A DNA stretch of 64,000 nucleotides from Balneolales bacterium (lineage in GTDB: Bacteria > Bacteroidota > Rhodothermia > Balneolales > HLUCCA01): positions 148,342 through 212,341 of the forward strand of contig JBGTBY010000031.1 of NCBI GenBank assembly GCA_041749075.1, in the 5' to 3' direction. Of the stretch, positions 1 to 64,000 are shown piece after piece. Made by a program: the position numbers and the translations under genes. The notes beneath the pieces were generated by a model, which saw only the letters and a program-made list of their open reading frames with translations, searched no databases and was not told the DNA's origin. Position 1 is the first letter of the stretch, and every line of letters starts with the position of its first letter.

Positions 1-675
1 ATTGGCGATGGCGATGGGATGATTCGGATCAATCTCTTTCATAGCCAAGGCCGCGTCGTTGAATAGCGTGTACATGTGACGTGCCCGAATCGTCGATTCC
101 CGGTCTTCGATGGGGATGTCTTGCGTCTCGGCCGTTCCCCAGAAAAGTCCGTAGTTGTTCTCATTTCCGAGCAGATAAAGCAACAATCCAGGCGTGTTTT
201 TATACTTTTGGGCCAGTTGTCGAACTTCAGACAACAACAGATTCTCCACTTCGGGATCCGAGTAGTCTGTGTTGCCAACCCATTGCCCATTCAGGGTGAG
301 TCCATAGCGCCCGAACGAATGATTCAGCATCGTGTAGATGCCATACTTGGCGTGGATGTAGTCGATCCATTTCGGTTGGATGCCGGTGTACACGCGGATG
401 GCGTTGACGCCCATGTCTTGCAAGAGCGTCATTTCGTCATGCAGGGCTTTTTCGATGAACTCGTCCGGCTGCTCCCACAAAATGAAGGAATAATTCGTGC
501 CGATGGGGAAATAATCCCAGTTCATACCGTTCACCATGAACGGGGACCCATCCACCATCAATCTCCATCCGTCGGCTTGCTCGACCACATCAACAGGCAC
601 GGTTCGCGTCTGCTCACAGGCTGAGAATGCGACGAATCCGATGAGTAAGGGGAGAATCCGAACGGAGTGGATCAT
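1..675 (-). CDS. Glycoside hydrolase-like lipoprotein (clan GH-A TIM-barrel type), N-terminal part; gene continues past the window start
   Basis: Absent from the ORF track because it runs off the edge. Manual minus-strand translation from the ATG at 675-673 gives MIHSVRILPLLIGFVAFSACEQ (lipobox-like), then GVNAIRVYTG and LLYLLGNENNYG (GNE acid/base-like motif). The listed + ORF 76..624 is its antisense shadow. Confidence 0.6.
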   Translation of the reverse strand, partial: MIHSVRILPLLIGFVAFSACEQTRTVPVDVVEQADGWRLMVDGSPFMVNGMNWDYFPIGTNYSFILWEQPDEFIEKALHDEMTLLQDMGVNAIRVYTGIQPKWIDYIHAKYGIYTMLNHSFGRYGLTLNGQWVGNTDYSDPEVENLLLSEVRQLAQKYKNTPGLLLYLLGNENNYGLFWGTAETQDIPIEDRESTIRARHMYTLFNDAALAMKEIDPNHPIAIAN

Positions 676-681
676 GCCATG

Positions 682-2472
682 TTAATTCTGCTTCGTCTTA
701 CCCGCCTTTTTGGTTTTTTTCGGGCCTGCTTCGATTTCCGCCATCAGCTTGGTGTGATCCACTTTCTTGTTGATCATGTACTGTTGACCGATGGACAGCA
801 AGTTATACAACAGATAGTACAAGCTCAATCCCGATGCGAAGTTATTGAACATGAACAAGAGCATGACAGGCAGCACATAGGTGAACATTTTCATCTGCGG
901 ATTGGCCGCGCCACCTTGACCCGAGATCTTCATCTGCCAGACCATCGATGCGGTCATCAATAGAACAAAACCAGCGATATGATCGCCCAGAAAAGGGATG
1001 GAGAACGGCAGGTTGAGGATCACATCGGGCGCGGATAGATCAGGAGCCCATAAGAAAGCCTCGCCACGGATTTCAATCGCGTTCGAAAAGAAGCGCCACA
1101 GTGTCAGAAGAACCGGAAGCTGCAACAAGTTCGGTAAGCATCCGCCTAGAGGATTCACTTTCGCCTTCTTGAACAGCGCCATCGTGGCTTCTTGCTGTTT
1201 CTTCGGATCCTCTTTGTATTTCTCTTGGATCAGTTTCATTTCCGGCTGCAGTTCGCGCATGGCGGCCATGCTTTCGAAGCTTTTCTTGGTCGGATAATGC
1301 AAGATGACCTTGATGAGGATCGAAAACACGATGATCGCCAAACCCATATTGCCGAGCCACAGGTTCAGGTTTGTGAGAACCGGAAGGATGAGGAATTTGA
1401 CGAAGGGTTTCGAAAACCAGTTGATCCAGGAATACCCCACATCCACCATATCATAGGCTGTGGATTCGAATGCGGTGATTTTGGAATACTCCAACGGACC
1501 CATGTAGAGATGGAAGGACGCCGTATTATTGTCTCCCAAGCGCCAGCGTAGCGTGGTGGCGTAGGTATGCTGGGTTTGCTCGTTGGTGGCGTCGCCGGTG
1601 AGTTCGGACATGACCACGGCTCCCGTGCCTTTCACATCCGGCTTGATGATCTGCGTGAAAAACTTGGTTTTGGATGCGATCCAGTCGGTTTCGCCATTGA
1701 AGGTCTTGTCTTCGCGACCCGATTCGGAACGAATGATTTGTTCCAATTCACCGGCCATCGACACGTACGCCGATTTGAATGTGCCTTCCGATGCTCGGGA
1801 TTTTTCGGTGGAACTGAGGCGGGGAACGAACGAGAGTTCGAGATTGCGGTCGCTTAAGAACGACTGGGCGCCTTCAAAGCGGACATCCAAATCGAAATCA
1901 TACGATTCGGCGTTCAGGGTGTAGGTGTAAACAAGGCGTTTGCCTGGTTCCGGCTCAAACACATATTCCAACGTCGTGGTTTCGCCTTCGCCCAGTGTGA
2001 TGGCGTTTCCAAGCGTAGACTGGCTGAAGACCAGTGAACGGGTTTCGATGTTGTAATTCTGCGTCGAGATGAATCCGAGCGAGTAGGCGGAGCGTGTGGT
2101 GTCGGAGATCATCTGAACCGGCGATCCGTCCCATTTCGAATACTGGGTAAGCTGGATGCTGGCCGGTCCGGCGCCCACGTTCGTGAATACGGCCGTGTAA
2201 TACGGTGTGGAGACGGTGTAGAGAAGCGTGTCGATCACCGAGCTCGTAAAGACACCACCGGTCGCGATGTCAGCTTGGGCTTCTGGTGTGATGGTCGGCA
2301 GAATCTCGGTTTCGGATGGCGGATTCAGCGCTTGTGCCACTCGGATGCTGTCTTGCACCCGCCGTTGTTCGATCATCCGGTTGCGCTGCTCCTCGTTTGG
2401 CGACATATACCAGAACCATGTCATCATGATGAGGAACATCAGGGCGAAACCGACTACTGTATTACGATCCAC
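682..2472 (-). CDS. yidC: Membrane protein insertase YidC (long, Bacteroidota-type with large periplasmic domain)
   Basis: 596 aa. C-terminal 60-kDa insertase core with NPLGGCLPNLLQLPVLL. Lies in the classical rpmH-rnpA-yidD-yidC cluster. Confidence 0.95.
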   Translation of the reverse strand: MDRNTVVGFALMFLIMMTWFWYMSPNEEQRNRMIEQRRVQDSIRVAQALNPPSETEILPTITPEAQADIATGGVFTSSVIDTLLYTVSTPYYTAVFTNVGAGPASIQLTQYSKWDGSPVQMISDTTRSAYSLGFISTQNYNIETRSLVFSQSTLGNAITLGEGETTTLEYVFEPEPGKRLVYTYTLNAESYDFDLDVRFEGAQSFLSDRNLELSFVPRLSSTEKSRASEGTFKSAYVSMAGELEQIIRSESGREDKTFNGETDWIASKTKFFTQIIKPDVKGTGAVVMSELTGDATNEQTQHTYATTLRWRLGDNNTASFHLYMGPLEYSKITAFESTAYDMVDVGYSWINWFSKPFVKFLILPVLTNLNLWLGNMGLAIIVFSILIKVILHYPTKKSFESMAAMRELQPEMKLIQEKYKEDPKKQQEATMALFKKAKVNPLGGCLPNLLQLPVLLTLWRFFSNAIEIRGEAFLWAPDLSAPDVILNLPFSIPFLGDHIAGFVLLMTASMVWQMKISGQGGAANPQMKMFTYVLPVMLLFMFNNFASGLSLYYLLYNLLSIGQQYMINKKVDHTKLMAEIEAGPKKTKKAGKTKQN

Positions 2473-2496
2473 GATAGATAAGCTTAGAGAGAATGA

Positions 2497-2706
2497 TTAC
2501 GGAACTGGGTCGAAACCGTCGCCACCCCAGGGATGACAGCGTCCGATCCGTTTGATGGCCAGCCAGCCGCCTTTCCAAGCGCCGTGCTTTTGCAAAGCTT
2601 CGACGGCATAGGCGCTGCATGTTGGCTGATACCGGCAACGGGCAGGAAAATACGGGGATATTGCAAGCTGATAAAACCGGATGAATGCGATGAACACATG
2701 TTTCAT
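2497..2706 (-). CDS. yidD: Membrane protein insertion efficiency factor YidD
   Basis: Internal Met of ORF 2497..2928 gives [38 protein letters not shown]...[14 protein letters not shown] (69 aa, canonical YidD). Its ATG overlaps the rnpA stop (ATGA). Confidence 0.9.
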
Positions 2707-3089
2707 GCCGGTAAGACCTTCTCGAGTCGTTCGACCAGATCCCGAATATCCTGCTGAATGAGGGAGAACGGCACATCCGGCTTCTTCGAAATGAAGATGC
2801 CGTGAAAGCCGTACAGACCATTGAAGGATGGGGGCTGCAAGCGGTAGGCTTCTCGCATCCGGCGCTTGCACCGGTTGCGGATTACCGCGTTGCCTAATTT
2901 GCGACCTGCCACAAATGCGACAAGGCAACCGGTCGTCGGATCGGGGAACACCAAATAACGGAGATCCACGTTCGATGCCGACAGTCGGTTGCCTTCTCTG
3001 AAGAGGCGGTCAAAATGTGATTTTCCCCGAAGGATATTGGCCCTGGGGAGGAAAAAACGGTCAGACCGATTATTTCGGTCCGCGTTCAT
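2703..3089 (-). CDS. rnpA: Ribonuclease P protein component
   Basis: RnpA-like basic protein ([24 protein letters not shown]) placed between rpmH and yidD. The ORF extends to 3122, but the Met at 3089 (MNADRNN) fits the rpmH 3' end better. Start is uncertain. Confidence 0.85.
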
Positions 3090-3225
3090 CACTGACGGTG
3101 AGCTTGTGACGGCCCTTGGCACGGCGTCTTTTCAGAACTTGCTGGCCTTTGAGGTCGTCCATGCGGGCACGGAACCCGTGTGTGTTCACACGCTTGCGTC
3201 GGCTGGGTTGAAACGTACGTTTCAT
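3070..3225 (-). CDS. rpmH: 50S ribosomal protein L34
   Basis: Below the ORF-track size cutoff. Manual translation gives [51 protein letters not shown] (51 aa), the canonical L34 N-terminus. Confidence 0.9.
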
Positions 3226-3346
3226 TAGAGGAAAACGTTAAAATGGTGGAATATGTCTGGCCTGTGAGGTCGTGGCCATTTATGGAAAGACAACAAAAAT
3301 AGCATATTTATTCCTAAATTAGAAGTCTCTACAAATCCTTTTTTTC

Positions 3347-6300
3347 ATGTTCGACGCGTTTCTTAAAGTGGTCGGGTCCATTTTTGGCTCCAAATCCGAC
3401 CGCGACCTCCGCTCCATCACGCCCATCGTGGCTCAAATCAATGCTCTTGGCTCTCAAATCGAGGCTCTTTCCGATGAAGAACTCCAAGCCAAGACTCAAT
3501 TTTTTAAAGACCGAATTCGTGAGGATGCAGCCGAAGTGCGAGCTCAGATTGAGTCGCTCAAAGCTGAACTCGAGGTGTCGAATTCACCTCTGTCGATCGA
3601 TGAGCGTCGTTCCAAGTCTGAAGAAATCGATACTCTGGAAAAAGAAGAGCTCGATATCATCGAAGACACGCTGGACGAGCTGCTTCCCGAAGCCTATGCC
3701 GTTCTGAAAGAGACCTGCCGCCGTTTTGTTGGCAAATCTTGGAAAGTGGCTGGAAGCGATGTCGTTTGGAACATGGTTCCTTATGATGTGCAGCTGGTGG
3801 GCGCCATCACGCTGCATCAAGGCAAAATCGCGGAAATGAAGACGGGTGAAGGAAAAACCCTTGTCGCCATTTTCCCTGCGTATTTGAATGCATTGGTCGG
3901 TCGCGGTGTGAATGTGGTGACCGTGAACGATTATCTCGCCAAACGGGACTGCGAATGGAACGAACCGATTTTCAATTTCCACGGGTTGCGTGTGGATTGC
4001 ATCGACCGTCATGAGCCGAATTCCGATTCGCGTCGGAATGCGTACATGGCCGACATCACCTACGGTACAAACAACGAATTCGGGTTCGATTACCTTCGCG
4101 ACAACATGGTGCTCAGCTCAGACCAATTGGTGCAGCGCAAACATCATTACACGATTGTGGATGAAGTCGATTCCGTTTTGATTGATGAGGCTCGTACGCC
4201 ATTGATTATTTCGGGTCCGGTGATGCAAGACACCCAGTCTGCCAAATACACTGAGCTCAAGCCGCGTATCCTATCGCTGGTGGAAGCACAAAAGAAATTG
4301 GTCGCCAGATATGTATCGGATGCCGAAGTGGCATTGAAATCCGGTGAAGAGGAAAAAGCTGGACTCCATCTGTTCCGAGCCAAGCGTGGTTTCCCGAAGA
4401 ACGGGCGCTACATGAAACTCATGCAAGAGCCGGAGTATCAGAAGTTGACGCAGAAAACCGAGTATTTCTATCTGCAGGATAGCGGACGGAACATGAACAT
4501 CGTGGATGAGGACATGTACTACTCCGTCGACATGCGATCGAACAGCATCGAAATGACGGAAAAAGGTCGCGAGCTGATCACACCAAGCAATGAAGATCCC
4601 GACTTTTTCGTGATTCCGGACATGGGCATGGAAACCGCCAAGCTCGAAGAGGAATTGGATGCGAAACGTGTGGCTGGAACTGAGGATAGCCTGATCCGTC
4701 GTGAAAGAGTCGAGCGCATGCAGCAGTTGAATCTGAAATTCGCCGAACGTGCCGATCGCCTGCACTCGATCAACCAATTGCTGAAAGCCTATACCTTGTT
4801 CGAGAAAGATGATGAATACATCGTTCAGGAAGGAAAAGTCTTGATTGTGGATGAGCACACAGGTCGTGTGATGCAAGGGCGCCGGTATTCGGACGGCTTG
4901 CATCAAGCCATCGAAGCCAAAGAAAATGTGAAAGTGGAAGCGTCGACTCAGACCTATGCCACCATCACACTGCAGAATTATTTCCGGATGTACCACAAGA
5001 TTGCCGGGATGACAGGTACGGCGGTCACAGAAGAAGCGGAGTTTTTCCAGATCTATAAGCTGGATGTGATCGAGATCCCTACGAACCGACCCATATCACG
5101 GAAAGATGAAGAAGATTTCGTGTTCCGTACCAAGCGGGAGAAATTCAACGCGGCGATCAAGAAAATCGAGGAATATCACCAGAAAGGACAACCTGTTCTG
5201 GTTGGTACCACCAGTGTGGAAGTGTCGGAGACCCTCAGCCGGATGTTGCAACGAAGCGGCATCAAGCACAATGTCTTGAACGCAAAGCAGCACCAGCGCG
5301 AGAGTGAGATCGTGTCGGAAGCGGGTCGGAAAGGCGCCGTCACCATCGCGACGAACATGGCGGGACGGGGAACGGATATCAAACTGGCCGAGGGCGTGAA
5401 TGAACTCGGCGGACTCGCGATTTTGGGTACCGAGCGACATGAGTCGCGTCGGATTGATTTGCAGTTGAGAGGACGTTCGGGTCGTCAGGGCGATCCGGGT
5501 GAAACCCAATTCTATGTGTCGCTTGAAGATGAACTGATGCGCTTGTTCGGATCTGATCGCATCGCGAATGTCATGGATCGGATGAAGTTCGAGGAAGGCG
5601 AGGTGATTCAGCATCCGTGGGTCACGAAATCGCTCGAACGTGCTCAAACCAAAGTAGAACAGAACAACTTCGGCATCCGGAAGCGTCAGCTCGAATACGA
5701 TGATGTGTTGAACAATCAACGGAATGTGGTGTACGCGCGCCGGAAGCACGCTCTGCTCGGTGACCGCTTAAATGGCGACATCCTGAACATGCTTCAGGAT
5801 TTGTTGGGTTCGTTCATCGACGACCATTTCAAAGACGGCGATTACGATGGCATCGCTGAGAAAATGATGCGCATGTTGGCAGTGGATGTGGAGGTAGACG
5901 CGGTGGCTTGGGCTCGCATGGGCGACGATATGCTGCTGGATCATCTTACGACGGTGTCTTTGGAAGCCTACCAGACCAAGAGCCGCTTGCTGATCGAGCC
6001 GTTCTACAAGGTGATGGAGCAGATCAAGAACTCGAATCAGGAAACAGCGCCGACCTCGGTTCAGGTGATTTTCACCGACGGAAGCAAACGCATGCGCGTG
6101 CTCGTGGAAGTCGAGAAAGCCCTTCAAACCGAAGGACAAGAACTCATTCGCTCGCTAGAGCGCAGTGCGATTCTGTCTGTGATTGATGAGCGCTGGATGG
6201 AACACCTTCGTGATCTGGATTCGGTGAAAGAAGGGATCGGATTGCGGGCGTTTGGACAGAAAGATCCGCTGTTGGAATACAAACGCGAAGCCTTCGGCAT

Positions 6301-6622
6301 GTTCCAGAACTTGGTTGGCGTGATGAATGAGGAAATCATCGGATTGTTGTGGAAGGCGGTTCCGGAAGGAAGCGGCCAACCCGGCAGACCCGTGGCTCCG
6401 CAACGCAAGTTGGATATGAGTCGCCTCAAAACGCGTCATGACAGTTCAGAAGGCATGGGCATCAAGTTCGACGCGCCATCCACATCCGGCAATAAACCGC
6501 CGGCGACAGGTGGACAAGCCCCGAAATTGGCTCCGATCCATGTTGGACCAAAAGTGGGTCGCAACGATCCATGTCCGTGCGGCTCCGGTAAGAAGTATAA
6601 GAACTGCCACGGCGCGGCATGA
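3347..6622 (+). CDS. secA: Preprotein translocase ATPase SecA
   Basis: 1091 aa. Contains [20 protein letters not shown] and [12 protein letters not shown]-terminal zinc-binding tail [14 protein letters not shown]. Confidence 0.97.
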
Positions 6623-8481
6623 TACGCGTGGGGATCCTTCTGGTCACCGTCTTGATGCCGGGTGTGCTGTTCGCACAGTCGGATTCGATCAAGGTGGTGA
6701 TGGAAGGAGTGGTGATTTCGACGAATCGATCAACACGCACGATAGAAGACATTCCGACCCGCATCGAAATCATTGCCGGCGAGGAATTGGTGGAAAAAGG
6801 GAACATGCGTCCGGGTGACATCCGCATGCTTCTCAACGAAATGACGGGCATCACCATCCGTCAGGAATCGTCTTTTCTTGGTGAGTCCGGAATTCAGATG
6901 CAAGGCCTGAGCCGTCGTTTCACACAGGTGTTGAAAGATGGATTTCCCTTATATGACGGACTTTCGGGCGGGTTGGGTCTATTGCAAACACCGCCATTGG
7001 ATCTTGAGCGCGTGGAAATCATCAAAGGTCCGGCATCCACATTGTATGGCGCTGGAGCGGTAGCCGGATTGGTGAATCTGGTGTCGCGTCGCCCATCCGA
7101 TGTGCCGGAAATGCGTCTATTGGTGAACGGAACCACGGCCGGAGGCGCGGATGCCTCGGTTTTATATTTGCGTCCGGGTCGATTGTTCAGCTCCTCCACG
7201 TATGTTCAAGGCGGATGGCAGCGGTTGTATGATCCGTCGGATGAGGGCTTTGCAGCGATACCGAAATCTTCGAAAGCCTATGTGAGGCAGTCGCTATTTG
7301 CGAATCCATCCGCATCAACCGACATCCACATCACCGGAACCTATTCGCATGATGATCGCACCGGTGGATCGATGGCGGATGACGGATATCGGATCCGGTC
7401 CAAATCGGAATTGAAATCGTTGCAAGCCGTGATGTCGGCTGAGCTCGGCACCTGGACATTGCAGTCGCGATCAAGCCTGTCGCGCTACGATCGGCATCAG
7501 ACCGACACCCGATTTGATGGCCCTCGTGATCATCAGACGAATCGGTTTTCAGAGTTGACCGCATCCTCCACACACGAAACACGCGAATGGGTTGTCGGTG
7601 CGGCGGTTCAGGATGTGGCGTATGGCCAGTCGCCGGAAGGAAGCACCACGCTGAGCCTGTTCGGGAATTGGATTCAGGATGTGGGTCCGATGGCGACGAT
7701 TGAAGCCGGCTACCGGCTCGATCATATGGATCCGTATGGCACGCAGCATCTTCCGCGGGTGAGCCTGATGGTGTCTCCATCCCTTACTCAGACCTATCGC
7801 ATCACTGGTGGATTGGGGTATGTGCTTCCTACCTTGTATCTCGACTCGTACCGGCGGCCGGTGGATTTCATCCGGCCAGAACACATCCGCTCAGTGAAGC
7901 CGGAACAAAGTCTTGGCGGCACAGCGGATGCGAACTTCCGTTCGGAATGGGCAAATCTGAATGTGATGGGTTTCTGGACGCAGGTCAATAATGGGTTGAG
8001 CAGCGAGCTTGTCGGATTCCTGGAAGACGGAGGCATCGGCATTGGTACTATGGTCATGAATCAGGATCCGATTCTCGTGCGCGGTATCGAGACGAATCTG
8101 AAGCTCGATCACGAGCCCTTCGCACTGTATCTCGGTCATACATTCACGGACACCGACGCGGAGTTGGTCTCCCGTCATCGGTTCAATTCGGTGCTCATGA
8201 TCGAAGAGGAAGACGCGTGGCGTGTCGGACTCGAAGCCTATTACCACGGACAGCAGAACATCGGAAAGCCGTATGTCATTGCCGGCATTATGGCCGATTA
8301 CCGGATCGGGTTCGCCACAGTATTCATCAACCTGGAGAATGCGTTCGATGTGCGTCAAACGCGGTTCGAGAGGGTGTATTCCACCTTCGCAGGTACGACG
8401 GTACCCATCTCGGTTGTATCGCCCCTGTATGCGCCGATCGACGGCCGCATCCTGAATGGCGGTTTGCGTTTCGAGTTTTAA
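6619..8481 (+). CDS. TonB-dependent receptor (plug + beta-barrel)
   Basis: Signal peptide. Plug motif [27 protein letters not shown]-terminal GGLRFEF ending in an aromatic residue. Start overlaps the secA stop (ATGA). Confidence 0.85.
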
Positions 8482-8855
8482 CGCGCCAAGAGATAGTAGC
8501 CGATTCCAGCGGCGAAGAGTCCGCCTAATACAGAAGCAACGATATAGGCGCTGGCTACGCCATATGCGCCGTGCTGCATCAGACTGAGCGTTTCGGCGGA
8601 AAAAGCCGAGAATGTGGTGAATCCGCCGCATATACCCGTGCTCAGAAAGAAGCGCCATTCGGGTGACATCGGGTTTTTCAGGCTCCATCCGATTAATAAA
8701 CCGATGGCGAACGAACCGACGAGGTTGATCCAAAAGGTGGACCATGGAAAGGCGGGCGATGTGTGCCAGCCAAGCCAATTGGAGACCAGAAACCTGGCGC
8801 TCGCTCCGAGGAAACCACCCGCGCCTACAATCAGACTAAGATTTAAAATGCTCAC
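8478..8855 (-). CDS. crcB: Fluoride ion channel CrcB/FluC
   Basis: 125 aa, 4 TM segments. Motifs GGFLGASARF and GICGGFTTFSAFS. Confidence 0.9.
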   Translation of the reverse strand: MSILNLSLIVGAGGFLGASARFLVSNWLGWHTSPAFPWSTFWINLVGSFAIGLLIGWSLKNPMSPEWRFFLSTGICGGFTTFSAFSAETLSLMQHGAYGVASAYIVASVLGGLFAAGIGYYLLAR

Positions 8856-9030
8856 TGATGCGGCGGTTCATGAGTCGGTTGTAATGCTGATATTCGCTGA
8901 AACGCGCGGTGAACCGCATTTCTTTGTCCTCTTTCACAGCCACCACATCCACTTTTGTGGCGATATCCGGGTTTTCGGTGATGGTGACCTGAATCTCACC
9001 AAGTTTATACGATTCAATAAGTTTGCTCAT
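8836..9030 (-). CDS. Small hypothetical protein, translationally coupled between the AraC-family gene and crcB
   Basis: 64-aa ORF. Its ATG overlaps the upstream stop (ATGA) and its 3' end overlaps the crcB start by 20 nt. No family recognised. Confidence 0.4.
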   Translation of the reverse strand: MSKLIESYKLGEIQVTITENPDIATKVDVVAVKEDKEMRFTARFSEYQHYNRLMNRRISEHFKS

Positions 9031-9902
9031 ACGGCTTGACGGAACTCGGTGGGCGTGGAGCCGGTTATTTTGCGAAATGTGCGATTGAAATGGGTGACCG
9101 AATTGAATCCCACTTCATACGCCACTTGCGAAATCGATAAGCCGGTAGACGACATCAGTTGCTTCGCTTTTTCGATGCGTAATCGGTTCACATATTCAGA
9201 GAAGTTCATACCCGTCGCTTTCTTGAACATCCTGCAAAAATGGGCCGCGCTCATGTTCGCGACGTTCGCCACTTTATCGAGATTCAACTCCTGATTGAGA
9301 TTGGATGTGATGAACTCACGACTTTTTTTGATGCCATCGGGCTCCAGATGATCGGGCGTGACCGACAGCTTTTCAGCCAAAGTCGAAATGTGCTTCGCGA
9401 AAATCTCCAAGAGTCGGACGACCGCCTCGTATTGCTTCGGCGTGAGCAGTTGGCTTGAGTTCAGCAGATCGTGAACCTCGTCTGGATCGGTTTTGAAGCC
9501 CCAATCCAACACTTGTTTCGTGGTCTGTGATAACTTTTCCGCTGTGGCCGCTTCAAGCAAGACTTCACCCGTTTGCAGATATCCGATCACCTTGTTGTGC
9601 AACTTCACGGGCACGGCCGAGACATGAATGCCTGCGAAACAAGTATGATGCAGGGTTTCATTGTCACCTGGCACATGCACGCCATTCACTTGCACGCAGG
9701 TTCGGCACGCTTCATTGTGCTCGCGCATGAAATGGCAAAACGGATTTTCGGTGCCTTGGTCGCGATGGATCGGCTCGGATGATGCAGGATCGCGAAATAT
9801 CAGCGGAAGATGCGTCACTTCCTTGAATGCCTGTTCATATTCCAGATAGAGATCGGAATGGGAAAGGTCGTCGAGCAGTTTTTGAATCGCGTGTTGGTCC
9901 AT
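9027..9902 (-). CDS. AraC-family transcriptional regulator with PocR-like sensory domain
   Basis: N-terminal Cys/His-rich PocR-like region (FCHFMREHNEACRTC). C-terminal double HTH (HFCRMFKKATGMNFSEYVNRLRIEKAKQLM...THFNRTFRKITGSTPTEFR). Confidence 0.85.
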   Translation of the reverse strand: MDQHAIQKLLDDLSHSDLYLEYEQAFKEVTHLPLIFRDPASSEPIHRDQGTENPFCHFMREHNEACRTCVQVNGVHVPGDNETLHHTCFAGIHVSAVPVKLHNKVIGYLQTGEVLLEAATAEKLSQTTKQVLDWGFKTDPDEVHDLLNSSQLLTPKQYEAVVRLLEIFAKHISTLAEKLSVTPDHLEPDGIKKSREFITSNLNQELNLDKVANVANMSAAHFCRMFKKATGMNFSEYVNRLRIEKAKQLMSSTGLSISQVAYEVGFNSVTHFNRTFRKITGSTPTEFRQAV

Positions 9903-9934
9903 GGATGAAGCTTGACACGTAATTTAGGGATAAT

Positions 9935-10105
9935 GGAGAACAAGTAAGAACAAGTACTCAGGTACTCAAGAAGAACAAGTGCTCAAGGAAGACAAGTACT
10001 CAAGGAAGACAAGTACCCACGGAAAGCAGAAGTATAACCCCCCTTGAGTACATGAGTACTTGTATCCCCTTGTTCTTCTTGAGTACCTGTTCTTACTTGT
10101 TCTCC
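9935..10105. repeat. Long imperfect hairpin built from short words (GAACAAG, GTACTCAAG)
   Basis: 9935-9952 pairs with 10088-10105 and 9960-9979 pairs with 10069-10088. An inner stem pairs caagtactcaagg with ccttgagtac..ttg. The 3' arm overlaps the last codons (MENK*) of the four-helix-bundle gene. Confidence 0.7.
9999..10060 (+). repeat. 62-bp perfect direct repeat, copy 1 (flanks the four-helix-bundle gene)
   Basis: ctcaaggaagacaagtacccacggaaagcagaagtataaccccccttgagtacatgagtact is identical to 10534-10595 (compared base by base). Confidence 0.9.
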
Positions 10106-10443
10106 ATACTTCGCACCAGCTTATAAATGAGTATGCAGATGAAATTCGCTTTCTCGATGAGTATATCTGATTGGTTAGATGGAATTAGTTGATGGGTTTT
10201 TGCTAACTCGGCCTGAATTTTGAATTCGCCAGCCGAGCCGCGTGCATACCGAAGAAATCGAATGAAATCTCCTTGAGTCATTCGATGATATCCTTCCGCA
10301 ATATTCGATGGCACCGATAAGCTCGATCGTACCATTTGATCCCTAAATGCACGATCACTCATCTTCAACAGTATCGGATAAGCCAATTCATTCAGCTCCC
10401 GTGCTTGTCGAAAGGCTTCGATGTCTTCTAGTTTGTGGAACAT
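10093..10443 (-). CDS. Four-helix-bundle protein (23S rRNA intervening-sequence protein / Avd-like family)
   Basis: 116 aa. Contains QMVRSSLSVPSNIAEGYHR...FLRYARGSAGEF, typical of the family. Confidence 0.85.
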   Translation of the reverse strand: MFHKLEDIEAFRQARELNELAYPILLKMSDRAFRDQMVRSSLSVPSNIAEGYHRMTQGDFIRFLRYARGSAGEFKIQAELAKTHQLIPSNQSDILIEKANFICILIYKLVRSMENK

Positions 10444-10533
10444 AATAATCAGGTACTCAGGTACTCATGGAAGAACAAGTAAGAACAAGTAAGAACAAGT
10501 ACTCAAGAAATCAAGTGCTCAAGGAATCAAGTG

Positions 10534-10595
10534 CTCAAGGAAGACAAGTACCCACGGAAAGCAGAAGTATAACCCCCCTTGAGTACATGAGTACT
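10534..10595 (+). repeat. 62-bp perfect direct repeat, copy 2
   Basis: Identical to 9999-10060. Preceded by 16-17-nt tandem words (tcaagtgctcaaggaa x2). The terminal cttgagtacttg pairs with caagtactcaag at about 10495. Confidence 0.9.
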
Positions 10596-10614
10596 CGTAT
10601 ATCTTGAGTACTTG

Positions 10615-12174
10615 TCACCCCAACCACCCCTCCCGATCCAGATTCCGATATTGGATGGCTTCGGCCAGGTGATGCGTGCGGATCTCCTCACTTCCGTCCA
10701 GATCGGCGATGGTGCGGGACACCTTCAGGATGCGGTCGTACGCACGGGCGCTGAGACCGAGCATGGTCAGCGCTTTTTTCAAGAGCGCGGTTCCGGTATC
10801 ATCGATCTTGCACAATTTCCGGACCAGCTTCGAGTGCATCTGCGCGTTGTTGTAAATCCCTTTCATGCCCATGAAGCGATGCAGTTGGCGCTCACGAGCC
10901 AAAATCACACGTTGTCTGATATGCAACGACGTTTCGCCTTCATGGCGGGATGTGAGATCATCGAAGTGCAATTTCGGAACTTCGATATGGAGGTCGATCC
11001 GATCCAGCAAGGGTCCGCTGATCTTGTTCAAGTATCGTTGCATCGCCATTTGCTGTGAGCCCGAGGCCGCGCCCGGATCATACCAATCTCCGCTGGGCGA
11101 CGGATTCATGCTCGCAACCAACATCACCCGCGACGGATATTTCACGCTCATCTTGGCGCGGGAGATCGAGACAAATCCATCTTCCAATGGCTGGCGCATC
11201 ACTTCCAGAGCGCTGCGTTTGAACTCGGGCAACTCGTCAAGAAATAACACTCCGTTGTGGGCCAATGACATTTCGCCAGGCATGGGCGTGCTCCCGCCTC
11301 CGACCAAAGCCACATCCGAAATGGTGTGATGCGGCGCACGAAATGGACGCGTCGACACCAACCCACGCTCCTTATGCAGCATTCCGGTGACAGAATGAAT
11401 CTTCGTGGCCTCAAGCGCTTCCTCGGTGCTGAGAGGAGGCAAGATGCCAGGCAAGCGCCGCGCCATCATGGTTTTCCCAGATCCGGGCGGACCCACAAGA
11501 ATGATATTATGTCCACCGGCTGCGGCCACTTCCAACGCCCGCTTCACATTTTCTTGTCCTTTCACATCCGAAAAATCGAATCCGGGATCCATCTGCGCCG
11601 GACCCAGAATATCCTTGATGTCGGTTTTGATCGGTTCGATCGTCATCAGCCCGTTCAACATGTCCACCACATCCTTCAACTTGGATACGGCCAGCACACG
11701 AATCCCATCCACCACACCGGCTTCCATGCCATTATCTATTGGAAGGATGATGCTGTCGAAGCCACGGTCGCGAGCCTCAACGGCGATCGGTAGCACACCT
11801 TTCACCGGACGCACCGTGCCATCCAGTGCCAATTCGCCTAATATCACGGTGTTGGCCAGTTCATCGAGCTTCACTTGGTTGGATGCGGCAAGTAACCCCA
11901 TCGCGATAGCCAGATCGAAGGCGCTTCCTTCTTTGGGGAGATCGGCCGGGGCGAGGTTAACGGTCACGCGGCCATAAGGAAAACTATAGCCTGAGTTTTT
12001 GAACGCCGCTTCGATGCGGCTGTACGACTCATGAATGGCTTTATCGGGGAGGCCGACGAGATTGTACTTGGGAAGTCCGAACGCGATGTTCGTTTCGACG
12101 TGAATGATATGCGCGTCAACGCCATAGGTCGACGCGCAGGTGATCTGACTGAGCATGGATTCTCCTCTGTTCAT
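10615..12174 (-). CDS. comM: YifB/ComM family Mg-chelatase-like AAA+ ATPase
   Basis: 519 aa. Lon-like N-domain, Walker A GPPGSGKTMMARRLPGILPPL, and C-terminal Mg-chelatase subunit ChlI-like region. Confidence 0.9.
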   Translation of the reverse strand: MNRGESMLSQITCASTYGVDAHIIHVETNIAFGLPKYNLVGLPDKAIHESYSRIEAAFKNSGYSFPYGRVTVNLAPADLPKEGSAFDLAIAMGLLAASNQVKLDELANTVILGELALDGTVRPVKGVLPIAVEARDRGFDSIILPIDNGMEAGVVDGIRVLAVSKLKDVVDMLNGLMTIEPIKTDIKDILGPAQMDPGFDFSDVKGQENVKRALEVAAAGGHNIILVGPPGSGKTMMARRLPGILPPLSTEEALEATKIHSVTGMLHKERGLVSTRPFRAPHHTISDVALVGGGSTPMPGEMSLAHNGVLFLDELPEFKRSALEVMRQPLEDGFVSISRAKMSVKYPSRVMLVASMNPSPSGDWYDPGAASGSQQMAMQRYLNKISGPLLDRIDLHIEVPKLHFDDLTSRHEGETSLHIRQRVILARERQLHRFMGMKGIYNNAQMHSKLVRKLCKIDDTGTALLKKALTMLGLSARAYDRILKVSRTIADLDGSEEIRTHHLAEAIQYRNLDREGWLG

Positions 12175-12309
12175 AGGGTTATTCTATACAGAGGCGGAAA
12201 ACCGGAAAATCTTACATCCCCATCCCGACTTTTTATCCTAAAAAAATGCACCATTGCGTGGATTGGCACGTAGGTCTGAAGTACATTACACTAAAACAGG
12301 AGTCACATC

Positions 12310-12618
12310 ATGGCACAAACCTTCTTCGAAGAAATCAACGTCACCGGCAAAGACCTTCTCAAGCGCATCAAAAAATTGATCAAAGAAGGCAATGTGCGCC
12401 GACTCATCATCAAGAACAAAAAAGGTGACAAACTTCTCGAAATGCCCCTTACCATGGGTGCGGCGAGTCTGGGTGGGATGATGATTTTAACGCCGTTTCT
12501 GTCTGCGATTTCCTTCATCGCGTTGATGGTGACCGAAGCCACTATATTGGTCGAGCGCGATGCGAAAGCCGATCCGAATGAAGTGGAAGTGGATGATATT
12601 GAGATCGTGGAAGAGTAG
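12310..12618 (+). CDS. DUF4342 domain protein
   Basis: 102 aa. KDLLKRIKKLIKEGNVRRLIIKNKKGDKLLEMPL pattern plus a hydrophobic segment. AGGAG lies 9 nt upstream of the ATG. Confidence 0.7.
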   Translation: MAQTFFEEINVTGKDLLKRIKKLIKEGNVRRLIIKNKKGDKLLEMPLTMGAASLGGMMILTPFLSAISFIALMVTEATILVERDAKADPNEVEVDDIEIVEE

Positions 12619-12765
12619 TTAAAGCGTTAAAGCGTTAAAGCGTGAAAACGTGGAGGTGTAGAAGTGTTGGAGAATTCTTCACATTTTTACGCTTTCACGT
12701 TTTTACGTTTTAACACCTATACATTTTAACGCTTTCACGTTTTCACATTTCTACACAAAAAAGTC
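12619..12765. repeat. Gene-less word palindrome filling the whole intergenic spacer
   Basis: TTAAAGCG x3 plus TGAAAACG at 12619-12650. Centre GAATTC at 12672-12677. The right arm is built from the complementary words (CGCTTTCAC, CGTTTTAAC, CACGTTTTCAC). Confidence 0.6.
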
Positions 12766-13581
12766 ATGGACTTTTTGATCGACTACTTCAGCACCATCTC
12801 TTCCGCGCATCGGGCGGCGATCTTAGTAGGGGGCATCACCTTTTTCTGGGTGATGGAAAGCGCAGTACCGCTGGTTCGGTTCGAGTACCGGAAATGGTCG
12901 CATGCGCTGATCAACTTCTTCTTCACCTTCACCACCATCGTGGTGAACTTCGCGCTGGCCTTCATCCTGCTATTAACGGCAGATTGGGCCGTTGGACATC
13001 AATTCGGGCTTTTCTTCCTCATTCCAGAGTTACCGTTTTGGCTGTATCTGTTGGCTGGACTGATGTTCTTGGATCTGATATCGGCGTGGTTTGCGCATTG
13101 GATCCAGCATAAGACGAAATGGATGTGGCGCTTGCACCTCATCCACCATACGGATCAGGAGGTGGACACGACGTCGGCGAACAGGCATCATCCGGGCGAG
13201 AGCGTCATCCGTTTTGCTTTCACGACCTTGGCGGTACTCATGTTAGGCACACCGATGTGGATGGTGTTTTTGTATCAGAGTCTGAGTGTGGTGCTGAGTC
13301 AGTTCAACCATGCGAACATCTCGCTGCCGTTGTGGCTGGATCGGGGGATGAGTTGGGTGATCGTGTCGCCGGACATGCATAAGGTGCATCATCATTATGT
13401 GATGCCATATACCGATTCGAATTACGGGAACATCTTTTCGGTGTGGGATCGGCTATTCGGCACCTTCATGACGCTCGAGCGCGGTAACATCACCTACGGC
13501 GTAGACACGCATATGGAGCCCGAGACCGTGAACGATGTGAAGAGATTGTTGAGGGTGCCGTTTGAGGGGAGGGAGAAGTAG
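12766..13581 (+). CDS. Sterol desaturase / fatty-acid hydroxylase family membrane protein
   Basis: His boxes HWIQH, HLIHH and HKVHHH. Multiple TM segments. Confidence 0.8.
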   Translation: MDFLIDYFSTISSAHRAAILVGGITFFWVMESAVPLVRFEYRKWSHALINFFFTFTTIVVNFALAFILLLTADWAVGHQFGLFFLIPELPFWLYLLAGLMFLDLISAWFAHWIQHKTKWMWRLHLIHHTDQEVDTTSANRHHPGESVIRFAFTTLAVLMLGTPMWMVFLYQSLSVVLSQFNHANISLPLWLDRGMSWVIVSPDMHKVHHHYVMPYTDSNYGNIFSVWDRLFGTFMTLERGNITYGVDTHMEPETVNDVKRLLRVPFEGREK

Positions 13582-13733
13582 ATGCTGTCCGCAAGCCTCA
13601 CTTAACATCGACGTTATGTGGCGATTCTGGATAATTCATTGTTCCAGATTACGTAGTGATTTCGGCTCGTAGGTTATTAATAAATAATCGGCTACGTCGA
13701 TTTGATAGGGCAATAAGTAACACTGTCCGCAAG
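13581..13733 (+). repeat. TGTCCGCAAG-element, locus A (two 10-mer copies at 13586 and 13724)
   Basis: GATGCTGTCCGCAAG...CCAGATTACGTAGTGATTTC...hairpin...CGATTTGATAGGGCAATAAGTAACACTGTCCGCAAG. Alignable end to end with locus B. Confidence 0.85.
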
Positions 13734-13749
13734 TTGATATAAACTCCAA

Positions 13750-15429
13750 TCAATTCTTCTCAACTTCATCGAGTTGAACGGCGACAGTCGACATCGCCAC
13801 ATCCACTGAAAAGCCCTCATTCGCCCCGATTTCTAGTCCGAATTCGGTGGTTGCGTATCCCACAAAGCTCACTCGCACCGTGTACTTCCCAGCTTCCGAT
13901 AGATTCACGACAAATTTTCCATCACCTTGTGAAACGGCTCCTCTCTGAGTGGTATCGCCGGTTTTTTTGATGGAGATGTTCGCACCCATCAATGGTTCTT
14001 TAGTACGGGAATCGAGGATTTGTCCACGTAAGAATGGGCTTGCCGCGTCGGTCTCAATCCGGCGTTGCTGAACCGAGATTCCTTGCTCAACGCCAGCAAC
14101 GGTTGGCAATCGAAACACTATCGGAACTTGAAATTGGACCTTCACTGGGCGTCCGCGCTGCATTCCGGGTGTGAATTTCACTCCGCTTATAGCTTCGATC
14201 GCCGCTTCGTCGCATCCACCACCAATGCCTCGCAACACTTTTGGCTCGGTCACATTTCCTTGCTCATCCACGATGAACTCGACCAACACACGGCCCTCGA
14301 TTCCGGCTCTGCGAGCGATTTCCGGATAACGGACCCGATCGAAAATCGCTTTCATGCCGCCAACGGGTTCCGGCATCCGCTCGACGACGATAAACACTTC
14401 CGGCGCCTCTTCAATTGGAGGTGGCGGTGGTGGTTGGTTGCTCGTGATGCGGCCCAATGTGAGGATTCCGCTGATGAGAAGGAACAGTGCGATCGGCATG
14501 ATCGCCGAAAAGCGAGTCGATGCAGGGTACGTGGTTTTCATGGTTTGAATCCGTTCGTGAATGTGTTTGGATGAGGTGGCCATCGATAAGACAACCGATG
14601 GTTTGGGTTGAGTTGGAGTGCCCACAAAGTCGAGCAATAAGGACGCATAGGATTTCAGCAGATCCGGACGCATACCGATCACATCCGCATCACAGGAGAG
14701 TTCACGATAGCGATGTAAGTCGCGTATCAACCGATGCACCATCGGATGGAAAATGAACGTCGCTTTGATGAGATGTTCCGCATATTGTGCTGCGAAATCG
14801 CCACGCCGGATGTGTGTGAGCTCATGGGATAAGATGAGGCGGCTTGCCAACTCGTCCCTCGTCTCCTCGGGGAGCACGATCACCGCGCGACGCCAGCCAA
14901 ATGTGTGGGGGATTGTGCCGGGGGAGGCCACCATCAGCCGGAACGGCTGCTTTATTCCCATTTCAAGGGCAATATCCGCAGCCAGCGATTGAAGCGATTC
15001 GGGCGCCGGCTTCAATTTGCTGGACCGATACACATGCAATGCGATGTGGTTTGCGGCGTGACGCATCCATCCCACAATCGAAGCCAACATCACGCCAAAT
15101 GTGAGCAGGCCGAGGGCGACGTACCAACTCCATCCGAACTCACTCGCATCAATGGGATCCACACGAACGACATCGTCTCCGACCACGATCAGCCAATCAT
15201 GAATCGGGGTTGCGATCAGAAATGACGGCGCTTCCGGAATCAGATTCAGAAGAAGAATCCCTGCGGGAAGGGAGGTGAGCACCGCATATCGCAGCTTGAG
15301 CTGGAGTTGCGGGTGACCCGACATCCGCCTCGCAAGGAGCAAGGAAAGAGGCGCGAGGAGCGTCCAGATGCCGACCGGCAGCCAGAAACGGAGAAGAGCG
15401 GATGACCCGAAATCGTGGAGGAATTCCAT
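13750..15429 (-). CDS. BlaR1-like M56 peptidase fused to TonB C-terminal and CarboxypepD_reg-like domains
   Basis: HELTHIRRGD zinc motif, Pro-rich linker PPPPPPIEE, TonB-C motif PEPVGGMKAIFDRVRYPEIARRAGIEGRV, and C-terminal LRGQILDSRTKEPLMGANI. Confidence 0.85.
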   Translation of the reverse strand: MEFLHDFGSSALLRFWLPVGIWTLLAPLSLLLARRMSGHPQLQLKLRYAVLTSLPAGILLLNLIPEAPSFLIATPIHDWLIVVGDDVVRVDPIDASEFGWSWYVALGLLTFGVMLASIVGWMRHAANHIALHVYRSSKLKPAPESLQSLAADIALEMGIKQPFRLMVASPGTIPHTFGWRRAVIVLPEETRDELASRLILSHELTHIRRGDFAAQYAEHLIKATFIFHPMVHRLIRDLHRYRELSCDADVIGMRPDLLKSYASLLLDFVGTPTQPKPSVVLSMATSSKHIHERIQTMKTTYPASTRFSAIMPIALFLLISGILTLGRITSNQPPPPPPIEEAPEVFIVVERMPEPVGGMKAIFDRVRYPEIARRAGIEGRVLVEFIVDEQGNVTEPKVLRGIGGGCDEAAIEAISGVKFTPGMQRGRPVKVQFQVPIVFRLPTVAGVEQGISVQQRRIETDAASPFLRGQILDSRTKEPLMGANISIKKTGDTTQRGAVSQGDGKFVVNLSEAGKYTVRVSFVGYATTEFGLEIGANEGFSVDVAMSTVAVQLDEVEKN

Positions 15430-15431
15430 GG

Positions 15432-15806
15432 TTAGTCGAGTTTTTGAATGATATCGTTGAGCGCGGCACGTTCCTCATCCGAAAGTGACTCCGATTCGGC
15501 GAGTGTTTGCACCAAAGCCATCGGTGAGCCGCGAAAGACCTTGTTCATGAGGTGGGACAGCAGTGTTTTACGGACATCGGCCGGGTCGATCGCCGCCTGA
15601 TACACATAGGAAACACCCGATTTGTTGACCTTGAGGAATCCTTTCTTGGCCAGATTCTGCATGATGGTCATGATCGTGGTGTAGGCCACGGACCGTACGC
15701 TGAGGATTCGATCGTGAACCTGGGAAACCGTTGCGGTTTTCAATTCCCAGACCACATTGAGGATTTCCATTTCGGTGTCGCCGAGAGCGAAGGTTGATTT
15801 GTTCAT
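15432..15806 (-). CDS. blaI: BlaI/MecI/CopY family transcriptional repressor
   Basis: 124 aa winged-helix protein (EMEILNVVWELKTATVSQVHDRI). Directly upstream of the blaR1-like gene. Confidence 0.85.
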   Translation of the reverse strand: MNKSTFALGDTEMEILNVVWELKTATVSQVHDRILSVRSVAYTTIMTIMQNLAKKGFLKVNKSGVSYVYQAAIDPADVRKTLLSHLMNKVFRGSPMALVQTLAESESLSDEERAALNDIIQKLD

Positions 15807-15812
15807 ACGAAC

Positions 15813-15841
15813 AACATAATACTAATGAGGTAGTATATCAA
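15813..15841 (-). promoter_or_regulatory. Candidate blaI promoter with overlapping dyad operator
   Basis: Minus strand reads TTGATA-N17-TATGTT, ending 6 nt before the blaI ATG. The 17-nt spacer contains the perfect dyad ATACTA-N6-TAGTAT (15819-15836), resembling BlaI/MecI TACTAC...GTAGTA operators. Confidence 0.5.
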
Positions 15842-16004
15842 GGGGGAAGTGGATGCTGTCCGCAAGTATCACTTAATAACACCGTTATGAGGCGAATATG
15901 GCGAATCTATAGTGCCAGATTACGTAACGATTTCAGGTCGTAGGTCGATTATTATCATGTGACTACATCGATTTGACAGGGCAATAAGTAACACTGTCCG
16001 CAAG
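15842..16004 (+). repeat. TGTCCGCAAG-element, locus B (copies at 15857 and 15995)
   Basis: GGGGGAAGTGGATGCTGTCCGCAAG...CCAGATTACGTAACGATTTC...hairpin...CGATTTGACAGGGCAATAAGTAACACTGTCCGCAAG. Confidence 0.85.
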
Positions 16005-16021
16005 TGAATCTAAACACCGTG

Positions 16022-17398
16022 CTAATTCTGCAGTCGGAACACGATCGGCATTTCCATATACGCCGGAATCGGGTACCCGTCGATGTCGAGGGCGGGGGTG
16101 AATCGTGATTGCATGATTGCCCTGACGGCCGCCTCGTCACAACCGCCACCTATTCCCCTGATTACCTTTGGATTCAAAGCTCGTCCCGTTCCGTCTACGA
16201 TAAATCCGACAACAACCTGTCCCTGGATCCTATTGCGACGGGCTTCTTCCGGATAATCGACCCTCGTGTAAAGCGATTGCATCCCACCAACCGGTTCCGG
16301 CATCTTCACAGGAATGGCTCCAAGTGGTTTTTTCATGATACGGGCTCCGTCTTCGGTCGCGATGACGAGCGAATCTCCGATTTCTGCCACATCATACACG
16401 TTGTTCGATAGTCCTTCCTCGAGTCGATACAAGGTGGCCCGGCCCGTGGCGGGATATAACCGAACCCAGCCATCTTCGCGAGTGCCAAGCAAGTGATTGA
16501 AGCCTGCGCGAACCCCATAGACACGCATTTCGGTTGGATTCTCACTGAGTTGATAGTGGGTGAATCGCTTCAGGTCTTCCTGGATTTTCACGATTCCTGC
16601 CAATGAGGAGGTATAGATATCATTTTTGAAGCGCACGATGCCATCTGGAAGTAGCTCGTGATGGGAAATACCCAGAATCAGATGGGCAAACGTGGTGTCG
16701 GGAAGAGTGTGTTCGAGGTATGCCGCACCCAATCCTCCTTCATCTAGCATCACCCATCTTCCATTCTTTTCAAATAAAATCGCATTCCGATTGTAGGGAA
16801 GCTCTTCATCCTGGTCGATGATCTGCGCCTCAAGACGTTCAAGATCCACATGAGCCAATCCGCCATTGAATCCGATGTACATTCCGGAATCGGTGGCTTG
16901 GCAGGCTTGGATGACCGGTGGCACCTGCTTCCCGTGCAGAAATTGCAACGAATCGATTGAACGAATCGCCGCATCCGTTCCTCTGATATGAAGCCAGCCA
17001 AGCGGAACGGGTCCTGCGATGAACGATCCTCGTGGCGCTTGTGCTTCCTTCAATCGTCGGTCTTCGGGATAGGATCCGACGGAAATCACCAAGCCATTTT
17101 CCAGGTCGCAAACGTGTCCGAACCAATCCGCTTCCGGCCAATCCATAGTCAACGGAACGGGTGGTTGATCGGATTTCTTCACCCAAACAGCACGATTCTC
17201 AACCATCACCAGAGTGTTTTCGATGGTACCCATTGAATGGATGAACCGATCAAGCAAGGGTTCGGATGCCAGCGTATCGATGGTGACGATAACCGGAACC
17301 TCGAGGGTAAACCATTCCGCGGGCGGCTCCGGTGCTGATGGTACGAGAGCGGATTTGCAAGAAACAAGGATGATGAAAAGCAGGGGGATGTATTTCAT
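16022..17398 (-). CDS. Lipoprotein with C-terminal TonB-like domain
   Basis: True start is probably [16 protein letters not shown] (lipobox) at 17398; the 79-aa His/Arg-rich extension in the track is unlikely. C-terminus [29 protein letters not shown]...[10 protein letters not shown] is paralogous to the BlaR1-like C-terminal region. Confidence 0.7.
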
Positions 17399-18117
17399 GG
17401 GGGATCGTGTGTTTTGGATGAATCGGCTGTAATTCGGTTCAATTCGGTCAGTTCTTTTTCGGTCATGTCGCGCCATTGTCCGATGGGAACATCCAGCACC
17501 AGATTCATGATGCGGACGCGCTTGAGCTTGACCACCTCGTAACCAAGAACCTCGCACATGCGTCGGATCTGGCGGTTCAATCCTTGTGTGAGGATGATGT
17601 TGATGCGCTTGGGACCAATTTGCTTCACGTCGCATGGCCTTGTCACGGTGTCCAATATCGGGACTCCGCTTCGCATCTTATTCAAGAATTCGGGTGTGAT
17701 GGGTTTGTCTACCATCACCACATATTCCTTTTCATGATGATTGCGCGCACGAAGAATCTTGTTCACGATGTCGCCGTCGTTGGTGAGAATGATGAGTCCT
17801 TCGCTTTCCTTATCCAGACGTCCGACCGGGAAAATGCGCTTCGGGTGCTTCACAAAATCAATGATGTTGTTCTTTTCCCGCTTCTGGTCGGTGGTGCAGA
17901 CAATACCGACGGGTTTGTTCAATAAGATGTAGACGGGCTTTTCTTTCGGGGGCGATATAGCGCGGCCATCTACCTTCACCACATCGCCATCGGTGATTTT
18001 CGTACCCATTTCAGGGACTTTCCCATTGATCGTGACTCGTCCTTGCTCGATCAGTTTATCGGCTTCGCGACGGGAACAGAAGCCGGATTCGGAGAGGAAT
18101 TTATTGATGCGGGTCAT
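17395..18117 (-). CDS. rluF: RsuA/RluF-family 23S rRNA pseudouridine synthase
   Basis: S4 domain [28 protein letters not shown]. Catalytic motif [19 protein letters not shown]. Start moved to the Met at 18117 because the upstream extension runs into repeat element C. Confidence 0.85.
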
Positions 18118-18133
18118 GAGTAAAGATACGGGA

Positions 18134-18495
18134 TGGGGGAGATGCTGTCCGCAAGTCAATCTAAACTCATCTCAAAACTCTACTTTCTGGGATTGAGAGT
18201 GTACAACTAAGTAATTAGATATCAATAGGATATAAAAAACATTGAATTTGTTATTTATATGGATTGAGTGTCCGCAAGTGGTTTTAGAGTCTAGCCTATT
18301 TATAAAACGCTGAAAGGATTTATTAGGATCGGTTTCCAGGATAGTACGGCATCAGTCTCGTCCATTATTCTATTTTAATAACAAAAAATAGCACAGATTT
18401 CGGAAAGAAATTACGTAATAAATTTGTTTCGTAAGTATAATAATAACAATGTAATACATTAATTTGACAGGACAATAAGTATCGCTGTCCGCAAG
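18134..18495 (+). repeat. TGTCCGCAAG-element, locus C (three copies at 18146, 18269, 18486)
   Basis: GGGGGAGATGCTGTCCGCAAG...GGATTGAGTGTCCGCAAG...GCACAGATTTCGGAAAGAAATTACGTAATAAA...AATTTGACAGGACAATAAGTATCGCTGTCCGCAAG. The last copy touches the stop codon of the next gene. Confidence 0.85.
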
Positions 18496-19467
18496 CTAAT
18501 CTATAATCCTATCCAATACACGCATGTTCGCGATGGCATCGGTGATGGGGATGGGGACCGGCGCATCATCGATGATGGCTTGCGAAAAGGCTTCACCCTG
18601 CAAGGTGTACATGTCGGAATAACCGAAACGAAGGACATCACACATCCCGCCGATCCTTACCGTCACGGTGCGCTCGATGTGATCCCCGGCATTATAGGGC
18701 ACATTCAATTCGAGGCTTCCTTTCGTGCCATAAATCACAGCTGATTGGCGATTTTCGAGCTGTGTGGAGCAAAGGATGCTGGCCGCACCATGCTCAAATT
18801 CAAGGATGGCGCTCGTCCAGATGTCGGTCTTGAATACTGGATCCCGCTTCACAACGGATCTCACTCCAACCGGCTCATCGCCGAATATCCATCGTGCCAA
18901 GTTCACACCATAACAGCCGATATCGAGCAAGGCTCCGCCGCCGATATCCGCCTGGTTCCTCAAATTCGCCGGATCCACATTGTAGTAGGTGAAATCGGTA
19001 TTCAGATGGCGCACATCCCCGATCCCGCCCGATCGGATGATATCGAACACGGCTGTCCATTGCGGATGAAACCGATACATGAACGCCTCCATCACCTTCA
19101 CAGTCGGACATCGCCGCTGCGCATCCAGCAATTGCTCCGCTTCTGTCGCCGTGATGGCAATCGGCTTTTCGCAAAGAACATGTTTTCCAGCCTCCATCGC
19201 CAAAATGGTATATGGCACATGCAAATGGTTCGGAAGTGGATTGTACACGGCATCGATCTCGGGATCGGCTAGCAAAGCCTCATAACTCCCATAGTGTTTT
19301 GGGATCCCCAGCTTCGCGGCCGCATCCTGCGCTGCCACCTCCGAACGTGACGATATCGCCACCACATCCCCATTCCGCATCTTTTGCATGGATGGAATCA
19401 CCCGCTTCATGCCGATATTGGCCGTACTAAGCACTCCCCATCGAACCCGTTTTGACTTTGTATCCAT
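18496..19467 (-). CDS. Gfo/Idh/MocA family oxidoreductase
   Basis: N-terminal Rossmann segment VRWGVLSTANIGMKRVIPSM and EKP motif (LCEKPIA). Confidence 0.85.
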   Translation of the reverse strand: MDTKSKRVRWGVLSTANIGMKRVIPSMQKMRNGDVVAISSRSEVAAQDAAAKLGIPKHYGSYEALLADPEIDAVYNPLPNHLHVPYTILAMEAGKHVLCEKPIAITATEAEQLLDAQRRCPTVKVMEAFMYRFHPQWTAVFDIIRSGGIGDVRHLNTDFTYYNVDPANLRNQADIGGGALLDIGCYGVNLARWIFGDEPVGVRSVVKRDPVFKTDIWTSAILEFEHGAASILCSTQLENRQSAVIYGTKGSLELNVPYNAGDHIERTVTVRIGGMCDVLRFGYSDMYTLQGEAFSQAIIDDAPVPIPITDAIANMRVLDRIID

Positions 19468-19612
19468 GCTTGAAAGTACGCATCTGTCCGCCGCTATTGA
19501 ATTATCCCAAAAATGGATTCATTCTGATGATGCGACAACTTGCTGTGTATGATGTGCTGAGTCGGCAGGTTGCGGCATTGATGACTAAATACAAATCCTT
19601 AAATTCTACTCC

Positions 19613-19987
19613 ATGATTCTGACACTCTTACTCCCAATCTTGCTAATGACCGGATTTGCCGCTGAGCCCGCTTCCGACGACCGTTTCGTTCATACGGTGT
19701 TTTTCTGGGTGAAAGCGGATGTGACCCAAGAACAAAAGGATGCTTTCTATCAAGGTCTATTGAAGCTCAAAACCATAGATGCCATCGAAACCGGTTATGT
19801 AGGTGTACCTGCTCCGACGAACCGGCCGGTGATCGATTCGAGTTATGAGTATTCCATCACCTTTGTGTTCAAATCGGCTGAAGACCAAGATGCCTATCAA
19901 GTGCATCCGGAGCATCATGAATTCATCGCCGCCTACAATCACCTTTGGGAAAAAGTGGTTGTATATGATGCGGTGTCACCTAAATAA
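19613..19987 (+). CDS. Dabb (stress-responsive A/B-barrel) domain protein with signal peptide
   Basis: 124 aa. Contains FVHTVFFWVK...GYVGVP...FVFKSAEDQDAYQVHPEH. Confidence 0.7.
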   Translation: MILTLLLPILLMTGFAAEPASDDRFVHTVFFWVKADVTQEQKDAFYQGLLKLKTIDAIETGYVGVPAPTNRPVIDSSYEYSITFVFKSAEDQDAYQVHPEHHEFIAAYNHLWEKVVVYDAVSPK

Positions 19988-19996
19988 ATCTTATCC

Positions 19997-20522
19997 ATGA
20001 AACTCATAGTCCTTCTATTGTTATTCATTCCGATGAGCGCGCAGGCGCAGACATTGCCTTTTGTGAAGGTGGACGGAAACCGGTTCGTGAATGAACATGG
20101 TGAAACTGTGGTGTTCCGTGGAATGTCCACATCCGATCCCGACCGTCTTGAAAAAGCCGGGGAAATGGAACAAAACGTACTTGCAAGCCGCCCGCGATTG
20201 GAACTCGAATGTGGTGCGGTTTCCGGTCCATCCTGCAGCCTGGCGCGAGCGAGGCGAGCAAGGGTTTCTGATATGGCTGGATGACGACATCAAATGGGCC
20301 GGTGAGCTGGGGATGAATGTGATCATCGATTGGCACAGCATCGGAAATCTGCGGACAGAAGTGTTCCAAGCACCGATTTACAACACCTCGAATGCCGAAA
20401 CCTATCGGTTTTTGCGGACGATCGCGGCGCGATATAAAGACATTCCGGTGATCGGTGATGAAACCTATGGCGAAGCGATCATCGGCTTTTTCAAGAAAAA
20501 GATGACCGAGCTGAATCGCTGA
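19997..20522 (+). pseudogene. Glycoside hydrolase family 5 (cellulase-like) remnant, frameshifted and 3'-truncated
   Basis: ORF 19997..20284 (signal peptide, FVKVDGNRFVNEHGETVVFRGMSTSDPDRLEKAG) continues in another frame in ORF 20091..20522 (WNKTYLQAARDWNSNVVRFPVHP...IIDWHS). The frame change lies at about 20157-20167. The reading frame ends before the expected NEP catalytic region. Confidence 0.6.
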
Positions 20523-20525
20523 TTA

Positions 20526-21755
20526 TTATTCTTTAAATGTGAGGATGAAGGTGGCGCCTTCGTTGGGTTTGCTATCCACTTCAATGCGACCACCCAAGCT
20601 GGTGATGTGGCTATGGATGAGGTAAAGGCCAATGCCTTTGCTGTCTTCGTTTCCATGGAAGGTTTCGCGAAAACCGAACAGCTTGTCGCGCATGGAATCG
20701 AGGTCGAATCCGAGCCCGTTGTCTGAAAAAATCACTTTAGAATAGCCGTTTCCAGATTGGGATGAGACATGCACCGATGGTCGTAAACCCGGTTTTTTGT
20801 ACTTGATAGAATTCGTGATAAGATTTAGAAACACACTTTCGAGAAACTTCAAGTTGAATCGAATCGTGGGTGCTTCACTGAAATCGAAATGGACATCCAA
20901 ATCGGCGCGATGAGTGAGGGAGCCGATCGAACCAAGCACACTGTGTAAGCATTCTTCGAGATCGCAATCTTCGAGACTCACAAGCAGGCTGTCTTTTGTA
21001 CTTAAGACATCCACATAAGCATCCAACGTTTTTTTGAGGCTGTCGGTCGCGGTTTTAAGAATTTGAATGAAACCGACGGTTTCGGGATCCTGGATTTTCG
21101 ACAGGTCGATGAGCTGAAACACGGCGAGCAAGTTATTCACTGGTGAGCGCAGATCATGAGCCGTAGTATAGGTGAGCTGCTTGAGGTCGCTGTTGATCCG
21201 CGTGAAGGAAGTGAGGAGTTCGTTCCGTGTGAGATCGAGCTTTTTCTTATGAGTGATGTTCTTGGCGATGGCATAGATCAGGCCGGCATCCCCGACAGGA
21301 ATGGAGGTCCAAGCCAGCCAAACCACATCGCCATTTTTGGTGATATACCGATTATCGAAATTAAGTAATGGCGAACCTTTAATCAGATGCTCGCGATGTT
21401 TTGCGGTAAGTTCACGATCATCCGGGTGGATGAATTCGGATATGGGCCGCGATCGAAGCTCATCAACCGAATACCCCAACAGTTGGCAAACAGCGGGGTT
21501 CACTTTCCGGAAATATCCATCGTTACCGGCTACGATCAAAAGATCGTGAGTGAGTTCGAAAAAAAGGTCGAGGTCGATGGCGTCGTCGATGCCCACAAAC
21601 GTAGTGGCTAAGTCGCAGGGGTTCTGTTGGTTAGCAATATATCGAAACGGGGTGGATTCATCAGGATGGAGTCGTTCGATGCAGCATATTTGCTGTGAAT
21701 CCGGACACGATGAGAAGCATAAGGAGATCGGATGGGGATGGTGGTGGGTCTCCAA
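20526..21755 (-). CDS. PAS-domain sensor histidine kinase
   Basis: PAS region (VNPAVCQLLGYSVDELRSRPISEFIHPDD), H-box TAHDLRSPVNNL, N-box NLITNSIKY, G-boxes DNGLGFD and GIGLYL. Start is uncertain because the first ~32 codons overlap the upstream ORF; an in-frame GTG at FVGIDD is possible. Confidence 0.8.
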   Translation of the reverse strand: METHHHPHPISLCFSSCPDSQQICCIERLHPDESTPFRYIANQQNPCDLATTFVGIDDAIDLDLFFELTHDLLIVAGNDGYFRKVNPAVCQLLGYSVDELRSRPISEFIHPDDRELTAKHREHLIKGSPLLNFDNRYITKNGDVVWLAWTSIPVGDAGLIYAIAKNITHKKKLDLTRNELLTSFTRINSDLKQLTYTTAHDLRSPVNNLLAVFQLIDLSKIQDPETVGFIQILKTATDSLKKTLDAYVDVLSTKDSLLVSLEDCDLEECLHSVLGSIGSLTHRADLDVHFDFSEAPTIRFNLKFLESVFLNLITNSIKYKKPGLRPSVHVSSQSGNGYSKVIFSDNGLGFDLDSMRDKLFGFRETFHGNEDSKGIGLYLIHSHITSLGGRIEVDSKPNEGATFILTFKE

Positions 21756-22146
21756 CGGTCGCCCTGTGGTTGAATCCGATGTATCGCCACGCTATGGAGG
21801 AATATAATGTGAGGACGACGCGCTTGGTGGAGTCGCTTATCTCGAAGCGTCGTGTGATCAAGCCCTTCGATTTCATGAGATAATCTTTGCCGTTGAGATG
21901 GATGCGGACTTTGGAATTCCATTTGGGTTGGATGCTACCAATGGCGATGTCGTTCATGACAATCGACGAGCTGAAATTAAAGAGGGATGTGGGGACGAAT
22001 TGAATTGTCGAATCCGCGAACGTTGCCAAGCCACGTGTTCCGAACAGGCTTTGGGATTTGACGCGGGCGAGAGTCGTGTCGTTATGGGTCAGGATGGAGA
22101 AAGATCCCTTAAAGGATGTGGTGCGAAGGAATAAATTGTTATTCAT
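21661..22146 (-). CDS. Hypothetical protein
   Basis: 161-aa ORF with no recognised family. Its last ~95 nt overlap the annotated kinase N-terminus. Confidence 0.35.
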   Translation of the reverse strand: MNNNLFLRTTSFKGSFSILTHNDTTLARVKSQSLFGTRGLATFADSTIQFVPTSLFNFSSSIVMNDIAIGSIQPKWNSKVRIHLNGKDYLMKSKGLITRRFEISDSTKRVVLTLYSSIAWRYIGFNHRATVGDPPPSPSDLLMLLIVSGFTANMLHRTTPS

Positions 22147-22156
22147 GAAGTATTAG

Positions 22157-22364
22157 TGTCCGCAAGTCCTCGATGTATTAATTCCGATGCAATAGAACCG
22201 ATTTTATAGGACGATGGTACGTGACAAATTGTGAAATGTGTGCAGGAGCCGGTTGACAAGCACAGATTCCACAGAGAAATTTCGTAATGATTCTTGTAAG
22301 TATCATTATGGTATTATTGAGGATAAGATTATTTGATAGGACAAAAAGTAACGCTGTCCGCAAG
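22157..22364 (+). repeat. TGTCCGCAAG-element, locus D (copies at 22157 and 22355)
   Basis: TGTCCGCAAG...GCACAGATTCCACAGAGAAATTTCGTAATGA...TTATTTGATAGGACAAAAAGTAACGCTGTCCGCAAG. Confidence 0.85.
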
Positions 22365-22384
22365 TCAACATAGATACCATGCAA

Positions 22385-23236
22385 TCAATCATCCAAAATC
22401 ACAACGGTCGCTCGTAGCTGATGCGCAGAAAAATACCCATACCCACCAATGATGTTCGTTGGGGCATTGATGGGTTCATTCGCTAGCGAAGCGATCAATC
22501 CTCCCGTGCGTCGACGCGCATCTAGGAATCGGTAATAACCCTCTTCTATATTCGACAAGACAACGATGACGGTATCTCCAGCCAGACCTGGATCCAGATC
22601 GATCTGTCGTCGGATTCGCCTTTCTTCAGCCACACGGTCTGTGAAAACCTCGCTGTGTAGCAAGAGATTCGAGTCTCGAAAAAAGAGAGAATCCAAATCA
22701 TCTCCTCCAACCGGCACATTGTACACATGGAGGGCGAAATAATTCTGTCCGACAGGATCATCAATAAAAATACGGAGGCGTTTCAAATCGAATACACCCA
22801 AACGTGTATTTTCATAGGTTGCGGTGTCGATGGAAATAGGTAGCATCCTCGTTGCTATCGCTTGTACCGACAGCCCGGTCGTTGAATCATAAACAGACAG
22901 ATAAACGAGTGATCCTGCCGCACTTTCTGGAGATTCACCACCGTAGAATCCAGGAATTCCTAGTGTTGGAAGAGTATCGGTTGTCAGTGAATTCGAGACC
23001 AAAATTCGTCCATCTGACACGAACAAGGAAGCGATTAAATCTTCTTCCAATGCATTGACAGATCGGCCGGAAAGTGGTGAGAAACTGCGAGTGGCGGTCA
23101 CAATCATGGTTTCGTTGTCTATCATCACACTCGATATGACCAAGGCTTCGTCAGCCGGATCTACCTTGAGAGGCAATTCGAATAGCTCGCATGAAGCGAG
23201 AATTATGACAAATAAGAATGGATAGAGTCGCATCAT
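22385..23236 (-). CDS. DUF4249-family lipoprotein (TonB-dependent-receptor partner)
   Basis: MMRLYPFLFVIILASCE lipobox. Sits immediately downstream of a CarboxypepD_reg-type TBDR, the usual DUF4249 context. Confidence 0.65.
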   Translation of the reverse strand: MMRLYPFLFVIILASCELFELPLKVDPADEALVISSVMIDNETMIVTATRSFSPLSGRSVNALEEDLIASLFVSDGRILVSNSLTTDTLPTLGIPGFYGGESPESAAGSLVYLSVYDSTTGLSVQAIATRMLPISIDTATYENTRLGVFDLKRLRIFIDDPVGQNYFALHVYNVPVGGDDLDSLFFRDSNLLLHSEVFTDRVAEERRIRRQIDLDPGLAGDTVIVVLSNIEEGYYRFLDARRRTGGLIASLANEPINAPTNIIGGYGYFSAHQLRATVVILDD

Positions 23237-25524
23237 TTGCTGTGAAATCGAAAATTATACGCGATGGATGGAAACACACCGAACAAGCCTTGCTGCATGT
23301 ATTCAAGGCTACTTCCGTTGGACCTGAAGCTGACTCTGTACGGCGCCGCGCGGTTATAAAAATTATAGGCACTCAAATGCCATTCACCTTGTCCATACTC
23401 TCGAAGGCGACCTTTGATGATCAGATTGATGTCCAATCGGTGGGATGAGGCCAATTCGATCGCATTTCGCTTGCTGTAAATAGGAACCAATTCGACGCCG
23501 GTAAGTGATGCATTCGGCATAAGGTATTGTCCCGTCTGGGCAGTCATATGGGCACCCGACATATAAACCCAACTCACTGACCAAAGCATGTTTTTCGATA
23601 AATCCACCATCGCAACAGCAGAGATGTTGTGTCTGCGGTCGAATCGATCAGGATAAGATTCGCCACCATTCAAACCTTCGAATTGACGATCCGTTTTGGA
23701 CAACGTGTATCCGATCCATCCGTTCGCCCACCCGCTGTGTTTCTGGATAAACAGCTCGAATCCACGTGAAAGCCCGTTTCCGCGCAACAATTCCGACTCG
23801 AAACGATCATTCAATATGAGTCGTGCGCCTTCTTTGTATTCAATGAGGTTTTCCATCCGTTTCGTAAACAACTCGACCGAATAGGTGATATCCAGCACCT
23901 TTTTGGATCCGAAATATCCGATACTGACTTGGTGGGCGGATTGGGGCTTCACATTTTCAGTAACCGGATACCAAAGATCTGTGGGAAGGGCGATGGCCGA
24001 CGACGAAACCCGATGCATGTATTGCCGCATCCGGCTATATCCAAATTTGATTGAATGATCTGCGCTGATCAGATATCGGATTGATGATCGTGGCTCGAAT
24101 CCACTATATGTCTTACCCGACCATGCCGACGAATACCGAATTCCATTCTCCATCCTCCAGCGATCATTCACATCCCAATCGACAGAGCCATGTAGTTCCG
24201 CTTCGGTACTACGGATATTGGGACTGTCAGAGGTTCCAATCAACTCCGAAATGTTTCCTGACGTGTTCACCACATTTGGACGAAATCCATGTGTCACCAC
24301 ACTTCCACCATATTGATATCGAAGTCCGTGTCTCGGGAAGGTTTCCCAATCCAACTTGATTCCGATGTCTTGGATTTTTGAGGTGATGAGAATCGAATTA
24401 TCGACGAAATCGCCTCGTATATCATAATTGAAGCGGGTTTGGTGCAAGGTGACATTCGAAAACGTTTTTCCACTTGCATACACATGGTTCCATCGAGCCG
24501 TCGTGATCCAATTCCCGAGAGTGAACCCGAAACCGAGGTCTTCTTCATTCTCGCTGCGGTCTTGAAAATTGAGGATATCATCTCCGAAATACGATGAAAG
24601 GTAGACGCGATCCGATTCCGAAATCCGGTAATTCAACTTCGCATTGACATCATAAAAATAGTAGGGAAGATCCACGTTCACCGATTTCAGCACTTGATCT
24701 ATATACGTGCGTCGACCCGCAAGCATGAAACTCATCCGATCTTTGATCAATGGCCCGTCGATCATGATACGCGATGTGAGCAAACCCACGCCTCCGCGCA
24801 CATTCCATCGTTCAAGACTCCCTTCGTTCATTCGGATGTCCAGAACGGATGACAATCGGCCTCCATAACGTGCTGGAAACGCACCTTTAACAAGTTGGAT
24901 GTCGTTTATCGCGTCTGTATTGAATACCGAGAAAAATCCAAACAGATGACCCACATTATAGATGACGGCATCATCAAGCAACACTAGATTTTGATCATCG
25001 GTCCCACCGCGGACGAACATGCCACCGGTTGCTTCATTTCCTTGGGTTACACCAGGCATGAGCTGCATCACTTTCAGGAGATCGGCTTCGCCAGCGAAGG
25101 ATGGAATTCGATTCACATCCGCGGGTTTGATGGAAATCGAACCCATGCGAACGGATTGAATCGCTTCTTGATGGATCCGATCGTCGGTGACGGTCACATC
25201 ACCCAGTTGTGTCGATTGCTCGACCAGCAGGATTTCTAGGATGGATGTGGAATCGGATAGGATTCGGATGTGTTTCGTTTCGAATCCGATATACGAAATG
25301 CGAACATCCGCTGGAATACGGGGAAGTGTGAGTGAGAAGAATCCGTAGTTGTTGGTCACGGTACCTCGACCACTTCCTTCATCCAATATTGTGGCTCCCA
25401 ATAGGGCTTCTTTATCAAAAGAATCATACACATACCCGCTGATGGTGACTTGAGCCAAGGTCACTTTCGTCACCCCAAAAGACATCAGAATCAGGAATGC
25501 GAGGAATCGGTTCATAGGCGCCAT
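23233..25524 (-). CDS. TonB-dependent receptor with N-terminal CarboxypepD_reg-like domain
   Basis: VTISGYVYDSFDKEALLGATI (CarboxypepD_reg-like). Plug motif GGMFVRGGTDDQNLVLLDDAVIYN. 763 aa barrel. Confidence 0.85.
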   Translation of the reverse strand: MAPMNRFLAFLILMSFGVTKVTLAQVTISGYVYDSFDKEALLGATILDEGSGRGTVTNNYGFFSLTLPRIPADVRISYIGFETKHIRILSDSTSILEILLVEQSTQLGDVTVTDDRIHQEAIQSVRMGSISIKPADVNRIPSFAGEADLLKVMQLMPGVTQGNEATGGMFVRGGTDDQNLVLLDDAVIYNVGHLFGFFSVFNTDAINDIQLVKGAFPARYGGRLSSVLDIRMNEGSLERWNVRGGVGLLTSRIMIDGPLIKDRMSFMLAGRRTYIDQVLKSVNVDLPYYFYDVNAKLNYRISESDRVYLSSYFGDDILNFQDRSENEEDLGFGFTLGNWITTARWNHVYASGKTFSNVTLHQTRFNYDIRGDFVDNSILITSKIQDIGIKLDWETFPRHGLRYQYGGSVVTHGFRPNVVNTSGNISELIGTSDSPNIRSTEAELHGSVDWDVNDRWRMENGIRYSSAWSGKTYSGFEPRSSIRYLISADHSIKFGYSRMRQYMHRVSSSAIALPTDLWYPVTENVKPQSAHQVSIGYFGSKKVLDITYSVELFTKRMENLIEYKEGARLILNDRFESELLRGNGLSRGFELFIQKHSGWANGWIGYTLSKTDRQFEGLNGGESYPDRFDRRHNISAVAMVDLSKNMLWSVSWVYMSGAHMTAQTGQYLMPNASLTGVELVPIYSKRNAIELASSHRLDINLIIKGRLREYGQGEWHLSAYNFYNRAAPYRVSFRSNGSSLEYMQQGLFGVFPSIAYNFRFHSK

Positions 25525-26216
25525 TCGATTCCGAAATGTGTGCCTCGTGATGTGCCTCTGAATCGGGACCCATCGATTTTCATGAGCCAGAGGGTTGGTT
25601 GCTGTTCGAGGAGGAGAAACGAATTTCGGGTGATTCGGAACCGCATTCCGAGCATGGCACCAAGGCCGAATTGGGATCCATTTGATGCGAAAAAGCGGTC
25701 AGAACCGTGACGAATCCGGCTTCCGGTTGGAAAACCAAGTAACAGATGCCCACCTAGTCGGAATGAGAAGCGATTGTCCGATAGATACAGGCGATTGTAC
25801 CCTCCAGAAACATTGAAGAATTGGTTTTGGGATCGGATTCGTAGTGTATCGGAGTCCACATTCAATAAATAAAGCGATGTCATGGATTCGGAACGCCCGA
25901 AACCAGCCCAGGCTTCGGCATTGGGATGATCGGAATTCTGGAAACGGAATCGGAATTGAATTCCACCCGTGGAATGCCTGGGCACGAGTGTGAAAAATGC
26001 AGCACTATCAGCAGGATGGAAAAGGATGGGATTTCGGGAATCCGCTACGAAATTGGAATATGAAGGGCCCCTTAGATCACCCTCAAAGACGGATAGGACC
26101 GCATCCGAGCCAGTCAATCTCCATCCACTTATTTGTGCGAAAAGAGGCGCCGGAATAAGGCAAGTTAGCGCAAAAACGAGTGTGACCGTGGTTGAAAAAA
26201 AGGTTGATCGACACAT
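25512..26216 (-). CDS. Hypothetical secreted, outer-membrane beta-barrel-like protein
   Basis: Likely start MCRSTFFSTTVTLVFALTCLIPAPLFAQ (signal peptide). Alternating beta-strand-like pattern. First gene of the TBDR-DUF4249 operon. Confidence 0.45.
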   Translation of the reverse strand: MCRSTFFSTTVTLVFALTCLIPAPLFAQISGWRLTGSDAVLSVFEGDLRGPSYSNFVADSRNPILFHPADSAAFFTLVPRHSTGGIQFRFRFQNSDHPNAEAWAGFGRSESMTSLYLLNVDSDTLRIRSQNQFFNVSGGYNRLYLSDNRFSFRLGGHLLLGFPTGSRIRHGSDRFFASNGSQFGLGAMLGMRFRITRNSFLLLEQQPTLWLMKIDGSRFRGTSRGTHFGIEWRL

Positions 26217-26322
26217 GTTGGCCTGCTCAAAATGAGCTATTGATCCCAAATTCATTCTTGTGAAGGGGCAGTATATTCACAATTCATCTGAAAAGCATAA
26301 GTTGCACACCATGATGCAACAT

Positions 26323-26427
26323 GCACAGATTCCACAGATTAATTACGTAATGAAATTGTGATGTAATTGTAATTTAAATAAATGTTTACGAGCATTTGAC
26401 AGTGGAGTAAGTAACACTGTCCGCAAG
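26323..26427 (+). repeat. TGTCCGCAAG-element, locus E (core only, one copy at 26418)
   Basis: GCACAGATTCCACAGATTAATTACGTAATGA...CATTTGACAGTGGAGTAAGTAACACTGTCCGCAAG. Ends 32 nt upstream of the yfcC-like ATG. Confidence 0.85.
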
Positions 26428-26459
26428 TCTACATAACAATCTATCAAATCGTCCTGTTC

Positions 26460-27941
26460 ATGAACTTCCCCACGCCGCACACCACCCTATTCGTCATCCT
26501 CATCCTCGCGGCGACGGCCACATGGCTCCTCCCCGCCGGACAGTACGATACCCTGCGTTACTCCGCCGAAGATTCGGCCCTTATTCTGAGTTCTCTCGAC
26601 ACCGAACGCCAGCTAGCACCTACCCAAGCCACGCTCGACAGCCTTGGCCTACCCACCCGCATCGCTCAGTTCACGAATGGTGAGCTCACGCGTCCAGTGA
26701 AAGTGCCAAACACGTATCGCAGCCTCGAACCAGCCGGCCAGGGCCCCATCTCGATTCTTTACGCCGCATTGAAAGGCACCTATGATGCCATCGACATCAT
26801 CCTGCTCGTCATGATGATCGGAGGCTTCATCCGAATTTATAACACATCCGGTGTATTGCAAATCGGCATCCAACATCTGGCATTGCGATTTCGTGGCCAC
26901 GAACGATGGCTCATCGTCATCATTGCGACACTGATGACCGCCGGTGGAACCACGTTCGGACTCGGTGAAGAAACCATCGCATTCTATCCGATCTTGGTTC
27001 CGATTTTTCTCGCGGCGGGCTACGACCGATTGGTTCCGGTCGCTGTGATTTTCGCTGGATCCCAATTCGGGATCATGGCATCCACGGTCAATCCGTTCAG
27101 CGTCATCATCGCATCGGACGCGGCAGGAGTGGCATGGGACAGCGGTATCGCCCTTCGGATTGCCATGCTCATTCTCGGATTTGCCGCGATTGTCTGGTAC
27201 ACCATCCGATATGCTGAATCGGTGAGAAAAAATCCAACGATGAGTTTGCTTTCTTTGGATGAGCGTGCGGATGCGCTTCCCTATTCGACCGACATCCCGA
27301 CTGACATCACACCCATGACATGGCGCCATAAAGCCATGCTTTCACTATTCGGATTGACGTTTGTGGCCATGATCGTCGGTATCACGATGTTTCATTGGTG
27401 GATGCTCGAAATGTCGGCGCTGTTTCTGGGTTCGGCCGTGTTATCTGGCATCCTACTCGGATTGAAAGAAAAAACACTCGTCCATGAATTCATTCTAGGA
27501 GCGGGCGAGATGGTTGGCGTGTCGCTCATCATCGGTTTAGCTCGCGGTGTGACCGTTCTGATGAACGATGGGTTGATCATCGATACGGTTCTGCACAGTG
27601 CGACAGGACTGATGGCCGGAATGCCTCAATCCGTGTTTCTTTTCGGACTCATTGTCGTGTTTTTTGTGCTGTGCTTTTTCATCACAAGCACATCCGGCTT
27701 GGCCTTGATCACCATGCCAATTTTCGGAGCCCTTGCCATCAGCAATGGGATTGCTGCCGAATCGATTGTGACGGCCTACTCCTTCGGCGTCGGAATGATG
27801 TTGATGATCGCTCCAACAGGGCTGGTGTTACCGAGCTTGGCGATGGTGAATGTGAAGCTTTCCACCTGGCTGAGATTCATCATGCCGCTGATCGGCATCC
27901 TGTTCGTGATATCAGCGTTGTTGATCGTGGTTGGAGGATAG
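26460..27941 (+). CDS. YfcC/DcuC-like anion/amino-acid transporter family membrane protein
   Basis: 493 aa with more than 10 TM segments. YfcC-like N-terminus (PHTTLFVILILAA). Confidence 0.65.
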   Translation: MNFPTPHTTLFVILILAATATWLLPAGQYDTLRYSAEDSALILSSLDTERQLAPTQATLDSLGLPTRIAQFTNGELTRPVKVPNTYRSLEPAGQGPISILYAALKGTYDAIDIILLVMMIGGFIRIYNTSGVLQIGIQHLALRFRGHERWLIVIIATLMTAGGTTFGLGEETIAFYPILVPIFLAAGYDRLVPVAVIFAGSQFGIMASTVNPFSVIIASDAAGVAWDSGIALRIAMLILGFAAIVWYTIRYAESVRKNPTMSLLSLDERADALPYSTDIPTDITPMTWRHKAMLSLFGLTFVAMIVGITMFHWWMLEMSALFLGSAVLSGILLGLKEKTLVHEFILGAGEMVGVSLIIGLARGVTVLMNDGLIIDTVLHSATGLMAGMPQSVFLFGLIVVFFVLCFFITSTSGLALITMPIFGALAISNGIAAESIVTAYSFGVGMMLMIAPTGLVLPSLAMVNVKLSTWLRFIMPLIGILFVISALLIVVGG

Positions 27942-27959
27942 TTAGGAGTGTATGTAGAC

Positions 27960-28166
27960 TGTCCGCAAGTGGTCAAACTGCCGATTCCGATTCCATATCA
28001 TCGTTTTTTAAGCTTCGTTTCTAGATTTGTTCTGTGAAAACGGTGCACGGGGTCTCGTTTTGTACAAATTCCACAGATAAATTACGTAACGATTTATCTT
28101 GTTAAGATTAAATATAATAATGAGTTGCGACTATTTGATAGCGCAATAAGTATGAGTGTCCGCAAG
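27960..28166 (+). repeat. TGTCCGCAAG-element, locus F (copies at 27960 and 28157)
   Basis: TGTCCGCAAGTGG...GTACAAATTCCACAGATAAATTACGTAACGA...CTATTTGATAGCGCAATAAGTATGAGTGTCCGCAAG. Confidence 0.85.
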
Positions 28167-28184
28167 TATCACTTTACTCAGCGC

Positions 28185-28988
28185 TTATCTCTTCAACTCT
28201 TCTAATTTCTTTGTCGCGAACGCCTTCATCTCGTCGTTCCCTACCTCAATCATGCGTTCATAAGCGGCGATCGCTTCAGGAATATTCCCGAGTTCTTCAT
28301 GCGACATTCCAAGCATGTAATAGACCGACCCATTTTCCGGATCCAGTCGAACGGCTTCCACCAAGTGCGGAATGGCCCGCGTATAGTCTCGATCCTGAAT
28401 GTGGCTCAATCCGATCACCGCTTTCGTGTTCCCATCCAGTGGGAAGGACTCGCTCAAACGTGTTGCAACGCTTCGGATATTCCGTGTGGGTGGATGTTCC
28501 ATGGCGATCCACTGTTGAAGGTGATCGTGCATGGTCATCAAAAACACGTCACGCGCCTCCTCCATCGGCTGATTTTTCTCCCATAACCACTGATGCTCAA
28601 AACGGTCGCTCGCATCCAGTAGATTCAGCATGAGGTCGGCCTGATCGTCGAAATACCCGCGCTGATTCATCGCGAAAATGGTTTTGAGCCACACGTCCAA
28701 GCGCCGCGGTTGAATGCCTACGGCCGTATTCAGATGCCGCAACGCCAATGTGAACAGCGAATCGGAACCGCTCCGGGAAGATCGCTCATAGTGAAAATTG
28801 AATGATGCCACATGCATATCGATATCATTCGGCGCAAACGTCTTCCATCTATTCAGATAGGCTTCCGTGGATGTGGAATCACCCTGATCAATCAGTTGAT
28901 ACGCGGTCTCAAGATCGTATTGAAGTTGCGCGGAAAGCGGACTCGCTATGGAAATAAGAATGAGAAGAAAAAACAGTCGGGATGTCAT
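28185..28988 (-). CDS. Tetratricopeptide-repeat protein with signal peptide
   Basis: Likely start MTSRLFFLLILISIASPLSAQ (the ORF extends to 29009). TPR-like AIPHLVEAVRLDPENGSVYYMLGMSHEELGNIPEAIAAYERMIEV. Confidence 0.7.
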   Translation of the reverse strand: MTSRLFFLLILISIASPLSAQLQYDLETAYQLIDQGDSTSTEAYLNRWKTFAPNDIDMHVASFNFHYERSSRSGSDSLFTLALRHLNTAVGIQPRRLDVWLKTIFAMNQRGYFDDQADLMLNLLDASDRFEHQWLWEKNQPMEEARDVFLMTMHDHLQQWIAMEHPPTRNIRSVATRLSESFPLDGNTKAVIGLSHIQDRDYTRAIPHLVEAVRLDPENGSVYYMLGMSHEELGNIPEAIAAYERMIEVGNDEMKAFATKKLEELKR

Positions 28989-29010
28989 TCTATCAATATA
29001 CCGACCCATT

Positions 29011-29117
29011 CTGCACAGATTTCACAGTTTTTTTACGTAATGAATCCTCTGTATAAGAGTAGTAAATACAGAATCATGCGACGATTTGATAGGTCAATAA
29101 GTATGTGTGTCCGCAAG
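29011..29117 (+). repeat. TGTCCGCAAG-element, locus G (core only, one copy at 29108)
   Basis: CTGCACAGATTTCACAGTTTTTTTACGTAATGA...hairpin TCTGTAT/ATACAGA...CGATTTGATAGGTCAATAAGTATGTGTGTCCGCAAG. Confidence 0.85.
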
Positions 29118-29145
29118 TCCCCTTTCTCCTTACTTTTCCCATCTT

Positions 29146-30222
29146 ATGATCTCCCAAATCCTATCTCCGACCTTCGTCCTCGACGAAGCCCGCGCCCGCG
29201 CCAATATCCGCTTCATGGTTGAAAAGGCCGCTGCGCACAACCTCCGCCTTCGTCCCCATCTCAAAACGCCGCAATCGATCGATGTGGCCCGATGGTATCG
29301 GGATGTGGGCGTTACCTGCGTCACGGTGTCGTCAATCGACATGGCCGAGTACTTCGCCTCCGACGGCTGGACCGACATCACCCTCGCCATCCCTCTCAAT
29401 ATCCGCGAATGGCCACGGATCCAAGCCCTGGCCTCACGTATCCGGCTGAACCTTGTGGTGGATTCTGAAGTTGTGTTGAACCTGATTCCCGATTCCCGAT
29501 TCCCTATTTCTGTCTTCATCAAAATCGACGCGGGGTACCATCGAACCGGCATCCCCGCCAACAATCACGACCGAATCGCCGCCCTAGTAAACAAACTCAA
29601 CGCATCACCTGGCTTCGAGTTTACCGGCTTCATCACCCACGCCGGACACAGTTACGCCTGCCGATCCCATTCCGACATCCGTGCATTGCATGCGGAGCAA
29701 TTGCGCCAACTACTACCCCTTAAACAGTTCGGCGGCATTCTTTCCATCGGCGATACGCCGACTCTCACGGTTTCCGAACATTTTGACGGCATCGATGAGA
29801 TCCGACCCGGGAATTTCATCTTCTACGACATGAAGATGGTTCAGATTTCGGCATGTACTCCTGAGAAGATTGCGGTTTGCATGGTAGTGCCGGTCATCAG
29901 CACCCATCCCGATCGAAATGAAGTCATCATCAACGCCGGCTCCGTCCATTTCTCAAAAGATTCTTTTGTGGATGATGCCGGACAGCAACGCTTCGGGCAG
30001 GTGGTCCAACTGACCGACTCTGGTTGGGGTGAAGTGGTTGATGGCGCCCATGTCCGTAGTCTATGTCAAGAACATGGATTTGTGACGGGTCCGCCGGAGT
30101 ACATCAGATCGATCAAAATCGGCGATTTGGTCGGTGTGCTTCCTATCCATTCCTGCCTCACCGCAGATTGCATGGGCGAATTTTTGACCACGGCCGGTAA
30201 CAGGCTCGTAATGATGAAGTAA
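29146..30222 (+). CDS. D-TA family PLP enzyme (alanine-racemase N-terminal fold; D-threonine aldolase / D-serine dehydratase-like)
   Basis: RPHLKTPQS (PLP lysine context). The track start at 29107 lies inside repeat element G (ATGTGTGTCCGCAAG), so the start is moved to MISQILSPTFVLDE. Confidence 0.75.
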   Translation: MISQILSPTFVLDEARARANIRFMVEKAAAHNLRLRPHLKTPQSIDVARWYRDVGVTCVTVSSIDMAEYFASDGWTDITLAIPLNIREWPRIQALASRIRLNLVVDSEVVLNLIPDSRFPISVFIKIDAGYHRTGIPANNHDRIAALVNKLNASPGFEFTGFITHAGHSYACRSHSDIRALHAEQLRQLLPLKQFGGILSIGDTPTLTVSEHFDGIDEIRPGNFIFYDMKMVQISACTPEKIAVCMVVPVISTHPDRNEVIINAGSVHFSKDSFVDDAGQQRFGQVVQLTDSGWGEVVDGAHVRSLCQEHGFVTGPPEYIRSIKIGDLVGVLPIHSCLTADCMGEFLTTAGNRLVMMK

Positions 30223-30280
30223 CGGTTTAATAACACACGACGGGTAGCTTTTGGCATCTTAGATTCCTAAACAAAACCCA

Positions 30281-33064
30281 TTGTGTATGTCACGTCACTT
30301 AAATCATCTGATCATCTATATACTAGTCTTGAGTTTCGGCGCAACCACTGCCATTGCTCAACAAAACGGAGCCATCAAGGGAAGAATCGTCGATTCCGAC
30401 GGTCTTCCGATGCCAGGCGCCAGCATCCGTATCACCGAACTTCCAAATCTTGGCACATCCAGTGATGTGAATGGTCAATACAACCTGCTGTCTATCGCAT
30501 CGGGTTCGTACACACTCACCGTTTCGTATATCGGATACACCACGGTCAGCATGCCGGTCTCGGTTGTGGCCGGCGTGACGACCACTCAAGATTTCCAGCT
30601 CACTGAAGGGGCTACCATCGGTGAAGAAATACTCGTACTTGGGGATGGTTTGCGTGGCCAAGCCCGTGCGTTGAACCAACAGCGCAATAACATGAACATC
30701 ACGAATGTGGTGTCATCCGACCAAGCCGGTCGTTTTCCGGATGCCAACATCGGCGATGCCCTGAAACGGATTTCAGGTATCACAATTCAAAACGACCAAG
30801 GGGAAGCGCGCAACATCATTATCCGTGGGATGGCACCACAACTGAACTCGGTGACCATCAACGGCGAACGGATCCCATCCGCCGAAGGCGACAACCGGAA
30901 CATTCAATTGGATCTGATCCCTACCGATATGATCCAATCGATTGAAGTGAACAAAGCGGTAACGCCGGATATGGAAGCGGATGCGATCGGTGGTTCTGTC
31001 AATTTGGTGACACGTTCGTCACCCAATGAGTTCCGTCTATCCGGAACAGCCGCCAGCGGATTGAACCTACTCAGCAATCGTCCAATCTGGACCGGTGGTC
31101 TCGTCATCGGTGACCGTTTTCTCGATGGAAAACTTGGCGCCGTACTATCCGCTTCTTACAACTATCATGATTTTGGATCCGATAACGTGGAAGCTGAATG
31201 GTACAAAAGTGATACAGATCAGGTTACCCTTGACGAGTTCGACATTCGGAAATACTTGGTCCGTCGTGAGCGCAAAAGCACCTCGCTTTCGTTGGATTAT
31301 CGTCTTAACGACGAGAACATCCTCTATTTGAATGGCATGTACAACTGGCGCGACGACTGGGAGAACCGCTATCGTATGCGCGTTAGCCAGATTGGTCGCA
31401 CGTTCGATAACGGAACGGCTGTTTCGACTGGAAACAACGTATGGAATCTCCCCGCTCGTGTTCAATTCCAAACCAAAGGCGGTATCGACGATGATCGCAC
31501 GAAAATGCGCCGTCTCGAAGATCAGCGCAATCGAAACCTCTCGTTGGGCGGAAATCACCTGCTTGGTAGCTTGAGGGCTGATTGGTCTATCAGCTACGCC
31601 AAATCCTCCGAAGAGCGCCCGAATGAGCGCTACATTGCCTTCCGTCGCGGTGGACGTGCAACCACACTCAATTTGAGCGATACCCGTAAGCCAATCATTG
31701 GCCTGGTGAACCCAGACGATGCCCTTGCCTTTGGCCTGAATGATCTATCCCAATCGCAAGAGAAAACCTTTGATGAAGACAAAAATGCGCGTATCGACTT
31801 CATCTTTCCATATAGTGAGGATGGGTTGGTCAAGTTCGGTGGTCGTGCGCGACTCAAACACAAAGAAGTGGACAACAACTACACCGTCTACGAGCCGATC
31901 GATGGAACGATGATGCCGAATATGGGATCGGTGCCGCTCTCCGATCAGACCGATAGTGGCTTCCTCGCCGGCTCCCAATACGCTGCGGGTCGTTTTCCAA
32001 CGGCCGGATATTTGGGTGGTTTGGATTTGACCAATCCAGCCTTGTTTGATTCGGAAGACGCGCTTGAAGAGTATATCACAAGCAACTACGAAGCCGATGA
32101 ATCTGTCTATGCCGGTTACGTCATGGCCGACCACCGCGTGAACGATCAACTTTCCGTATTGGCCGGTGTTCGTTTGGAATACACATCGATGGATTACATC
32201 GGTAACCTATTCGATATCGACAATGAAACGGTGACCAAAGCACCGGGCTCCAACTCTTATCTGAACGTGCTCCCAGGCGTGCATGTGCGCTATGCACTTG
32301 AAGAGAACACGATCTTCCGTTTCGCATGGACGAACACCATCGCCCGTCCGAATTACTTCGATCTCGTACCTTATGCCGAATACGTGGCTGAAGATGCCGA
32401 GCTAACACGTGGAAATCCGAACCTGAAAGCCACAACGGCGATGAACTTCGACTTGATGGCCGAGCATTACTTCAGCAATGTCGGTATGGTATCCGCCGGA
32501 TTGTTCTACAAAGATGTGAACAATTTCATCTACTCCCAGACCCGTGCGAACTACACAGATCCGGTGTTTGGTCCAGGTTTGGAGTTCACCACTGCTGCGA
32601 ACGGTGGAACTGCGGATGTGTACGGATTGGAGATCGCATTCCAACGCCAAATCTGGAAAGGACTTGGACTCTACGCGAATTATACCCGCACCGAGTCGAC
32701 TACCACCGGCGTTGAAGGCCGTGAGAATGAGGATCTTGGCCTGCCAGGAACCGCAAAAAACATGCTGAATACCTCGCTTTCCTACGAGACACAGAAACTC
32801 AATCTTCGTGTTTCGATGAACTACGCAAGCGATTACGTGGATGAATTAGGTGGCGAGGCGTTCGAAGACCGTTACTACGACAAACAGACATTCATCGATG
32901 TCAATGGTTCCTACAAATTCACAAGTCGTATCCGCTTGTTCGCAGAGGTCAACAACCTCACCAACCAGCCGTTGCGCTACTACCAAGGGGTATCTAGCCG
33001 CACGATGCAAGTTGAATACTACAATGTCCGCTTCAACGTCGGTATCAAAGCCGATCTGTTCTAA
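30281..33064 (+). CDS. TonB-dependent receptor with CarboxypepD_reg-like N-domain
   Basis: GAIKGRIVDSDGLPMPGASIRI (CarboxypepD_reg-like). Plug motif ARNIIIRGMAPQLNSVTINGERIPS. C-terminal FNVGIKADLF. Confidence 0.9.
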   Translation: MCMSRHLNHLIIYILVLSFGATTAIAQQNGAIKGRIVDSDGLPMPGASIRITELPNLGTSSDVNGQYNLLSIASGSYTLTVSYIGYTTVSMPVSVVAGVTTTQDFQLTEGATIGEEILVLGDGLRGQARALNQQRNNMNITNVVSSDQAGRFPDANIGDALKRISGITIQNDQGEARNIIIRGMAPQLNSVTINGERIPSAEGDNRNIQLDLIPTDMIQSIEVNKAVTPDMEADAIGGSVNLVTRSSPNEFRLSGTAASGLNLLSNRPIWTGGLVIGDRFLDGKLGAVLSASYNYHDFGSDNVEAEWYKSDTDQVTLDEFDIRKYLVRRERKSTSLSLDYRLNDENILYLNGMYNWRDDWENRYRMRVSQIGRTFDNGTAVSTGNNVWNLPARVQFQTKGGIDDDRTKMRRLEDQRNRNLSLGGNHLLGSLRADWSISYAKSSEERPNERYIAFRRGGRATTLNLSDTRKPIIGLVNPDDALAFGLNDLSQSQEKTFDEDKNARIDFIFPYSEDGLVKFGGRARLKHKEVDNNYTVYEPIDGTMMPNMGSVPLSDQTDSGFLAGSQYAAGRFPTAGYLGGLDLTNPALFDSEDALEEYITSNYEADESVYAGYVMADHRVNDQLSVLAGVRLEYTSMDYIGNLFDIDNETVTKAPGSNSYLNVLPGVHVRYALEENTIFRFAWTNTIARPNYFDLVPYAEYVAEDAELTRGNPNLKATTAMNFDLMAEHYFSNVGMVSAGLFYKDVNNFIYSQTRANYTDPVFGPGLEFTTAANGGTADVYGLEIAFQRQIWKGLGLYANYTRTESTTTGVEGRENEDLGLPGTAKNMLNTSLSYETQKLNLRVSMNYASDYVDELGGEAFEDRYYDKQTFIDVNGSYKFTSRIRLFAEVNNLTNQPLRYYQGVSSRTMQVEYYNVRFNVGIKADLF

Positions 33065-33065
33065 A

Positions 33066-33665
33066 TTGACCACTAAGCAAGATTACCCGCTTCATCCGAC
33101 CGGATGGGGCGGGGTTTTATTTCTGTTGATGATCGGATGCCGTCCTGAACCCGCTCCGAATCCTCTAAGCTATCCTACGTACGCTTCGCCGGATTCATCC
33201 ACGGTAAACGTCGTCATCGAAATCCCAGCCGGTAGCAACGATAAGATCGAAATCAATAAAGTCTCTGGACTCTTCGAGATCGATCGCGTTCTCAACTTCC
33301 TTCCCTACCCGGTCAATTACGGGTTCATTCCATCCACATTGGGCGGCGATGGAGACGCCTTGGATGTGCTCGTGCTCTCGAAACGGCTTGAAACGGGAAC
33401 CCGGATTATAGCCATTCCAATTGCTACGTTAAGCCTGATCGACAAGGGTGAGATGGACGACAAAGTGCTTCTTATCCCCGTCGATTCCACCCTTCGCGTG
33501 GTGCCCTGCGAAACCTGGGAATGTCTCCAGTCCGATTATCCGGCCATTGTGGACATCTTGGAAACGTGGTTCACGACATACAAACCTCTGGGTGTGATGG
33601 TATCGGGCGGATGGATCGGCCCCGACTCCACTCGTCAGTTGATCCGGAACGCGAACGTCGACTGA
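33066..33665 (+). CDS. ppa: Inorganic diphosphatase (family I) with possible lipoprotein signal
   Basis: VNVVIEIPAGSNDKIE...YPVNYGFIPSTLGGDGDALDVLVL. The in-frame upstream part of ORF 32850..33665 lies inside the TBDR gene. A start at TTG 33066 would give MTTKQDYPLHPTGWGGVLFLLMIGC (lipobox-like). The only ATG gives MIGC. Start is uncertain. Confidence 0.75.
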   Translation: MTTKQDYPLHPTGWGGVLFLLMIGCRPEPAPNPLSYPTYASPDSSTVNVVIEIPAGSNDKIEINKVSGLFEIDRVLNFLPYPVNYGFIPSTLGGDGDALDVLVLSKRLETGTRIIAIPIATLSLIDKGEMDDKVLLIPVDSTLRVVPCETWECLQSDYPAIVDILETWFTTYKPLGVMVSGGWIGPDSTRQLIRNANVD

Positions 33666-34927
33666 ATCGGACGTCCTTCTGTATTCAGAACAGCATTTCC
33701 CTCCAGATTGGATGCGGAAAAGCGGACGCTCAACGAATCAGCCCCATTGTCTTGAATTGAAATCCATCCATATTGCCCTTGCTCTCTGCTGTATCCATGA
33801 CTGTATGGACCGCCTTTATAGGATCCGCGCCGGTCTAACGGAGCGGCATGAAATACAGGGAAGCCTCCCTCGGCATTCGTCCCGTCGTCCATCGCCACCA
33901 TGTGCGCGTCTCCGGAAATCATGAACAATTGGATGTCATTTTCTAGGATGAAGTTGGCGATGCGGGTACGTTCCTCCGGATATCCACCCCAGTCATCGTC
34001 TTCGCCACATTCATAATTCGGTCCGCCAGGTGCATTGATCCACGGAATTCCGGAGACCCAAGCCACGACCTTGCCCTGTTGTTTCGACTCGATCAATTGA
34101 TCAAAGAACCATTGCAGATGCAACTCGCTACCGAAATTGGTCCCAGCGCTTGTCCGGATGCATGAATTATCGGGATCGTAGGTTGGACGCACTTTTTGCG
34201 AGCGCAAATCAGTCAGCACAAATCGGACTCGACCCGTATCGAAGGTTTGTGAGATGGGATCATCCACACCGCCAAATGCGGTTGGATAATGCGGAATGTA
34301 GTTCCGATAGGTGGAGATGGCCACGCGTTTGCATGGAGCATTTCCGGCACTGTTGTTCGGACCAAAATCATGGTCGTCCCACATATAGGAAAATGGTGCG
34401 GCTCGAAACAAAGCGCTTTGTGTCGATGACCTTGCGACTTGCCCGATATGATCGGCGAACGCCGCTTCGCAATCGCTCTCGATATCGCCATAATGCAAAT
34501 CTCCCGTCTGCAGATAAAAGAGTGGTTCGCGTAGAGCCATTTGCTCAAACAGCGGACTCTCAGATCCGGTCGCCGCACAACTTCCGACGGCCACGTCAAA
34601 TGAAAAGGGTCCCTGGCTGAAGGTTGTCGCACGACCCGTAACACCATTCACCTTCCACAAATACGTTGTGGATGCATCAAGGCTTGTAATATCCACTCGG
34701 ATGGGAGTCAGCGAGTCACCCGATTCGATGCGACGATTAAAGACAATGTCAGACCCTTGTAGGATCTCGACATCAAATCGTCCTGCGGACTCAGGCATGA
34801 ACACCACGGAAAATGATGAATCGGTGATGGCGCCTGACCATGCGAAATCCACCTGACCTGGTTCGGTCGTTTCACATGCAACCAATAAGAAAAGAAAAGC
34901 CGGCAGGATGAGGGATGTTCGCATCAT
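33635..34927 (-). CDS. phoD: PhoD-like alkaline phosphatase / metallophosphoesterase lipoprotein
   Basis: MMRTSLILPAFLFLLVAC lipobox. Motifs GDLHYGD, WDDHDFGPNN and SGDAHM. Confidence 0.8.
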   Translation of the reverse strand: MMRTSLILPAFLFLLVACETTEPGQVDFAWSGAITDSSFSVVFMPESAGRFDVEILQGSDIVFNRRIESGDSLTPIRVDITSLDASTTYLWKVNGVTGRATTFSQGPFSFDVAVGSCAATGSESPLFEQMALREPLFYLQTGDLHYGDIESDCEAAFADHIGQVARSSTQSALFRAAPFSYMWDDHDFGPNNSAGNAPCKRVAISTYRNYIPHYPTAFGGVDDPISQTFDTGRVRFVLTDLRSQKVRPTYDPDNSCIRTSAGTNFGSELHLQWFFDQLIESKQQGKVVAWVSGIPWINAPGGPNYECGEDDDWGGYPEERTRIANFILENDIQLFMISGDAHMVAMDDGTNAEGGFPVFHAAPLDRRGSYKGGPYSHGYSREQGQYGWISIQDNGADSLSVRFSASNLEGNAVLNTEGRPIQSTFAFRIN

Positions 34928-35946
34928 TGCGCTCCGACAATATCTTCCGCTTTATAAAAGTGAAAGGTTTTGTCGTCGGACATCGCAACAAACAATCCGT
35001 TCGGAAATTGGTCATTCAATGCCACATTCGTGATGTCGTTGCCATCGCTTTCCAAAGCCAGCACATCTACCGAACGCACATAGTCATTATTCCCTTCACG
35101 TGTATACATGTTGAAACGGCGACCTTGCTGATCGGAAAGGAGTAGAAAACCGCTGCCATCCTGGCGTTTCCAAATGGACAATCCTTCGTGGTCGCGCTTG
35201 ACGTTCTCAGTTGCGAATAAAGAAATCTGAGTATCGCTGCTGTCAGGGTGCGCATGGTATTTGCGAACACCCACCGTTTCATCCGAGAAATAAACAAAAC
35301 CGAGTTCATTATCGACCGCGATGGCCTCGATCTCTTTCTTGCCAGAATACATGCCGAATGTTCTCACAAGAGTTCCTGACACCGTGCTGTCTCCAGCATC
35401 CGACAACAGATATTGCCATAAGTATCCTCCGGTGGTAGGACCCGATTTTCGTCCGACAATGGCAGAAATCTGTTTAGAGGTAGGATCCGTGTACAAAGCG
35501 ATTCCCATCGGATCGCGCTCGGTTTCTCCCTCAAATACCGGGATGCCGCCATTGTCAATCGGCCGCATGTCAGGGAGTGTAAATAGTCGGATGGAGTTCT
35601 CACGGCGTACGGTTACCACGGCGATGTCCACGGTATCCGCCCCGAGAACCAATCCATAGGCGATGTCGACATTGTTCGGACGATTAAGTCCGATCACACT
35701 ACGCTCGCGATCAATGGTTCCATCCAGCCGGAACACATACAATCCGCCTTGGTCCGTATCTCCGCCTTTGTCGGTGCCGATCACCAAACTTTGAGAAGGA
35801 TCGGTCGGATGGATCCAGATCGCCGGATCATCCGTGTCGTGAAGTACGGCTTCTGTGATGATGGTTGGTTGTACGCGTGGGACATCCGAGCAGGACATCA
35901 ATACGGCCACGGCCATAATGGACAGAGTAGGTTGGTGCAATTTCAT
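34924..35946 (-). CDS. Beta-propeller phytase (3-phytase) lipoprotein
   Basis: AVLMSC lipobox-like. DTDDPAIWIHPTDPSQSLVIGTDK is typical of BPP phytases. Confidence 0.8.
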   Translation of the reverse strand: MKLHQPTLSIMAVAVLMSCSDVPRVQPTIITEAVLHDTDDPAIWIHPTDPSQSLVIGTDKGGDTDQGGLYVFRLDGTIDRERSVIGLNRPNNVDIAYGLVLGADTVDIAVVTVRRENSIRLFTLPDMRPIDNGGIPVFEGETERDPMGIALYTDPTSKQISAIVGRKSGPTTGGYLWQYLLSDAGDSTVSGTLVRTFGMYSGKKEIEAIAVDNELGFVYFSDETVGVRKYHAHPDSSDTQISLFATENVKRDHEGLSIWKRQDGSGFLLLSDQQGRRFNMYTREGNNDYVRSVDVLALESDGNDITNVALNDQFPNGLFVAMSDDKTFHFYKAEDIVGAQ

Positions 35947-36010
35947 ATCGAATGATAAAGAAATCGTGTAAAGACAGTGTTAACGGAAGGATTCCTATCT
36001 TCATCCCAAC

Positions 36011-37072
36011 ATGTTAGTGGTGATCAAAATCGGTTCGAACGTGCTGACGGGCTCAGACACGTTTCTTGACGAAACACGCATCGCGTCGTTAGTCTCCCAA
36101 TTCGCAACTTTGCGTGCGAAAGGTCATGCCCTTGTGCTGATCTCGTCCGGCGCCGTGGCCTCGGGCCGATCACTCGTTTCGCTCAGCGACAAAACCGATA
36201 TCGTCTCACGTCGCCAAGTTTTGGCTTCGGTCGGACAGCCGATGTTGATCGGGACCTACGCCCGACTCTTCAACGAATCCGGACTCACAATCGCTCAGGT
36301 TCTCGTCACGAAAGAAGATTTCCGCGACCGGCAGCACTACCTGAACATGGAGAACTGTCTGCACACATTGCTGAACAATGGCATTGTGCCCATCATCAAC
36401 GAGAACGACGTTATTTCGGTGACGGAACTGATGTTCACCGATAATGATGAACTCGCCGGACTCGTCGCATCCATGCTCAACGCTCAATTGGTGATGTTAT
36501 TGACCAATGTGGATGGATTGTATGATGGGCATCCAGATGATCCAGACAGCAAGCGTATCACCGATATATCGGTGAACGATACTCAAATCCTGAAAGGAAT
36601 CACCGCAACGAAATCGAGTTTCGGTCGTGGCGGGATGCTCACGAAAAGTCATATCGCCCGGAAAATGGCCTCACTCGGAATTCCCGTCCATATCGCAAAT
36701 GGGACCAAAGACGGCATCGTGATGGACGTCCTGAACGGGGCGGACGTAGGAACTCGGTTCGTGCCCAAGCGCGTGGCGTCGCGTCAGAAAAAGTGGATTG
36801 CTCACGCGGATGGAGCCGTGAAAGGAGAAATCCGGATTGATGAGGGAGCCCGGAACGCGTTGGCAGGGGATAAGCCCGTCAGTCTGCTGCCGGTGGGTGT
36901 CACTCATGTGGGGGGTGTGTTTCGCGCGGGGGAGGTGATCCGGATTTTGGATTCCAAAGGGAAAGCCATCGGCCTGGGGAAGGCCCAATATCATTCCGAA
37001 AAAGCGGACGAACTCAAAGGACAAAAGAATCAGAAACCATTGGTGCACTATGACTACCTCTTCCTTTTCTGA
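36011..37072 (+). CDS. proB: Glutamate 5-kinase (with PUA domain)
   Basis: VVIKIGSNVLT, INENDVISV, and C-terminal PUA-like IRIDEGARNAL. Confidence 0.95.
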   Translation: MLVVIKIGSNVLTGSDTFLDETRIASLVSQFATLRAKGHALVLISSGAVASGRSLVSLSDKTDIVSRRQVLASVGQPMLIGTYARLFNESGLTIAQVLVTKEDFRDRQHYLNMENCLHTLLNNGIVPIINENDVISVTELMFTDNDELAGLVASMLNAQLVMLLTNVDGLYDGHPDDPDSKRITDISVNDTQILKGITATKSSFGRGGMLTKSHIARKMASLGIPVHIANGTKDGIVMDVLNGADVGTRFVPKRVASRQKKWIAHADGAVKGEIRIDEGARNALAGDKPVSLLPVGVTHVGGVFRAGEVIRILDSKGKAIGLGKAQYHSEKADELKGQKNQKPLVHYDYLFLF

Positions 37073-38303
37073 GATGTTCGCTCGTGCGAAATCCGCAACT
37101 CGTTCCATGGCCGGATTAAGCGATGATACCATCCGCATCATCCTGAATGACATTGCGGATGCGATCCTTGCGGATGTCGAGACTATCCTTACTGAAAATC
37201 AGAAGGATGTGGAACGAATGGATTCATCCGACCCCAAACTCGACCGTCTTCGCCTGACTGCAGATCGACTGAATTCCATAGCGAATGATGTACGTCGTGT
37301 TGCCGAGCTTCCATCCCCATTGCATATCACATTAGAAGAAAAGTCCGTCCCAAGCGGATTGCATCTCATTCGGAAATCCGTGCCACTAGGAGTCGTCGGA
37401 ATGGTGTATGAGTCTAGACCCAATGTGACGATCGATGTCGCCGCATTGTGCCTGAAATCAGGAAATGTGGCCGTGCTCAAAGGCGGGAGTGATGCTTCAT
37501 TCTCCAACGCCGCGCTTGTGAATTCTGTGCATCAGGTATTGGCGACGCATGGACTCGACCCATCCGTGATCACCCTGCTTCCTCCCACACGCGAAGCCAC
37601 CCAAGCCTTATTCCAAGCGGTCGGATTCGTGGATATCCTGATCCCACGCGGAAGCCAAGCGCTGATCGATGCCGTGCGACGTGAGTCCCGCGTACCGGTG
37701 ATCGAGACCGGCGCCGGCATCGTGCACACCTACGTGGATTCAAGCTCCGATATCGTAAAATCGTCCGCCGTCATCGCCAATGCGAAGACACGACGTGTGA
37801 GCGTGTGCAATGCGCTAGACTGCTTGCTTGTGCATACAAACATTCGTGCTGCATTACCGGATTTAGTAGCGCCACTCGCATCCTCCAATGTCATCATCTA
37901 TGCGGATTCCGAATCGTACGACATCCTTCGTGGCCATTATCCCGAGTCGTTGCTGCAATCTGCCGAGCCGGAACATTTCGGAACGGAGTTCTTGGATTAC
38001 AAGCTGGCAGTGAAGATCGTGTCTGGGATGGATGAGGCGCTCGATCACATCCGCACCCATAGTTCGGGTCATTCGGAAGCGATTCTCACAGAAGATTCTG
38101 CGAATGCCCGGCGTTTTCTAAACGAAATAGACGCAGCCGCGGTGTATGTGAACGCCTCAACCGCATTCACAGATGGTGGCGAGTTTGGGATGGGTGCCGA
38201 AATCGGCATATCCACTCAGAAATTGCATGCCCGCGGACCGATGGGCCTTGCCGCGCTCACATCCTCCAAATGGATCGTGACCGGCGATTATTCAGTGCGC
38301 TGA
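37050..38303 (+). CDS. proA: Glutamate-5-semialdehyde dehydrogenase
   Basis: VIETGAGIVHTYVD, CNALDCLLVH and NASTAFTDGGEFGMGAEIGIS. Overlaps the proB end by 23 nt. Confidence 0.95.
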   Translation: MTTSSFSEMFARAKSATRSMAGLSDDTIRIILNDIADAILADVETILTENQKDVERMDSSDPKLDRLRLTADRLNSIANDVRRVAELPSPLHITLEEKSVPSGLHLIRKSVPLGVVGMVYESRPNVTIDVAALCLKSGNVAVLKGGSDASFSNAALVNSVHQVLATHGLDPSVITLLPPTREATQALFQAVGFVDILIPRGSQALIDAVRRESRVPVIETGAGIVHTYVDSSSDIVKSSAVIANAKTRRVSVCNALDCLLVHTNIRAALPDLVAPLASSNVIIYADSESYDILRGHYPESLLQSAEPEHFGTEFLDYKLAVKIVSGMDEALDHIRTHSSGHSEAILTEDSANARRFLNEIDAAAVYVNASTAFTDGGEFGMGAEIGISTQKLHARGPMGLAALTSSKWIVTGDYSVR

Positions 38304-39472
38304 GTGTGTTCATCCAAGATGGTCGTGACCATCGGACGATAGAAGTTCCAGAAAAATCCGCGTCGGTCGTCCAAGTCATTCGTGTAGAACAACCGGCTGA
38401 TCCAGTTCACTTTCCAGAAAGGGGACATCCGCATGCTGATCGGATTGTCTGCGAAATCTCCCGCGAAATAAAAAAACGTGTGTTGGTCGGACAAGCCTTC
38501 GATCACGGCGGGAAACTCCAACGGAATACCGAATCGGTCGAGTAGTTCACGGCCGGCTTCATTCGGATTCAAACGATAGGTAGACACGGTTCGAGTCGAA
38601 TCACCATGCGTCACGATGTCGAACCAGAACGGATATCGGACCTTAGCTGCCATCTTGAATCTCTTTTGATCATCAATCGGTGTATGGATGAATGGTGCCA
38701 CGGAAATCATATGTGTGTCTCGCTCCAAAATCACAATCTTCCCATCGTTATTCACAAATACGAGCCCAGGCTTGGTGAACGGCCAATCGCGTCCGCGTTG
38801 CGTCTTGTAGCTATCGATAATCCATTGAGGCAATTCCACATCCTGATTGATACTTAATGATTCGAAATAACGACCTGTCCACCCCGACCATTGCACATCA
38901 AACGCCTCTTCGAAACGTCGCCGTACATCGGAGCTGGTTGGAGCTGCCATCACATTGAATTCGGTGATGAGGGGTTTTCCACGCTCCTTGAAACGAAGCA
39001 TCATATCCATATCCCGATGGTCTGTACCACCATATATCATGTCGGTTTGGTTCAGAGGATTCCATAACCGTTTGGATGGATCGGGCTTGATGTACATGGC
39101 ATCCCATTCTTCCCGATAAATGCCGTAGGTGTCGGTCACGTACATCATGTCGTAATCATCCGCCATTGAGTCGAGCTGAGTCGAGGTGAACGAATTGAAG
39201 TCATTTATGCCGAATTTGCCCTCGCCAAGCGGGAAAAACCCGTAATAATCCGCACCAGGTTGATGATACCCACTAAGATCTTTCTTGACCCGATGGTGGC
39301 GCGTCACCCAATTGAAACTCACATGCTCGTCCATGCGATTATCGAGCACGGTCTTATCGACGATCAGAGTTTTGATCACCGTTTCGTCCGAAAACCGCCA
39401 CACGAGATGGCTGACTATCGGAACGATGATGAATACAATAATCAGAAGTATGAGAACGATTCGAGCCAGCAT
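38288..39472 (-). CDS. Hypothetical N-terminally membrane-anchored protein
   Basis: 394 aa. MLARIVLILLIIVFIIVPIV anchor. No family recognised. Confidence 0.5.
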   Translation of the reverse strand: MLARIVLILLIIVFIIVPIVSHLVWRFSDETVIKTLIVDKTVLDNRMDEHVSFNWVTRHHRVKKDLSGYHQPGADYYGFFPLGEGKFGINDFNSFTSTQLDSMADDYDMMYVTDTYGIYREEWDAMYIKPDPSKRLWNPLNQTDMIYGGTDHRDMDMMLRFKERGKPLITEFNVMAAPTSSDVRRRFEEAFDVQWSGWTGRYFESLSINQDVELPQWIIDSYKTQRGRDWPFTKPGLVFVNNDGKIVILERDTHMISVAPFIHTPIDDQKRFKMAAKVRYPFWFDIVTHGDSTRTVSTYRLNPNEAGRELLDRFGIPLEFPAVIEGLSDQHTFFYFAGDFADNPISMRMSPFWKVNWISRLFYTNDLDDRRGFFWNFYRPMVTTILDEHTQRTE

Positions 39473-39473
39473 A

Positions 39474-40418
39474 TCAGTGTTGCGATTCCAACCAACGTTC
39501 GGTATCGATCGCTGCGGCGCAACCGGAGCCGGCTGCTGTCACGGCCTGACGATATACATGGTCTTGTACATCCCCGCAAGCGAATACGCCTTCGATGTTG
39601 GTGTAGGTCGACTTCCCTTTGGTGATGAGGTAGCCGTTTTCATCCATATCCAATACGCCTTTGAAAAGGTCGGTATTTGGTTTGTGTCCGATAGCCAGGA
39701 ACACGCCCGTCACGTCGGTCAAATCCCGAGTTTCGCCAGTCACCGTGTCTTTAAGACGGACACCTTCCACGAAATCCTTCCCTAACACATCATCCACTTC
39801 CGAATTCCACGCGATCTCGATTTTTTGATGATCAAATACTCGCTGCTGCATCACTTTCGACGCACGGAATTCTTCCCGGCGATGCACGATCGTCACTTTC
39901 GATGCGAAGCGGGTCAAGTACGTGGCTTCTTCCATCGCGGTATCACCGCCACCGATCACGATCACATGTTGATTCCGGAAAAAGGCACCATCACAGGTGG
40001 CGCAGGCGGTCACACCTTTACCGCGAAGCCGTTGCTCGTTCGGAAGCCCCATCCATTTGGCGGATGCACCCGTCGCGATGATCACGGATTTGGCAAAAAC
40101 GGTGTGTTCTTCATCCACAACCAGGCGGAATGGGCGGGATGTGAGGTCGGCTTCAGTCACCATCCCCCAACGGCAATCCGCTCCGAAACGTGAGGCTTGC
40201 TTGCGGAACTGATCCATCATTTCCGGACCGGTCACGCCTTCTGGATACCCAGGATAATTTTCCACTTCGGTGGTCGTGGTGAGTTGGCCACCTGGCTCCG
40301 GACCTTCAAATACCAATGGTGCCATGTTCGCACGGGCCGTGTACAATGCTGCGGTAAGGCCAGCGGGGCCGCTTCCGATGATGATGACGTCTAACGTTTT
40401 GCCAGCGAAGTCGCTCAT
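39474..40418 (-). CDS. trxB: Thioredoxin-disulfide reductase
   Basis: IIGSGPAGLTAALYTARA, redox CATCDGAFF, and GGGDTAMEEA. Confidence 0.95.
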   Translation of the reverse strand: MSDFAGKTLDVIIIGSGPAGLTAALYTARANMAPLVFEGPEPGGQLTTTTEVENYPGYPEGVTGPEMMDQFRKQASRFGADCRWGMVTEADLTSRPFRLVVDEEHTVFAKSVIIATGASAKWMGLPNEQRLRGKGVTACATCDGAFFRNQHVIVIGGGDTAMEEATYLTRFASKVTIVHRREEFRASKVMQQRVFDHQKIEIAWNSEVDDVLGKDFVEGVRLKDTVTGETRDLTDVTGVFLAIGHKPNTDLFKGVLDMDENGYLITKGKSTYTNIEGVFACGDVQDHVYRQAVTAAGSGCAAAIDTERWLESQH

Positions 40419-40433
40419 AAAAATATCTAGATG

Positions 40434-41507
40434 CTATAAGGTGATGGATGCGGAAATGCGATGGGTGTTCCCCAAGATGGAGCTGTTACCCGCGAAACTG
40501 CCGAAGCCGTAATCGAGGGTGGCGCGTCCGATTCGGAAACCCGTTCCCAAGGTGGGGGAAACGGTGACGCGATCGTCGAAGGTGGTGGCCACTTCAGCCA
40601 ATCCCACCCGAAAAAACAATGTGTTCAAGTAGCCAGCCTCGAGGCCGAGCCGCGGATGGAAACTCACAGGTCCTGCGTTCAGGACGAATGCCTGGCGACC
40701 TTCCGCCATCACATCCAGATCCACGCTTCCAGCCAAATCAATGTCTCCGAGGTTCACAACATACGCCGCGCCGGAACGCACATAAGGTAACGACACTTCC
40801 GAGCGGCCTTTGGGAAAGGCTTCGTTCAGTTCCGCATCCGAAAAGTAGTCGCGCAGCGGTTCGAGGCGTTCTTCATTCACGCTCCAGAATTTCAATAAGG
40901 TGGTAAGGTCCACGATAGTCACCCCGGCGCGAAGATTTCCTTGGCGAAGCAGCACCCCTGCGTCTAAAGAATACCCCCAGGCCTGCGCAAACGGACCCAA
41001 ACGTCCATACACCAACTTCACATTGGTCCCCCACGACAGTCCCTCATTCACAGACGTTGCATAGGTCAACATCAGCGCCATATCCGATGCGGAAAACTCC
41101 GTGATATTGTCATTCGGGTTGGCCACGGGACGATCACGCTCGCGATCCCAGGCATTCAATGTGTTTTTGATCCCATCCACACCCTGACGGAAGAAACTGA
41201 GTCCGAGCACGGCATCCGAATCAGGCAAACGATGCGCCACAACGGCATAATCATAATTCACGGTACCGCTGAACCGCTCCGAATGCATGAACACGACTTC
41301 GGTATTGCGGATTTGCGTGAGTCCAGCCGGATTCCAAAACGCGCCGGTGGCATCATCCGCCAATGCGGTGAACGCACCACCCATGCCCAAGGCTCGGGCA
41401 CCGCCGCCGGTGGAAAGGAAATCATTGCCATAACTCACCCGCGTGAATTGGGCATTCAATGCGCCTGGCATGACAACGACTGCTGCAAGAAGAAGGAAAC
41501 GTCTCAT
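40434..41507 (-). CDS. PorV/PorQ-family-like outer-membrane beta-barrel (T9SS-associated family)
   Basis: Start moved to MRRFLLLAAVVVMPGALNAQ. GARALGMGGAFTALADDATGAFWNPAGL motif. Confidence 0.5.
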   Translation of the reverse strand: MRRFLLLAAVVVMPGALNAQFTRVSYGNDFLSTGGGARALGMGGAFTALADDATGAFWNPAGLTQIRNTEVVFMHSERFSGTVNYDYAVVAHRLPDSDAVLGLSFFRQGVDGIKNTLNAWDRERDRPVANPNDNITEFSASDMALMLTYATSVNEGLSWGTNVKLVYGRLGPFAQAWGYSLDAGVLLRQGNLRAGVTIVDLTTLLKFWSVNEERLEPLRDYFSDAELNEAFPKGRSEVSLPYVRSGAAYVVNLGDIDLAGSVDLDVMAEGRQAFVLNAGPVSFHPRLGLEAGYLNTLFFRVGLAEVATTFDDRVTVSPTLGTGFRIGRATLDYGFGSFAGNSSILGNTHRISASITL

Positions 41508-41547
41508 ATGTGGTAAACGATTGGTGATTGCAGTAGCGTGTCGGTTA

Positions 41548-42921
41548 TCAGGCACCTCCCAAGATTCTGAAAAAACTTGCAGAGGTTTTGATGCCCCGAT
41601 GGAAATCAACCAATGAGAATTTCTCGTTCGGCGCGTGGATGGAATCGCTGTTTAGGCCGAATCCCATCAAAATGCTGTCGGCATCCAGAATGCTTTTGAA
41701 TTTTGCAACGATCGGAATGGATCCGCCTTCGCGAGTGAACAAAGGTTCTTTGCCATACACTTCATGAAATGCTTTGGCGGCGGCTTTCAAGCCATAGAAG
41801 TTGAGATCGGTTCCGGCCGGCATCCCGCCATGATGCGCATGAACGTCGACTTTCACACCAACGGGCGCGAGGGAGGTCACATACTCGGCGAATTTGCGGG
41901 CGATGTCGTCGGGATCTTGGTTTGGGACCAATCTCATGCTGATTTTCGCACTCGCTTTGCCTGGCAGCACGGTTTTGGCTCCTTCGCCTTGATAACCGCC
42001 CCATATGCCGTTGCAATCGAGCGTTGGACGCGCCGATGCCCGCTCCAATGTGGAATATCCTGTCTCGCCACGGACGTCTTTGATGCCTAATTCTTCCTTG
42101 TAAGCCGCTTCATTGAACGGAAGCTTCTTATAGGCTTCGCGGTCCAACTCGGTCAATGGAATCACATCATCATAAAAGCCTGGAATTTGGACCACGCCGT
42201 CTTCATCGATCAATTTCGATATGATGCGCGCCAGATCGTTGATGGGGTTCGCAACGGCTCCACCATACACACCGGAATGCAGATCGCGGTTCGCGCCGGT
42301 CACATTCACTTGCAGATACGCCAAGCCACGCAAGCCATAGGTGATGGACGGCACGTCGCGGTCGAACATCGAGGTGTCCGAAATCAGCACCATATCACAA
42401 GCGAGTTTTTCTTTCTTCTCTTTGAGAAACGGAGTGAGGTTCGGCGAGCCGATCTCTTCTTCGCCTTCGATGATGATCTTGATATTCACCGGAATGCTGC
42501 CATCGGTCTTCAACCAGCTTTCGATGGCTTTCACGTGGATATAAGCCTGACCTTTGTCATCCGCCGCGCCGCGCGCATACACATCCGTACCGACAACGGT
42601 GGGTTCGAAGGCGGGATGTGTCCATAATTCCAAAGGTTCGGCTGGCTGGACATCGTAATGGCCATATACCAAGACTGTCGGTTTATCCGCGCCGGCATGA
42701 AGGAAATCACCATACACAATCGGGTGGCCTTTCGTCTCAAAAAGTTCCACATTCTCCAATCCGATGCGCTTGAACTGGTCTAAGATGTAATTGGCGGTGT
42801 TGCGGACGTCTTGCGTGTGGCGTGAATCGGTGGATACGCTGGGCATCCTAAGGATGTCGAATAACTCGGATTTGAATCGGTCGATGTTTGTGTCGATGTA
42901 CTCGTGCTGTAGATTCTTCAT
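41548..42921 (-). CDS. M20-family dipeptidase
   Basis: VYGHYDVQPA, RGAADDKGQ and IIIEGEEEIGS. Confidence 0.85.
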   Translation of the reverse strand: MKNLQHEYIDTNIDRFKSELFDILRMPSVSTDSRHTQDVRNTANYILDQFKRIGLENVELFETKGHPIVYGDFLHAGADKPTVLVYGHYDVQPAEPLELWTHPAFEPTVVGTDVYARGAADDKGQAYIHVKAIESWLKTDGSIPVNIKIIIEGEEEIGSPNLTPFLKEKKEKLACDMVLISDTSMFDRDVPSITYGLRGLAYLQVNVTGANRDLHSGVYGGAVANPINDLARIISKLIDEDGVVQIPGFYDDVIPLTELDREAYKKLPFNEAAYKEELGIKDVRGETGYSTLERASARPTLDCNGIWGGYQGEGAKTVLPGKASAKISMRLVPNQDPDDIARKFAEYVTSLAPVGVKVDVHAHHGGMPAGTDLNFYGLKAAAKAFHEVYGKEPLFTREGGSIPIVAKFKSILDADSILMGFGLNSDSIHAPNEKFSLVDFHRGIKTSASFFRILGGA

Positions 42922-42942
42922 TCGGTCAAGATACGGATTCGC

Positions 42943-43668
42943 TTAATAGGTTCGGACGGACGAGGCAGGTAGCCACCCCGATGAACCATTGATCAATACA
43001 ACAAACACCCAATCGTCGGTACTGCGTTTCCGGTCGACGCGAAGGTCATAGCCTTCGAAGGTGGGGATGAGTGTGGCGCTGTCTTCAGCGGGTGATTCCC
43101 GCAATAAGGCTTCTTGGCGGATCATCACCGCCAAATCATATCGGTTGATGTAGCTCGCAAACACCGCATACCCGATAAAGGTGAGGAGGGATAAAGCCAA
43201 TAACACTGTCGCCGTATGTTGCTTCCACCGGTTCGACGCATAGAAATGCCAGATCAGAATTCCAGCGCCTATATATAATAGAAGCAGAGGCAGTACGATC
43301 GCCCAAAACGCATCATACGACGCGATGAATCGGTTCTGAATGCGGTTCAATGACAGTATCGGCAATCCCGACGCGCGACGTTGCAATTGCTGGTTCACAA
43401 AGGTGAGACCGGTTTCGGATTGGGTTTTCACTTCGGCATATCGTCCCGCCCGTGTGAAATAATACTTCGCCAGTCCGAGCGAATCGAGCTGGGTGTACGC
43501 GATGCCGAGGTTGATCAGCATCGGACCGTTTTCATACCCGCTTTCATCCAATTCAGACAGGACGCGGCTCGCACTGACGGCATCTTTGTTTTGCAGATGA
43601 TTCGATCCCAAGGTGAACAAGGAATCCGGACTGAGCTGCATCCACATCAGAAAGAGGGCCACCATCAT
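42943..43668 (-). CDS. BatE-like protein (TPR + TM + C-terminal SH3-like)
   Basis: Position after the batD-like gene. C-terminal DDWVFVVLINGSSGWLPASSVRTY is SH3b-like. Confidence 0.5.
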   Translation of the reverse strand: MMVALFLMWMQLSPDSLFTLGSNHLQNKDAVSASRVLSELDESGYENGPMLINLGIAYTQLDSLGLAKYYFTRAGRYAEVKTQSETGLTFVNQQLQRRASGLPILSLNRIQNRFIASYDAFWAIVLPLLLLYIGAGILIWHFYASNRWKQHTATVLLALSLLTFIGYAVFASYINRYDLAVMIRQEALLRESPAEDSATLIPTFEGYDLRVDRKRSTDDWVFVVLINGSSGWLPASSVRTY

Positions 43669-45401
43669 GATAGAACCTCCGATAACTGAGCGATGATATG
43701 ATTCACCACTTGCTGCTCTCGTGCGATGTCTTTGCGTGAGGCGACCGGCGCAAAGCGGATTGTGCTACAGGTATCGAACACGCGTTTCGTTTCGGATATG
43801 ATCTGAGCGGACACGCCGGCGTTGGTCATGGCATCGAGCAGTTGGGAGTCGTTCAAGCCGGCTTCAGGAAGTCCGAGTTTGTCGCAGATAAACCCGCTCA
43901 ATGCGGAGTAGAGAATGCTGTAAGTGGTTTTCACGTCCTGTTCGGATGTGATTCCGGCCAATTTCGATACAGCCCGTTCTTTTGCTTTTGTTTTGCGGAA
44001 GAATCCATAATCATTGGTCAATTTGTCTCGGTTCTGTTTGTCGCGATGCGCAACAGCAACCGCAACAAAAGGAAGGATCAACAACACCCAGAACCACCAG
44101 GCGCGAAGTGCTGAAAAGGAGCTTCGTTGAATCCAAGGCGTGGCGACTAAGATAGGAACCATGCTGAACGGATTGTCGCTGGAATAGGATAGGGATGTGT
44201 TCACATCCCGGTTCACGGTGATGGAAATGGATGCGAGATTCGTGACCTGGTATCGGTTCCGATCCGGATTGAACACGGCGATCTCTGCGGCCGGCAACGT
44301 GTAGGAACCGCCACGCCGCGCGATGATCACATCCCGAAAGGTGCGCGTGCCGGTCAGCGCATTGGCCGTAGGAGCCAATTTGAGATCTTCAGACGGCTGA
44401 TAGGTCTCGAACCCTTCTGGCAATTGGAATTGAGGTTTGGCGATGAGAGCCAGGTTTCCGGTTCCGGAGATTTCGGTGATCAGCTCGATGGCCTCACCGA
44501 CGCTCACCACCGGATTGGATACACGACGGGTGATTTGAAAATCACCCACGGCATTAATGGAGGTTCCGGTTTCGGGTTCCGGCAACGAGCGGATTCGCAG
44601 GGGGGTCGCGTCGGTCGTCAAATCGACGGTGCGCTGGTTGCCGAAGAAAACATTAAAGGGGTCCTGATATCGACCGGCAGTTCGAACCGTTAAGGTAACG
44701 GGCTGTTCACCAATTGTCAACTCTCCGCTGCGATTTGGAAACAAAGCATGTTTGGCCAACACGGCTCTGCGGTAGCGTTCGCCTCTCAAGACAACTTGCT
44801 CGGCTACTGGCGGACTCCCATCCCCCAACGATTCCTTCCAGTACCCATCCGTGCGCCAGCTGTTCGCTACCACAAATTGGGTGATGTCGATGGTAGGCTT
44901 GTAGTACAATACCAGTTCGGCCAAGATCTGTTCTCCAACAACTGGACGTGTTTTGCTGAGCTCCATCCGAACATACAATTCGGGGGATGTTGCCGCATCG
45001 GCCGCATCCCGCTCCGTGACGGTTATGCTGAAGGAATTGGTCAGGTAATCGCGTCCATCCACCGATACAGAAAACGTGGGGATGGTTACAGAACCTACAC
45101 GATCGGCCTGATAGGTGTAGGTGAAGGTGTAGCTGCGGCTGGCAACGCCATTCACAAAGCTATAATTGGTGGATGTCGACGGTTGAGCGCTTTGAAGTAC
45201 CACACCAGGGATGCCTGGCAAGGTTGGACGAGTGACATTCCGAAAATTGCTGCCTTTGATTTCGATGCTCAGCGCAAAGCGGTCGCCGCGTTTCACGGAG
45301 CGTTCGTTGGTCGATGCCGTAATGGTGATGTCATCTTGAGCCGAACCCATCACTGGCAGCACCATCATCAGAAGGGCGATCAGCTTACCAATCTTTCGCA
45401 T
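43665..45401 (-). CDS. batD: BatD-family (oxygen-tolerance) protein
   Basis: 578 aa. Signal peptide, a large extracytoplasmic region, then a TM segment (WWFWVLLILPFVAVAVA) and a cytoplasmic tail, which is the BatD architecture. Confidence 0.6.
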   Translation of the reverse strand: MRKIGKLIALLMMVLPVMGSAQDDITITASTNERSVKRGDRFALSIEIKGSNFRNVTRPTLPGIPGVVLQSAQPSTSTNYSFVNGVASRSYTFTYTYQADRVGSVTIPTFSVSVDGRDYLTNSFSITVTERDAADAATSPELYVRMELSKTRPVVGEQILAELVLYYKPTIDITQFVVANSWRTDGYWKESLGDGSPPVAEQVVLRGERYRRAVLAKHALFPNRSGELTIGEQPVTLTVRTAGRYQDPFNVFFGNQRTVDLTTDATPLRIRSLPEPETGTSINAVGDFQITRRVSNPVVSVGEAIELITEISGTGNLALIAKPQFQLPEGFETYQPSEDLKLAPTANALTGTRTFRDVIIARRGGSYTLPAAEIAVFNPDRNRYQVTNLASISITVNRDVNTSLSYSSDNPFSMVPILVATPWIQRSSFSALRAWWFWVLLILPFVAVAVAHRDKQNRDKLTNDYGFFRKTKAKERAVSKLAGITSEQDVKTTYSILYSALSGFICDKLGLPEAGLNDSQLLDAMTNAGVSAQIISETKRVFDTCSTIRFAPVASRKDIAREQQVVNHIIAQLSEVLS

Positions 45402-46077
45402 GGCGCGTGCGTGGTGGAATTTGCTTTTTCTGATATTCTTTGAGCAGTTCTTTCTCTTTGTTTTCCAAGGCGTTGAGAATCTGTTCGGCTTCTTTCTGAC
45501 TCATTTCACCTTCTTGTGGCCGACCCTGCTCATTCTGGTTCTGCTGATTCTCATTTCCTTGTTGCTGCTGGCCTTGCTGCTCGTTGTTCTGGTTCTGCTC
45601 GTTCTGATCGTTTTGATCCTGCTCCTTTTGCTCGTCGTCGCCTTGCTGTGATTGGGGGTTTTGAGGCGGCTCGGTCATCCGGCGTTGCACCAGCTCGTAA
45701 TTGTATTGGGCTTGTGGGTCGTCGGGCGCGGCACGTAGCGATTCGCGGTAGCGTTCCATGGCTTTGGCCCATTGCTCTTGCAGTCCGTGGATGTTGCCGA
45801 TGTTGTAATCGGCCGCGGCACGATCGCTCGGATCTGAAGACATCGATTTGAATTGCTCGAACGCGGAACGGGCTTCATCAAACTTCCCTTGGCGGGTGAG
45901 CGCGTTACCCAGGTTGAAGTACAATCTTGCATCGTTTGGTGATACGAGTAAGGCTTCACGATAGCCTTTTTCGGCCGTAGCAAAATCACCCCGGTCGTAG
46001 GCTTCATTCGCCTTGCGGGCACCATCCGTAGCGGACGATAGCAGAAACAACAACATCAAAACGACGGATTTCATCAA
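45385..46077 (-). CDS. BatC-like TPR protein with Q/N/E-rich low-complexity tail
   Basis: TPR repeats (YREALLVSPNDARLYFNLGNAL). Tail QNPQSQQGDDEQKEQDQNDQNEQNQNNEQQGQQQQGNENQQNQNEQ. Confidence 0.55.
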   Translation of the reverse strand: MMKSVVLMLLFLLSSATDGARKANEAYDRGDFATAEKGYREALLVSPNDARLYFNLGNALTRQGKFDEARSAFEQFKSMSSDPSDRAAADYNIGNIHGLQEQWAKAMERYRESLRAAPDDPQAQYNYELVQRRMTEPPQNPQSQQGDDEQKEQDQNDQNEQNQNNEQQGQQQQGNENQQNQNEQGRPQEGEMSQKEAEQILNALENKEKELLKEYQKKQIPPRTRHAKDW

Positions 46078-46079
46078 AC

Positions 46080-46835
46080 TTACATCGATTCGGCTACGGA
46101 AACGGCGGTGTCGTCCATTTCCAGATTGTTAAACACATTGGCCACATCATCGAGTTCTTCAAGCTTTTCCATCAGCTTGAAATTCCCGAGAAGTTGCTCT
46201 TCCTCGGCAGAAACGGTTGTCATAGGAAGGTAGTGCATTTCGGCGGATTGAATGCGAAATCCCGCATCTTCCAATCCTTTCCGCACTAAGTATAAATCTT
46301 CGAAGCGGGTATACACATCGAAGGTCTCGTCTTCGGCTTTGATGTCCTCGGCGCCGGCGTCAATGGCGGCAAACGTAAGCGCGTCTTCGTCCACTCCATC
46401 CGATGCGATTTGGATGATGCCTTTGCGTTCGAACAGAAAGGCCACGGATCCGCTCGTACCCAAATTTCCGCCCACTTTGTTGAATAGGGGACGGATGTCG
46501 CCAACCGTGCGGGTCGGGTTGTCGGTAGTGGCTTCAATCAGATAGGCGATGCCGCCGGGGCCATAACCTTCATAGATCAATTCCTGATACACGGCCGCAT
46601 CCTTGCCATCGCCAGAACCTTTTTTAATGGCTCGGTCGATGTTGTCTTTCGGCATGTTCGCGGCTTTCGCATTATCGATGGCCAGCGACAAGCGCGGATT
46701 TCCGCTCGGATCGCCACCTCCATCGCGTGCGGCGACAGTGATTTCACGGATGATCTTGGTCCACGTTTTCGACCGGGCCGCATCCACCAATGCTTTTTTC
46801 CGCTTGATGGTGGCCCACTTGGAATGACCTGACAT
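46080..46835 (-). CDS. yebC: YebC/PmpR family DNA-binding regulator
   Basis: MSGHSKWATIKRKKALVDAARSK N-terminus. 251 aa. Confidence 0.95.
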   Translation of the reverse strand: MSGHSKWATIKRKKALVDAARSKTWTKIIREITVAARDGGGDPSGNPRLSLAIDNAKAANMPKDNIDRAIKKGSGDGKDAAVYQELIYEGYGPGGIAYLIEATTDNPTRTVGDIRPLFNKVGGNLGTSGSVAFLFERKGIIQIASDGVDEDALTFAAIDAGAEDIKAEDETFDVYTRFEDLYLVRKGLEDAGFRIQSAEMHYLPMTTVSAEEEQLLGNFKLMEKLEELDDVANVFNNLEMDDTAVSVAESM

Positions 46836-46921
46836 AGGAACGGTGTTCTCTTCGTTTACTTTTACATACGAACCCTGAATATACGAAGCTCCCGCTTGTC
46901 AAAACTCCGTACCATACAGAT

Positions 46922-48064
46922 ATGAATATTGGAATCGTCGGCTACCCAACCTATGGCGGCAGTGGTGTCGTCGCAACCGAACTAAGCAAAGGTCTCGCCA
47001 CGCGCGGACATAAAGTCCATTTTCTGAGCTATGCTCGACCGCAACGGCTCGATGCCTTCAATACGAACATCATGTTCCATGAAGTCACCGTCAACGCCTA
47101 TCCGTTGTTCGAATTTCCCCCGTACGATTTGGCCTTGGCCAGCCATATGGTGAACCTGATCGAGCACGAAAAGTTGGATCTCCTGCATGTGCATTACGCG
47201 ATTCCGCACACGACGAGTGCCTATTTGGCCAAGCAGATCATGGGGGACAGGGCCAAGCGCGTACCGATCATCACGACTCTTCACGGTACCGACATCACCA
47301 TCGTGGGCAGCGATCCGAGTTATCTGCCCGTCGTGAATTTCTCCATCAACCAGAGCGATGGGGTCACGGCTGTCTCCGATTATTTGCGGGATGAGACCTA
47401 TGCGCGGTTCGACATCCACAATGAAATCGAAGTGATTCCGAATTTTGTGAACCTGGATGTGTTCAAGCGCAGCGACAAATCCCATTTCCGCAAAGCCATC
47501 TGCAACGATGATGAAATGATCGTGACACATGTGTCCAATTTCCGGAAAGTGAAACGCGTGGAAGATGTGGTCAAAACCTTCGCGTATTTGCGTCATCATG
47601 GCGTGAAAGCCAAACTACTGATGCTAGGCGACGGACCCGAGCGTATTCCGCTCGAAGCCTTATGTCGTGAGCTGGGCGTCTGTGACGACACCCGTTTCCT
47701 CGGCAAACAGGACAATGTGGAAGAAATCCTGTCGGTTACCGATCTCTTTCTGATGCCGTCCGGCTCCGAAACCTTCGGACTTGCCGCACTCGAAGCCATG
47801 AGTTGCAGCGTGCCGGTGATCAGCTCGGATGTGGGCGGATTGCCCGAACTCAACCGCGACGGCGTTACAGGTTATGTCTGCGCCTTGGGCGATACCGATG
47901 CCATGGGCGCCGCAGCCGTGAAGATGCTCACCGACAAAACCCTGCATGCGAGAATGGCCCAAGCCGCTCGCGCCCGCGCCGAAGACTTCGAACAGGAAAA
48001 AGTCATCGCGCAGTATGAGGCGTATTATATGAAGGTGCTGAAGAAGCTGGATGCAAGAAGCTAG
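46922..48064 (+). CDS. bshA: GT4 glycosyltransferase, BshA-like (N-acetyl-alpha-D-glucosaminyl L-malate synthase)
   Basis: MNIGIVGYPTYGGSGVVATELSKGLATRGHKVHF and EXFGLAALEAMSCSVPVI. Confidence 0.7.
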   Translation: MNIGIVGYPTYGGSGVVATELSKGLATRGHKVHFLSYARPQRLDAFNTNIMFHEVTVNAYPLFEFPPYDLALASHMVNLIEHEKLDLLHVHYAIPHTTSAYLAKQIMGDRAKRVPIITTLHGTDITIVGSDPSYLPVVNFSINQSDGVTAVSDYLRDETYARFDIHNEIEVIPNFVNLDVFKRSDKSHFRKAICNDDEMIVTHVSNFRKVKRVEDVVKTFAYLRHHGVKAKLLMLGDGPERIPLEALCRELGVCDDTRFLGKQDNVEEILSVTDLFLMPSGSETFGLAALEAMSCSVPVISSDVGGLPELNRDGVTGYVCALGDTDAMGAAAVKMLTDKTLHARMAQAARARAEDFEQEKVIAQYEAYYMKVLKKLDARS

Positions 48065-48077
48065 ATGCGGGATGGTA

Positions 48078-48094
48078 GATGCGGGATGCGAAGA
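48078..48094. repeat. 17-bp perfect inverted repeat, left arm (bounds a 2-kb three-gene segment)
   Basis: gatgcgggatgcgaaga is the reverse complement of 50056-50072. Preceded by a partial tandem copy agatgcgggatgg starting at the bshA stop. Confidence 0.85.
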
Positions 48095-48129
48095 ACCCCC
48101 ATCTTTATCTTATTATTTTCCTGAATTCT

Positions 48130-49035
48130 ATGAAATTGTTCAACATTGCCATCCCAATGTTCAGCGTGCTGCTGAGTTGCTCATCTGTCATGAAAGACAC
48201 GGATGATGTTGTATTTCCTGAGTTGTATCCCATCCATGGCGAAACACAGGTCGTGGATGCGCCACGGACCTACAAAGGATTGGATTTGACGTTGACCAAC
48301 AATGGCATCCCAACAATCTCTGCAAATGACAGCATCATTGGTGTCGTCTGCATCGGAATGAGTAATGCCGCTCAGGAATGTGATCGATACATTCTTGCCG
48401 CTCAAACGGTGTTTGCAGGTGAGGTCAACCCCGATGTACGCATTGTCAATTGCGCACTCGCGAGCCATGCCATTGAGCGATGGAACGACCCTGCATATGA
48501 CACGGCACTTTGGACCCGCTGCACAGATCTGATTTCAGAGGCAGGGCTCTCACTTTCCGATATCCAGGTTGTTTTGCATAAAGCAGCGAATCAGTACACG
48601 ATTGGTCCAAATCAGCAACCGCTGCCGTATTACCCCAATCCGGATAGTGACTTTTTTAAATTCAAAACCAACCTGACCACATTTGCAGAGCGAGTCACAG
48701 CTTTCTTTCCTGAATTGAAAGCTGTTTATACAACGTCACGCAGTTATGGTGGTTTTTCAAACCGTCCCGAAAGAGGGGAGCCACTCAGTTATGAAGAAGG
48801 GCATGCGCTAAACCAATGGTTGCTTGAGAATGGCTCAGTGAACGGAGTCTGGTTCGGTTGGGGACCCTACATCTGGGCTCCGGAATGCAGCACGGGGATT
48901 AAAAACGGACTTGGGTATTGTTATGACCGGCAAGATTATTCACAAGACGCTGTTCATCCGTTGCCCGCTGGAGAAGTGAAAATCGCAAAAATGTGGCACG
49001 CGAGACTTTCTCAGCACGCGTGGTACAGACGTTGA
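48130..49035 (+). CDS. Lipoprotein, possibly SGNH/GDSL-like hydrolase
   Basis: Start moved to MKLFNIAIPMFSVLLSCSS. VVCIGMSNA (block-I-like Ser) and C-terminal QDAVHP (DxxH-like). Weak assignment. Confidence 0.35.
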   Translation: MKLFNIAIPMFSVLLSCSSVMKDTDDVVFPELYPIHGETQVVDAPRTYKGLDLTLTNNGIPTISANDSIIGVVCIGMSNAAQECDRYILAAQTVFAGEVNPDVRIVNCALASHAIERWNDPAYDTALWTRCTDLISEAGLSLSDIQVVLHKAANQYTIGPNQQPLPYYPNPDSDFFKFKTNLTTFAERVTAFFPELKAVYTTSRSYGGFSNRPERGEPLSYEEGHALNQWLLENGSVNGVWFGWGPYIWAPECSTGIKNGLGYCYDRQDYSQDAVHPLPAGEVKIAKMWHARLSQHAWYRR

Positions 49036-49041
49036 TTTTGT

Positions 49042-49728
49042 CTACAGAAGTGTCTCCCTCGGCGCATCTTGATCGTAATTGCCTTGGTGAGGACGAGAAA
49101 CCAACTCACTTACAGACCCATAGCGGTAATACTGTTTAGCGAATGCGATGAATTCGGCGATTGGAAGTCGGTTGATGTCTTTCTGTTGGAATCCCTGATT
49201 CATCTTGAAATTTGACATCTCGGTCATGAAAACGTTGAAATCATCCCATAATGTGCTTGGACTGCTTGCTATATCAACCCCGTTTTCGACCAACCAGCTC
49301 CTCAATTTATGAATGAGCTCTTCTGACTCGTCCTGATGGCATTTGCAATCTGTGAATGACAGGTCGGACAGTGCTTTCTGAGTGCTATATCGTTCGGCCT
49401 CTAAAATGAGGAATCGCTTTTGCCTATGCTTGGCTTCGACATGGTATAATCGGCATCCGAGATCTAGTCCTAACTCAAAAGGCATGTTGAAACGGTAATA
49501 CTCGCCTGAATCTTTCGATTTGACCCGGCTCAGGTCATGTATCGAATACATCGATCCTTCGATCAATTCTTTGATTTTATCGAGTCGCACTTCTGCCGCA
49601 TTGTTTCGTTCCATCGCGATGCGGGGTTCAAAGCCGATTGCAATCAACGTATGCAAAAGAGGTTTTAGCAGGGGGGCGTATTCATCATCAAAAGGGCAGT
49701 TGATGAACACACTGCGTTCATAGGGCAT
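49042..49728 (-). CDS. TIR-like / nucleoside 2-deoxyribosyltransferase-like domain protein
   Basis: N-terminus SVFINCPFDDEYAPLLKPLLHTLIAIGFEP plus NMPFELGLDLG (conserved Glu context of NDT/TIR-like folds). The C-terminal ~90 aa are unrecognised. Confidence 0.45.
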   Translation of the reverse strand: MPYERSVFINCPFDDEYAPLLKPLLHTLIAIGFEPRIAMERNNAAEVRLDKIKELIEGSMYSIHDLSRVKSKDSGEYYRFNMPFELGLDLGCRLYHVEAKHRQKRFLILEAERYSTQKALSDLSFTDCKCHQDESEELIHKLRSWLVENGVDIASSPSTLWDDFNVFMTEMSNFKMNQGFQQKDINRLPIAEFIAFAKQYYRYGSVSELVSRPHQGNYDQDAPRETLL

Positions 49729-49731
49729 CGT

Positions 49732-49950
49732 TTATTTTTTTGCCTTCAACCACATCTCAACCGACCCATCAGAAGCGTGAATGACGAGATCGGCACCACT
49801 TCGCTTTGTCATGGTTCGTGCATGAGTGATAGCGGATTCTTTTGTATCGAATACTTTCGCGGCACGCTGAGCCCCTTCATTCTTCAAGGCCCAACCGGAT
49901 CCTCGTTTTATGATGTGAGCACGTGGCGGTCGGGTTTTGCTATCTGACAT
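49732..49950 (-). CDS. DUF2188 domain protein
   Basis: Internal start MSDSKTRPPRAHIIKRGSGWALKNEGAQRAAKVFDTKESAITHARTMTKRSGADLVIHASDGSV. The upstream part of the track ORF runs into repeat-like sequence. Confidence 0.65.
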   Translation of the reverse strand: MSDSKTRPPRAHIIKRGSGWALKNEGAQRAAKVFDTKESAITHARTMTKRSGADLVIHASDGSVEMWLKAKK

Positions 49951-50055
49951 GGTTATTCTGGGTAGAAATGGATATATGGAATCTACAACTTCACCACATA
50001 TTGACCCAAATAATCCATTCCTAAATTTGGCATTTAGGAACAATAAGTTATGTGG

Positions 50056-50072
50056 TCTTCGCATCCCGCATC
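50056..50072. repeat. 17-bp perfect inverted repeat, right arm
   Basis: tcttcgcatcccgcatc. Embedded in ACAATAAGTTATGTGGTCTTCGCATCC, which resembles the right end of the TGTCCGCAAG elements. Ends a few nt before the stop codon of the next gene (50079-50081). Confidence 0.85.
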
Positions 50073-50078
50073 CCGCTT

Positions 50079-51191
50079 CTACAGCACCCCTTCCATGGTT
50101 TCTTTGATCAACTGATCCACCACGGCTTTTGGGTCGTTGGTGGAATAAAAGCAGGCGAGTTGACGATCGGATGAGGTCCCATGCCGCAAGATTCTATGAA
50201 TCACTGCGATTTCCTCGCGAGCACCGATATCATCCACCACATCATCCACGAAACTCAACAGTTCGAAGATGAGCGCGCGGGCGTCGACTTCTTTCTTCTT
50301 CCCGAGGTCGAGCAACTTCCCATCCAGTCCCCATCGAACCGCACGCCATTTGTTTTCTTGGATGAGTTCTTTGCGATAGACGCGCCAACTCATGTTATTG
50401 CGACGCAGTTTCAGGAGTTTGGCTACAAGCGCCACTTTCAAAGCGCAGATAGCGATGGCTTCGTCGAGGCGGGTCACTACGTCAGTTATGCGGAACTCTA
50501 GGGTTGGGTAGCGTGGCGACGGACGCAGGTCCCAGCGGATTTTGGTTGGATCATCGAAACAATTCGTTGAGATGGCCACATCCAGATATTCCATATAATC
50601 GCCCCAAGAACGCAGTGTGGGCGGAATTCCAGTACGAGGAAGCGCCTCGAACACGACAGAGCGGTACGATTTGAGTCCGGTGTCGTACCCATCCCAGAAA
50701 GGGGAGCTGGTGGACAAAGCAAGCAAGTGCGGACAAAAATAGCTTAACTGGTTCATCAAATCGATGCGCAGGTCGTTGTCCTCGATTCCCACATGCAGGT
50801 GCATGCCGCAAATGAGCAATTGCCGGGCCAGAACCTTGTTTTCGAGCACCAATCCTTCATAACGGGTGCGTTCGGTGATGGACTGATTTGTCCATTTCGA
50901 AAAGGGATGGGTGCCGCACGCGATGATGTTGAGTCCGTGCTCTTGCGCGATTTCGTGCACCGTTCTGCGGGCATACTTGAGTTGATCGTGCGCCTCTTGA
51001 ATGGACGTGCAGATCGGCGTGCCCACCTCCACCTGACATTGGAGCATTTCGGTGGTGATCGTATTTCCCATTTTGTCCTTTCCGTCTTTCAGAAAGAATT
51101 CCACCGCCGAACTGAGTTCGCCGGTTTTGGGATCAACGATCATGTACTCTTCTTCAACGCCGATGGTGAAGGATGTGGTTGGTTTTGCCAT
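50079..51191 (-). CDS. ybdK: Carboxylate-amine ligase, YbdK / GCS2 family
   Basis: FTIGVEEEYMIVD, LQCQVEVGT, GMHLHVGI. Start probably MAKPTTSF (the ORF extends to 51227). Confidence 0.85.
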   Translation of the reverse strand: MAKPTTSFTIGVEEEYMIVDPKTGELSSAVEFFLKDGKDKMGNTITTEMLQCQVEVGTPICTSIQEAHDQLKYARRTVHEIAQEHGLNIIACGTHPFSKWTNQSITERTRYEGLVLENKVLARQLLICGMHLHVGIEDNDLRIDLMNQLSYFCPHLLALSTSSPFWDGYDTGLKSYRSVVFEALPRTGIPPTLRSWGDYMEYLDVAISTNCFDDPTKIRWDLRPSPRYPTLEFRITDVVTRLDEAIAICALKVALVAKLLKLRRNNMSWRVYRKELIQENKWRAVRWGLDGKLLDLGKKKEVDARALIFELLSFVDDVVDDIGAREEIAVIHRILRHGTSSDRQLACFYSTNDPKAVVDQLIKETMEGVL

Positions 51192-51339
51192 AATGCGGGA
51201 AAGTACATCACGGGGATGTGATTTCAATCAGAAAATAGGTGGCGGGATGATTTTTTAAGAATAATCTTCTTCCGGTTGTAACAAATGCAGGGTCTCGTGA
51301 TCATAGGAGAGTGGTACTTAACACAAGAAGCATACACGT

Positions 51340-51726
51340 ATGAACAATCGTCATTCTACGATGTTGGTCCCGGAGCTACTGGTATTAAACAAGCACCTGC
51401 ATAAGATTCGAACTGTCAGCGAATGGGCTAGAAATTGCTGTATTTCTGAATCTAGTTTGAACAAGCGAATAAATACAATACTAGGCACTTCGCCCAAAAT
51501 TGTTCTTCGCGAGTTAAGGTTTGAAGTGATATGTTCGTTGATTAGAGAACAGGGTTTGCAAGCTACAAGTCAAGGGGTGGCGATTGATTCTGGCTTAGGA
51601 ATCCGTAGCAATGATCTTTACAAATTCTTGTCGATCTACTATGGAACGACGTTCACGCGCTTGAGATATGAGATAATAAGTGGAATGTATACCCCAAAGT
51701 TAAACAGGCTTGGAGATTTGGAATGA
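51340..51726 (+). CDS. Stand-alone AraC-type HTH regulator
   Basis: 128 aa. TVSEWARNCCISESSLNKRINTILGTSPKIVLRELRFEVICSLI resembles one AraC HTH unit. Confidence 0.5.
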   Translation: MNNRHSTMLVPELLVLNKHLHKIRTVSEWARNCCISESSLNKRINTILGTSPKIVLRELRFEVICSLIREQGLQATSQGVAIDSGLGIRSNDLYKFLSIYYGTTFTRLRYEIISGMYTPKLNRLGDLE

Positions 51727-52373
51727 TCCAGTCGTGGTTTGACCGAGTCGCCGGTTGGCAGCTGTATCTGATGGTCACATCTTTCTATCTCGGGTTGGTG
51801 TTCTTCTCGCAACAGTTTTTGTTCACAGATGAGCTCGTCCGAAACCAACTTTCGGAAATCTACCCAGCCTACATGATTCAAGATGTGTTAGAGTTGAGAA
51901 GCCGATTTTGGTGGGTCGGATATGTATTAGAACCGATCATTCTCTTCCTGAAGTTGCTTTTGTTTTTTTTGCCGGTCAGTGTTCTGGCTCTGTTATCTGA
52001 TTTGAATTATTCACCAAGGGATATTTTCAAAGCCGCTTTATTTGCCGAATTCGCATTCTTCATACAGCGTTTTTGGTATACGGCTCTTAGCTCAAAGCAC
52101 ACTGACAAATTATTTGATAGTACAATCATTGATCTTTACCCCTTAAGTCTGATTGGAATATTAGGATCCCGAAATGTGGTTCACTGGCTGGTCTATCCAC
52201 TGCAGACTATCAACATCTTTGAGATGATTTTCATCGTGATCACTAGTTGGTTTTTGTCAAGGTGCTGGAGCATGGGGTTTGCAACAACCTTGAATCTGGT
52301 GCTACCCGCCTATCTGATCGGTCTAGTTCTTTGGATGGGCTTTGTTGTATTTGTCACTATTCAGTTAATTTGA
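51723..52373 (+). CDS. Polytopic membrane protein (Yip1-like?), bacteriocin-locus associated
   Basis: 216 aa with about 5 TM segments. Overlaps the upstream stop. No firm family. Confidence 0.45.
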   Translation: MIQSWFDRVAGWQLYLMVTSFYLGLVFFSQQFLFTDELVRNQLSEIYPAYMIQDVLELRSRFWWVGYVLEPIILFLKLLLFFLPVSVLALLSDLNYSPRDIFKAALFAEFAFFIQRFWYTALSSKHTDKLFDSTIIDLYPLSLIGILGSRNVVHWLVYPLQTINIFEMIFIVITSWFLSRCWSMGFATTLNLVLPAYLIGLVLWMGFVVFVTIQLI

Positions 52374-52374
52374 C

Positions 52375-54585
52375 ATGTCATTTTCAATAGATAAGGCTAT
52401 CCGGAACGCTTGGGTTCGGCAAGAGGATCAAAATGACTGTGGCGTAGCCTGTTTGAAATCCATCATCTCGTTTTACAACGGTGATGCCGATCTAGAGTCC
52501 TTGCGCCGTGCATCGGGTACGAGCCGAACTGGCACAACAATGTTGGGCTTATATCAAGCCGCGCCGAAATTCGGTCTTATTGCGGAGGCCTATGAGGCCG
52601 ATATTGAAAATCTCGCAAAACAGACGGAGCCATGTATCCTTCATGTAGTTAAAAACAAGATACTTTTGCACTATATCGTTTGCTATGGGTTCAACGGAAC
52701 TGGATTTATCATTAGCGACCCTGCTGATGGTATAACCGTATTGTCCTCGAGTGAACTAGAAACGATCTGGCAGAGCAGAGCGCTTTTACTTTTAAAAAAG
52801 TCTGATTCGTTTGTCGTGGTTTCTGAAAAGCGGAACCACCGACTAAAATGGTTGTGGAACTTGGCAGAACAAGATGTCAATATATTATCGGTCGCCCTCA
52901 TGCTTGGTCTGGTTATAGCCATCCTTGGTCTGGCTTCAGCAATTTTTACTCAGAAGCTTATTGACGTATTCCTACCTGAGAAACAATTGTTATTGCTGGT
53001 TACTGGGCTTTCATTGATGACCTTTTTATTGTTAGCGCGATCTTTCCTTAGCCGCATTCGGATGTTTTTCCTAATTCGCCAAAGCCGAGGTTTCAATAAC
53101 CGTATGATTGGTCGATTTTATGGTTCTCTGATGCGATTGCCATTCGAGTTTTTCTCCGGACGTAAGACAGGAGATCTAATTGCCCGGATGAATGACACCC
53201 AGCGACTCCAAACAACAATCACATATCTGTTCGGAGACGTGATCATCGATGGGTTGATTATTATCGTTTCCGCAGCATTCGTAGCCTATTATTCGTCACA
53301 TCTTGCAATCTTGTTAATTGCTGCTATTCCAATTTTTATGGCAATTACATGGCGCTTTAACAAGCCTGTTAGGGATGGACAGATTGCCGTGATGCAGGCT
53401 CATGCAATGACTGAAAGTCAATATATGGATACAATTCAAGGGATAGAGGCTATTAAGGGGTCTGGGAAGGAATCCACATTCACAGAGCTTACGCTTAACG
53501 TATATCAGCACTTTCAACAAATGCGTTTTGAACTTGGCAGAGTTGGTATTCGTTTTCAATTCTTGAACGAAGTGGTCGGTATTGGGTTCATGACCGCGCT
53601 ATTTGGTCTTGGTTCATGGATGGTTTTAGAGAACACCCTACAACTCGGGGCATTAATGGCACTCATCCAAATGGGATCTCAACTCTTACCGGCGGCCTCA
53701 CGCCTGTCCATGACCAACCTAAGAATACAAGAAGCCAAGGTAGCTTTCGATCGGATGTATGCATTCACCTCTTTGGAATCTGAACAACCAGAATCGGTGC
53801 AAAGGGGAGTTCGATCAGAAGTGGATCAAGCCAAACAGCCGATCACCAGCTTGCACCTTGAGAACATAACTTTTCGATTTCCAGGTCGCAAGGCCTTGTT
53901 AGAGGATGTAAATCTTGAGGTACATAAGGGCGAAATGATTGGGATTCTTGGAGAGAGTGGATCGGGAAAGACAACTCTGCTTCAATTGATAGAGAGGCTT
54001 TATCCGGTAGAATCAGGACGGATTTGTATAAACGAATCTATTTCAGCCGAATCGATTCCATTGTCGGATTGGCGTCGGACTGTGGGGGTGGTTCCTCAGC
54101 AGGTCAAGATCTTCAACACCGGTTTGCTGCAAAATGTTGCTGTGGACAACGTCGAAGGAGAAGCTGATGTGCATCGTCTTATCGGGTTTTGCAAAGAAGT
54201 TGGTCTTCATGAATTAGTTATGCGATTCCCTCAGGGATATGCAACCTTATTGGGCGAGGAAGGTGTTAATATTTCAGGTGGACAGCGTCAGCTCGTTGGG
54301 TTGGCAAGAGCCCTATATTCAGGACCGAAAATATTGTTGCTTGATGAGGCCACGTCTGCAATGGATCGAATCACAGAGCGCATGGTTTTGGGGCTACTGG
54401 AACATCAACTGGAACACATGGCCATGATTTGGGTCACTCACAGGATCCACACCCTGAGTGAATGTGATAGGATTTATATACTTGATCAGGGTCGGATTCA
54501 GGACCAAGGCACTGCGACTTCACTGATGGAGCGTGAGAATAGCTATTCGCAAGCTGTTCGAGAGATTCGGAGTTTGCTTAAATAA
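52375..54585 (+). CDS. Peptidase-C39-domain ABC transporter (double-glycine leader cleaving bacteriocin exporter)
   Basis: C39 motif QEDQNDCGVACLKSIISFYNG and HYIVCYG. 6-TM ABC membrane domain. Walker A GESGSGKTT, signature ISGGQRQ, Walker B ILLLDEATS. Confidence 0.9.
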   Translation: MSFSIDKAIRNAWVRQEDQNDCGVACLKSIISFYNGDADLESLRRASGTSRTGTTMLGLYQAAPKFGLIAEAYEADIENLAKQTEPCILHVVKNKILLHYIVCYGFNGTGFIISDPADGITVLSSSELETIWQSRALLLLKKSDSFVVVSEKRNHRLKWLWNLAEQDVNILSVALMLGLVIAILGLASAIFTQKLIDVFLPEKQLLLLVTGLSLMTFLLLARSFLSRIRMFFLIRQSRGFNNRMIGRFYGSLMRLPFEFFSGRKTGDLIARMNDTQRLQTTITYLFGDVIIDGLIIIVSAAFVAYYSSHLAILLIAAIPIFMAITWRFNKPVRDGQIAVMQAHAMTESQYMDTIQGIEAIKGSGKESTFTELTLNVYQHFQQMRFELGRVGIRFQFLNEVVGIGFMTALFGLGSWMVLENTLQLGALMALIQMGSQLLPAASRLSMTNLRIQEAKVAFDRMYAFTSLESEQPESVQRGVRSEVDQAKQPITSLHLENITFRFPGRKALLEDVNLEVHKGEMIGILGESGSGKTTLLQLIERLYPVESGRICINESISAESIPLSDWRRTVGVVPQQVKIFNTGLLQNVAVDNVEGEADVHRLIGFCKEVGLHELVMRFPQGYATLLGEEGVNISGGQRQLVGLARALYSGPKILLLDEATSAMDRITERMVLGLLEHQLEHMAMIWVTHRIHTLSECDRIYILDQGRIQDQGTATSLMERENSYSQAVREIRSLLK

Positions 54586-54599
54586 GTTGTATCGAAATG

Positions 54600-54644
54600 G
54601 GAGACAGATTTACTGATTTTGGAGACAATCAGGAATTGGGGACA
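54600..54644 (+). promoter_or_regulatory. Three direct repeats GGAGACA / GGAGACA / GGGGACA upstream of the peptide genes
   Basis: Copies start at 54600, 54621 and 54638 (21- and 17-nt spacing), 70-115 nt upstream of the ATG at 54715. Candidate regulator-binding array. Confidence 0.3.
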
Positions 54645-54714
54645 ACTATTTTTGGATTTATACTAGACTAATCGATTAGGTTCAATAATTAATTATCAAA
54701 ATAAGTACGTAAAT

Positions 54715-54918
54715 ATGAATACACTAAATTTCTCCCAAATGGAAGAACTCTCTGGTGGAGATTCTAATGTGAAAGCTCTGGGATTCACATGTGGTTATGC
54801 TACAGGCGTAGCAATTGTTGTAGCAGGTTTTCTAACCGGTGGTCTTGCATGGTTTGTTGGTGGAATGATCGCTGGTCCCACCTGTATTGCTGCAATTGCT
54901 TACACTGCAAGTAACTAA
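54715..54918 (+). CDS. Double-glycine-leader peptide 1 (class II bacteriocin-like precursor)
   Basis: MNTLNFSQMEELSGG | DSNVKALGFTCGYATGVAIVVAGFLTGGLAWFVGGMIAGPTCIAAIAYTASN. 15-aa GG leader, then a Gly-rich hydrophobic 52-aa core with GxxxG motifs and 2 Cys. Confidence 0.75.
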   Translation: MNTLNFSQMEELSGGDSNVKALGFTCGYATGVAIVVAGFLTGGLAWFVGGMIAGPTCIAAIAYTASN

Positions 54919-54932
54919 AAAGAGGAATTACT

Positions 54933-55130
54933 ATGAAAAGTTTAACAACTCAGAATATGATAAGTCTTGAGGCCGGAAGTTGGTGGGACTTAGTCGATTC
55001 AGCTTGTGCCGGATATGCATTAGTGGTAGGATTAACGTACGGCGCTGTAATTGCAAACCCAGTGGGTGGGGCAATTGGTGCAGGTTGTGCTATTCGAGGT
55101 GCTTATGTTGTGCTGGATAGTATAAAATAA
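54933..55130 (+). CDS. Double-glycine-type leader peptide 2 (class II bacteriocin-like precursor)
   Basis: MKSLTTQNMISLEAG | SWWDLVDSACAGYALVVGLTYGAVIANPVGGAIGAGCAIRGAYVVLDSIK. 15-aa leader ending AG, a core with GxxxG motifs and 2 Cys. AGAGGA lies 7 nt upstream of the ATG. Confidence 0.7.
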   Translation: MKSLTTQNMISLEAGSWWDLVDSACAGYALVVGLTYGAVIANPVGGAIGAGCAIRGAYVVLDSIK

Positions 55131-55154
55131 CTTCGAATTGACCGAATATGCGAT

Positions 55155-55832
55155 ATGTGGGGCGTATATTTAGTGAATACCCCAATTATCGTAACTGACT
55201 TGTTTCGACACTACATTGCTAACCTATTTTCGACTCAGGAACAAAGATACTACATCCTTCTTTTGTTCCTGATCGTCGATTTGCCACTTTTCGTTGTGGC
55301 TGTTTCGATGGGGTATGGCGTTGCCTCGGTACTGGGTCAACATTCCCTGCATCATGGGCTGATGTGGCTATCCCTATTCGCCTTTCTTTCGATTGGACAA
55401 GGAATCTTCCTGAAGCCCGCATCCATCAATCTTCAGCCCTATTTGCTGTTGCCCATTACTCGGACCAAGTTATTCATCTATGCCCTAATTCCGGTCATGT
55501 GCGATCGAAGCGGCGTGTTTGTGTTTCTATTACTTGGCAGCTTGACATGGTTTGATCCATCCATGAGTCCGTTCATGAAAATCCTGCTATTCACCGGACT
55601 CATTCCTTTCATCACCCTCTCAAGCATCTATACCTATTTCGTCCAACATCTTAAGGGGCTCAACAAAACCTATCTCATAATCCCGGTTCTGATTGTCATC
55701 CTCATCGGTTGGATGTGGATACAACCACTAACGATTCACCCACTATTGGTGATCGTCACCCTATCTTTTCCCCTTCCTATCGTGATCAAAGCCTTGTCGA
55801 CAACCATGTTTTATGTAAGCACGGATCGATGA
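55155..55832 (+). CDS. Polytopic membrane protein (putative immunity / ABC permease component)
   Basis: 225 aa with about 6 TM segments. Followed by a second membrane protein and an ABC ATPase with ATGA-type overlaps. Confidence 0.5.
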   Translation: MWGVYLVNTPIIVTDLFRHYIANLFSTQEQRYYILLLFLIVDLPLFVVAVSMGYGVASVLGQHSLHHGLMWLSLFAFLSIGQGIFLKPASINLQPYLLLPITRTKLFIYALIPVMCDRSGVFVFLLLGSLTWFDPSMSPFMKILLFTGLIPFITLSSIYTYFVQHLKGLNKTYLIIPVLIVILIGWMWIQPLTIHPLLVIVTLSFPLPIVIKALSTTMFYVSTDR

Positions 55833-56542
55833 AAACGAACTCCATCTCTTATTTGATCTGGATGGTGTTTCGTCGCACCGCTCGGGCGAAATACCTGCCT
55901 TGGGGAGCATTCTTTTACTGTTTGTTCGGGTTTTCAGCCTTGTATACCGGACTAGTGAAAAATGAGTGGTTTTTTGTAAGCATCGGCTATACGATAGGAA
56001 GCATCTCAGTAGGTCTCATGATCGTGCTGCATGTGTTACGACTTTTGAGTGTGAGTTTTGATGGGATTCTGGTCTGGCCGATCTCGTCTCAAGACCTGTT
56101 GAAAGGAGTGAACCGTGTAGCCCAGATGATCACTATTGGCTTATACACTCCAGCAATGCTACTGGTCATTTACTATAATGCATCCATCCTTCCGCATTTT
56201 CTTGCTGCGATGCTGTTCAGCTTGTTTGTGGTACAACCCGTTTACATCCGATTGATGCTGTTCGAAACGAATCGGTATGATGTGACTAAGGGGATGTTCG
56301 CGACGGGTGATGCGATGGTATCCAGACCCTTCCTCAATAACCTGGCCACGATCGGATTTGCGGGGTTGTGCATTGGTCTGAGCTGGCTCGCTTCCCAAGC
56401 AGATCTTTTAAATGTTCTATGGCTTTTCTTTGCCATTTTCGGAGGAATTGGCCTGCTACTATCTTCATCCATCCATCGCAACGAAGTCACAACATTTCAA
56501 ACCAATCGATACGTCATCGCCAACGGATTCAGAAAAAAATGA
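55829..56542 (+). CDS. Polytopic membrane protein (putative immunity / ABC permease component)
   Basis: Start moved to MKTNSISYLIWMVFRR, which overlaps the upstream stop. About 6 TM segments. Confidence 0.5.
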   Translation: MKTNSISYLIWMVFRRTARAKYLPWGAFFYCLFGFSALYTGLVKNEWFFVSIGYTIGSISVGLMIVLHVLRLLSVSFDGILVWPISSQDLLKGVNRVAQMITIGLYTPAMLLVIYYNASILPHFLAAMLFSLFVVQPVYIRLMLFETNRYDVTKGMFATGDAMVSRPFLNNLATIGFAGLCIGLSWLASQADLLNVLWLFFAIFGGIGLLLSSSIHRNEVTTFQTNRYVIANGFRKK

Positions 56543-57231
56543 CCATTCAGATCAAGAAGCTTCGAAAAACCTATGGTACGTTTGAATGCTCGGTGGATGA
56601 ATTGTTCATCGAATCCGGCCAAACCATCAAACTATATGGCAACAACGGCGCTGGAAAAACAACACTTTTGCGTTTGCTACTGAATCTGATACCAGCGGAT
56701 GGGGGCGACATACTTGTAGATGGGATGTCGGTCGTCAACGACTTCGATTGGCGAAAAAAGACTGCAGCTTATCTGGATGAGGGATTTCAAATTCCTTTCC
56801 TGACAGTAGACGAATACCTGCGATTTCTGCTGGATGTGTATGGATGTCATGTTCCAGCCGAGTTGAATCTGCATCAAACCCATGGTGGATTGATCGATCA
56901 GGATTTCGACACATCCGTCCGTGTTGGGAAATTGTCTGCCGGAAATCGGGTGAAGGCGGGTTTGCTGGGCGTGTTTATCGTCACACCATCGTTACTTGTG
57001 CTGGATGAACCCTTTGCTCATTTGGATCCGCGATCGAAAGCCGGACTCATTTCGCTTATCGATAGTTATCGACACGAACATCCCGCCGCGACCATCCTCC
57101 TCTCCAGTCACGACATCAGCATCACGAATCGGATTTCAGGACGAAATCTTGTGATGAGGAAAGGTCAGATCATCTATGATGGGTTGGATCATGAAAAGAG
57201 TGCGTCCGAAATCGAAGCTCTTCTGATGTGA
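56539..57231 (+). CDS. ABC transporter ATP-binding protein
   Basis: Start moved to MTIQIKKLRKTYG. Walker A GNNGAGKTT, signature LSAGNRVK, Walker B LLVLDEPFAHLD. Confidence 0.85.
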   Translation: MTIQIKKLRKTYGTFECSVDELFIESGQTIKLYGNNGAGKTTLLRLLLNLIPADGGDILVDGMSVVNDFDWRKKTAAYLDEGFQIPFLTVDEYLRFLLDVYGCHVPAELNLHQTHGGLIDQDFDTSVRVGKLSAGNRVKAGLLGVFIVTPSLLVLDEPFAHLDPRSKAGLISLIDSYRHEHPAATILLSSHDISITNRISGRNLVMRKGQIIYDGLDHEKSASEIEALLM

Positions 57232-57274
57232 AAAGTCGCTTGGCGTTTTCTAACTTCAAGAAAAAATTGACGCC

Positions 57275-58585
57275 ATGAAGCCCATTCTCCTTCTTTTTCT
57301 GACTCTTTTTTCGGTCGAGACCTTACAATCGCAGATTCTGAGCCTCCGCGACCAAGCCGCGTGGCGCGATTCCATCCTCGAAAAACGACTGACCTTGTTG
57401 TTGCCCGATCTGATGGAGCGCGCATCGATCGATGTATGGGTGATCATCGGAGCCGAGTACAATGAGGATCCCGTTCTGAAAACAATGCTTCCGGCCACAT
57501 GGCTCAATGCCAGAAGAACCACGATGTTGGTGATTGCGAAAAACCGCGTGACTGGCGCCATCGACCGCCTCGCTGTGGCGCGATATGATGTTGGTAGAAG
57601 TTTCAAGTCCGCTTGGAACCCCGATACCCATCCCGATCAATTCAAGCGACTGGCCGAACTTATATCCAGTTACCAGCCCGAGCGCATCGGCATCAATACG
57701 TCGCTTCATTTCGATCATGCGAATGGAATCACATTTACCGAGCATGCCCGAATGATGTCGGCCTTGCCCGAAGCCCTGCGTCGAAAAGTGGTCAGCGCAG
57801 AGGCCTTGGCTGTCGGATGGCTCGAAACTCGGATACCGGATGAACTCACGATGTATGCCCATATCAACGAAACGGCTCATGCCATTTTGGAACGGGCGCT
57901 ATCGAATGAAGTCGTGATTCCAGATTCCACCACCACCACCGAGGTGCAATGGTGGCTTCGCGAAACGGTACGCTCGATGGGGCTGGATGTGTGGTTCCAC
58001 CCAAGTGTAAGCGTGCAGCGTGGCGAGGCTCCGGAGCACGCGGGCGATTTCTCAGCGAAGCCGGGGGAAGAGGTGATCCGCCGCGGAGATCTGATGCATA
58101 TCGATTTCGGTATCACGTATTTGGGTCTGAACACCGACACGCAACGTATGGCCTATGTTCTCAAAGATGGAGAGTCGGAAATCCCAGCCGGATTGGTGGC
58201 GGCATTCAAGAAAGGGAACCGGTTGCAGGACATCCTGACGGGGAATTTCGTGACGGGTCGGCCAGGAAATGAGGTGTTGAAGCGCTCACGCGATCAAGCC
58301 ATCGCCGAAGGGCTGAGGCCTAGCATCTACACTCATCCCATTGGATTTCATGGTCATGCAGCCGGAGCCACCATCGGCATGTGGGATGCCCAAGGCGGCG
58401 TACCAGGCGATGGCGATTATCCCGTTTACCCGAATGCGTGTTGGAGCATCGAGCTGAACGTGACGGAGCAGATCGCCGAATGGGGGAAGGATGTGAGAAT
58501 CATGCTCGAGGAAGATGCGTGTTTTGATGGAAGAACGGTACGCTACATCGCGGGGCGGCAGGAATCTATATACATCATTCGGTGA
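57275..58585 (+). CDS. M24-family metallopeptidase (Xaa-Pro aminopeptidase-like) with signal peptide
   Basis: MKPILLLFLTLFSVETLQSQ signal. GDLMHIDFGITYLGLNTDTQR and HPIGFHGHAAG. Confidence 0.75.
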   Translation: MKPILLLFLTLFSVETLQSQILSLRDQAAWRDSILEKRLTLLLPDLMERASIDVWVIIGAEYNEDPVLKTMLPATWLNARRTTMLVIAKNRVTGAIDRLAVARYDVGRSFKSAWNPDTHPDQFKRLAELISSYQPERIGINTSLHFDHANGITFTEHARMMSALPEALRRKVVSAEALAVGWLETRIPDELTMYAHINETAHAILERALSNEVVIPDSTTTTEVQWWLRETVRSMGLDVWFHPSVSVQRGEAPEHAGDFSAKPGEEVIRRGDLMHIDFGITYLGLNTDTQRMAYVLKDGESEIPAGLVAAFKKGNRLQDILTGNFVTGRPGNEVLKRSRDQAIAEGLRPSIYTHPIGFHGHAAGATIGMWDAQGGVPGDGDYPVYPNACWSIELNVTEQIAEWGKDVRIMLEEDACFDGRTVRYIAGRQESIYIIR

Positions 58586-58616
58586 AGGTCTCGACGCCCT
58601 CGGCCACTCCCGTTCA

Positions 58617-58711
58617 TAAAGACAGATCGAGTTTTGCGGCGCTTCGATTAACCCACCCCCTGCCCCTCCCTACTCGTCAACGCTTCGCGTTTCCTCGCAA
58701 GGAGGGGTGAT
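58617..58711. repeat. ~95-bp imperfect inverted repeat, left arm (flanks the DUF559 gene)
   Basis: Perfect cores: acccaccccctgcccctccct (58651-58671) pairs with 59176-59196, and tcgcaaggaggggtgat (58695-58711) pairs with 59136-59152. Outer taaagaca pairs with tgtcttta. Confidence 0.85.
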
Positions 58712-58766
58712 TAACTTTAGGAACGATTCTTTTTGCTTGGGTCGTAGCGAAGCTTGAGATTTCCCT

Positions 58767-59162
58767 ATGGGAAACACGAATCGCAAATGGCGTTTTGCCA
58801 GGGAACTTCGCAGAAACATGACGCCTCATGAAAGGCGGTTATGGCAACATCTGCGCAAAGGGCGGATAGAGGATTATCGCTTTCTACGACAATATGTGGT
58901 CTCTTTTGAGGAAAGAACCGACGGGGCTTGGTTCTTCATATTGGACTTTTACTGCCCGGAAGTCCGCCTCGGAATCGAATTGGATGGGAAATATCACCGC
59001 TTTCAGCTAGAGTATGATAATTGGCGAGATGCCCTCATCCGCTCGAAAAATATCCGAATACTTCGATTCGAGAATTCCGAGCTACTAAATCTGGAACACG
59101 TTATTTCTCAAATCTCTGCGTCATTAAATGAGCAGATCACCCCTCCTTGCGAGCCCGAGTGA
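58767..59162 (+). CDS. DUF559 (Vsr-like endonuclease fold) domain protein
   Basis: RELRRNMTPHERRLWQHLRKGRIEDYRFLRQY...DFYCPEVRLGIELDGKYH. Confidence 0.85.
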   Translation: MGNTNRKWRFARELRRNMTPHERRLWQHLRKGRIEDYRFLRQYVVSFEERTDGAWFFILDFYCPEVRLGIELDGKYHRFQLEYDNWRDALIRSKNIRILRFENSELLNLEHVISQISASLNEQITPPCEPE

Positions 59163-59230
59163 AACGAGGGGTCGGAGGGAGGGGCAGGGGGTGGGTCCAC
59201 CGACGCGAAGCACAACTCGAAGTGTCTTTA
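59136..59230. repeat. ~95-bp imperfect inverted repeat, right arm
   Basis: Reverse complement aligns with 58617-58711. The inner 27 nt overlap the DUF559 C-terminal codons (ITPPCEPE*). Confidence 0.85.
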
Positions 59231-59234
59231 AGCC

Positions 59235-60440
59235 TTACCCTATCGCCTGTGTCACCGCCTCGGCCGCTTCTTTCAGCAGAACCGCCGACACCACGTTCAA
59301 CCCCGAATTATCAATGATGATCTTCGCTTCTTCGGCGTTGGTGCCTTGAAGACGCACGATGATCGGCACTTTCGTCACTTTGGACGCGATTTCCGGATCC
59401 TTCACCGCTTCCACAATACCATTCGCCACGCGGTCGCAGCGCACGATGCCGCCGAAGATGTTGATGAGGATGGCTTTCACGTTCGGATCGCTCAAGATGA
59501 TTTTGAAGCCGTTTTTCACGGTGTCCACATTCGCACCACCGCCCACATCGAGGAAGTTGGCCGGTTCGCCGCCAGCCAGTTTGATGATGTCCATGGTAGC
59601 CATGGCCAATCCGGCGCCGTTCACCATGCATCCCACATTTCCATCCAGCTTGATGTAGTTGAGATTGTATTTCGCGGCTTCGAGCTCGAACGGATTTTCT
59701 TCGCTCTCATCCCGCAAAGCCGCGATGGCTGGCTGACGATACAGCGCGTTTTCGTCGAAATTGATTTTCGCATCCAAAGCGAGGATGTCATTATCAGGCG
59801 TAAGTACCAGCGGGTTCACTTCGATGATGGAGGCATCCGTCGCTTCGAAGGCTTTGTACAACAATTGAATGAATTTCACGGCCTTTTTGAACGCATCGCC
59901 TTCCAATCCGAGGGCGAACGCCAAACGGCGCGCTTGGGCTGGGAACAGAGGTTGACCCGGCTCCACCCATTCTTTGATGATAAGCTCTGGCGTTTCTTCG
60001 GCCACTTTTTCGATTTCCACACCGCCTTCGGTCGAGACCATGATCACGTTCTGGGAACGGGTGCGATCGAGCAACATCCCCAGATAAAATTCTTTGGCGA
60101 TGTCGACTCCATCGGTCACATACAATCGGCTGACCAATTTTCCTTCGTCGCCGGTTTGGATGGTGACCAACACATCACCCAAGAGAGATTCTGCAGCGGC
60201 TTTCACTTCGTCCACGGAACGAGCCAAAATCACGCCTTTCGCGTTGCTTTTGACGGTGCGGCCTTTTCCGCGTCCGCCGGCATGGATTTGCGCTTTCACG
60301 ACAAACAAACTGGTTCCGTTCGCTTTCATGGCGTTGGCGGCGGCTACGGCCTCATCAACAGTGAAAACGGCGGTGCCGGCCGGGATGGCGACTCCATATT
60401 GCGCTAGGATTTCTTTGGCTTGATACTCGTGGATATTCAT
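59235..60440 (-). CDS. sucC: Succinate-CoA ligase (ADP-forming) beta subunit
   Basis: [48 protein letters not shown]. Confidence 0.97.
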
Positions 60441-60465
60441 AAGAAAGGACTAATTGGAATAAGCC

Positions 60466-61026
60466 TTAAAGGTAAGGGATTTTTACCGCATCAAGAAGGC
60501 GGTCTAGGATGGGGATGCCGTTCGCGCGAAGCCAGTCCTTATCGGCGTTTGGTTCGTGCCGCGAGCGGATGAAGAACGACTTCATCCCCAATTCAACCGC
60601 AGGTGCCAGATCACTGATCTTGTCGCCGGCCATGTATGACTTGCTGAAATCGATATTGAAGCGCTCCGCCGCTTGAAGGAAAAGTCCTGTTTCCGGTTTC
60701 CTCTCCTTCAGCAGATTCGCATCCAAGCCCTCATGGAATTTGGGATGCCATGGCGCGATGTACCAAGCGTCGACCCAGGCTCCGTGTTTTTTCAGGTCCG
60801 CATCCACCCAGGCATGAAGATCGTCGACCTGCTGGCGCGTGAACATCCCGCGAGCGATTCCGCTCTGATTCGTGATCACGATCACCTTGAATCCGTTCGT
60901 GTTCATCCATTGAATGGCTTCGATGGCGCCGTCGCACCAGGTCCATTCTTCGATGGTGTGGACATAATCGGTGTCGTGGTTCAAAGTGCCGTCACGATCC
61001 AGGAAATAGGCGATTTCCAAACTCAT
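60466..61026 (-). CDS. gmhB: D,D-heptose 1,7-bisphosphate phosphatase (HAD-IIIA)
   Basis: FLDRDGTLN (DxDxT) and VITNQSGIARG. Confidence 0.85.
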   Translation of the reverse strand: MSLEIAYFLDRDGTLNHDTDYVHTIEEWTWCDGAIEAIQWMNTNGFKVIVITNQSGIARGMFTRQQVDDLHAWVDADLKKHGAWVDAWYIAPWHPKFHEGLDANLLKERKPETGLFLQAAERFNIDFSKSYMAGDKISDLAPAVELGMKSFFIRSRHEPNADKDWLRANGIPILDRLLDAVKIPYL

Positions 61027-61063
61027 TCTCCTTAATTTGATGTATGCACAAAATATTGGAAAT

Positions 61064-62104
61064 ATGTCAAATGTGATTATCCGGGCCAGGGCGCCCCTTC
61101 GACTTGGTTTGGCCGGTGGTGGAACGGACGTATCTCCATACTGTGATATTCATGGTGGATGCATTCTGAACACCACTCTGGATCAATATGCCTATGCCGT
61201 GATCAAGCAGACAGACGAGATGAAGGCAATGACATTCTCGGCTACGGACCAACAAGTGACCGTCACGATGTCTCAGGATGATGAGATATTGCTGGATGGG
61301 ACGTTGAATTTACATAAGGCGGTGTATCGTCACATGGTGAAACATCACAACAACGGGAATCCGATTCCGATGGAATTGAGCACCTTTTGTGATGCACCCA
61401 TTGGCTCAGGACTCGGCTCTTCTTCTACCTTGGTTGTAGCGATGATCCGTGCCTTTGTGGAACTGCTGAACTTACCGATGGACGATTATCATGTCGCCTC
61501 GTTGGCCTACAAAATCGAGCGTGAAGATTGCGGGTTGCAAGGCGGTCGACAAGACCAGTACTCCGCAACCTTCGGCGGCATCAATTTCATGGAATTCTAT
61601 GCGGACAATCGGGCGGTCGTGAATTCGCTTCGCGTCAAGAACTGGATCATCAATGAGCTTGTAGCGTCCTTAGTACTGTATTTCACGGGCGTTTCCAGAG
61701 AATCGGCAACCATCATATCGGATCAAAGCGAAAACCTTCGTTCGGGATCCATTCAAGCCATGGATGCGATGCATGGATTGAAACAGGAAGCGTTGACTAT
61801 GAAAGAATGTCTATTGAGAGGCGATTTTGATGGATTTGTGGAATCGATGAAAATCGGATGGGAGAACAAAAAGCGGTCGGCTAAAACCGTGTCCAATCCA
61901 CATATCGATGAGATTCATGATGCCGCCATAAAAGCCGGTGCACTGGCAGGAAAAGTCTCGGGTGCGGGAGGTGGTGGCTTCATGCTGTTTTTTGTGCCGA
62001 ATGAGCGTCGTATGGACGTAATCCGGACCTTGGAGCGATATCACGGACAAGTGCGGAATTGTCATTTCACCAAACATGGAGCCCAATCGTGGCAAATTCG
62101 ATGA
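61064..62104 (+). CDS. hddA: GHMP-family D-glycero-alpha-D-manno-heptose 7-phosphate kinase
   Basis: RAPLRLGLAGGGTDVSPYCDIHGGCILNTT and PIGSGLGSSSTLVVAMI. Start at 61037 or 61064. Confidence 0.8.
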   Translation: MSNVIIRARAPLRLGLAGGGTDVSPYCDIHGGCILNTTLDQYAYAVIKQTDEMKAMTFSATDQQVTVTMSQDDEILLDGTLNLHKAVYRHMVKHHNNGNPIPMELSTFCDAPIGSGLGSSSTLVVAMIRAFVELLNLPMDDYHVASLAYKIEREDCGLQGGRQDQYSATFGGINFMEFYADNRAVVNSLRVKNWIINELVASLVLYFTGVSRESATIISDQSENLRSGSIQAMDAMHGLKQEALTMKECLLRGDFDGFVESMKIGWENKKRSAKTVSNPHIDEIHDAAIKAGALAGKVSGAGGGGFMLFFVPNERRMDVIRTLERYHGQVRNCHFTKHGAQSWQIR

Positions 62105-62685
62105 CGTACAACAGTCGGGATGAATTGAAGAAATCCGTGAATGTGATTCAATCCATTCTGGCGGATGAAGCCTTGATCACTCGTATCGATGCCGCCGCGG
62201 AAGCAACCATACAATCATTGAACAATGGTGGCAAGGTTCTATTGGCAGGAAATGGCGGAAGTGCGGCCGATGCGCAACACATCGCTGGTGAATTGGTGAG
62301 CCGATTCCTGTTTGATCGCCCCGGATTACCTGCGATCGCATTGACCACCGATACCTCCATCCTCACCGCCATTGGAAACGATTATGGGTATGAGCGCTTG
62401 TTCGCCCGTCAGATCCAAGCCTTAGGTCGCGAAGGGGATGTGTTCATCGCGTATTCCACATCCGGCTCATCACCCAATATCTTGGCAGCGCTCGATGAAG
62501 CCCGATCCAGAGGCATCCTCACTATCGGATTAACCGGAAACCGGCAAAGCCCGATGCGCGATCGTTGCGATATCCTGTTGGATGTGCCCTCATCCGAAAC
62601 CCCCAAAATTCAAGAAGGACATCTTGTGATTGGTCATATCCTCTGTGGTTTGGTAGAGCAGTCCATTTTTGGAAAGGATGCCTGA
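62101..62685 (+). CDS. gmhA: Phosphoheptose isomerase (SIS domain)
   Basis: Start moved to MTYNSRDELKK, which overlaps the hddA stop. GNGGSAADAQHIAGELV and AYSTSGSSPNI. Confidence 0.9.
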   Translation: MTYNSRDELKKSVNVIQSILADEALITRIDAAAEATIQSLNNGGKVLLAGNGGSAADAQHIAGELVSRFLFDRPGLPAIALTTDTSILTAIGNDYGYERLFARQIQALGREGDVFIAYSTSGSSPNILAALDEARSRGILTIGLTGNRQSPMRDRCDILLDVPSSETPKIQEGHLVIGHILCGLVEQSIFGKDA

Positions 62686-63377
62686 TGGAAGCCATCGTGC
62701 TGGCCGGTGGATTCGGAACTCGCTTGCGCTCGGTTGTATCGGATGTTCCGAAACCGATGGCTCCTGTAGCTGGTCGCCCATTTCTTGAAATCCTACTTCA
62801 AACTCTCGCTTCTAAGGGTGTCCATCGCACCGTATTGTCGCTAGGATATCTATCAGAAGTGATTTCCAATCATTTCGGGACAGAATTCAGTGGCATGACG
62901 ATCGATTATGTGGTTGAATCATCACCTTTAGGTACGGGCGGCGCTATCCGCCTGGCCATGGATGCGTGCGAACAAGATGCCGTGTTCGCATTCAATGGAG
63001 ATACTTTTTTGGATGTGGATTTGGCGGATGTGTATTCCAAATGGCGCGCCACGGGTTTACCTGTCGTCGTCGCGAAAAACGTACCCGACACAGCACGTTA
63101 TGGCGGGATTGAGATGACCGATGGATTGTTATCGAGATTCATCGAAAAAGGTCGAACCGGACCCGGCCTGATCAATGTCGGTTGCTATATGCTTGGTCGA
63201 CACCAACTCGATCATTTTCCAATCGGAACTCCATTTTCCATCGAATTGGATTTTCTGACACCTGAATCCGCAAAGTCTAAAGTCGCGGTTGCGGTCACAG
63301 ACGGATTGTTCATCGATATCGGCGTGCCAGAAGATTATGCCTTAGCACAAACCCTGCTCGCAAATAAAGGGAGTTGA
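62685..63377 (+). CDS. hddC: D-glycero-alpha-D-manno-heptose 1-phosphate guanylyltransferase
   Basis: Start moved to MEAIVLAGGFGTRLRSVVSDVPKPMAPVAGRPFLE (TGATG junction with gmhA). Confidence 0.8.
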   Translation: MEAIVLAGGFGTRLRSVVSDVPKPMAPVAGRPFLEILLQTLASKGVHRTVLSLGYLSEVISNHFGTEFSGMTIDYVVESSPLGTGGAIRLAMDACEQDAVFAFNGDTFLDVDLADVYSKWRATGLPVVVAKNVPDTARYGGIEMTDGLLSRFIEKGRTGPGLINVGCYMLGRHQLDHFPIGTPFSIELDFLTPESAKSKVAVAVTDGLFIDIGVPEDYALAQTLLANKGS

Positions 63378-63393
63378 CGCCATCTTTGCTATC

Positions 63394-63948
63394 TTGTGCA
63401 CGAACATGGCTTCCAAGCAACTCCTCCTCACCGCTTCCGACCTCGACCGTACGTTCCGGCGGTTCGCCCACCAATTCATCGAGCCTTACGACGATCTTTC
63501 CCGCTTCGCAATCATCGGCATGCAGACCCGCGGCGTTCATATCGCCAAACGCGTTCAACATTACATCAAAGAATCGATCGGTCACGATGTACCCCTTGGC
63601 GTACTGGATGTGACCTTTTATCGCGATGACTTCCGCACGAAAATGAAGATGCCCGATGTGAAAGTCACCGAAATCCCATTTGATCTGTTCGGGATGGATG
63701 TGGTTCTGGTCGATGATGTTCTGTATACCGGGCGCACGGTTCGTGCCGCGCTCGATGCCATGATGAGCTTCGGGCGTCCCCGATCCATCCGGTTCTGCTG
63801 TCTGGTCGACCGCGGACACCGCGAGCTTCCCATTTCCGCCGATGTGGTCGGCGTCACGGTTCCCACACATCAATCCGAAGAAGTCCGAGTTTATTTGAAT
63901 GAATTGGATGGTGAAGATGCGGTCTACATCGTTGAACGAAATGACTAA
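63394..63948 (+). CDS. pyrR: Bifunctional pyr operon regulator / uracil phosphoribosyltransferase PyrR
   Basis: VVLVDDVLYTGRTVRAALDA (PRPP motif) and FYRDD. The start may be MASKQ at 63406. Confidence 0.9.
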   Translation: MCTNMASKQLLLTASDLDRTFRRFAHQFIEPYDDLSRFAIIGMQTRGVHIAKRVQHYIKESIGHDVPLGVLDVTFYRDDFRTKMKMPDVKVTEIPFDLFGMDVVLVDDVLYTGRTVRAALDAMMSFGRPRSIRFCCLVDRGHRELPISADVVGVTVPTHQSEEVRVYLNELDGEDAVYIVERND

Positions 63949-64000
63949 TTACTCCTTCAACCATCGCCATCTGCTCGGATTGGCCGATTATTCGACCGCT
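63941..64000 (+). CDS. pyrB: Aspartate carbamoyltransferase catalytic subunit, first 20 codons (runs off the window)
   Basis: Manual translation gives MTNYSFNHRHLLGLADYSTA. The ATG overlaps the pyrR stop. Position and N-terminal RHLLG pattern fit pyrB. Confidence 0.6.
   Translation, partial: MTNYSFNHRHLLGLADYSTA

What the first reader, a model, noticed from the sequence alone, without database searches (positions are those of the whole stretch)
9903..10614. Avd/23S-IVS-like four-helix-bundle gene nested in word-repeat hairpins and flanked by 62-bp perfect direct repeats
The whole spacer between the AraC-family gene start (9902) and the comM stop (10615) is one structured unit. The upstream flank is a ~170-nt extended hairpin made of the words GAACAAG, GTACTCAAG and CAAGTAC, and its 3' arm encodes the last residues of the ORF. 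The downstream flank repeats the same words (16-17-nt tandem units). Both flanks contain an identical 62-bp segment (9999-10060 = 10534-10595) 535 bp apart. The family was first described inside 23S rRNA intervening sequences, which are excised stem-loops, and it includes DGR Avd. Here there is no rRNA and no RT. The architecture suggests a self-contained, possibly mobile or RNA-processed hairpin cassette.
Basis: partly seen in the sequence, partly recalled or inferred. Interest (0 to 1): 0.6.

Follow-up and report, generated by a model that had tools for sequence, protein, structure and literature searches.

The report
Hairpin-bounded four-helix-bundle gene cassette
A small, well-conserved gene of unknown function sits between two copies of a long DNA hairpin built from short repeated words, and close relatives carry the whole package, only one hairpin, or nothing at exactly this spot, so it is a discrete add-on module like the inserts known from ribosomal RNA genes but living between ordinary genes.

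Summary
Window 9933-10614 is a 682-bp insert lying exactly between the comM stop codon and a 30-nt ancestral leader of the PocR/AraC gene.

- **Contents:** a 116-aa PF05635/TIGR02436 four-helix-bundle gene (minus strand) between two direct copies of one word hairpin. The copies share about 130 nt at 92%, with a 62-nt exact core.
- **Paralogs:** eight of the nine PF05635 hits in the genome have inverted word arrays, each with its own word. The ninth lies at a contig end and is unclear. The background is 14 of 700 genes.
- **Relatives:** four other assemblies carry the orthologous cassette at the same site (dN/dS 0.04-0.08; dS about the same as the flanks). Two relatives have a clean empty site. 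One has a single hairpin that looks like a recombinant of the two copies.
- **DNA-level events:** I infer gene conversion between the two hairpins here and a flipped hairpin in one relative. Cassette arms in general show no G·U excess.
- **Genome context:** it holds several hundred gene-less word hairpins.

Verdict: this is a non-rRNA counterpart of ORF-bearing 23S rRNA intervening sequences, gained and lost as a unit. I found no such description in the papers I searched. How it moves and what the protein does remain unknown.

The parts
9933..10614 (-). Whole insert (682 bp): hairpin U, four-helix-bundle gene, hairpin D. It lies between the comM stop codon and the ancestral AraC leader.
   Evidence: Relatives L018 and L011 join the comM stop directly to the conserved (A/T)(A/T)TCCCTAAATT leader, with spacers of 31 and 30 nt. 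Orthologous filled loci L119-L122 have the same boundaries.
10093..10443 (-). Four-helix-bundle protein gene (116 aa; PF05635 / TIGR02436; 23S rRNA IVS protein / Avd superfamily).
   Evidence: Pfam E 1.3e-22. TIGR02436 82 bits. AlphaFold model with four helices, pLDDT 97. Best fold matches are 2GSC (TM 0.88-0.91), then 2RLD, then Avd 4DWL. dN/dS 0.04-0.08 among five orthologs.
9933..10107 (-). Hairpin D, 3' of the gene on the coding strand. It is a complete 175-nt word hairpin whose 5' arm contains the last four codons and the stop codon.
   Evidence: Inverted repeats I2 (28 nt, 96%) and I6 (21 nt, 100%). Fold -93.4 kcal/mol, z -10.7.
10493..10616 (-). Hairpin U, 5' of the gene. Its stem starts inside the comM stop codon, and its 5' arm is shorter than its 3' arm.
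   Evidence: Fold -52.4 kcal/mol, z -3.3. It is kept as a separate hairpin in the fold of the whole 693-nt cassette.
10444..10492 (-). Tail of the U 3' arm running to 9 nt before the ATG. Together with 10493-10509 it is complementary to the outer 5' arm of hairpin D across the gene (10482-10509 vs 10076-10103). The promoter-like leader seen in canonical cassettes is absent here.
   Evidence: Inverted repeat I3, 28 nt, 96%. Leader comparison. [quoted passage not shown]
9937..10065 (.). Direct-repeat copy 1 (loop plus inner arms of hairpin D). The exact core is 9999-10060.
10472..10600 (.). Direct-repeat copy 2 (loop plus inner arms of hairpin U). The exact core is 10534-10595, 535 bp from copy 1.
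   Evidence: Own U vs own D is 124/136 identical, but own U vs the orthologous U of L119 is only 116/148.
9903..9932 (-). Ancestral 30-nt spacer (leader of the PocR/AraC gene). It is not part of the cassette.
   Evidence: Conserved in empty-site relatives L018 and L011 and in L010.

Best explanation
Window 9933-10614 is a hairpin-bounded four-helix-bundle (4HB) gene cassette. It is the counterpart, outside rRNA, of the ORF-bearing intervening sequences of 23S rRNA.

**Shown**
- A small gene under strong purifying selection sits between two direct copies of one long hairpin made of short tandem words.
- It is inserted exactly at the junction between the comM stop codon and the leader of the next gene.
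- In relatives the package is present or absent as one block at this junction.
- In my sample from this bacterial order, enclosure by inverted word arrays, with a different word at each locus, is the usual packaging of this gene family.

**Inferred from phylogeny and sequence comparison**
- The package entered this site once, before the split of the two sampled clades.
- It was then inherited vertically and removed cleanly at least twice.
- It collapsed once to a single hairpin by recombination between the two hairpin copies.
- The 62-bp perfect repeat is the footprint of recent gene conversion between the two copies.
- The arms are kept complementary by DNA-level processes: slippage within arrays, copying between arms, and flips. 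They are not kept by RNA-level compensatory selection.

**Inferred only**
- This copy lacks the internal promoter-like leader of canonical cassettes, so it is probably transcribed by read-through from comM.
- The two hairpins may then act as RNA end or processing structures that separate the three cistrons. An RNase III gene is present.
- The biochemical role of the protein, a pentameric nucleic-acid-associated fold by homology, is unknown.
For: **Anatomy.**

**Family membership and fold.**

**Paralog test**
- The genome has nine PF05635 hits. Eight are flanked by word arrays upstream and their reverse complement downstream, each locus with its own word. The ninth lies at a contig end and shows arrays on one side only.
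- The eight assessable genes have arm scores of 33-85. Only 14 of 700 random genes reach 33.
- 25 of 38 loci sampled across the order reach the same score.
- Genomes with few gene-less arrays (3-5 per 100 kb) still have armed 4HB genes.

**Allelic series at the orthologous junction**
- Filled: own genome, L119 (95% aa), and L120/L121/L122 (85% aa). All show hairpin-gene-hairpin.
- Empty: L018 (31-nt spacer) and L011 (30 nt).
- Single hairpin: L010.

**Age and inheritance**
- Filled loci occur in both clades of the comM and AraC trees, and the outgroups are empty.
- 4HB dS is 0.32 to L119 and 1.8-2.5 to clade B. This is about the same as the flanking genes: comM 0.38; AraC 0.78 and 1.31.

**Origin of the L010 hairpin.** It carries the left end of U, a D-type loop and the right end of D. 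It is 67/70 identical to the D hairpin of L122.

**DNA-level events**
- Gene conversion: own U and D share derived loop changes and are 91% alike, against 78% for orthologous U copies.
- Flip: the loop of L119 hairpin D is in reverse orientation, and its strand bias is reversed with it.
- No RNA-strand bias in general: G·T 37 vs A·C 28 vs other mismatches 73 in cassette arms. The sense strand is more stable in 71 of 140 gene-less hairpin spacers.

**Dynamics at other sites in the genus.** These include an inverted cassette (L171), occupants only 46-59% identical at five shared sites, and a gene-less hairpin in this genome where two congeners carry a cassette.
Against: - No movement, circular form, target-site duplication or recombinase was observed.
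- The order of branching inside each clade is unresolved (support 86-92%, and the comM and AraC trees disagree). The count of losses against gains therefore rests on parsimony plus the dS argument.
- All sequences are metagenome assemblies. A 62-nt exact repeat can confuse short-read assemblers. However, four independent assemblies with non-identical hairpin copies show the same layout.
- The genome carries several hundred gene-less word hairpins, including at least 12 built from this locus's words. Some association of any small gene with such hairpins is therefore expected, measured at 2%.
- At this locus the sense strand folds better than the antisense in 9 of 10 hairpins, with G·U 58 vs 25. 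That would fit an RNA role and tempers the 'DNA-level only' reading. These hairpins all descend from one ancestor, and much of the bias sits in conserved apical G·U pairs.
- Expression and RNA processing are untested.
Confidence: 0.7

Rival explanations
1. The flanks are ordinary resident intergenic word hairpins (terminator-like or REP-like elements) belonging to the neighbouring genes. The 4HB gene merely sits between two of them, and there is no cassette.
For: - The genome has about 540 merged arrays of period 6-10. One search gives 1790 raw TRF rows.
- This locus's words fill at least 12 other spacers as gene-less hairpins.
- Each flank folds as its own hairpin, U right after the comM stop and D right after the 4HB stop.
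- L010 has a hairpin after comM without any 4HB gene.
- Array edges lie within -10 to +5 nt of a stop codon in 89 of 421 cases.
Against: - Both hairpins vanish together with the gene in L018 and L011.
- In the seven other assessable paralogs of this genome the arms pair across the gene.
- Enclosure is 8 of 8 for 4HB genes against 14 of 700 for other genes. It holds in genomes that have few gene-less arrays.
- No U-tract follows either hairpin, and the stems are far longer than intrinsic terminators.
- Arrays also occur in divergent spacers, 40 of 351 against 56 of 219 convergent.
Confidence: 0.12
2. The cassette works mainly at the RNA level, as rRNA intervening sequences do. In the comM-4HB-AraC read-through transcript the long stems are cut by RNase III. 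This releases the 4HB mRNA and leaves the host messages intact. Selection on that RNA structure maintains the arms.
For: - The closest known system works this way: Coxiella IVS has a 28-bp stem cut by RNase III and heptamer repeats before the S23p ORF (PMC4990558).
- The genome encodes RNase III.
- All three genes are co-oriented, and this cassette has no internal promoter-like leader.
- At this locus 9 of 10 hairpins are more stable on the sense strand, with G·U 58 vs 25, and apical G·U pairs are conserved.
Against: - Across 29 armed cassettes there is no G·U excess (37 vs 28), and transversion mismatches dominate (73).
- Gene-less hairpins show no strand bias.
- Canonical cassettes carry a promoter-like leader inside the 5' arm, so their own mRNA would lack that arm.
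- The sense bias here is inherited from one ancestral hairpin and flips with the flipped copy.
- No RNA data could be obtained.
Confidence: 0.25
3. It is an autonomous mobile element in which the 4HB protein is the mobility or maintenance factor for its own word arrays, a partnership like RAYT with its REPINs.
For: - The gene-array association is strong.
- Related proteins carry related words.
- Genomes without PF05635 have the fewest arrays: 5 in 271 kb against 33 in 400 kb.
- Sites are reused by different cassettes.
Against: - The fold is a small helical bundle with no catalytic motif known to me.
- There is no target duplication.
- The nearest paralog in the genome is only 48% identical and has different arms.
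- The cassette was inherited vertically here.
- Co-divergence of protein and word is what co-inheritance alone predicts.
- Array density does not scale with 4HB gene number: 11-18 genes go with only 3-5 arrays per 100 kb in one family.
- The genome's single Y1 transposase has its own, different REP palindromes.
Confidence: 0.1
4. It is a remnant of a diversity-generating retroelement: an Avd gene with template and variable repeats.
For: - The protein is in the Avd superfamily, with fold match to 4DWL at TM 0.75-0.84.
- Two direct repeats flank the gene.
Against: - No reverse transcriptase is adjacent. The genome's only RT-like ORF is on another contig and scores below the Pfam cut-off.
- Differences between the two repeats are not adenine-specific.
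- The repeats are hairpins in non-coding DNA, not part of a target gene.
Confidence: 0.02

Closest known systems
ORF-bearing intervening sequences of 23S rRNA (Leptospira, Coxiella burnetii S23p IVS; Warrier et al. 2016, PMC4990558)
   Same: - The same protein family is encoded inside a long stem formed by complementary termini.
- Tandem heptamers lie next to the ORF in Coxiella.
- Distribution among relatives is sporadic.
- The element is proposed to be selfish or mobile, with no known mechanism.
   Different: - This one is not in rRNA. It lies between two protein-coding genes, starting at a stop codon.
- The arms are arrays of 7-10-nt words and are much longer.
- There are two complete hairpins flanking the gene rather than one enclosing stem.
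- RNase III excision is shown for IVS and untested here.
Heptamer tandem repeats in convergent inverted pairs (GGGAATC in Xanthomonas, GGGGATT in Nostoc; Rehm et al. 2015, PMC4692102) and TAACTGA repeats of Beggiatoaceae (PMC4679880)
   Same: - They are genome-wide intergenic arrays of 7-nt units, often paired in inverted orientation so that they can form stem-loops.
- This genome also has long GATTCCC arrays.
   Different: - Neither paper mentions the four-helix-bundle or 23S IVS protein family (zero occurrences).
- Here many different words coexist in one genome, and a specific gene family sits inside the pairs.
DGR accessory protein Avd (PDB 4DWL; DGR ribonucleoprotein structures 8UB7 and related)
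   Same: The protein has the same fold and superfamily (PMC10053308).
   Different: There is no reverse transcriptase, no template/variable repeat pair, and no adenine-specific differences.
REP / REPIN elements with their RAYT transposase
   Same: They are short palindromic intergenic repeats dispersed through a genome and associated with a small dedicated gene.
   Different: - The genome's single Y1_Tnp gene is flanked by its own classical REPs (CCGAGGGCT..AGCCCTCGG), which are unrelated to the word arrays.
- 4HB genes are multi-copy, and each has different arms.
Integron gene cassettes with attC hairpin sites
   Same: - A single small gene is associated with an imperfect inverted repeat that is conserved in structure rather than sequence.
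- Cassettes are exchanged at fixed sites.
- A circular gene-plus-hairpin intermediate would explain the hairpin-gene-hairpin layout.
   Different: - There is no integrase, attI or cassette array nearby; the neighbours are comM and a PocR/AraC regulator.
- The arms are tandem word arrays.
- No circular form was observed.

Membership tests
PF05635 / TIGR02436 four-helix-bundle protein (23S rRNA IVS protein, S23p) | Profile match above the curated cut-off | tested here: met
   PF05635 80.4 bits against 33.8. TIGR02436 82 bits against 24.
PF05635 / TIGR02436 four-helix-bundle protein (23S rRNA IVS protein, S23p) | Single domain of about 110-130 aa folding as a four-helix bundle like 2GSC and 2RLD | tested here: met
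   116 aa. The model has four helices at pLDDT 97. TM 0.88-0.91 to 2GSC and 0.67-0.84 to 2RLD.
PF05635 / TIGR02436 four-helix-bundle protein (23S rRNA IVS protein, S23p) | Conserved S-x-x-S-N-I-A-E-G motif | tested here: met
   SVPSNIAEG at residues 43-51. These columns are invariant across 25 homologs.
PF05635 / TIGR02436 four-helix-bundle protein (23S rRNA IVS protein, S23p) | Homopentameric assembly | not tested
   Only a monomer was modelled. The pentamer is known from 2GSC (PMC4990558).
ORF-bearing 23S rRNA intervening sequence | Inserted in a 23S rRNA helix (25 or 45) | tested here: not met
   No Rfam family, rRNA included, reaches gathering score in the 64-kb window. The flanks are comM and a PocR/AraC gene.
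ORF-bearing 23S rRNA intervening sequence | ORF of the S23p family bounded by complementary sequences that form a stable stem | tested here: met
   Inverted repeat 10482-10509 / 10076-10103 across the gene, 28 nt at 96%. Each flank also forms its own hairpin.
ORF-bearing 23S rRNA intervening sequence | Excised from the precursor RNA by RNase III | not testable with these tools
An RNase III gene is present in the genome.
ORF-bearing 23S rRNA intervening sequence | Sporadic presence or absence among close relatives | tested here: met
   Filled, single-hairpin and empty alleles occur at one orthologous junction.
DGR (Avd with RT and TR/VR) | Adjacent reverse transcriptase | tested here: not met
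   The neighbours are comM and an AraC-family gene. The only RT-like ORF is on contig C11 at 26-28 bits, below the cut-off.
DGR (Avd with RT and TR/VR) | Template/variable repeat pair differing at adenines | tested here: not met
   The mismatches between the two copies are of mixed types.
REP / REPIN with RAYT | The repeats match the palindromes that flank the genome's RAYT gene | tested here: not met
   The Y1_Tnp gene at C12:71559-71897 is followed by four CCGAGGGCT..AGCCCTCGG palindromes, which are unrelated to the words here.
MITE / IS-derived element | Terminal inverted repeats with a target-site duplication and many near-identical copies | tested here: not met
   No duplication appears at the filled/empty junction. 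Apart from the two flanks, only one diverged copy (84%) of the hairpin core exists in the genome.
Intrinsic (Rho-independent) terminator | Short GC-rich stem followed by a U-tract | tested here: not met
   The consensus scan finds no minus-strand terminator in the flanks of the gene. The stems are 120-175 nt long with no T-run after them.

The most novel reading that the evidence does not exclude
Word hairpins may be docking sites for a cassette-exchange system, with 4HB genes as its cargo or cofactor. A circular 'gene plus one hairpin' unit (535 bp here) would recombine with a resident gene-less hairpin to give hairpin-gene-hairpin, and the reverse reaction would leave a single hairpin. This would explain several observations:
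- the two direct hairpin copies at this locus;
- the single hairpin in L010;
- gene-less hairpins at sites that carry cassettes in congeners;
- shared sites occupied by 4HB genes only 46-59% identical, in one case on the opposite strand, or nested inside older outer arms.

It would be an integron-like exchange system without a recognisable integrase, and the Avd-like pentamer would be the hairpin-binding factor.
Probability: 0.15. Interest if true: 0.85.

Novelty: new variant of a known kind. Interest (0 to 1): 0.62.

Why it matters
The PF05635 family is very large and has no known function outside DGRs. Its founding members, the ORFs inside 23S rRNA intervening sequences, have been unexplained for some 30 years.

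If the same gene-in-a-stem package routinely lives between ordinary genes, rRNA intervening sequences become one special case of a general cassette. That makes their origin testable.

This locus is a useful handle for three reasons:
- It offers a natural allelic series (filled, single hairpin, empty) at one junction.
- It has a conserved two-hairpin design.
- It shows footprints of deletion, gene conversion and inversion.

It also links the long-noted but unexplained heptamer and octamer arrays of many bacteria to a specific gene family.

Tried and rejected
- **RNA-seq and DNA-read evidence.** I therefore could not test for processing sites, population variants or circular junctions.
- **Exact-protein look-up of the window's 4HB.** Nothing found. 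The homolog search did find the orthologs.
- **Metagenome scans.** An AraC-start 27-mer found nothing. A degenerate 4HB pattern gave 57 stretches, none of which encodes a homolog.
- **Rfam.** Nothing at gathering score in the window. Around eight cassettes there were only chance sub-threshold hits.
- **RNAduplex over 300-nt flanks.** It was too permissive and paired everything. I replaced it with an ungapped local stem score.
- **Regex for the cassette leader motif.** It was not specific: 9 hits against 8 in reversed sequence. I make no claim that gene-less hairpins contain leaders.
- **Stop-codon targeting of arrays.** Enrichment is only modest: 21% of array edges lie within -10 to +5 nt of a stop. 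I do not use it as evidence.
- **First literature search, with generic terms.** It returned only plastid and eukaryote papers.
- **Readings rejected.**
  - DGR remnant.
  - REP/RAYT.
  - MITE with target duplication.
  - Ordinary terminator.
- **L015.** The 2-kb gap between comM and the AraC gene is an ordinary gene on the other strand.
Full report
**1. What is in the sequence**

The spacer between the PocR/AraC-family gene (9027-9902) and comM (10615-12174) holds one ORF, 10093-10443. All three genes are on the minus strand.

The ORF encodes 116 aa that match PF05635 (E 1.3e-22) and TIGR02436. An AlphaFold model built on 25 homologs has four helices at pLDDT 97. It superposes best on Xcc0516 (2GSC, TM about 0.9), then BT_0352 (2RLD), then the DGR protein Avd (4DWL).

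The 62-bp repeat is exact at the stated coordinates. It is the core of a direct repeat of about 130 nt at 91.6% identity.

On the coding strand the layout reads:
- comM stop codon;
- hairpin U (10616-10493);
- a tail of U's 3' arm that runs to 9 nt before the ATG;
- the ORF;
- hairpin D (10107-9933), whose 5' arm includes the last four codons and the stop;
- 30 nt of ordinary leader;
- the AraC gene's ATG.

Hairpin D folds at -93.4 kcal/mol (z -10.7) and U at -52.4 (z -3.3). The fold of the whole 693 nt keeps them as two separate hairpins.

The consensus scans find no sigma-70-type promoter and no terminator on the minus strand in the flanks of the gene. The window holds no Rfam family.

**2.

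The genome (3.3 Mb, 38 contigs) has nine PF05635 hits. Eight have short tandem words upstream and the reverse-complement words downstream, with a different word at each locus. Examples are GGATGGTA, GTGAAAGY, GGAAATC, GTTAGTTG, GATGAAR, AATTTTAAAT and GGAAGTAGG. The ninth lies 240 bp from a contig end and shows arrays on one side only.

I scored enclosure with an ungapped stem score between 260-nt flanks. The eight assessable genes score 33-85. Only 14 of 700 random genes (2%) reach 33. Across the order, 25 of 38 sampled PF05635 loci reach that score.

The 3' arm usually begins within about 20 nt of the stop codon or overlaps it. The 5' arm usually ends 40-110 nt before the ATG. A conserved promoter-like leader fills that gap: AATCTGTGC-n6-TGTAAGAA, then about 20 nt, then CTCTATAGATATCACC. 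The cassette in this window lacks that leader.

**3. The flanks are not unique to these genes**

TRF finds about 540 merged arrays of period 6-10 in this genome. Most have no 4HB gene nearby.

The words of this locus (CAAGTACT, GAAGAACAAG) form gene-less hairpins that fill at least 12 other spacers. These often start at a stop codon.

The 'ordinary hairpins of the neighbours' reading therefore had to be taken seriously. The specificity figures above argue against it. So does the finding that relatives with few gene-less arrays (3-5 per 100 kb) still have armed 4HB genes.

**4. Empty sites in relatives**

I searched for the AraC protein in one genome per species. Exact look-ups of the closest 4HB homologs followed. 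Together these gave nine informative copies of the comM-AraC junction.

| State | Loci | Detail |
|---|---|---|
| Filled | own, L119, L120, L121, L122 | L119 is 95% aa identical, from a Logan assembly. L120-L122 are 85%, from JGI contigs. All show hairpin-gene-hairpin with the same boundaries. |
| Empty | L018, L011 | The comM stop is followed directly by (A/T)(A/T)TCCCTAAATT. Spacers are 31 and 30 nt. |
| Single hairpin | L010 | A 70-nt hairpin of the same words and loop motif sits at the same point. |
| Empty (outgroups) | L012-L014, L016, L017 | Short unrelated spacers. |
| Unrelated gene | L015 | An ordinary gene on the other strand lies between comM and the AraC gene. |

- **Trees.** Both the comM and AraC trees give clade A (own, L119, L018) and clade B (L120-L122, L010, L011). 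Filled members occur in both clades.
- **Selection and age.** The 4HB gene is under strong purifying selection, with dN/dS 0.04-0.08. Its synonymous divergence is about the same as that of its neighbours. dS to L119 is 0.32, against 0.38 for comM and 0.78 for AraC. dS to L121 is 1.8, against 1.3 for AraC.
- **History.** The simplest history is one old gain, clean loss in L018 and in L011, and collapse to one hairpin in L010. Branching inside the clades is poorly resolved, so the exact number of events is uncertain. At least three independent changes at one nucleotide junction are needed under any history.

**5. What the direct repeats are**

The two flanks are copies of one hairpin.
- **Gene conversion.** Own U and own D are 124/136 identical, whereas own U and the orthologous U of L119 are 116/148. 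Own U and D also share derived changes in the loop that no ortholog has: GGGGGGTTATAC and CCGTGGG, against GGGGAGTTATGC and CCTTGAG. One copy has evidently overwritten the other recently. That explains the 62-nt perfect core.
- **Collapse in L010.** Its single hairpin has the left end of U, a D-type loop and the right end of D. It is 67/70 identical to hairpin D of L122. This is the product expected from recombination between the two direct copies.
- **Flip in L119.** In hairpin D of L119 the loop motif lies in reverse orientation, and the hairpin's strand bias is reversed with it. A flip between the inverted arms would do this.

**6. RNA level or DNA level?**

If the stems were maintained by selection on the transcript, mismatches should be mostly G·U on the sense strand.
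- In 29 armed cassettes I count G·T 37, A·C 28 and other mismatches 73.
- In 140 tandem-gene spacers with arrays, the sense strand folds better in 71 and worse in 69.
- Orthologous cassettes can differ in every unit of both arms while staying complementary. One example is GTGAAAGC in this genome and G002 against GTGGAAGT in G003.

Together this points to DNA-level renewal: slippage within arrays and copying between arms.

At this particular locus the sense strand is the more stable in 9 of 10 hairpins, with G·U 58 vs 25. These hairpins share one ancestor, and many of the G·U pairs sit in the conserved apical motif. I treat this as a hint only.

RNase III is encoded in the genome.

**7. Behaviour elsewhere in the genus**

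I made an inventory of 30 PF05635 loci in four congeneric genomes. Most cassettes sit at conserved sites with related words. There are several exceptions.
- **gmhB-pyrR site.** Two genomes carry one cassette (GTAGACC arms). A third carries a 46%-identical gene on the opposite strand with GTGGGAC arms. This genome has a three-gene heptose block there instead (window 61037-63377).
- **Other shared sites.** Four more sites have occupants only 48-59% identical.
- **Nested arms.** One occupant (L159) has new inner words inside older outer words.
- **Inversion.** One cassette (L171) is inverted relative to its flanks.
- **Gene-less hairpin.** This genome has only a hairpin at C20:~33,100, where two congeners have a cassette.
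- **Remnant.** At C22:67,800-68,400 this genome has a tenth cassette whose ORF is broken by an unrelated hairpin repeat.

Genomes without any PF05635 gene have the fewest arrays: 5 in 271 kb, against 33 in 400 kb in genomes with 10-18 genes. Array number does not scale with gene number, and these lineages are few.

**8. Comparison with what is known**

- **23S rRNA intervening sequences.** The nearest described system is the ORF-bearing 23S rRNA intervening sequence. It has the same protein family, a stem formed by complementary ends, heptamers before the ORF in Coxiella, RNase III excision and a sporadic distribution (PMC4990558). The present element fails the defining feature of lying in rRNA.
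- **Intergenic heptamer arrays.** Arrays in inverted pairs are described for Xanthomonas and Nostoc (PMC4692102) and for Beggiatoaceae (PMC4679880). Neither paper mentions this gene family.
- **DGR, REP/RAYT and MITE.** These readings fail explicit tests.
- **Literature.** In the searchable literature I found no description of PF05635 genes packaged in inverted word arrays outside rRNA.
- **Earlier notes of this scan.** They report the same layout in many genomes, and the genome-wide hairpins in this genome. I used them as leads and re-tested what I cite.

**9. Verdict**

Movement has not been seen, and RNA processing has not been tested. Its two flanks are copies of one hairpin that recombine, convert and flip.

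Noticed in passing
window 58767-59162 (+): A 131-aa DUF559-family endonuclease-like gene is enclosed by a 21-nt exact inverted repeat (ACCCACCCCCTGCCCCTCCCT). A paralog at C17:47419-47802 has a similar 23-nt repeat. This looks like a second kind of small gene packaged between inverted repeats that are not word arrays.
   Followed up: partly
window 61037-63377 (+), between gmhB (60466-61026, -) and pyrR (63394-63948, +): A three-gene block (GHMP kinase, SIS-domain isomerase, nucleotidyl transferase; heptose-nucleotide synthesis by family names) fills the site. Three congeneric genomes carry 4HB cassettes there instead: two kinds, in opposite orientations, with proteins 46% identical.
   Followed up: partly
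own genome C22:67800-68400 (outside the window): A tenth 4HB cassette, missed by the Pfam search. Arms, leader, the first 11 codons and the last 12 codons are kept. The middle of the ORF is replaced by a ~290-nt unrelated hairpin repeat (GGGTCCTTCG..CTCAGGATGACA / TGTCATCCTGAG..) that recurs elsewhere in the genome. The intact ortholog is L110.
   Followed up: partly
own genome C12:71300-71900 (outside the window): A single Y1_Tnp (RAYT-like) gene is followed by four classical REP palindromes (CCGAGGGCTGAAGCCCTCGG and CCGAGGGCTTTAGCCCTCGG). This REP system is separate from the word hairpins.
   Followed up: partly
own genome C20:~33080-33160 (outside the window): A gene-less word hairpin (GTTAGTGG/GTTTGTTG words) starts at the stop codon of a fur-like gene. 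Two congeners carry a 4HB cassette with GGTAATTGG arms at the same point.
   Followed up: partly
own genome C5:23145-23426 and C2:44218-44512: A 93-aa GIY-YIG-type small gene is flanked by CTTGTCATCCTGAG inverted repeats. At the second site, one spacer holds that repeat pair nested inside an outer word hairpin of this locus's words.
   Followed up: no
own genome C11:43578-45251 (L174 1153-2826): A 557-aa ORF with a weak reverse-transcriptase match (26-28 bits, below the Pfam cut-off). It is the only RT-like sequence in the genome and is not next to any 4HB gene.
   Followed up: no
own genome C9:28800-28883, C12:30825-30929, C33:176919-176946: Long arrays of GATTCCC (= GGGAATC), the same heptamer reported as highly enriched in Xanthomonas.
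   Followed up: no
window 10014-10045 and 10549-10580; L010, L119-L122: The hairpin tip carries a conserved motif, AAGGGGAGTTATGC-n6-TTTCCTT, with two G·U pairs kept in all orthologs. The arms around it drift by whole words. In this genome it occurs only at this locus, plus one diverged copy at C2:89758-89828.
   Followed up: partly

Follow-up and report, generated by a model that had tools for sequence, protein, structure and literature searches.

Thirteen exact copies of a 10-mer, TGTCCGCAAG, lie between the genes of one part of a 64,000-nt stretch of DNA (hereafter the window), and all of them read in the same direction whichever way the neighbouring genes run. What kind of element could give rise to such an arrangement, and how is it kept? 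We find that the word is the core of intergenic DNA modules that form an undescribed family, maintained by selection in one uncultured Chitinophagales lineage. The sites of this family mark the gain, loss or swap of short modules and gene blocks, most likely as targets of a recombinase encoded elsewhere in the genome.

Distribution and orientation of the core

The count of 13 perfect copies in the initial annotation, and all of their positions (Table 1), were reproduced, whereas 100 dinucleotide-preserving shuffles of the sequence contained 0.22 copies on average and 2 at most. All copies are confined to 13.5–29.2 kb, as had been described. Tolerating one mismatch returned a single extra match, an unrelated one at 46012 on the − strand, and nhmmer searches with models built for the 125-nt module and the 34-nt site added no further or degenerate copy outside these limits on either strand. 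The intergenic placement of every copy also holds when gene starts are fixed by comparison with relatives: mechanically predicted ORFs overlap core C1 (17395..18159, TTG start) and core G (29107..30222, GTG start), but the conserved ATG codons lie near 18117 and at 29148, respectively. All four relative arrangements of flanking genes are represented around the elements, in line with the earlier remark that neighbour direction varies. Likewise, Pfam and NCBIfam scans covering window ORFs of at least 150 aa and shorter ORFs around the cluster detected no transposase, integrase or reverse transcriptase.

Table 1. Features of loci A to G, in window coordinates.
Feature	Position	Strand	Remarks
Core A1, initial site	13586..13595	+	left arm AAGTAGATGC; 4 nt past fatty-acid hydroxylase stop codon
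Locus A type I interior, 128 bp	13596..13723	+	TATCACTTAAC arm, CCGTTATG and CCAGATTACGTA boxes, fixed spacer, ATTTGATAGGGCAATAAGTAACAC
Core A2, terminal, module-type	13724..13733	+	16 nt from stop of BlaR1-like gene (− strand)
Core B1, initial site	15857..15866	+	50 nt upstream of BlaI start (− strand)
Locus B type I interior, 128 bp	15867..15994	+	
Core B2, terminal, module-type	15995..16004	+	
Core C1	18146..18155	+	~28 nt upstream of RluB-like start (− strand)
Core C2	18269..18278	+	end of degenerate short 123-bp unit
Module and core C3	18392..18495	+	boxes at −94, −75, −24, −10; core starts at 18486
Core D1	22157..22166	+	10 nt upstream of start of 161-aa gene (− strand)
Type II interior and core D2	22167..22364	+	module 22261-22354, core D2 22355-22364
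Element E, single-core	26301..26427	+	hairpin GTTGCA..TGCAAC, 94-bp module 26324-26417, core 26418-26427
Core F1	27960..27969	+	18 nt past DcuC stop codon
Type II interior and core F2	27970..28166	+	CGATTCCGAT box, module 28063-28156, core F2 28157-28166
Element G, single-core	29014..29117	+	module and core; core starts at 29108

The proposed strand lock stands for the window, where 13/13 copies are on the + strand, and fails as a rule, since a few inverted copies occur in the more distant relatives L138, L139, L141 and, in degenerate form, L135. The orientation of the copies is therefore a strong bias and not a rule. This bears on a possible reading of the sites as polar protein-DNA barriers or chromosome-organisation sites (e.g., Ter/Tus- or RTP-like fork traps, or roadblocks between operons), the orientation of which would be set by the chromosome rather than by the genes. 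Such barriers would be consistent with a ~10-bp core that is invariant and asymmetric, with its weak dyad arms, and with co-oriented intergenic copies near gene ends, conserved at orthologous positions. We nevertheless consider them very unlikely: the 13 sites in 15.5 kb form a single group in the window with no opposed group, unlike the geometry of fork traps, L138, L139 and L141 have inverted copies interspersed among the others, close relatives freely gain and lose sites, and the GC skew of the window shows no clear switch. A replication-oriented site in general is opposed by the same interspersed inverted copies, and by the packing of ~7 of the roughly 12–13 module-bearing loci of a related MAG into one 15-kb region.

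Anatomy of the sites and units

Each site spans ~34 bp and consists of weak inverted arms, TAAGTRAYRC on the left and YnnCACTTA on the right, around the asymmetric centre TGTCCGCAAG. Across 70 sites from seven genomes the core is invariant and the consensus dyad of the arms is centred on its fifth base; in the site alignment, C is absent from the left arm and G from the right arm. Seven of the window sites bear a rigid 94-bp left arm, so that the 15.5-kb region holds 7 full and 6 minimal sites. The boxes of this arm are CACAGATTYCACAGA at −94, TTACGTAA at −75, ATTTGAYAGG at −24 and TAAGTA at −10, and those at −94, −75 and −24 are placed with zero insertions or deletions in 32 module-type sites from seven genomes. 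The initial annotation had recognized that the copies are embedded in larger alignable elements, and type I elements (10 copies from six genomes) and modules do align; the rigid box architecture had escaped it. Solo sites without any upstream boxes retain the same invariant 10-mer.

Direct repeats of the core bound ORF-less units of 123–217 bp. Immediately inside the repeats, type I units carry imperfect inverted arms at their ends, ATCACTTAA and TTAAGTAAC, whereas terminal inverted repeats are lacking in type II units; the interiors of loci D and F carry inverted copies of the CACAGA box, at 22229-22242 (degenerate) and 28032-28045, respectively. One and the same word serves as the 10–12-bp direct repeat at all loci, and most terminal cores are directed into the 3′ end of a gene. 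Core C3 abuts the stop codon of a GFO/IDH/MocA oxidoreductase. At the other loci, a BlaI operator-like palindrome lies between core B1 and the BlaI start, element E is placed between a conserved GGCAGTATATTCAC element and the DcuC ATG at 26460, to which the right arm of its core extends, and the 138-nt divergent gap between the starts of the TPR gene (29009) and the alanine-racemase-like gene (29148) is filled by element G and a 28-nt leader, the module being essentially the sole non-coding DNA between these two genes.

Selection on boxes and core

Outside related Chitinophagales assemblies, which have it at the same loci, the family was not found, and this conservation at orthologous positions had also been missed at first reading. 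Among orthologous copies the boxes are 0.89–0.94 identical and the core 1.00, whereas the spacers are 0.53–0.66 identical and four-fold-degenerate sites 0.50–0.62. Since boxes and core are 89–100% conserved against 50–60% at neutral sites, they are under selection. In the distant genome L141 the core has changed in concert: all three of its sites read the variant TGTCCGCAAC, two of them at orthologous loci.

Selection of this kind raises the main rival to recombination sites, namely that the modules are portable cis-regulatory cassettes (mobile promoters or operators), the boxes and 10-mer of which bind RNA polymerase or transcription factors. The modules would have spread once by some route, and the host would now retain them to drive or insulate adjacent operons. 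Purifying selection on boxes and spacer length at each locus is what cassettes would show, as is the position of element E in front of DcuC. Further, because module, core and leader fill the whole gap at locus G, promoters must lie there. The left neighbour is a − strand gene starting at the module in 11 of the 16 modules with flanks examined, and reused promoters have precedent (PMC3575422). However, convergent genes, which need no promoter between them, flank modules A and F and several copies in relatives; most terminal cores face the 3′ end of a gene, and orientation is independent of the genes. Sigma-70-like, Bacteroidota −33/−7 and sigma-54 patterns all fail to fit, and the BlaI, DcuC, TPR and alanine-racemase-like genes occur, and cope, without the element in L137, L134, L139 and L142. 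Cassettes would also leave unexplained the invariant 10-mer of box-less solo sites, the direct-repeat pairs and the break points at cores. We regard them as possible, though unlikely.

Tests for conserved structure

Conserved intergenic blocks of ~100 nt with a fixed word at their end could also be small RNA genes or RNA regulatory motifs, an explanation that is hard to credit given the following results. Rfam returned 0 matches at the gathering score in the whole window and 0 at E<=1 within 13–30 kb, RNAalifold found no consensus structure, with 0 pairs in 32 modules and, among 10 type I elements, not one compensatory pair, and a single element folds no better than its shuffles (z = −1.2). 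The word, moreover, occurs in either transcriptional sense relative to its neighbours. The arms around the core are no more complementary within their own site (4.21 pairs) than with those of other sites (4.59), leaving none beyond the consensus, and the only long inverted repeat, that of the type II elements, contains uncompensated changes. The family is thus neither RNA nor hairpin. Its placement outside Rfam, REP/BIME, CRISPR and attC in the initial annotation agrees with the absence of Rfam matches and of hairpin and attC-core features. Single-strand mobilisation of the IS200/IS605-PATE or REP/RAYT type, which the annotation had put forward as one source of uniform orientation, is not supported, as arm covariation, consensus structure and favourable folding are all absent.

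Structural differences between genomes

Genomes differ in structure at the cores, another feature that the initial annotation had not noticed. At locus F, 27970..28166 is precisely missing in L134, L142 and L139, each of which has a solo core composed of the F1 left flank, the core and the F2 right flank. In the same way, a solo site in L137 replaces C1–C3 and joins the C1 left flank through the core to the C3 right flank, and locus D is a solo core in L134 and a decayed solo core in L137. At locus E, the right flank of the L142 core is the DcuC leader of the window, and on its left a different gene block ends. End points of rearrangement therefore fall within the core both in the solo/double alleles (C, D and F) and in the block replacement at E. 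Single genes also change place beside the sites: a gene for a 136–141-aa lipoprotein adjoins cores at differing places in the MAG, L137 and L138, and a 138-aa gene found on one side of module G in L134 is on the other side in L142. Much of the gene-content change among relatives is concentrated in the element-bearing stretch, between conserved flanks without sites, and a site-free block just downstream (30.3–36.0 kb) varies too.

Element B is wholly missing in L137 and L134, and L137 lacks element E as well. In L137 no core remains at either locus; the empty sites are clean, and their left junctions, CAAG (B) and GCAY (E), share no word. Such presence and absence at orthologous loci, including the coreless empty sites, would be expected of non-autonomous transposable elements served by a transposase in trans, either MITE-like elements with a sequence-specific 10–12-bp target duplication, or elements of IS200/IS605, IS91 or IS110 type that insert beside a fixed target word which also forms their own end. 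The ORF-less units between direct repeats of the core and the inverted arms of type I units also point this way, as do a 145-bp unit in L141 with 22-bp terminal inverted repeats starting with the core, and the head-to-tail units on one strand, which are expected if each unit recreates its target. Nevertheless, this explanation appears quite improbable. No transposase was found in the ~250 kb of related sequence examined, type II units lack terminal inverted repeats, none of the hairpins shows structural selection, the empty sites show no consistent target sequence, and the copy number is low, at about 12–13 module-bearing loci in the MAG. In addition, the copies are old, vertically inherited and undecayed, which would not be expected of dead non-autonomous elements.

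A proposed recombination-site model

We hypothesize that the sites are lox/att/res-like recombination sites with an enzyme acting in trans, a reading to which we assign a probability of about 0.4. The weakly inverted arms around a directional middle match the layout of a lox, FRT or att core, and the 94-bp arm of full sites, with four boxes at fixed distances, resembles the accessory DNA of res, cer or attP. The proposed recombinase, sequence-specific and encoded at another place in the genome, would bind the sites, and strand exchange would take place inside the 10-mer. Integration at an existing site would regenerate sites of the same orientation, and therefore serial events would build same-strand arrays whatever the gene direction, whereas recombination between two direct sites would remove the intervening DNA and leave one solo site. 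The solo/double and block events would then be enzymatic rather than slippage between 10–12-bp repeats. Probably, the modules also act as host regulatory DNA. No recombinase gene was found in the window, beside the other loci of the MAG or in the gene tables of L134–L142. Since gene order is largely unchanged across genomes in which ~40–50% of synonymous sites have changed, any recombination must be rare.

Several observations weigh against recombination sites. Purifying selection on every box at each locus fits host cis-regulation at least equally well, and perfect 10–12-bp direct repeats that are 123–340 bp apart can delete the DNA between them without an enzyme. Variable, weakly conserved arms around an invariant middle are the reverse of classical tyrosine-recombinase sites. 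Further, core-by-core exchange does not explain the coreless absence of B and E in L137, and the neighbouring variable block at 30.3–36.0 kb holds none of the sites.

Comparison with known systems

Like BOX, BIME/REP, ERIC and Correia elements, the family is lineage-specific, modular and strictly intergenic, with units of ~100–200 bp that are polymorphic in presence and may carry promoters. Unlike them, it has few, tightly clustered copies that lack a hairpin and a consistent terminal inverted repeat, are flanked by direct repeats of an invariant 10-mer and have been under long-term purifying selection at orthologous loci. REP/BIME sequences are short palindromic units that carry a conserved GTAG-type head and frequently alternate in orientation; by contrast, hairpin covariation is absent here, the window units are all direct, and no RAYT (Y1 HUH) gene was found in ~250 kb of clade sequence. 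The subterminal hairpins conserved as structure in IS200/IS605-derived PATE were not found either. PATE insert 3′ of a fixed short target without duplicating it and leave seamless empty sites; here, units come after a core and L137 has clean empty sites, with the differing left junctions given above. As for MITEs, which combine terminal inverted repeats with a target-site duplication, imperfect inverted ends are present in type I and L141 units and absent from type II, and the direct repeat does not vary between loci.

In the invertible promoter families of Bacteroidales, one global invertase serves many similar sites. These families likewise consist of short intergenic segments bounded by conserved repeats, with the enzyme encoded elsewhere (as proposed here), and the 145-bp segment of L141 lies between inverted sites; however, the repeats in the window and in close relatives are direct, and the sequences are unrelated.

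Tn3-family res, the Tn4430 IRS, Xer cer/psi and lambda-type attP combine a crossover core with ~100 bp of one-sided accessory boxes, at strict spacing with free spacer sequence, and direct repeats of such sites give deletion. They occur once per replicon or element, beside or serving a known recombinase. Our sites share the inverted arms, the asymmetric core and the fixed-spacing accessory boxes on one side, and differ in number (7 full and 6 minimal chromosomal sites in 15.5 kb), in that no enzyme was found, and in having the invariant part at the centre instead of in the arms.

Integron arrays (attC, including sedentary chromosomal integrons and CALINs) similarly have co-oriented repeated sites that bound gene units whatever the gene direction, ORF-less units, homogeneous sites within a genome and gene content that varies at the sites between relatives. 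By contrast, IntI was not found here (window ORF scans and gene tables of L134–L142), unit boundaries have no GTTRRRY/RYYYAAC cores and no imperfect hairpin, the genes are partly housekeeping and largely stable in order, and a rigid one-sided accessory arm is present. Integrons are rare in Bacteroidetes (PMC9024848). It is conceivable, if doubtful, that the family represents an undescribed integron-like gene-shuffling platform of Bacteroidota, with lox-like double-strand cores TGTCCGCAAG, a res-like rigid arm and a recombinase encoded elsewhere. Such a platform would capture, excise and reorder both blocks of single genes and regulatory modules devoid of ORFs, all within a single chromosomal hot spot.

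A cluster of identical cores in the window

The exact 10-mer core TGTCCGCAAG occurs 13 times in the 64-kb window, always on the + strand, against a mean of 0.22 and a maximum of 2 copies in dinucleotide-preserving shuffles. With one mismatch allowed, a single extra match appeared, unrelated and on the - strand at 46012. The shuffles rule out a chance origin of the 13 copies. The number, coordinates and single strand of the copies reported in the initial annotation were all reproduced by the exact search, and profiles of the 34-nt site and of the 125-nt module detected no further copy on either strand of the remaining 48 kb.

The copies lie among ordinary chromosomal genes of Bacteroidota (fatty-acid hydroxylase, BlaR1/BlaI-like pair, TonB-C protein, RluB-like pseudouridine synthase, GFO/IDH/MocA oxidoreductase, PAS histidine kinase, DUF4249/TonB-dependent receptor operon, DcuC/YfcC transporter, TPR protein, and alanine-racemase-like enzyme), and the flanks beyond the elements carry SecA, YidC, proB, and proA. 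As had been noted from the sequence, there is no integrase, transposase or reverse transcriptase among the window genes, the Pfam-blank proteins being without NCBIfam match as well. The window holds no tRNAs, no tRNA or tmRNA fragments were found, and an Rfam search gave no match at gathering score or E ≤ 1, which agrees with the earlier remark that the copies could not be placed in any named ncRNA family.

The GC content of the variable blocks at 18–26 kb is 0.46–0.49, compared with 0.51–0.55 in the flanks. In a separate low-GC region, it goes down to 0.435–0.44 around a C39-peptidase ABC exporter and neighbours without family matches, and this region may be an acquired bacteriocin-type island. 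The mutual overlap of three ORFs in this region points to frameshifts or wrongly assigned start codons in a DUF5687/ABC gene pair.

Positions of cores, module boxes and other features in the window
Feature	Position	Strand	Detail
Terminal cores	13724, 15995, 18486, 22355, 26418, 28157, 29108	+	each closes a module
Initial cores	13586, 15857, 18146, 18269, 22157, 27960	+	core and short arms
Box CACAGATTYCACAGA	-94 from core		CCAGA variant in type I
Box TTACGTAA	-75 from core
Box ATTTGAYAGG	-24 from core
Box TAAGTA	-10 from core
Type I interior	loci A, B		128 bp
Type II interior	loci D, F		~187 bp
Core number	locus C		3
Core number	locus E		1
Core number	locus G		1
Palindrome ATACTA..TAGTAT	15813-15841
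Dabb-domain gene and cellulase fragment	19613-20522
GGCAGTATATTCAC	26272-26285
Receptor, phosphatase and phytase block	30281-35946
Low-GC region	51700-58600
Overlapping ORFs	55155-55832, 55709-56542, 56368-57231

Anatomy of sites and modules

The copies are of two kinds, seven terminal ones, each closing a conserved module (a 94-bp left arm with fixed boxes), and six initial ones that have only the core and short arms in common. Initial and terminal copies pair as direct repeats 123–217 bp apart, with ORF-less interiors between them. Across six related genomes and the window, 70 sites give a consensus of ~34 bp that consists of TAAGTRAYRC, the core, and Y-n-n-C-n-CTTA, with a left arm nearly free of C and a right arm nearly free of G. 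The dyad is weak, with its midpoint at core base 5. Over 14 positions, arm pairing was 4.21 within the same site and 4.59 between arms from different sites, and the dyad is thus a property of the consensus rather than of single sites. Since own arms pair no better than foreign ones, they read as two predicted protein half-sites and not as a hairpin.

The boxes keep a constant distance from the core in all 32 module-type sites, with zero indels, though the 43-nt spacer is scrambled. These gap-free copies delimit putative protein-binding boxes, so that the binding protein should be directly findable by pull-down. The type II interior has a second CACAGA box, inverted and 13–16 nt left of the first, with uncompensated changes. 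A protein-coding function of the modules was rejected, as their AT-rich spacers have stop codons in every frame.

RNAalifold returned 0 consensus pairs for the 32 modules and no compensatory pairs for ten type I elements, and one element, taken singly, folded no better than its own shuffles (z = -1.2). In type I units, the stem of a small hairpin that follows CCGTTAT showed apparent covariation, but the pairing register varies among copies and the hairpin was discarded. The single-strand hairpin mobilisation proposed in the initial annotation is not supported, as there is no consensus fold, no per-site arm pairing and no compensation in the inverted type II box. Based on folding, arm pairing and covariation, a structured RNA or single-strand hairpin role is excluded as far as sequence analysis allows, and small RNA genes or RNA motifs are scarcely credible; this leaves double-strand DNA to which protein would bind in a constant geometry.

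Distribution and orientation in related genomes

When one genome per species was searched with the arm-plus-core pattern, the only positive was an uncultured Chitinophagales MAG (CAYPOI01) with 11 matches. Five of these share a strand on a single contig, which is syntenic with the window (82–86% identity) and has an ortholog of each window site. The MAG carries ~5 extra loci elsewhere among unrelated neighbours (CCA-adding enzyme, threonine-aldolase-like lyase, SIMPL, CheB/CheR kinase, and M50 peptidase), with no recombinase near them. Further relatives were found via the DcuC protein and their contigs inspected; seven more genomes (DcuC identity 91, 88, 86, 78, 76, 75, and 57%) have the family at the same chromosomal place, and one with 59% identity is without any site. 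JGI metagenomes gave 0 matches to the strict arm-plus-core pattern, and with a looser pattern (core-N180-210-core) a second metagenome scan picked up nothing but chance pairs and unrelated tandem repeats, all of them lacking the arms. Five viral-contig matches lack the arm boxes and were taken as chance, plasmid and phage collections gave no match, and a literature search for the 10-mer retrieved only unrelated primers.

Orientations were counted in synteny-aligned frames. The strand-locking claimed earlier holds in the window (13 +, 0 -), in MAG contig 32 (11 on one strand, 0 on the other), and in the related contigs L134 (7 +, 0 -), L137 (4 +, 0 -) and L142 (3 +, 0 -), but not in L135 (7 +, 1 -, the latter decayed), L138 (8 +, 2 -), L139 (5 +, 2 -) and L141 (2 +, 1 -), where inverted copies occur. 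That the sites act as a polar barrier seems very improbable.

All three L141 sites read TGTCCGCAAC. The first, like locus A, comes after the stop codon of the hydroxylase gene, the second lies upstream of RluB, as at C1 (the first core of locus C), and the third is inverted and makes a 145-bp inverted pair with the second. The same change at orthologous sites implies either that sites exchange sequence with each other or that they co-evolve with a single protein that recognises them.

Conservation of boxes and spacing

At four-fold-degenerate sites of the TonB-dependent receptor gene, identity to the window is 0.60 in the MAG, 0.62 in L134 and 0.50 in L137. Orthologous module spacers have identities of 0.53–0.66, compared with 0.93 for the CACAGA box, 0.89 for TTACGTAA, 0.93 for ATTTGAYAGG, 0.94 for TAAGTA and 1.00 for the core. 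Because spacer identity is about that of four-fold-degenerate sites and the boxes and core are far higher, we infer that the spacers evolve at a nearly neutral rate, and that boxes, core and spacer length are kept by purifying selection locus by locus. An apparent module turnover at loci C, F, and G, suspected from the scrambled spacers, was dropped, since four-fold-degenerate sites diverged equally. Decayed cores are rare, namely TGTCCGTGAG at the solo D site of L137 (one core where relatives hold a pair or triple) and CGTCCGCAAG in a few copies of L138 and L139. The orthologous copies are old and vertically inherited rather than recent insertions; a MITE-like or HUH-type mobile element is improbable. 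Even under the more cautious readings, the family offers a clean case in nature of low-copy intergenic modules strongly selected for box identity and exact spacing.

The module A spacer of the window (13724) shares 88% identity with its counterpart in the distant L135 (8598) and 70% with that in the close MAG (L007 1601), whose module A is nearer to module B (77–79%). The resemblance of MAG module A to B, and of window A to L135, suggests that modules A and B, which are adjacent and both of type I, underwent gene conversion in the MAG lineage.

Structural differences at the cores

The most informative result of the analysis is that structural differences among relatives fall on cores. Locus F is a double element in the window, the MAG, L135, and L138, and a solo core with F1 left flank and F2 right flank in L134, L142, and L139. 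In L137, locus C has one core with C1 left flank and C3 right flank, equal to the window minus exactly 340 bp, and locus D is a solo core in L134 and a decayed solo core in L137. At locus E of L142, the core and right flank (DcuC leader) match the window, and left of the core the end of another gene block (FG-GAP, DUF6851, Dabb, GH5 cellulase) replaces the module and receptor operon, so that homology with the window ends at the core. A 136–141-aa lipoprotein gene lies right of the F2 core in the MAG, between the solo F core and an additional module-core in L137, and between two cores after the TPR gene in L138; a 138-aa gene lies left of module G in L134 and right of the G core in L142.

Gene sets from the fatty-acid hydroxylase to the alanine-racemase-like gene vary widely among relatives, L135 having only RluB, DcuC, and TPR in this interval, each bounded by sites, and the flanks on both sides are collinear and site-free. 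The 15-kb stretch is therefore a hot spot of gene-content change in the clade. Contrary to core-based variation, however, L137 is without elements B and E entirely, with no residual core, and the variable block at 30.3–36.0 kb is site-free. This block (TonB-dependent receptor, PhoD-like phosphatase, and phytase) has no TGTCCGCAAG at its edges. Part of it only is present in L137 and L139, together with a pyrophosphatase gene, and it is absent from the MAG, L134, L135, and L138, where proB directly follows the alanine-racemase-like gene.

Two further arrangements were seen. The window's Dabb-domain gene and 143-aa GH5 cellulase fragment are apparently what is left of a longer block on the + strand (FG-GAP, DUF6851, Dabb, full 329-aa cellulase); L142 has this block intact, and the MAG, L134, and L137 lack it. 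L138 has two tandem type I elements, 71 bp apart, at 7553–7920 (cores 7553, 7692, 7773, and 7911), the right arm beyond core 7911 being a tandem duplicate (CGTCACTTCACTCCTCAAG twice); in the window, the BlaR1-BlaI operon parts the counterparts, elements A and B.

Recombination or regulation

Taken together, we tentatively hypothesize, with a probability of roughly 0.4, that these are site-specific recombination sites served in trans. Such a role would fit the directional invariant centre between inverted arms, the rigid accessory arm on one side, the direct-repeat pairs, the solo alleles ending in cores, the gene-block junction at a core, and the concerted L141 variant, and serial integration at an existing site would place all sites on one strand, whatever the gene direction. 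We go no higher because no such enzyme was found, gene order is largely stable, and 10–12-bp repeats can give rise to short deletions without any enzyme.

The main rival, a portable regulatory cassette, is rather unlikely. It accounts well for the per-locus selection, and the module takes up nearly all of the 138-nt gap that separates the two divergent genes at locus G, whose promoters must therefore lie in it. However, it leaves unexplained the modules between convergent genes, the solo sites that retain the 10-mer, and the break points at cores, and no promoter pattern fits. Sigma-70 and terminator scans gave match numbers below or no higher than shuffles, TAnnTTTG, the -7 motif of Bacteroidota, shows no enrichment (18 copies vs. 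~31 expected over 64 kb) and is found in none of the modules, and sigma-54 and ECF-type geometries did not fit by eye. Recombination and regulation are compatible, since regulation may have co-opted modules that arose by recombination. A DNA uptake sequence was rejected on copy number and clustering, and parS, iterons, and DnaA-box clusters on asymmetry, spacing, and weak match.

Two sequences beside the elements deserve mention in their own right. GGCAGTATATTCAC, upstream of DcuC, is kept with small changes in 7 of the 8 related genomes whose DcuC upstream was read, whether or not a core-bearing element is inserted (L142 is without GGCAGTATATTCAC); it does not match the textbook TAnnTTTG and is probably the native DcuC promoter element of the lineage. 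The palindrome ATACTA..TAGTAT between core B1 and the BlaI start is conserved in relatives and is likely a BlaI-type operator and promoter, independent of element B.

Comparison with known systems

If the sites are indeed recombination sites served in trans, they would give a phylum almost devoid of integrons a gene-exchange system of cassette type, with a site design unlike attC, that is, double-stranded, with a directional centre and a rigid accessory arm. In its working, the family has its nearest parallels in integron arrays and sets of res/att sites, but it cannot be counted as an integron, as IntI, the attC hairpin, and the R'/R'' cores are all lacking, and it does not fit REP/BIME, PATE, CRISPR or any Rfam family. 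Like BOX, BIME, and Correia-type repeats, it is modular and intergenic, but it differs from them by its low copy number, its clustering, its flanking invariant direct repeat, and its long-term selection.

Follow-up and report, generated by a model that had tools for sequence, protein, structure and literature searches.

On balance, the 13 copies of the 10-mer TGTCCGCAAG in the 64-kb window (the whole stretch of DNA that was analysed) are best explained as parts of mosaic repeats that are recognised, spread and reshuffled by a RAYT-like transposase, whose single-copy, vertically inherited gene is located outside the window. The repeats form a genus-specific, REP/BIME-like mosaic family with an invariant core, C-TGTCCGCAAG-T; position, shared end sequences and phylogenetic range all tie the family to the transposase gene. 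The genomes compared comprised the 3.3-Mb Chitinophagales MAG that contains the window (G000), three congeners (G001, G002 and G003) and eight sister-genus genomes, together with the metagenome contig L105 and the lineages L197, L199 and L201.

As originally predicted, the region is cut up by co-oriented copies of one site. All 13 copies of the 10-mer are on the + strand and confined to positions 13586-29117 (starts at 13586, 13724, 15857, 15995, 18146, 18269, 18486, 22157, 22355, 26418, 27960, 28157 and 29108), whereas shuffled sequences contain 0.22 copies on average and never more than 2. This 15.5-kb stretch is the densest cluster of the genome, with 13 of its 73 copies. An assembly artefact is excluded, since the arrangement recurs in the sister species G003 and in the independent assembly SRR28170462, the one further sample found by exact-protein look-ups; a metagenome scan based on rluF returned one close relative only.

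Seven spacers are capped by the 10-mer, 0-50 nt off the CDS ends. The left 10-mer (13586..13595, + strand) of the first, the 138-type element A (13570..13747, + strand), lies 4 nt past the FA_hydroxylase stop and is followed by a CACTTAAC..CCGTTATGTGGCG box, a TTACGTAGTGATTT box, an AT-rich stretch, a ATTTGATAGGGCAATAAGTAACAC box, the right 10-mer (13724-13733) and a tail. Element B (15841..16018, + strand; 10-mers at 15857-15866 and 15995-16004) is 79% identical to element A across 178 nt, and a blaR1-like gene (M56, TonB_C and CarboxypepD_reg) and blaI (13750..15806, - strand) are located between the two. Next come rluF and a TonB_C lipoprotein gene (16022..18117, - strand), coupled by an ATGA overlap; this ordinary chromosomal DNA occurs in every relative, and in G002 the lipoprotein has just 114 aa. 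The composite spacer that follows (18146..18495, + strand) carries three direct 10-mers (18146, 18269 and 18486), its final 105 nt (18391-18495) correspond to a right-end-type module, and the stop of a GFO/IDH oxidoreductase gene directly adjoins the 10-mer at 18486. This gene belongs to a block (18496..22146) that also encodes a Dabb protein, a GH5 fragment, a PAS histidine kinase and a hypothetical protein.

Beyond this block, a 197-type element (22157..22364, + strand) begins with a left 10-mer at 22157 and closes with a 105-nt module (22260-22364) that has the 10-mer at 22355 as its end; it is followed by the genes for a DUF4249 protein, a TonB-dependent receptor and a hypothetical OM protein (22385..26255, - strand). 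A 105-nt module (26323..26427, + strand), consisting of GCACAGATTCCACAGA, TTACGTAATGA, a variable stretch, ATTTGACAGTGGAGTAAGTAACAC and the 10-mer at 26418, stands 32 nt 5' of the ATG of a DcuC/YfcC-like gene, which in G002 and L105, unlike G000, is preceded by an inverted copy. A second 197-type element (27960..28166, + strand; 10-mers at 27960 and 28157, module at 28062-28166) separates this gene from a TPR gene, and in G003 an extra ORF of approximately 460 nt immediately follows its right 10-mer. The last 105-nt module (29013..29117, + strand; 10-mer at 29108) lies 28 nt 5' of an alanine-racemase-like ATG, and G003 shows a 13-nt indel there right after CAAGT.

The gene content of these blocks, checked against Pfam, is as originally described, and the ORF table and the sequence reproduce the distances from the right-hand 10-mers to the next CDS boundary (16, 17, 0, 20, 32, 18 and 28 nt). 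For the left-hand copies a range of 4-35 nt from the previous CDS had been given; we found 4, 50, 28, 10 and 18 nt, the copy at 15857 (50 nt) falling outside that range. The elements abut CDS ends because, at 100-220 nt, they sit in spacers that were originally short. An example is found in C24, a 20-kb region with 13 further copies, where a spacer of 720 nt in G000 has 35 nt in its G003 counterpart. For annotation it is of value that the repeat elements account for most of the non-coding DNA of the region. The gene blocks are ordinary chromosomal genes; they have the mean GC content of the genome, with no compositional sign of foreign origin, and such an origin was therefore dropped.

Across the genome of G000, 64 of the 73 copies (88%) are intergenic. 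The three congeners carry 61, 56 and 80 copies, the eight sister-genus genomes show background counts only, and every other genus has five or fewer. The core can be read as ACT-GTCCGCA-AGT, a short inverted repeat about an asymmetric 7-mer, and is not palindromic. Left- and right-flank families occur around it in all four combinations, and their reverse complements recur on the opposite side in other copies, so that the mosaic is joined at the core. Of the close pairs, 16 are direct and 9 convergent, with none divergent. A mini-ORF (MLSAS) at the left ends was discarded, its ATG being present in one flank family only, with ATAC or ACAC in the other copies. The literature search for the 10-mer matched unrelated primers only, and Rfam gave no match for the region and 18 other copy-bearing loci.

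Conservation of the family is strict. The 105-nt module aligns without gaps in 22 copies, and the spacing of the two 10-mers in 138-type elements is exactly 138 nt in all nine copies, which come from five lineages, even where interior identity is about 47%. G003 keeps all 13 window sites at orthologous positions, the species being approximately 80% identical, and one-mismatch copies show no excess, hence no cloud of decayed copies. Core and module lengths are thus under strong purifying selection, and since copies stay intact over the whole species divergence, the elements probably serve the host too. The same conservation, all-or-none for the 10-mer, could point to host cis-elements, such as a genus-specific protein site, a promoter or small-RNA unit, or a gyrase or nucleoid-protein site, to which the proximity of the RAYT-like gene would be secondary. 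A promoter-like box, GCACAGATTYCACAG...TTACGTAAYGATTT, which precedes the RAYT-like ORF and several other genes by about 100 nt, is also consistent with this explanation. We consider it possible but doubtful: the four configurations of site orientation relative to the flanking genes occur 21, 15, 14 and 13 times, without preference, convergent gene pairs enclose many of the copies, the boxes deviate from the Bacteroidetes -33/-7 promoter consensus, no consensus RNA structure or Rfam family was detected, and neither the mosaic shuffling nor the restriction of inverted pairs to the convergent arrangement is explained. The unbiased orientation relative to genes also ruled out a promoter or terminator motif, and a replication-oriented motif (KOPS, Chi or lagging-strand targeting) was ruled out as the copies follow neither GC skew nor gene-strand bias.

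A DNA uptake sequence, whose copies stay perfect through biased uptake in natural transformation, would likewise be a non-palindromic, genus-specific and perfect 10-12-mer that is intergenic and often forms convergent pairs after genes. Known uptake sequences occur about once per kb, compared with approximately one copy per 45 kb here, and the strong clustering of the copies inside long conserved modules, as well as their link to the RAYT-like gene, would go unexplained, which makes this proposal hardly credible.

The candidate enzyme of the favoured RAYT-based explanation, a RAYT-like HUH/Y1 transposase of 214 aa identified by motifs and fold, is encoded elsewhere in the same genome (G000:C30:152018-152662). 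The protein contains the motifs CLMPNHLHLL (HUH) and RYIHRNPV (Tyr), of which N55, H56, H58 and Y146 are invariant across 39 sequences. A sequence search of the PDB gave a single match, E. coli TnpA_REP (4ER8, E 5e-7). The scores against NCBIfam REP_Tyr_transpos (NF047646; E 7e-16, 58 bits, cut-off 80 bits) and Pfam Y1_Tnp (15-20 bits, cut-off 23) remain under the cut-offs, and judged by its sequence the protein is a divergent member of the family. It does not contain the WQ motif, which reads GTAG in E. coli TnpA_REP, and has LF/FI at this position. Its AlphaFold model (pLDDT 91) has 4ER8 as best fold match (E 8e-8, TM 0.67), followed by the IS200, IS608 and ISDra2 transposases, so that the modelled fold together with the catalytic motifs is of the TnpA_REP type; homologues are named RayT by JGI.

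The gene is present in one syntenic copy, between S9 peptidase and histidine kinase genes, in each of the four congeneric genomes, the same setting being found in L197, L199 and L201, and the eight sister-genus genomes have neither the gene nor the repeat. In G000-G003, L199 and L201 the gene is bracketed by convergent 10-mers whose distances are conserved, and a variant, TGTCCGCAAC, is found on both sides of the gene of L197 (49% identity), bringing the bracketing to seven of seven lineages. A search among species genomes for the lineage with TGTCCGCAAC gave one Bacteroidetes match, by chance, with neither the gene nor enrichment. The tails next to the two bracketing 10-mers (TCCCTCTAAACTCC and TCTACATAAACA) are those of short doublets in C24. 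Two other partners were considered. A classical Y1 gene at C12 was rejected, as it is accompanied by REP hairpins of its own and not by the 10-mer, and tnpB/omega-RNA (PF07282) is absent from all four genomes, which speaks against an IS200/IS605 element with TnpB.

The convergent pairs, which read TGTCCGCAAG...CTTGCGGACA and thereby have TG...CA ends, with inverted repeats of approximately 24 nt placed 85-108 nt apart, might suggest MITEs of a DDE transposon with 5'-TG...CA-3' ends, whose transposase was lost or lies elsewhere. Yet target-site duplications were not found at the outer edges of these pairs, decayed copies are absent, copies are orthologous across species of about 80% identity, most pairs are direct, and the sole gene found within a convergent pair is the HUH gene; such an origin is very unlikely.

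Comparison between species locates several differences beside the 10-mers, of which the clearest is the blaR1-blaI unit. These genes and element B form a unit of 2271 nt (13734-16004), from one right-hand 10-mer to the next, which is present in G000 and G003 and missing from G001, G002 and L105. Homology between G000 and G002 stops at 13733, the final base of a 10-mer, and the gene block with 18496..22146 as its first and 22385..26255 as its second part is missing from G001, G002 and L105. Gene order in C24 is, however, the same in all four species despite the dense repeats. Relatives thus differ by whole blocks with a break at a 10-mer in the window and not in C24, and cassette mobility is conjectural.

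These breaks, which immediately follow CAAG or CAAGT, could be viewed as the work of a tyrosine recombinase on an att/dif/lox-type conservative site, with exchangeable, pdif-like modules between the cores. The inverted repeat round an asymmetric 7-mer would suit such a site, as would the four flank combinations, reminiscent of attP, attB, attL and attR, with their recurring reverse complements, and the blaR1-blaI unit, like ParE toxin units elsewhere in the genome that are bounded by direct 10-mers, spans from core to core. Four PF00589 genes are present in the genome, two of them Xer-like and conserved in the genus; none is near a 10-mer cluster, and an Xer pair is universal in bacteria and leaves a genus-specific site unexplained. 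The arms past ACT/AGT are asymmetric within the site, both orientations on one replicon would give frequent inversions and deletions, and order in C24 was kept in four species despite 13 copies. Moreover, the filled and empty states have different tails next to the TonB gene, which a single exchange at the core would not produce. We regard this mechanism as unlikely.

By analogy with relaxases acting between oriT sites, the core might instead be the nick and strand-transfer site of a domesticated HUH enzyme that joins any two copies, in which case core-bounded segments (the modules, the blaR1-blaI unit and the ParE units) would be exchangeable. This too is improbable; were it true, the system would represent a single-strand, HUH-based analogue of integrons that is kept by the host, and the 105- and 138-nt spacings would mirror the geometry of the enzyme complex.

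The original prediction had likened the blocks to an integrase-less cassette array bounded by attC-like sites (CALIN). Some likeness exists, as in both cases co-oriented sites part gene blocks at their boundaries, and accessory-type genes, including toxin-antitoxin genes, adjoin copies elsewhere in the genome. The folded bottom strand that defines attC is missing here: around the core, folding of either strand was no better than for shuffled sequences (z about -0.15), mean base-pair probability nowhere exceeded 0.16, flank complementarity within the site equalled the permutation null, and alifold and covariation tests on both strands revealed neither a consensus RNA structure nor covariation. 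An 8-12-bp stem can form only in the 138-type element, whose left tail can pair with its right box (12 of 12 in G002); the stem shows no covariation. The sites are direct 10-mers without R''/L''-L'/R' boxes or inverted R''/R' cores, they remain at orthologous positions in clusters with no integrase nearby, and the blocks, of genome-mean GC, hold housekeeping genes in both orientations. As for the recombinase that had been called for, the enzyme associated with the repeat is a candidate DNA-breaking and -joining enzyme, the RAYT-like HUH protein, rather than an integron integrase. The attC/CALIN comparison therefore has next to no likelihood.

The RAYT-like gene stands where the short non-autonomous doublets have 75-100 nt of filler. 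Under the preferred explanation, its product would nick and rejoin single-stranded DNA at the core, presumably between the G and the T of CAAGT because the inter-species breaks point there. Such events would have put modules into short spacers and may now and then have carried or deleted neighbouring genes. Several observations count against this explanation. The hairpin with GTAG foot, which defines REPs and is the known Y1 substrate, was not found at the core, where a search for REP-type imperfect palindromes of 20-40 nt with a 5' tetranucleotide (GTAG/GGAG) found only ACT...AGT flanking the 7-mer. The pairs in the window are direct, unlike the inverted doublets of REPINs, and the activity of the enzyme on the motif is putative. 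Further genes are also repeat-flanked, so that the bracketing of the RAYT-like gene could in principle be incidental, and perfect copies with exact 105- and 138-nt spacings fit a host cis-element better than they fit a selfish repeat.

To our knowledge, REP/RAYT systems are well studied in Proteobacteria only, whose enzymes recognise a hairpin that has a GTAG foot. In the present case, a clear RAYT homologue of an uncultured Chitinophagales genus is paired with a repeat without detectable hairpin, characterised by a perfectly conserved 10-mer core, exact module lengths and flanks reshuffled at the core. If the link between repeat and enzyme is real, the range of what Y1 enzymes recognise is widened, and one gene with about 70 identical sites would provide a clean system for studying repeat persistence and the movement of neighbouring genes.

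Among known systems, the pdif (XerC/D) modules of Acinetobacter plasmids and oriT-oriT recombination by HUH relaxases share the use of one short site that bounds modules and of flanks reshuffled at an invariant core, but here the 11-6-11 Xer site and the plasmid context are missing, and a recombination- or relaxase-like activity is putative. The resemblance to REP/BIME elements and their RAYTs (REPtron, REPIN-RAYT; E. coli 4ER8, Pseudomonas) includes a single-copy, vertically inherited HUH/Y1 gene bracketed by inverted repeats, and tens of extragenic, lineage-specific copies that change together with the gene; the short convergent doublets recall REPINs and the mosaic elements BIMEs. In contrast to the proteobacterial systems, the core is a non-palindromic 10-12-mer with neither a hairpin and GTAG foot nor a mutated cloud, most pairs (all of them in the window) are direct with exact distances of 138 and about 197 nt, and the protein has no WQ motif and falls short of the NCBIfam cut-off. 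According to Quentin et al. (2018, PMC6006769), 'atypical' repeats flank the Bacteroidetes TnpA_REP of subclass 2.6 (Bertels group 5) and recur elsewhere in the genome. Although the W motif of our protein reads LF/FI instead of WQ and no secondary structure is detectable in our repeats, the protein comes from the same phylum as this subclass and shares with it the HuH motif NH[LIV]H and a Y motif near YIH[QN]NP (here YIHRNP).

The window holds 13 copies of the 10-mer TGTCCGCAAG, the invariant core of a genus-specific intergenic repeat family, versus a mean of 0.22 copies in shuffled sequence. All are on the + strand, within 13586-29117, and they are distributed over seven spacers having a G+C content of 34-41%, versus approximately 51% in the genes and genome-wide. 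The gap to the neighbouring CDS measures 0-32 nt for the outermost right-hand copies and 4-50 nt for the outermost left-hand ones, which agrees with the original prediction that the terminal 10-mers adjoin CDS ends, and Pfam confirmed the gene blocks into which it had divided the region. An independent assembly and the sister species G003 display the same arrangement.

The genome under study (G000), a 3.3-Mb uncultured Chitinophagales MAG, carries 73 core copies, 64 of them intergenic, with no orientation preference relative to neighbouring genes, GC skew or gene-strand bias. The other three congeneric species possess 61, 56 and 80 copies, while only background numbers were found in eight sister-genus genomes and 29 genomes of other families. 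G003 retains all 13 window copies at orthologous positions in spacers that are just 65-83% identical, and copies with one mismatch are not in excess (16 intergenic, versus 17 for a control word). The core is thus under strong purifying selection at each locus, a pattern not expected of a decaying MITE family.

The conserved word in full is C-TGTCCGCAAG-T, with a C-poor box of approximately 25 nt upstream and a G-poor tail of approximately 20 nt downstream, and it is common to several unrelated modules. Each window spacer has a right-hand copy that terminates a 105-nt module composed, in order, of GCACAGATTYCACAGA, TTACGTAAYGATTT, approximately 40 variable nt, ATTTGAYAGGnCAATAAGTAnnnC and the core, of which 22 copies from four species could be aligned without gaps. 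Two window spacers contain 138-type elements, in which two direct cores are located exactly 138 nt apart, and two contain 197-type elements. The 138-nt spacing is kept in nine of nine copies from five lineages; the congener G001 keeps it though the interior of its element is only about 47% identical. Convergent core doublets, 85-108 nt apart, are found elsewhere in the genome, and of the close core pairs, 16 are direct and 9 convergent, with none divergent. Families of left and right flanks occur in every combination, and the reverse complements of left-flank sequences turn up in constant register on the right-hand side of other copies, with 11 or more of 14 positions matching at 23 sites, compared with 3-4 in controls. 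The core is thus a junction where modules were joined.

The elements had been likened to the attC sites of integron cassette arrays. This analogy was rejected, as no hairpin was found on either strand: the 60-nt surroundings of each copy have no greater folding tendency than shuffled sequence (z approximately -0.15), the mean pairing probability with DNA parameters is at most 0.16 at every position pair, and complementarity between the flanks of one site does not exceed that between flanks of different sites. The sole flanking symmetry is ACT...AGT around the asymmetric 7-mer GTCCGCA. No consensus structure emerged from the 22 copies of the 105-nt module, whose variable part folds weakly (mean z -0.5), and for the 138-type element Alifold pairs only the invariant boxes with each other, with no covariation. 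Rfam gave no match.

Block order is the same in G003 and G000, and two blocks are absent from G001, from the congener G002 and from L105, a metagenome contig of a close relative. The first locus difference comprises exactly 13734-16004, namely blaR1-blaI plus the second copy of a 138-type element (2271 nt core to core), and homology between G000 and G002 stops at 13733, the final base of a core. The TonB_C lipoprotein gene is found in both the filled and the empty state, being shorter in G002, and the tail on its side differs between the two states, so that a single exchange at the core provides no explanation. This gene and rluF (16022-18117) share an ATGA overlap; the lipoprotein has 457 aa in G000, and its 58% identical G002 orthologue comprises a signal peptide and TonB_C in 114 aa, so that approximately 340 central residues are lineage-specific. 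Immediately behind the core at 28157-28166, between it and the stop of the TPR gene, G003 carries an extra ORF of approximately 150 aa, absent from G000 and G002 (locus L004, opposite window 28166/28167), and it also has a 13-nt indel right after CAAGT at 29118. The core preceding DcuC is in + orientation in G000 and G003 and in - orientation in G002 and L105. Elsewhere in G000 (C22:72097-73529, locus L092), direct cores delimit each of two tandem units of approximately 650 nt, which encode one ParE-family toxin apiece. A PIN-domain gene adjoins another 10-mer copy at C13:31029.

We conclude that the cores are frequent break and join points. The further expectation that blocks would be absent or permuted at the 10-mers fared unevenly: the blaR1-blaI unit, the other inter-species differences at cores and the ParE units speak for it, and contig C24 speaks against it, since gene order in its 20 kb with 13 cores is identical in four species and neither of its two gene-content differences is at a core. 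The ordinary GC content of the blocks and the differing tail beside the TonB_C lipoprotein gene likewise speak against mobility. Gene-block mobility, like the more general idea of site-bounded modules, is a candidate reading. Within the window, a 143-aa ORF (20091-20522) with only a partial GH5 cellulase profile match (positions 23-127 of 272) is probably a gene remnant.

A putative enzyme for the family is encoded at C30:152018-152662, where one 214-aa ORF lies inside a convergent core pair, flanked by cores at 151850+ and 151936+ and, on the opposite side, at 152840- and 153145-. Default Pfam thresholds leave it undetected, and the NCBIfam REP_Tyr_transpos model matches it under its cut-off (E 7e-16). 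The motifs CLMPNHLHLL and RYIHRNPV are present, a sequence comparison with the PDB hits the E. coli TnpA_REP structure 4ER8 alone, and homologues of the ORF bear the JGI name RayT; 39 homologues share the HUH histidines and Y146 without exception. The structure model (pLDDT 91) best matches 4ER8, followed by the IS200, IS608 and ISDra2 transposases. On this basis the ORF encodes a RAYT-like enzyme, related to the REP-associated HUH/Y1 tyrosine transposases.

Each of the four congeners has one copy of the gene at a syntenic position (identity 100, 98, 63 and 59%), and eight repeat-free sister-genus genomes lack it. In all four species and two metagenome contigs the gene is placed between convergent cores at conserved distances, approximately 190-200 nt on the upstream side and 55-75 nt on the downstream side, and a distant orthologue (49% identity) has the same variant, TGTCCGCAAC, in both flanking copies. 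In every lineage, the ORF is preceded at a distance of approximately 100 nt by the GCACAGATTYCACAG box of the window modules. The two tail types seen in the short doublets are those adjoining the cores of the gene, so the doublets resemble RAYT-like gene units that have lost their interior.

TnpB was not found in the genome, and its tyrosine recombinases, a conserved Xer-like pair and two others, do not lie near a core cluster. A second, classical Y1/IS200-like gene at C12:71559-71897 encodes 155 aa and scores 103 bits against PF01797; four REP-type hairpins, CCGAGGGCTNNAGCCCTCGG, come after it, and together they constitute a separate, low-copy REP system. The genome's commonest intergenic 10-mers are 8-nt periodic words (GGAATCGG.., GATGCGGG.., AAAGCGTG..), and GTCATCCTGAGC occurs approximately 96 times. 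The whole DUF4342-FA_hydroxylase spacer (window 12618-12756) consists of the 8-nt words GTTAAAGC and GTGAAAAC with their complements, forming an imperfect long palindrome.

The RAYT-like gene, its bracketing by cores and their co-distribution are the hallmarks of a REP/RAYT ('REPtron') system, and an atypical, hairpin-less system of this kind under host-level selection is the best reading, which we hold with moderate confidence. In another Chitinophagales genus, three RAYT homologues (L189, L190 and L191) contain a perfect 15-18-bp palindrome, CCAAACCTCCAAGGTCTG/CAGACCTTGGAGGTTTGG, inside the ORF, similar to the REP insertions described inside subclass 2.4 tnpA_REP genes (Quentin et al. 2018, PMC6006769). 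The same study reported that Bacteroidetes TnpA_REP genes of subclass 2.6 have 'atypical' flanking repeats with further genomic copies.
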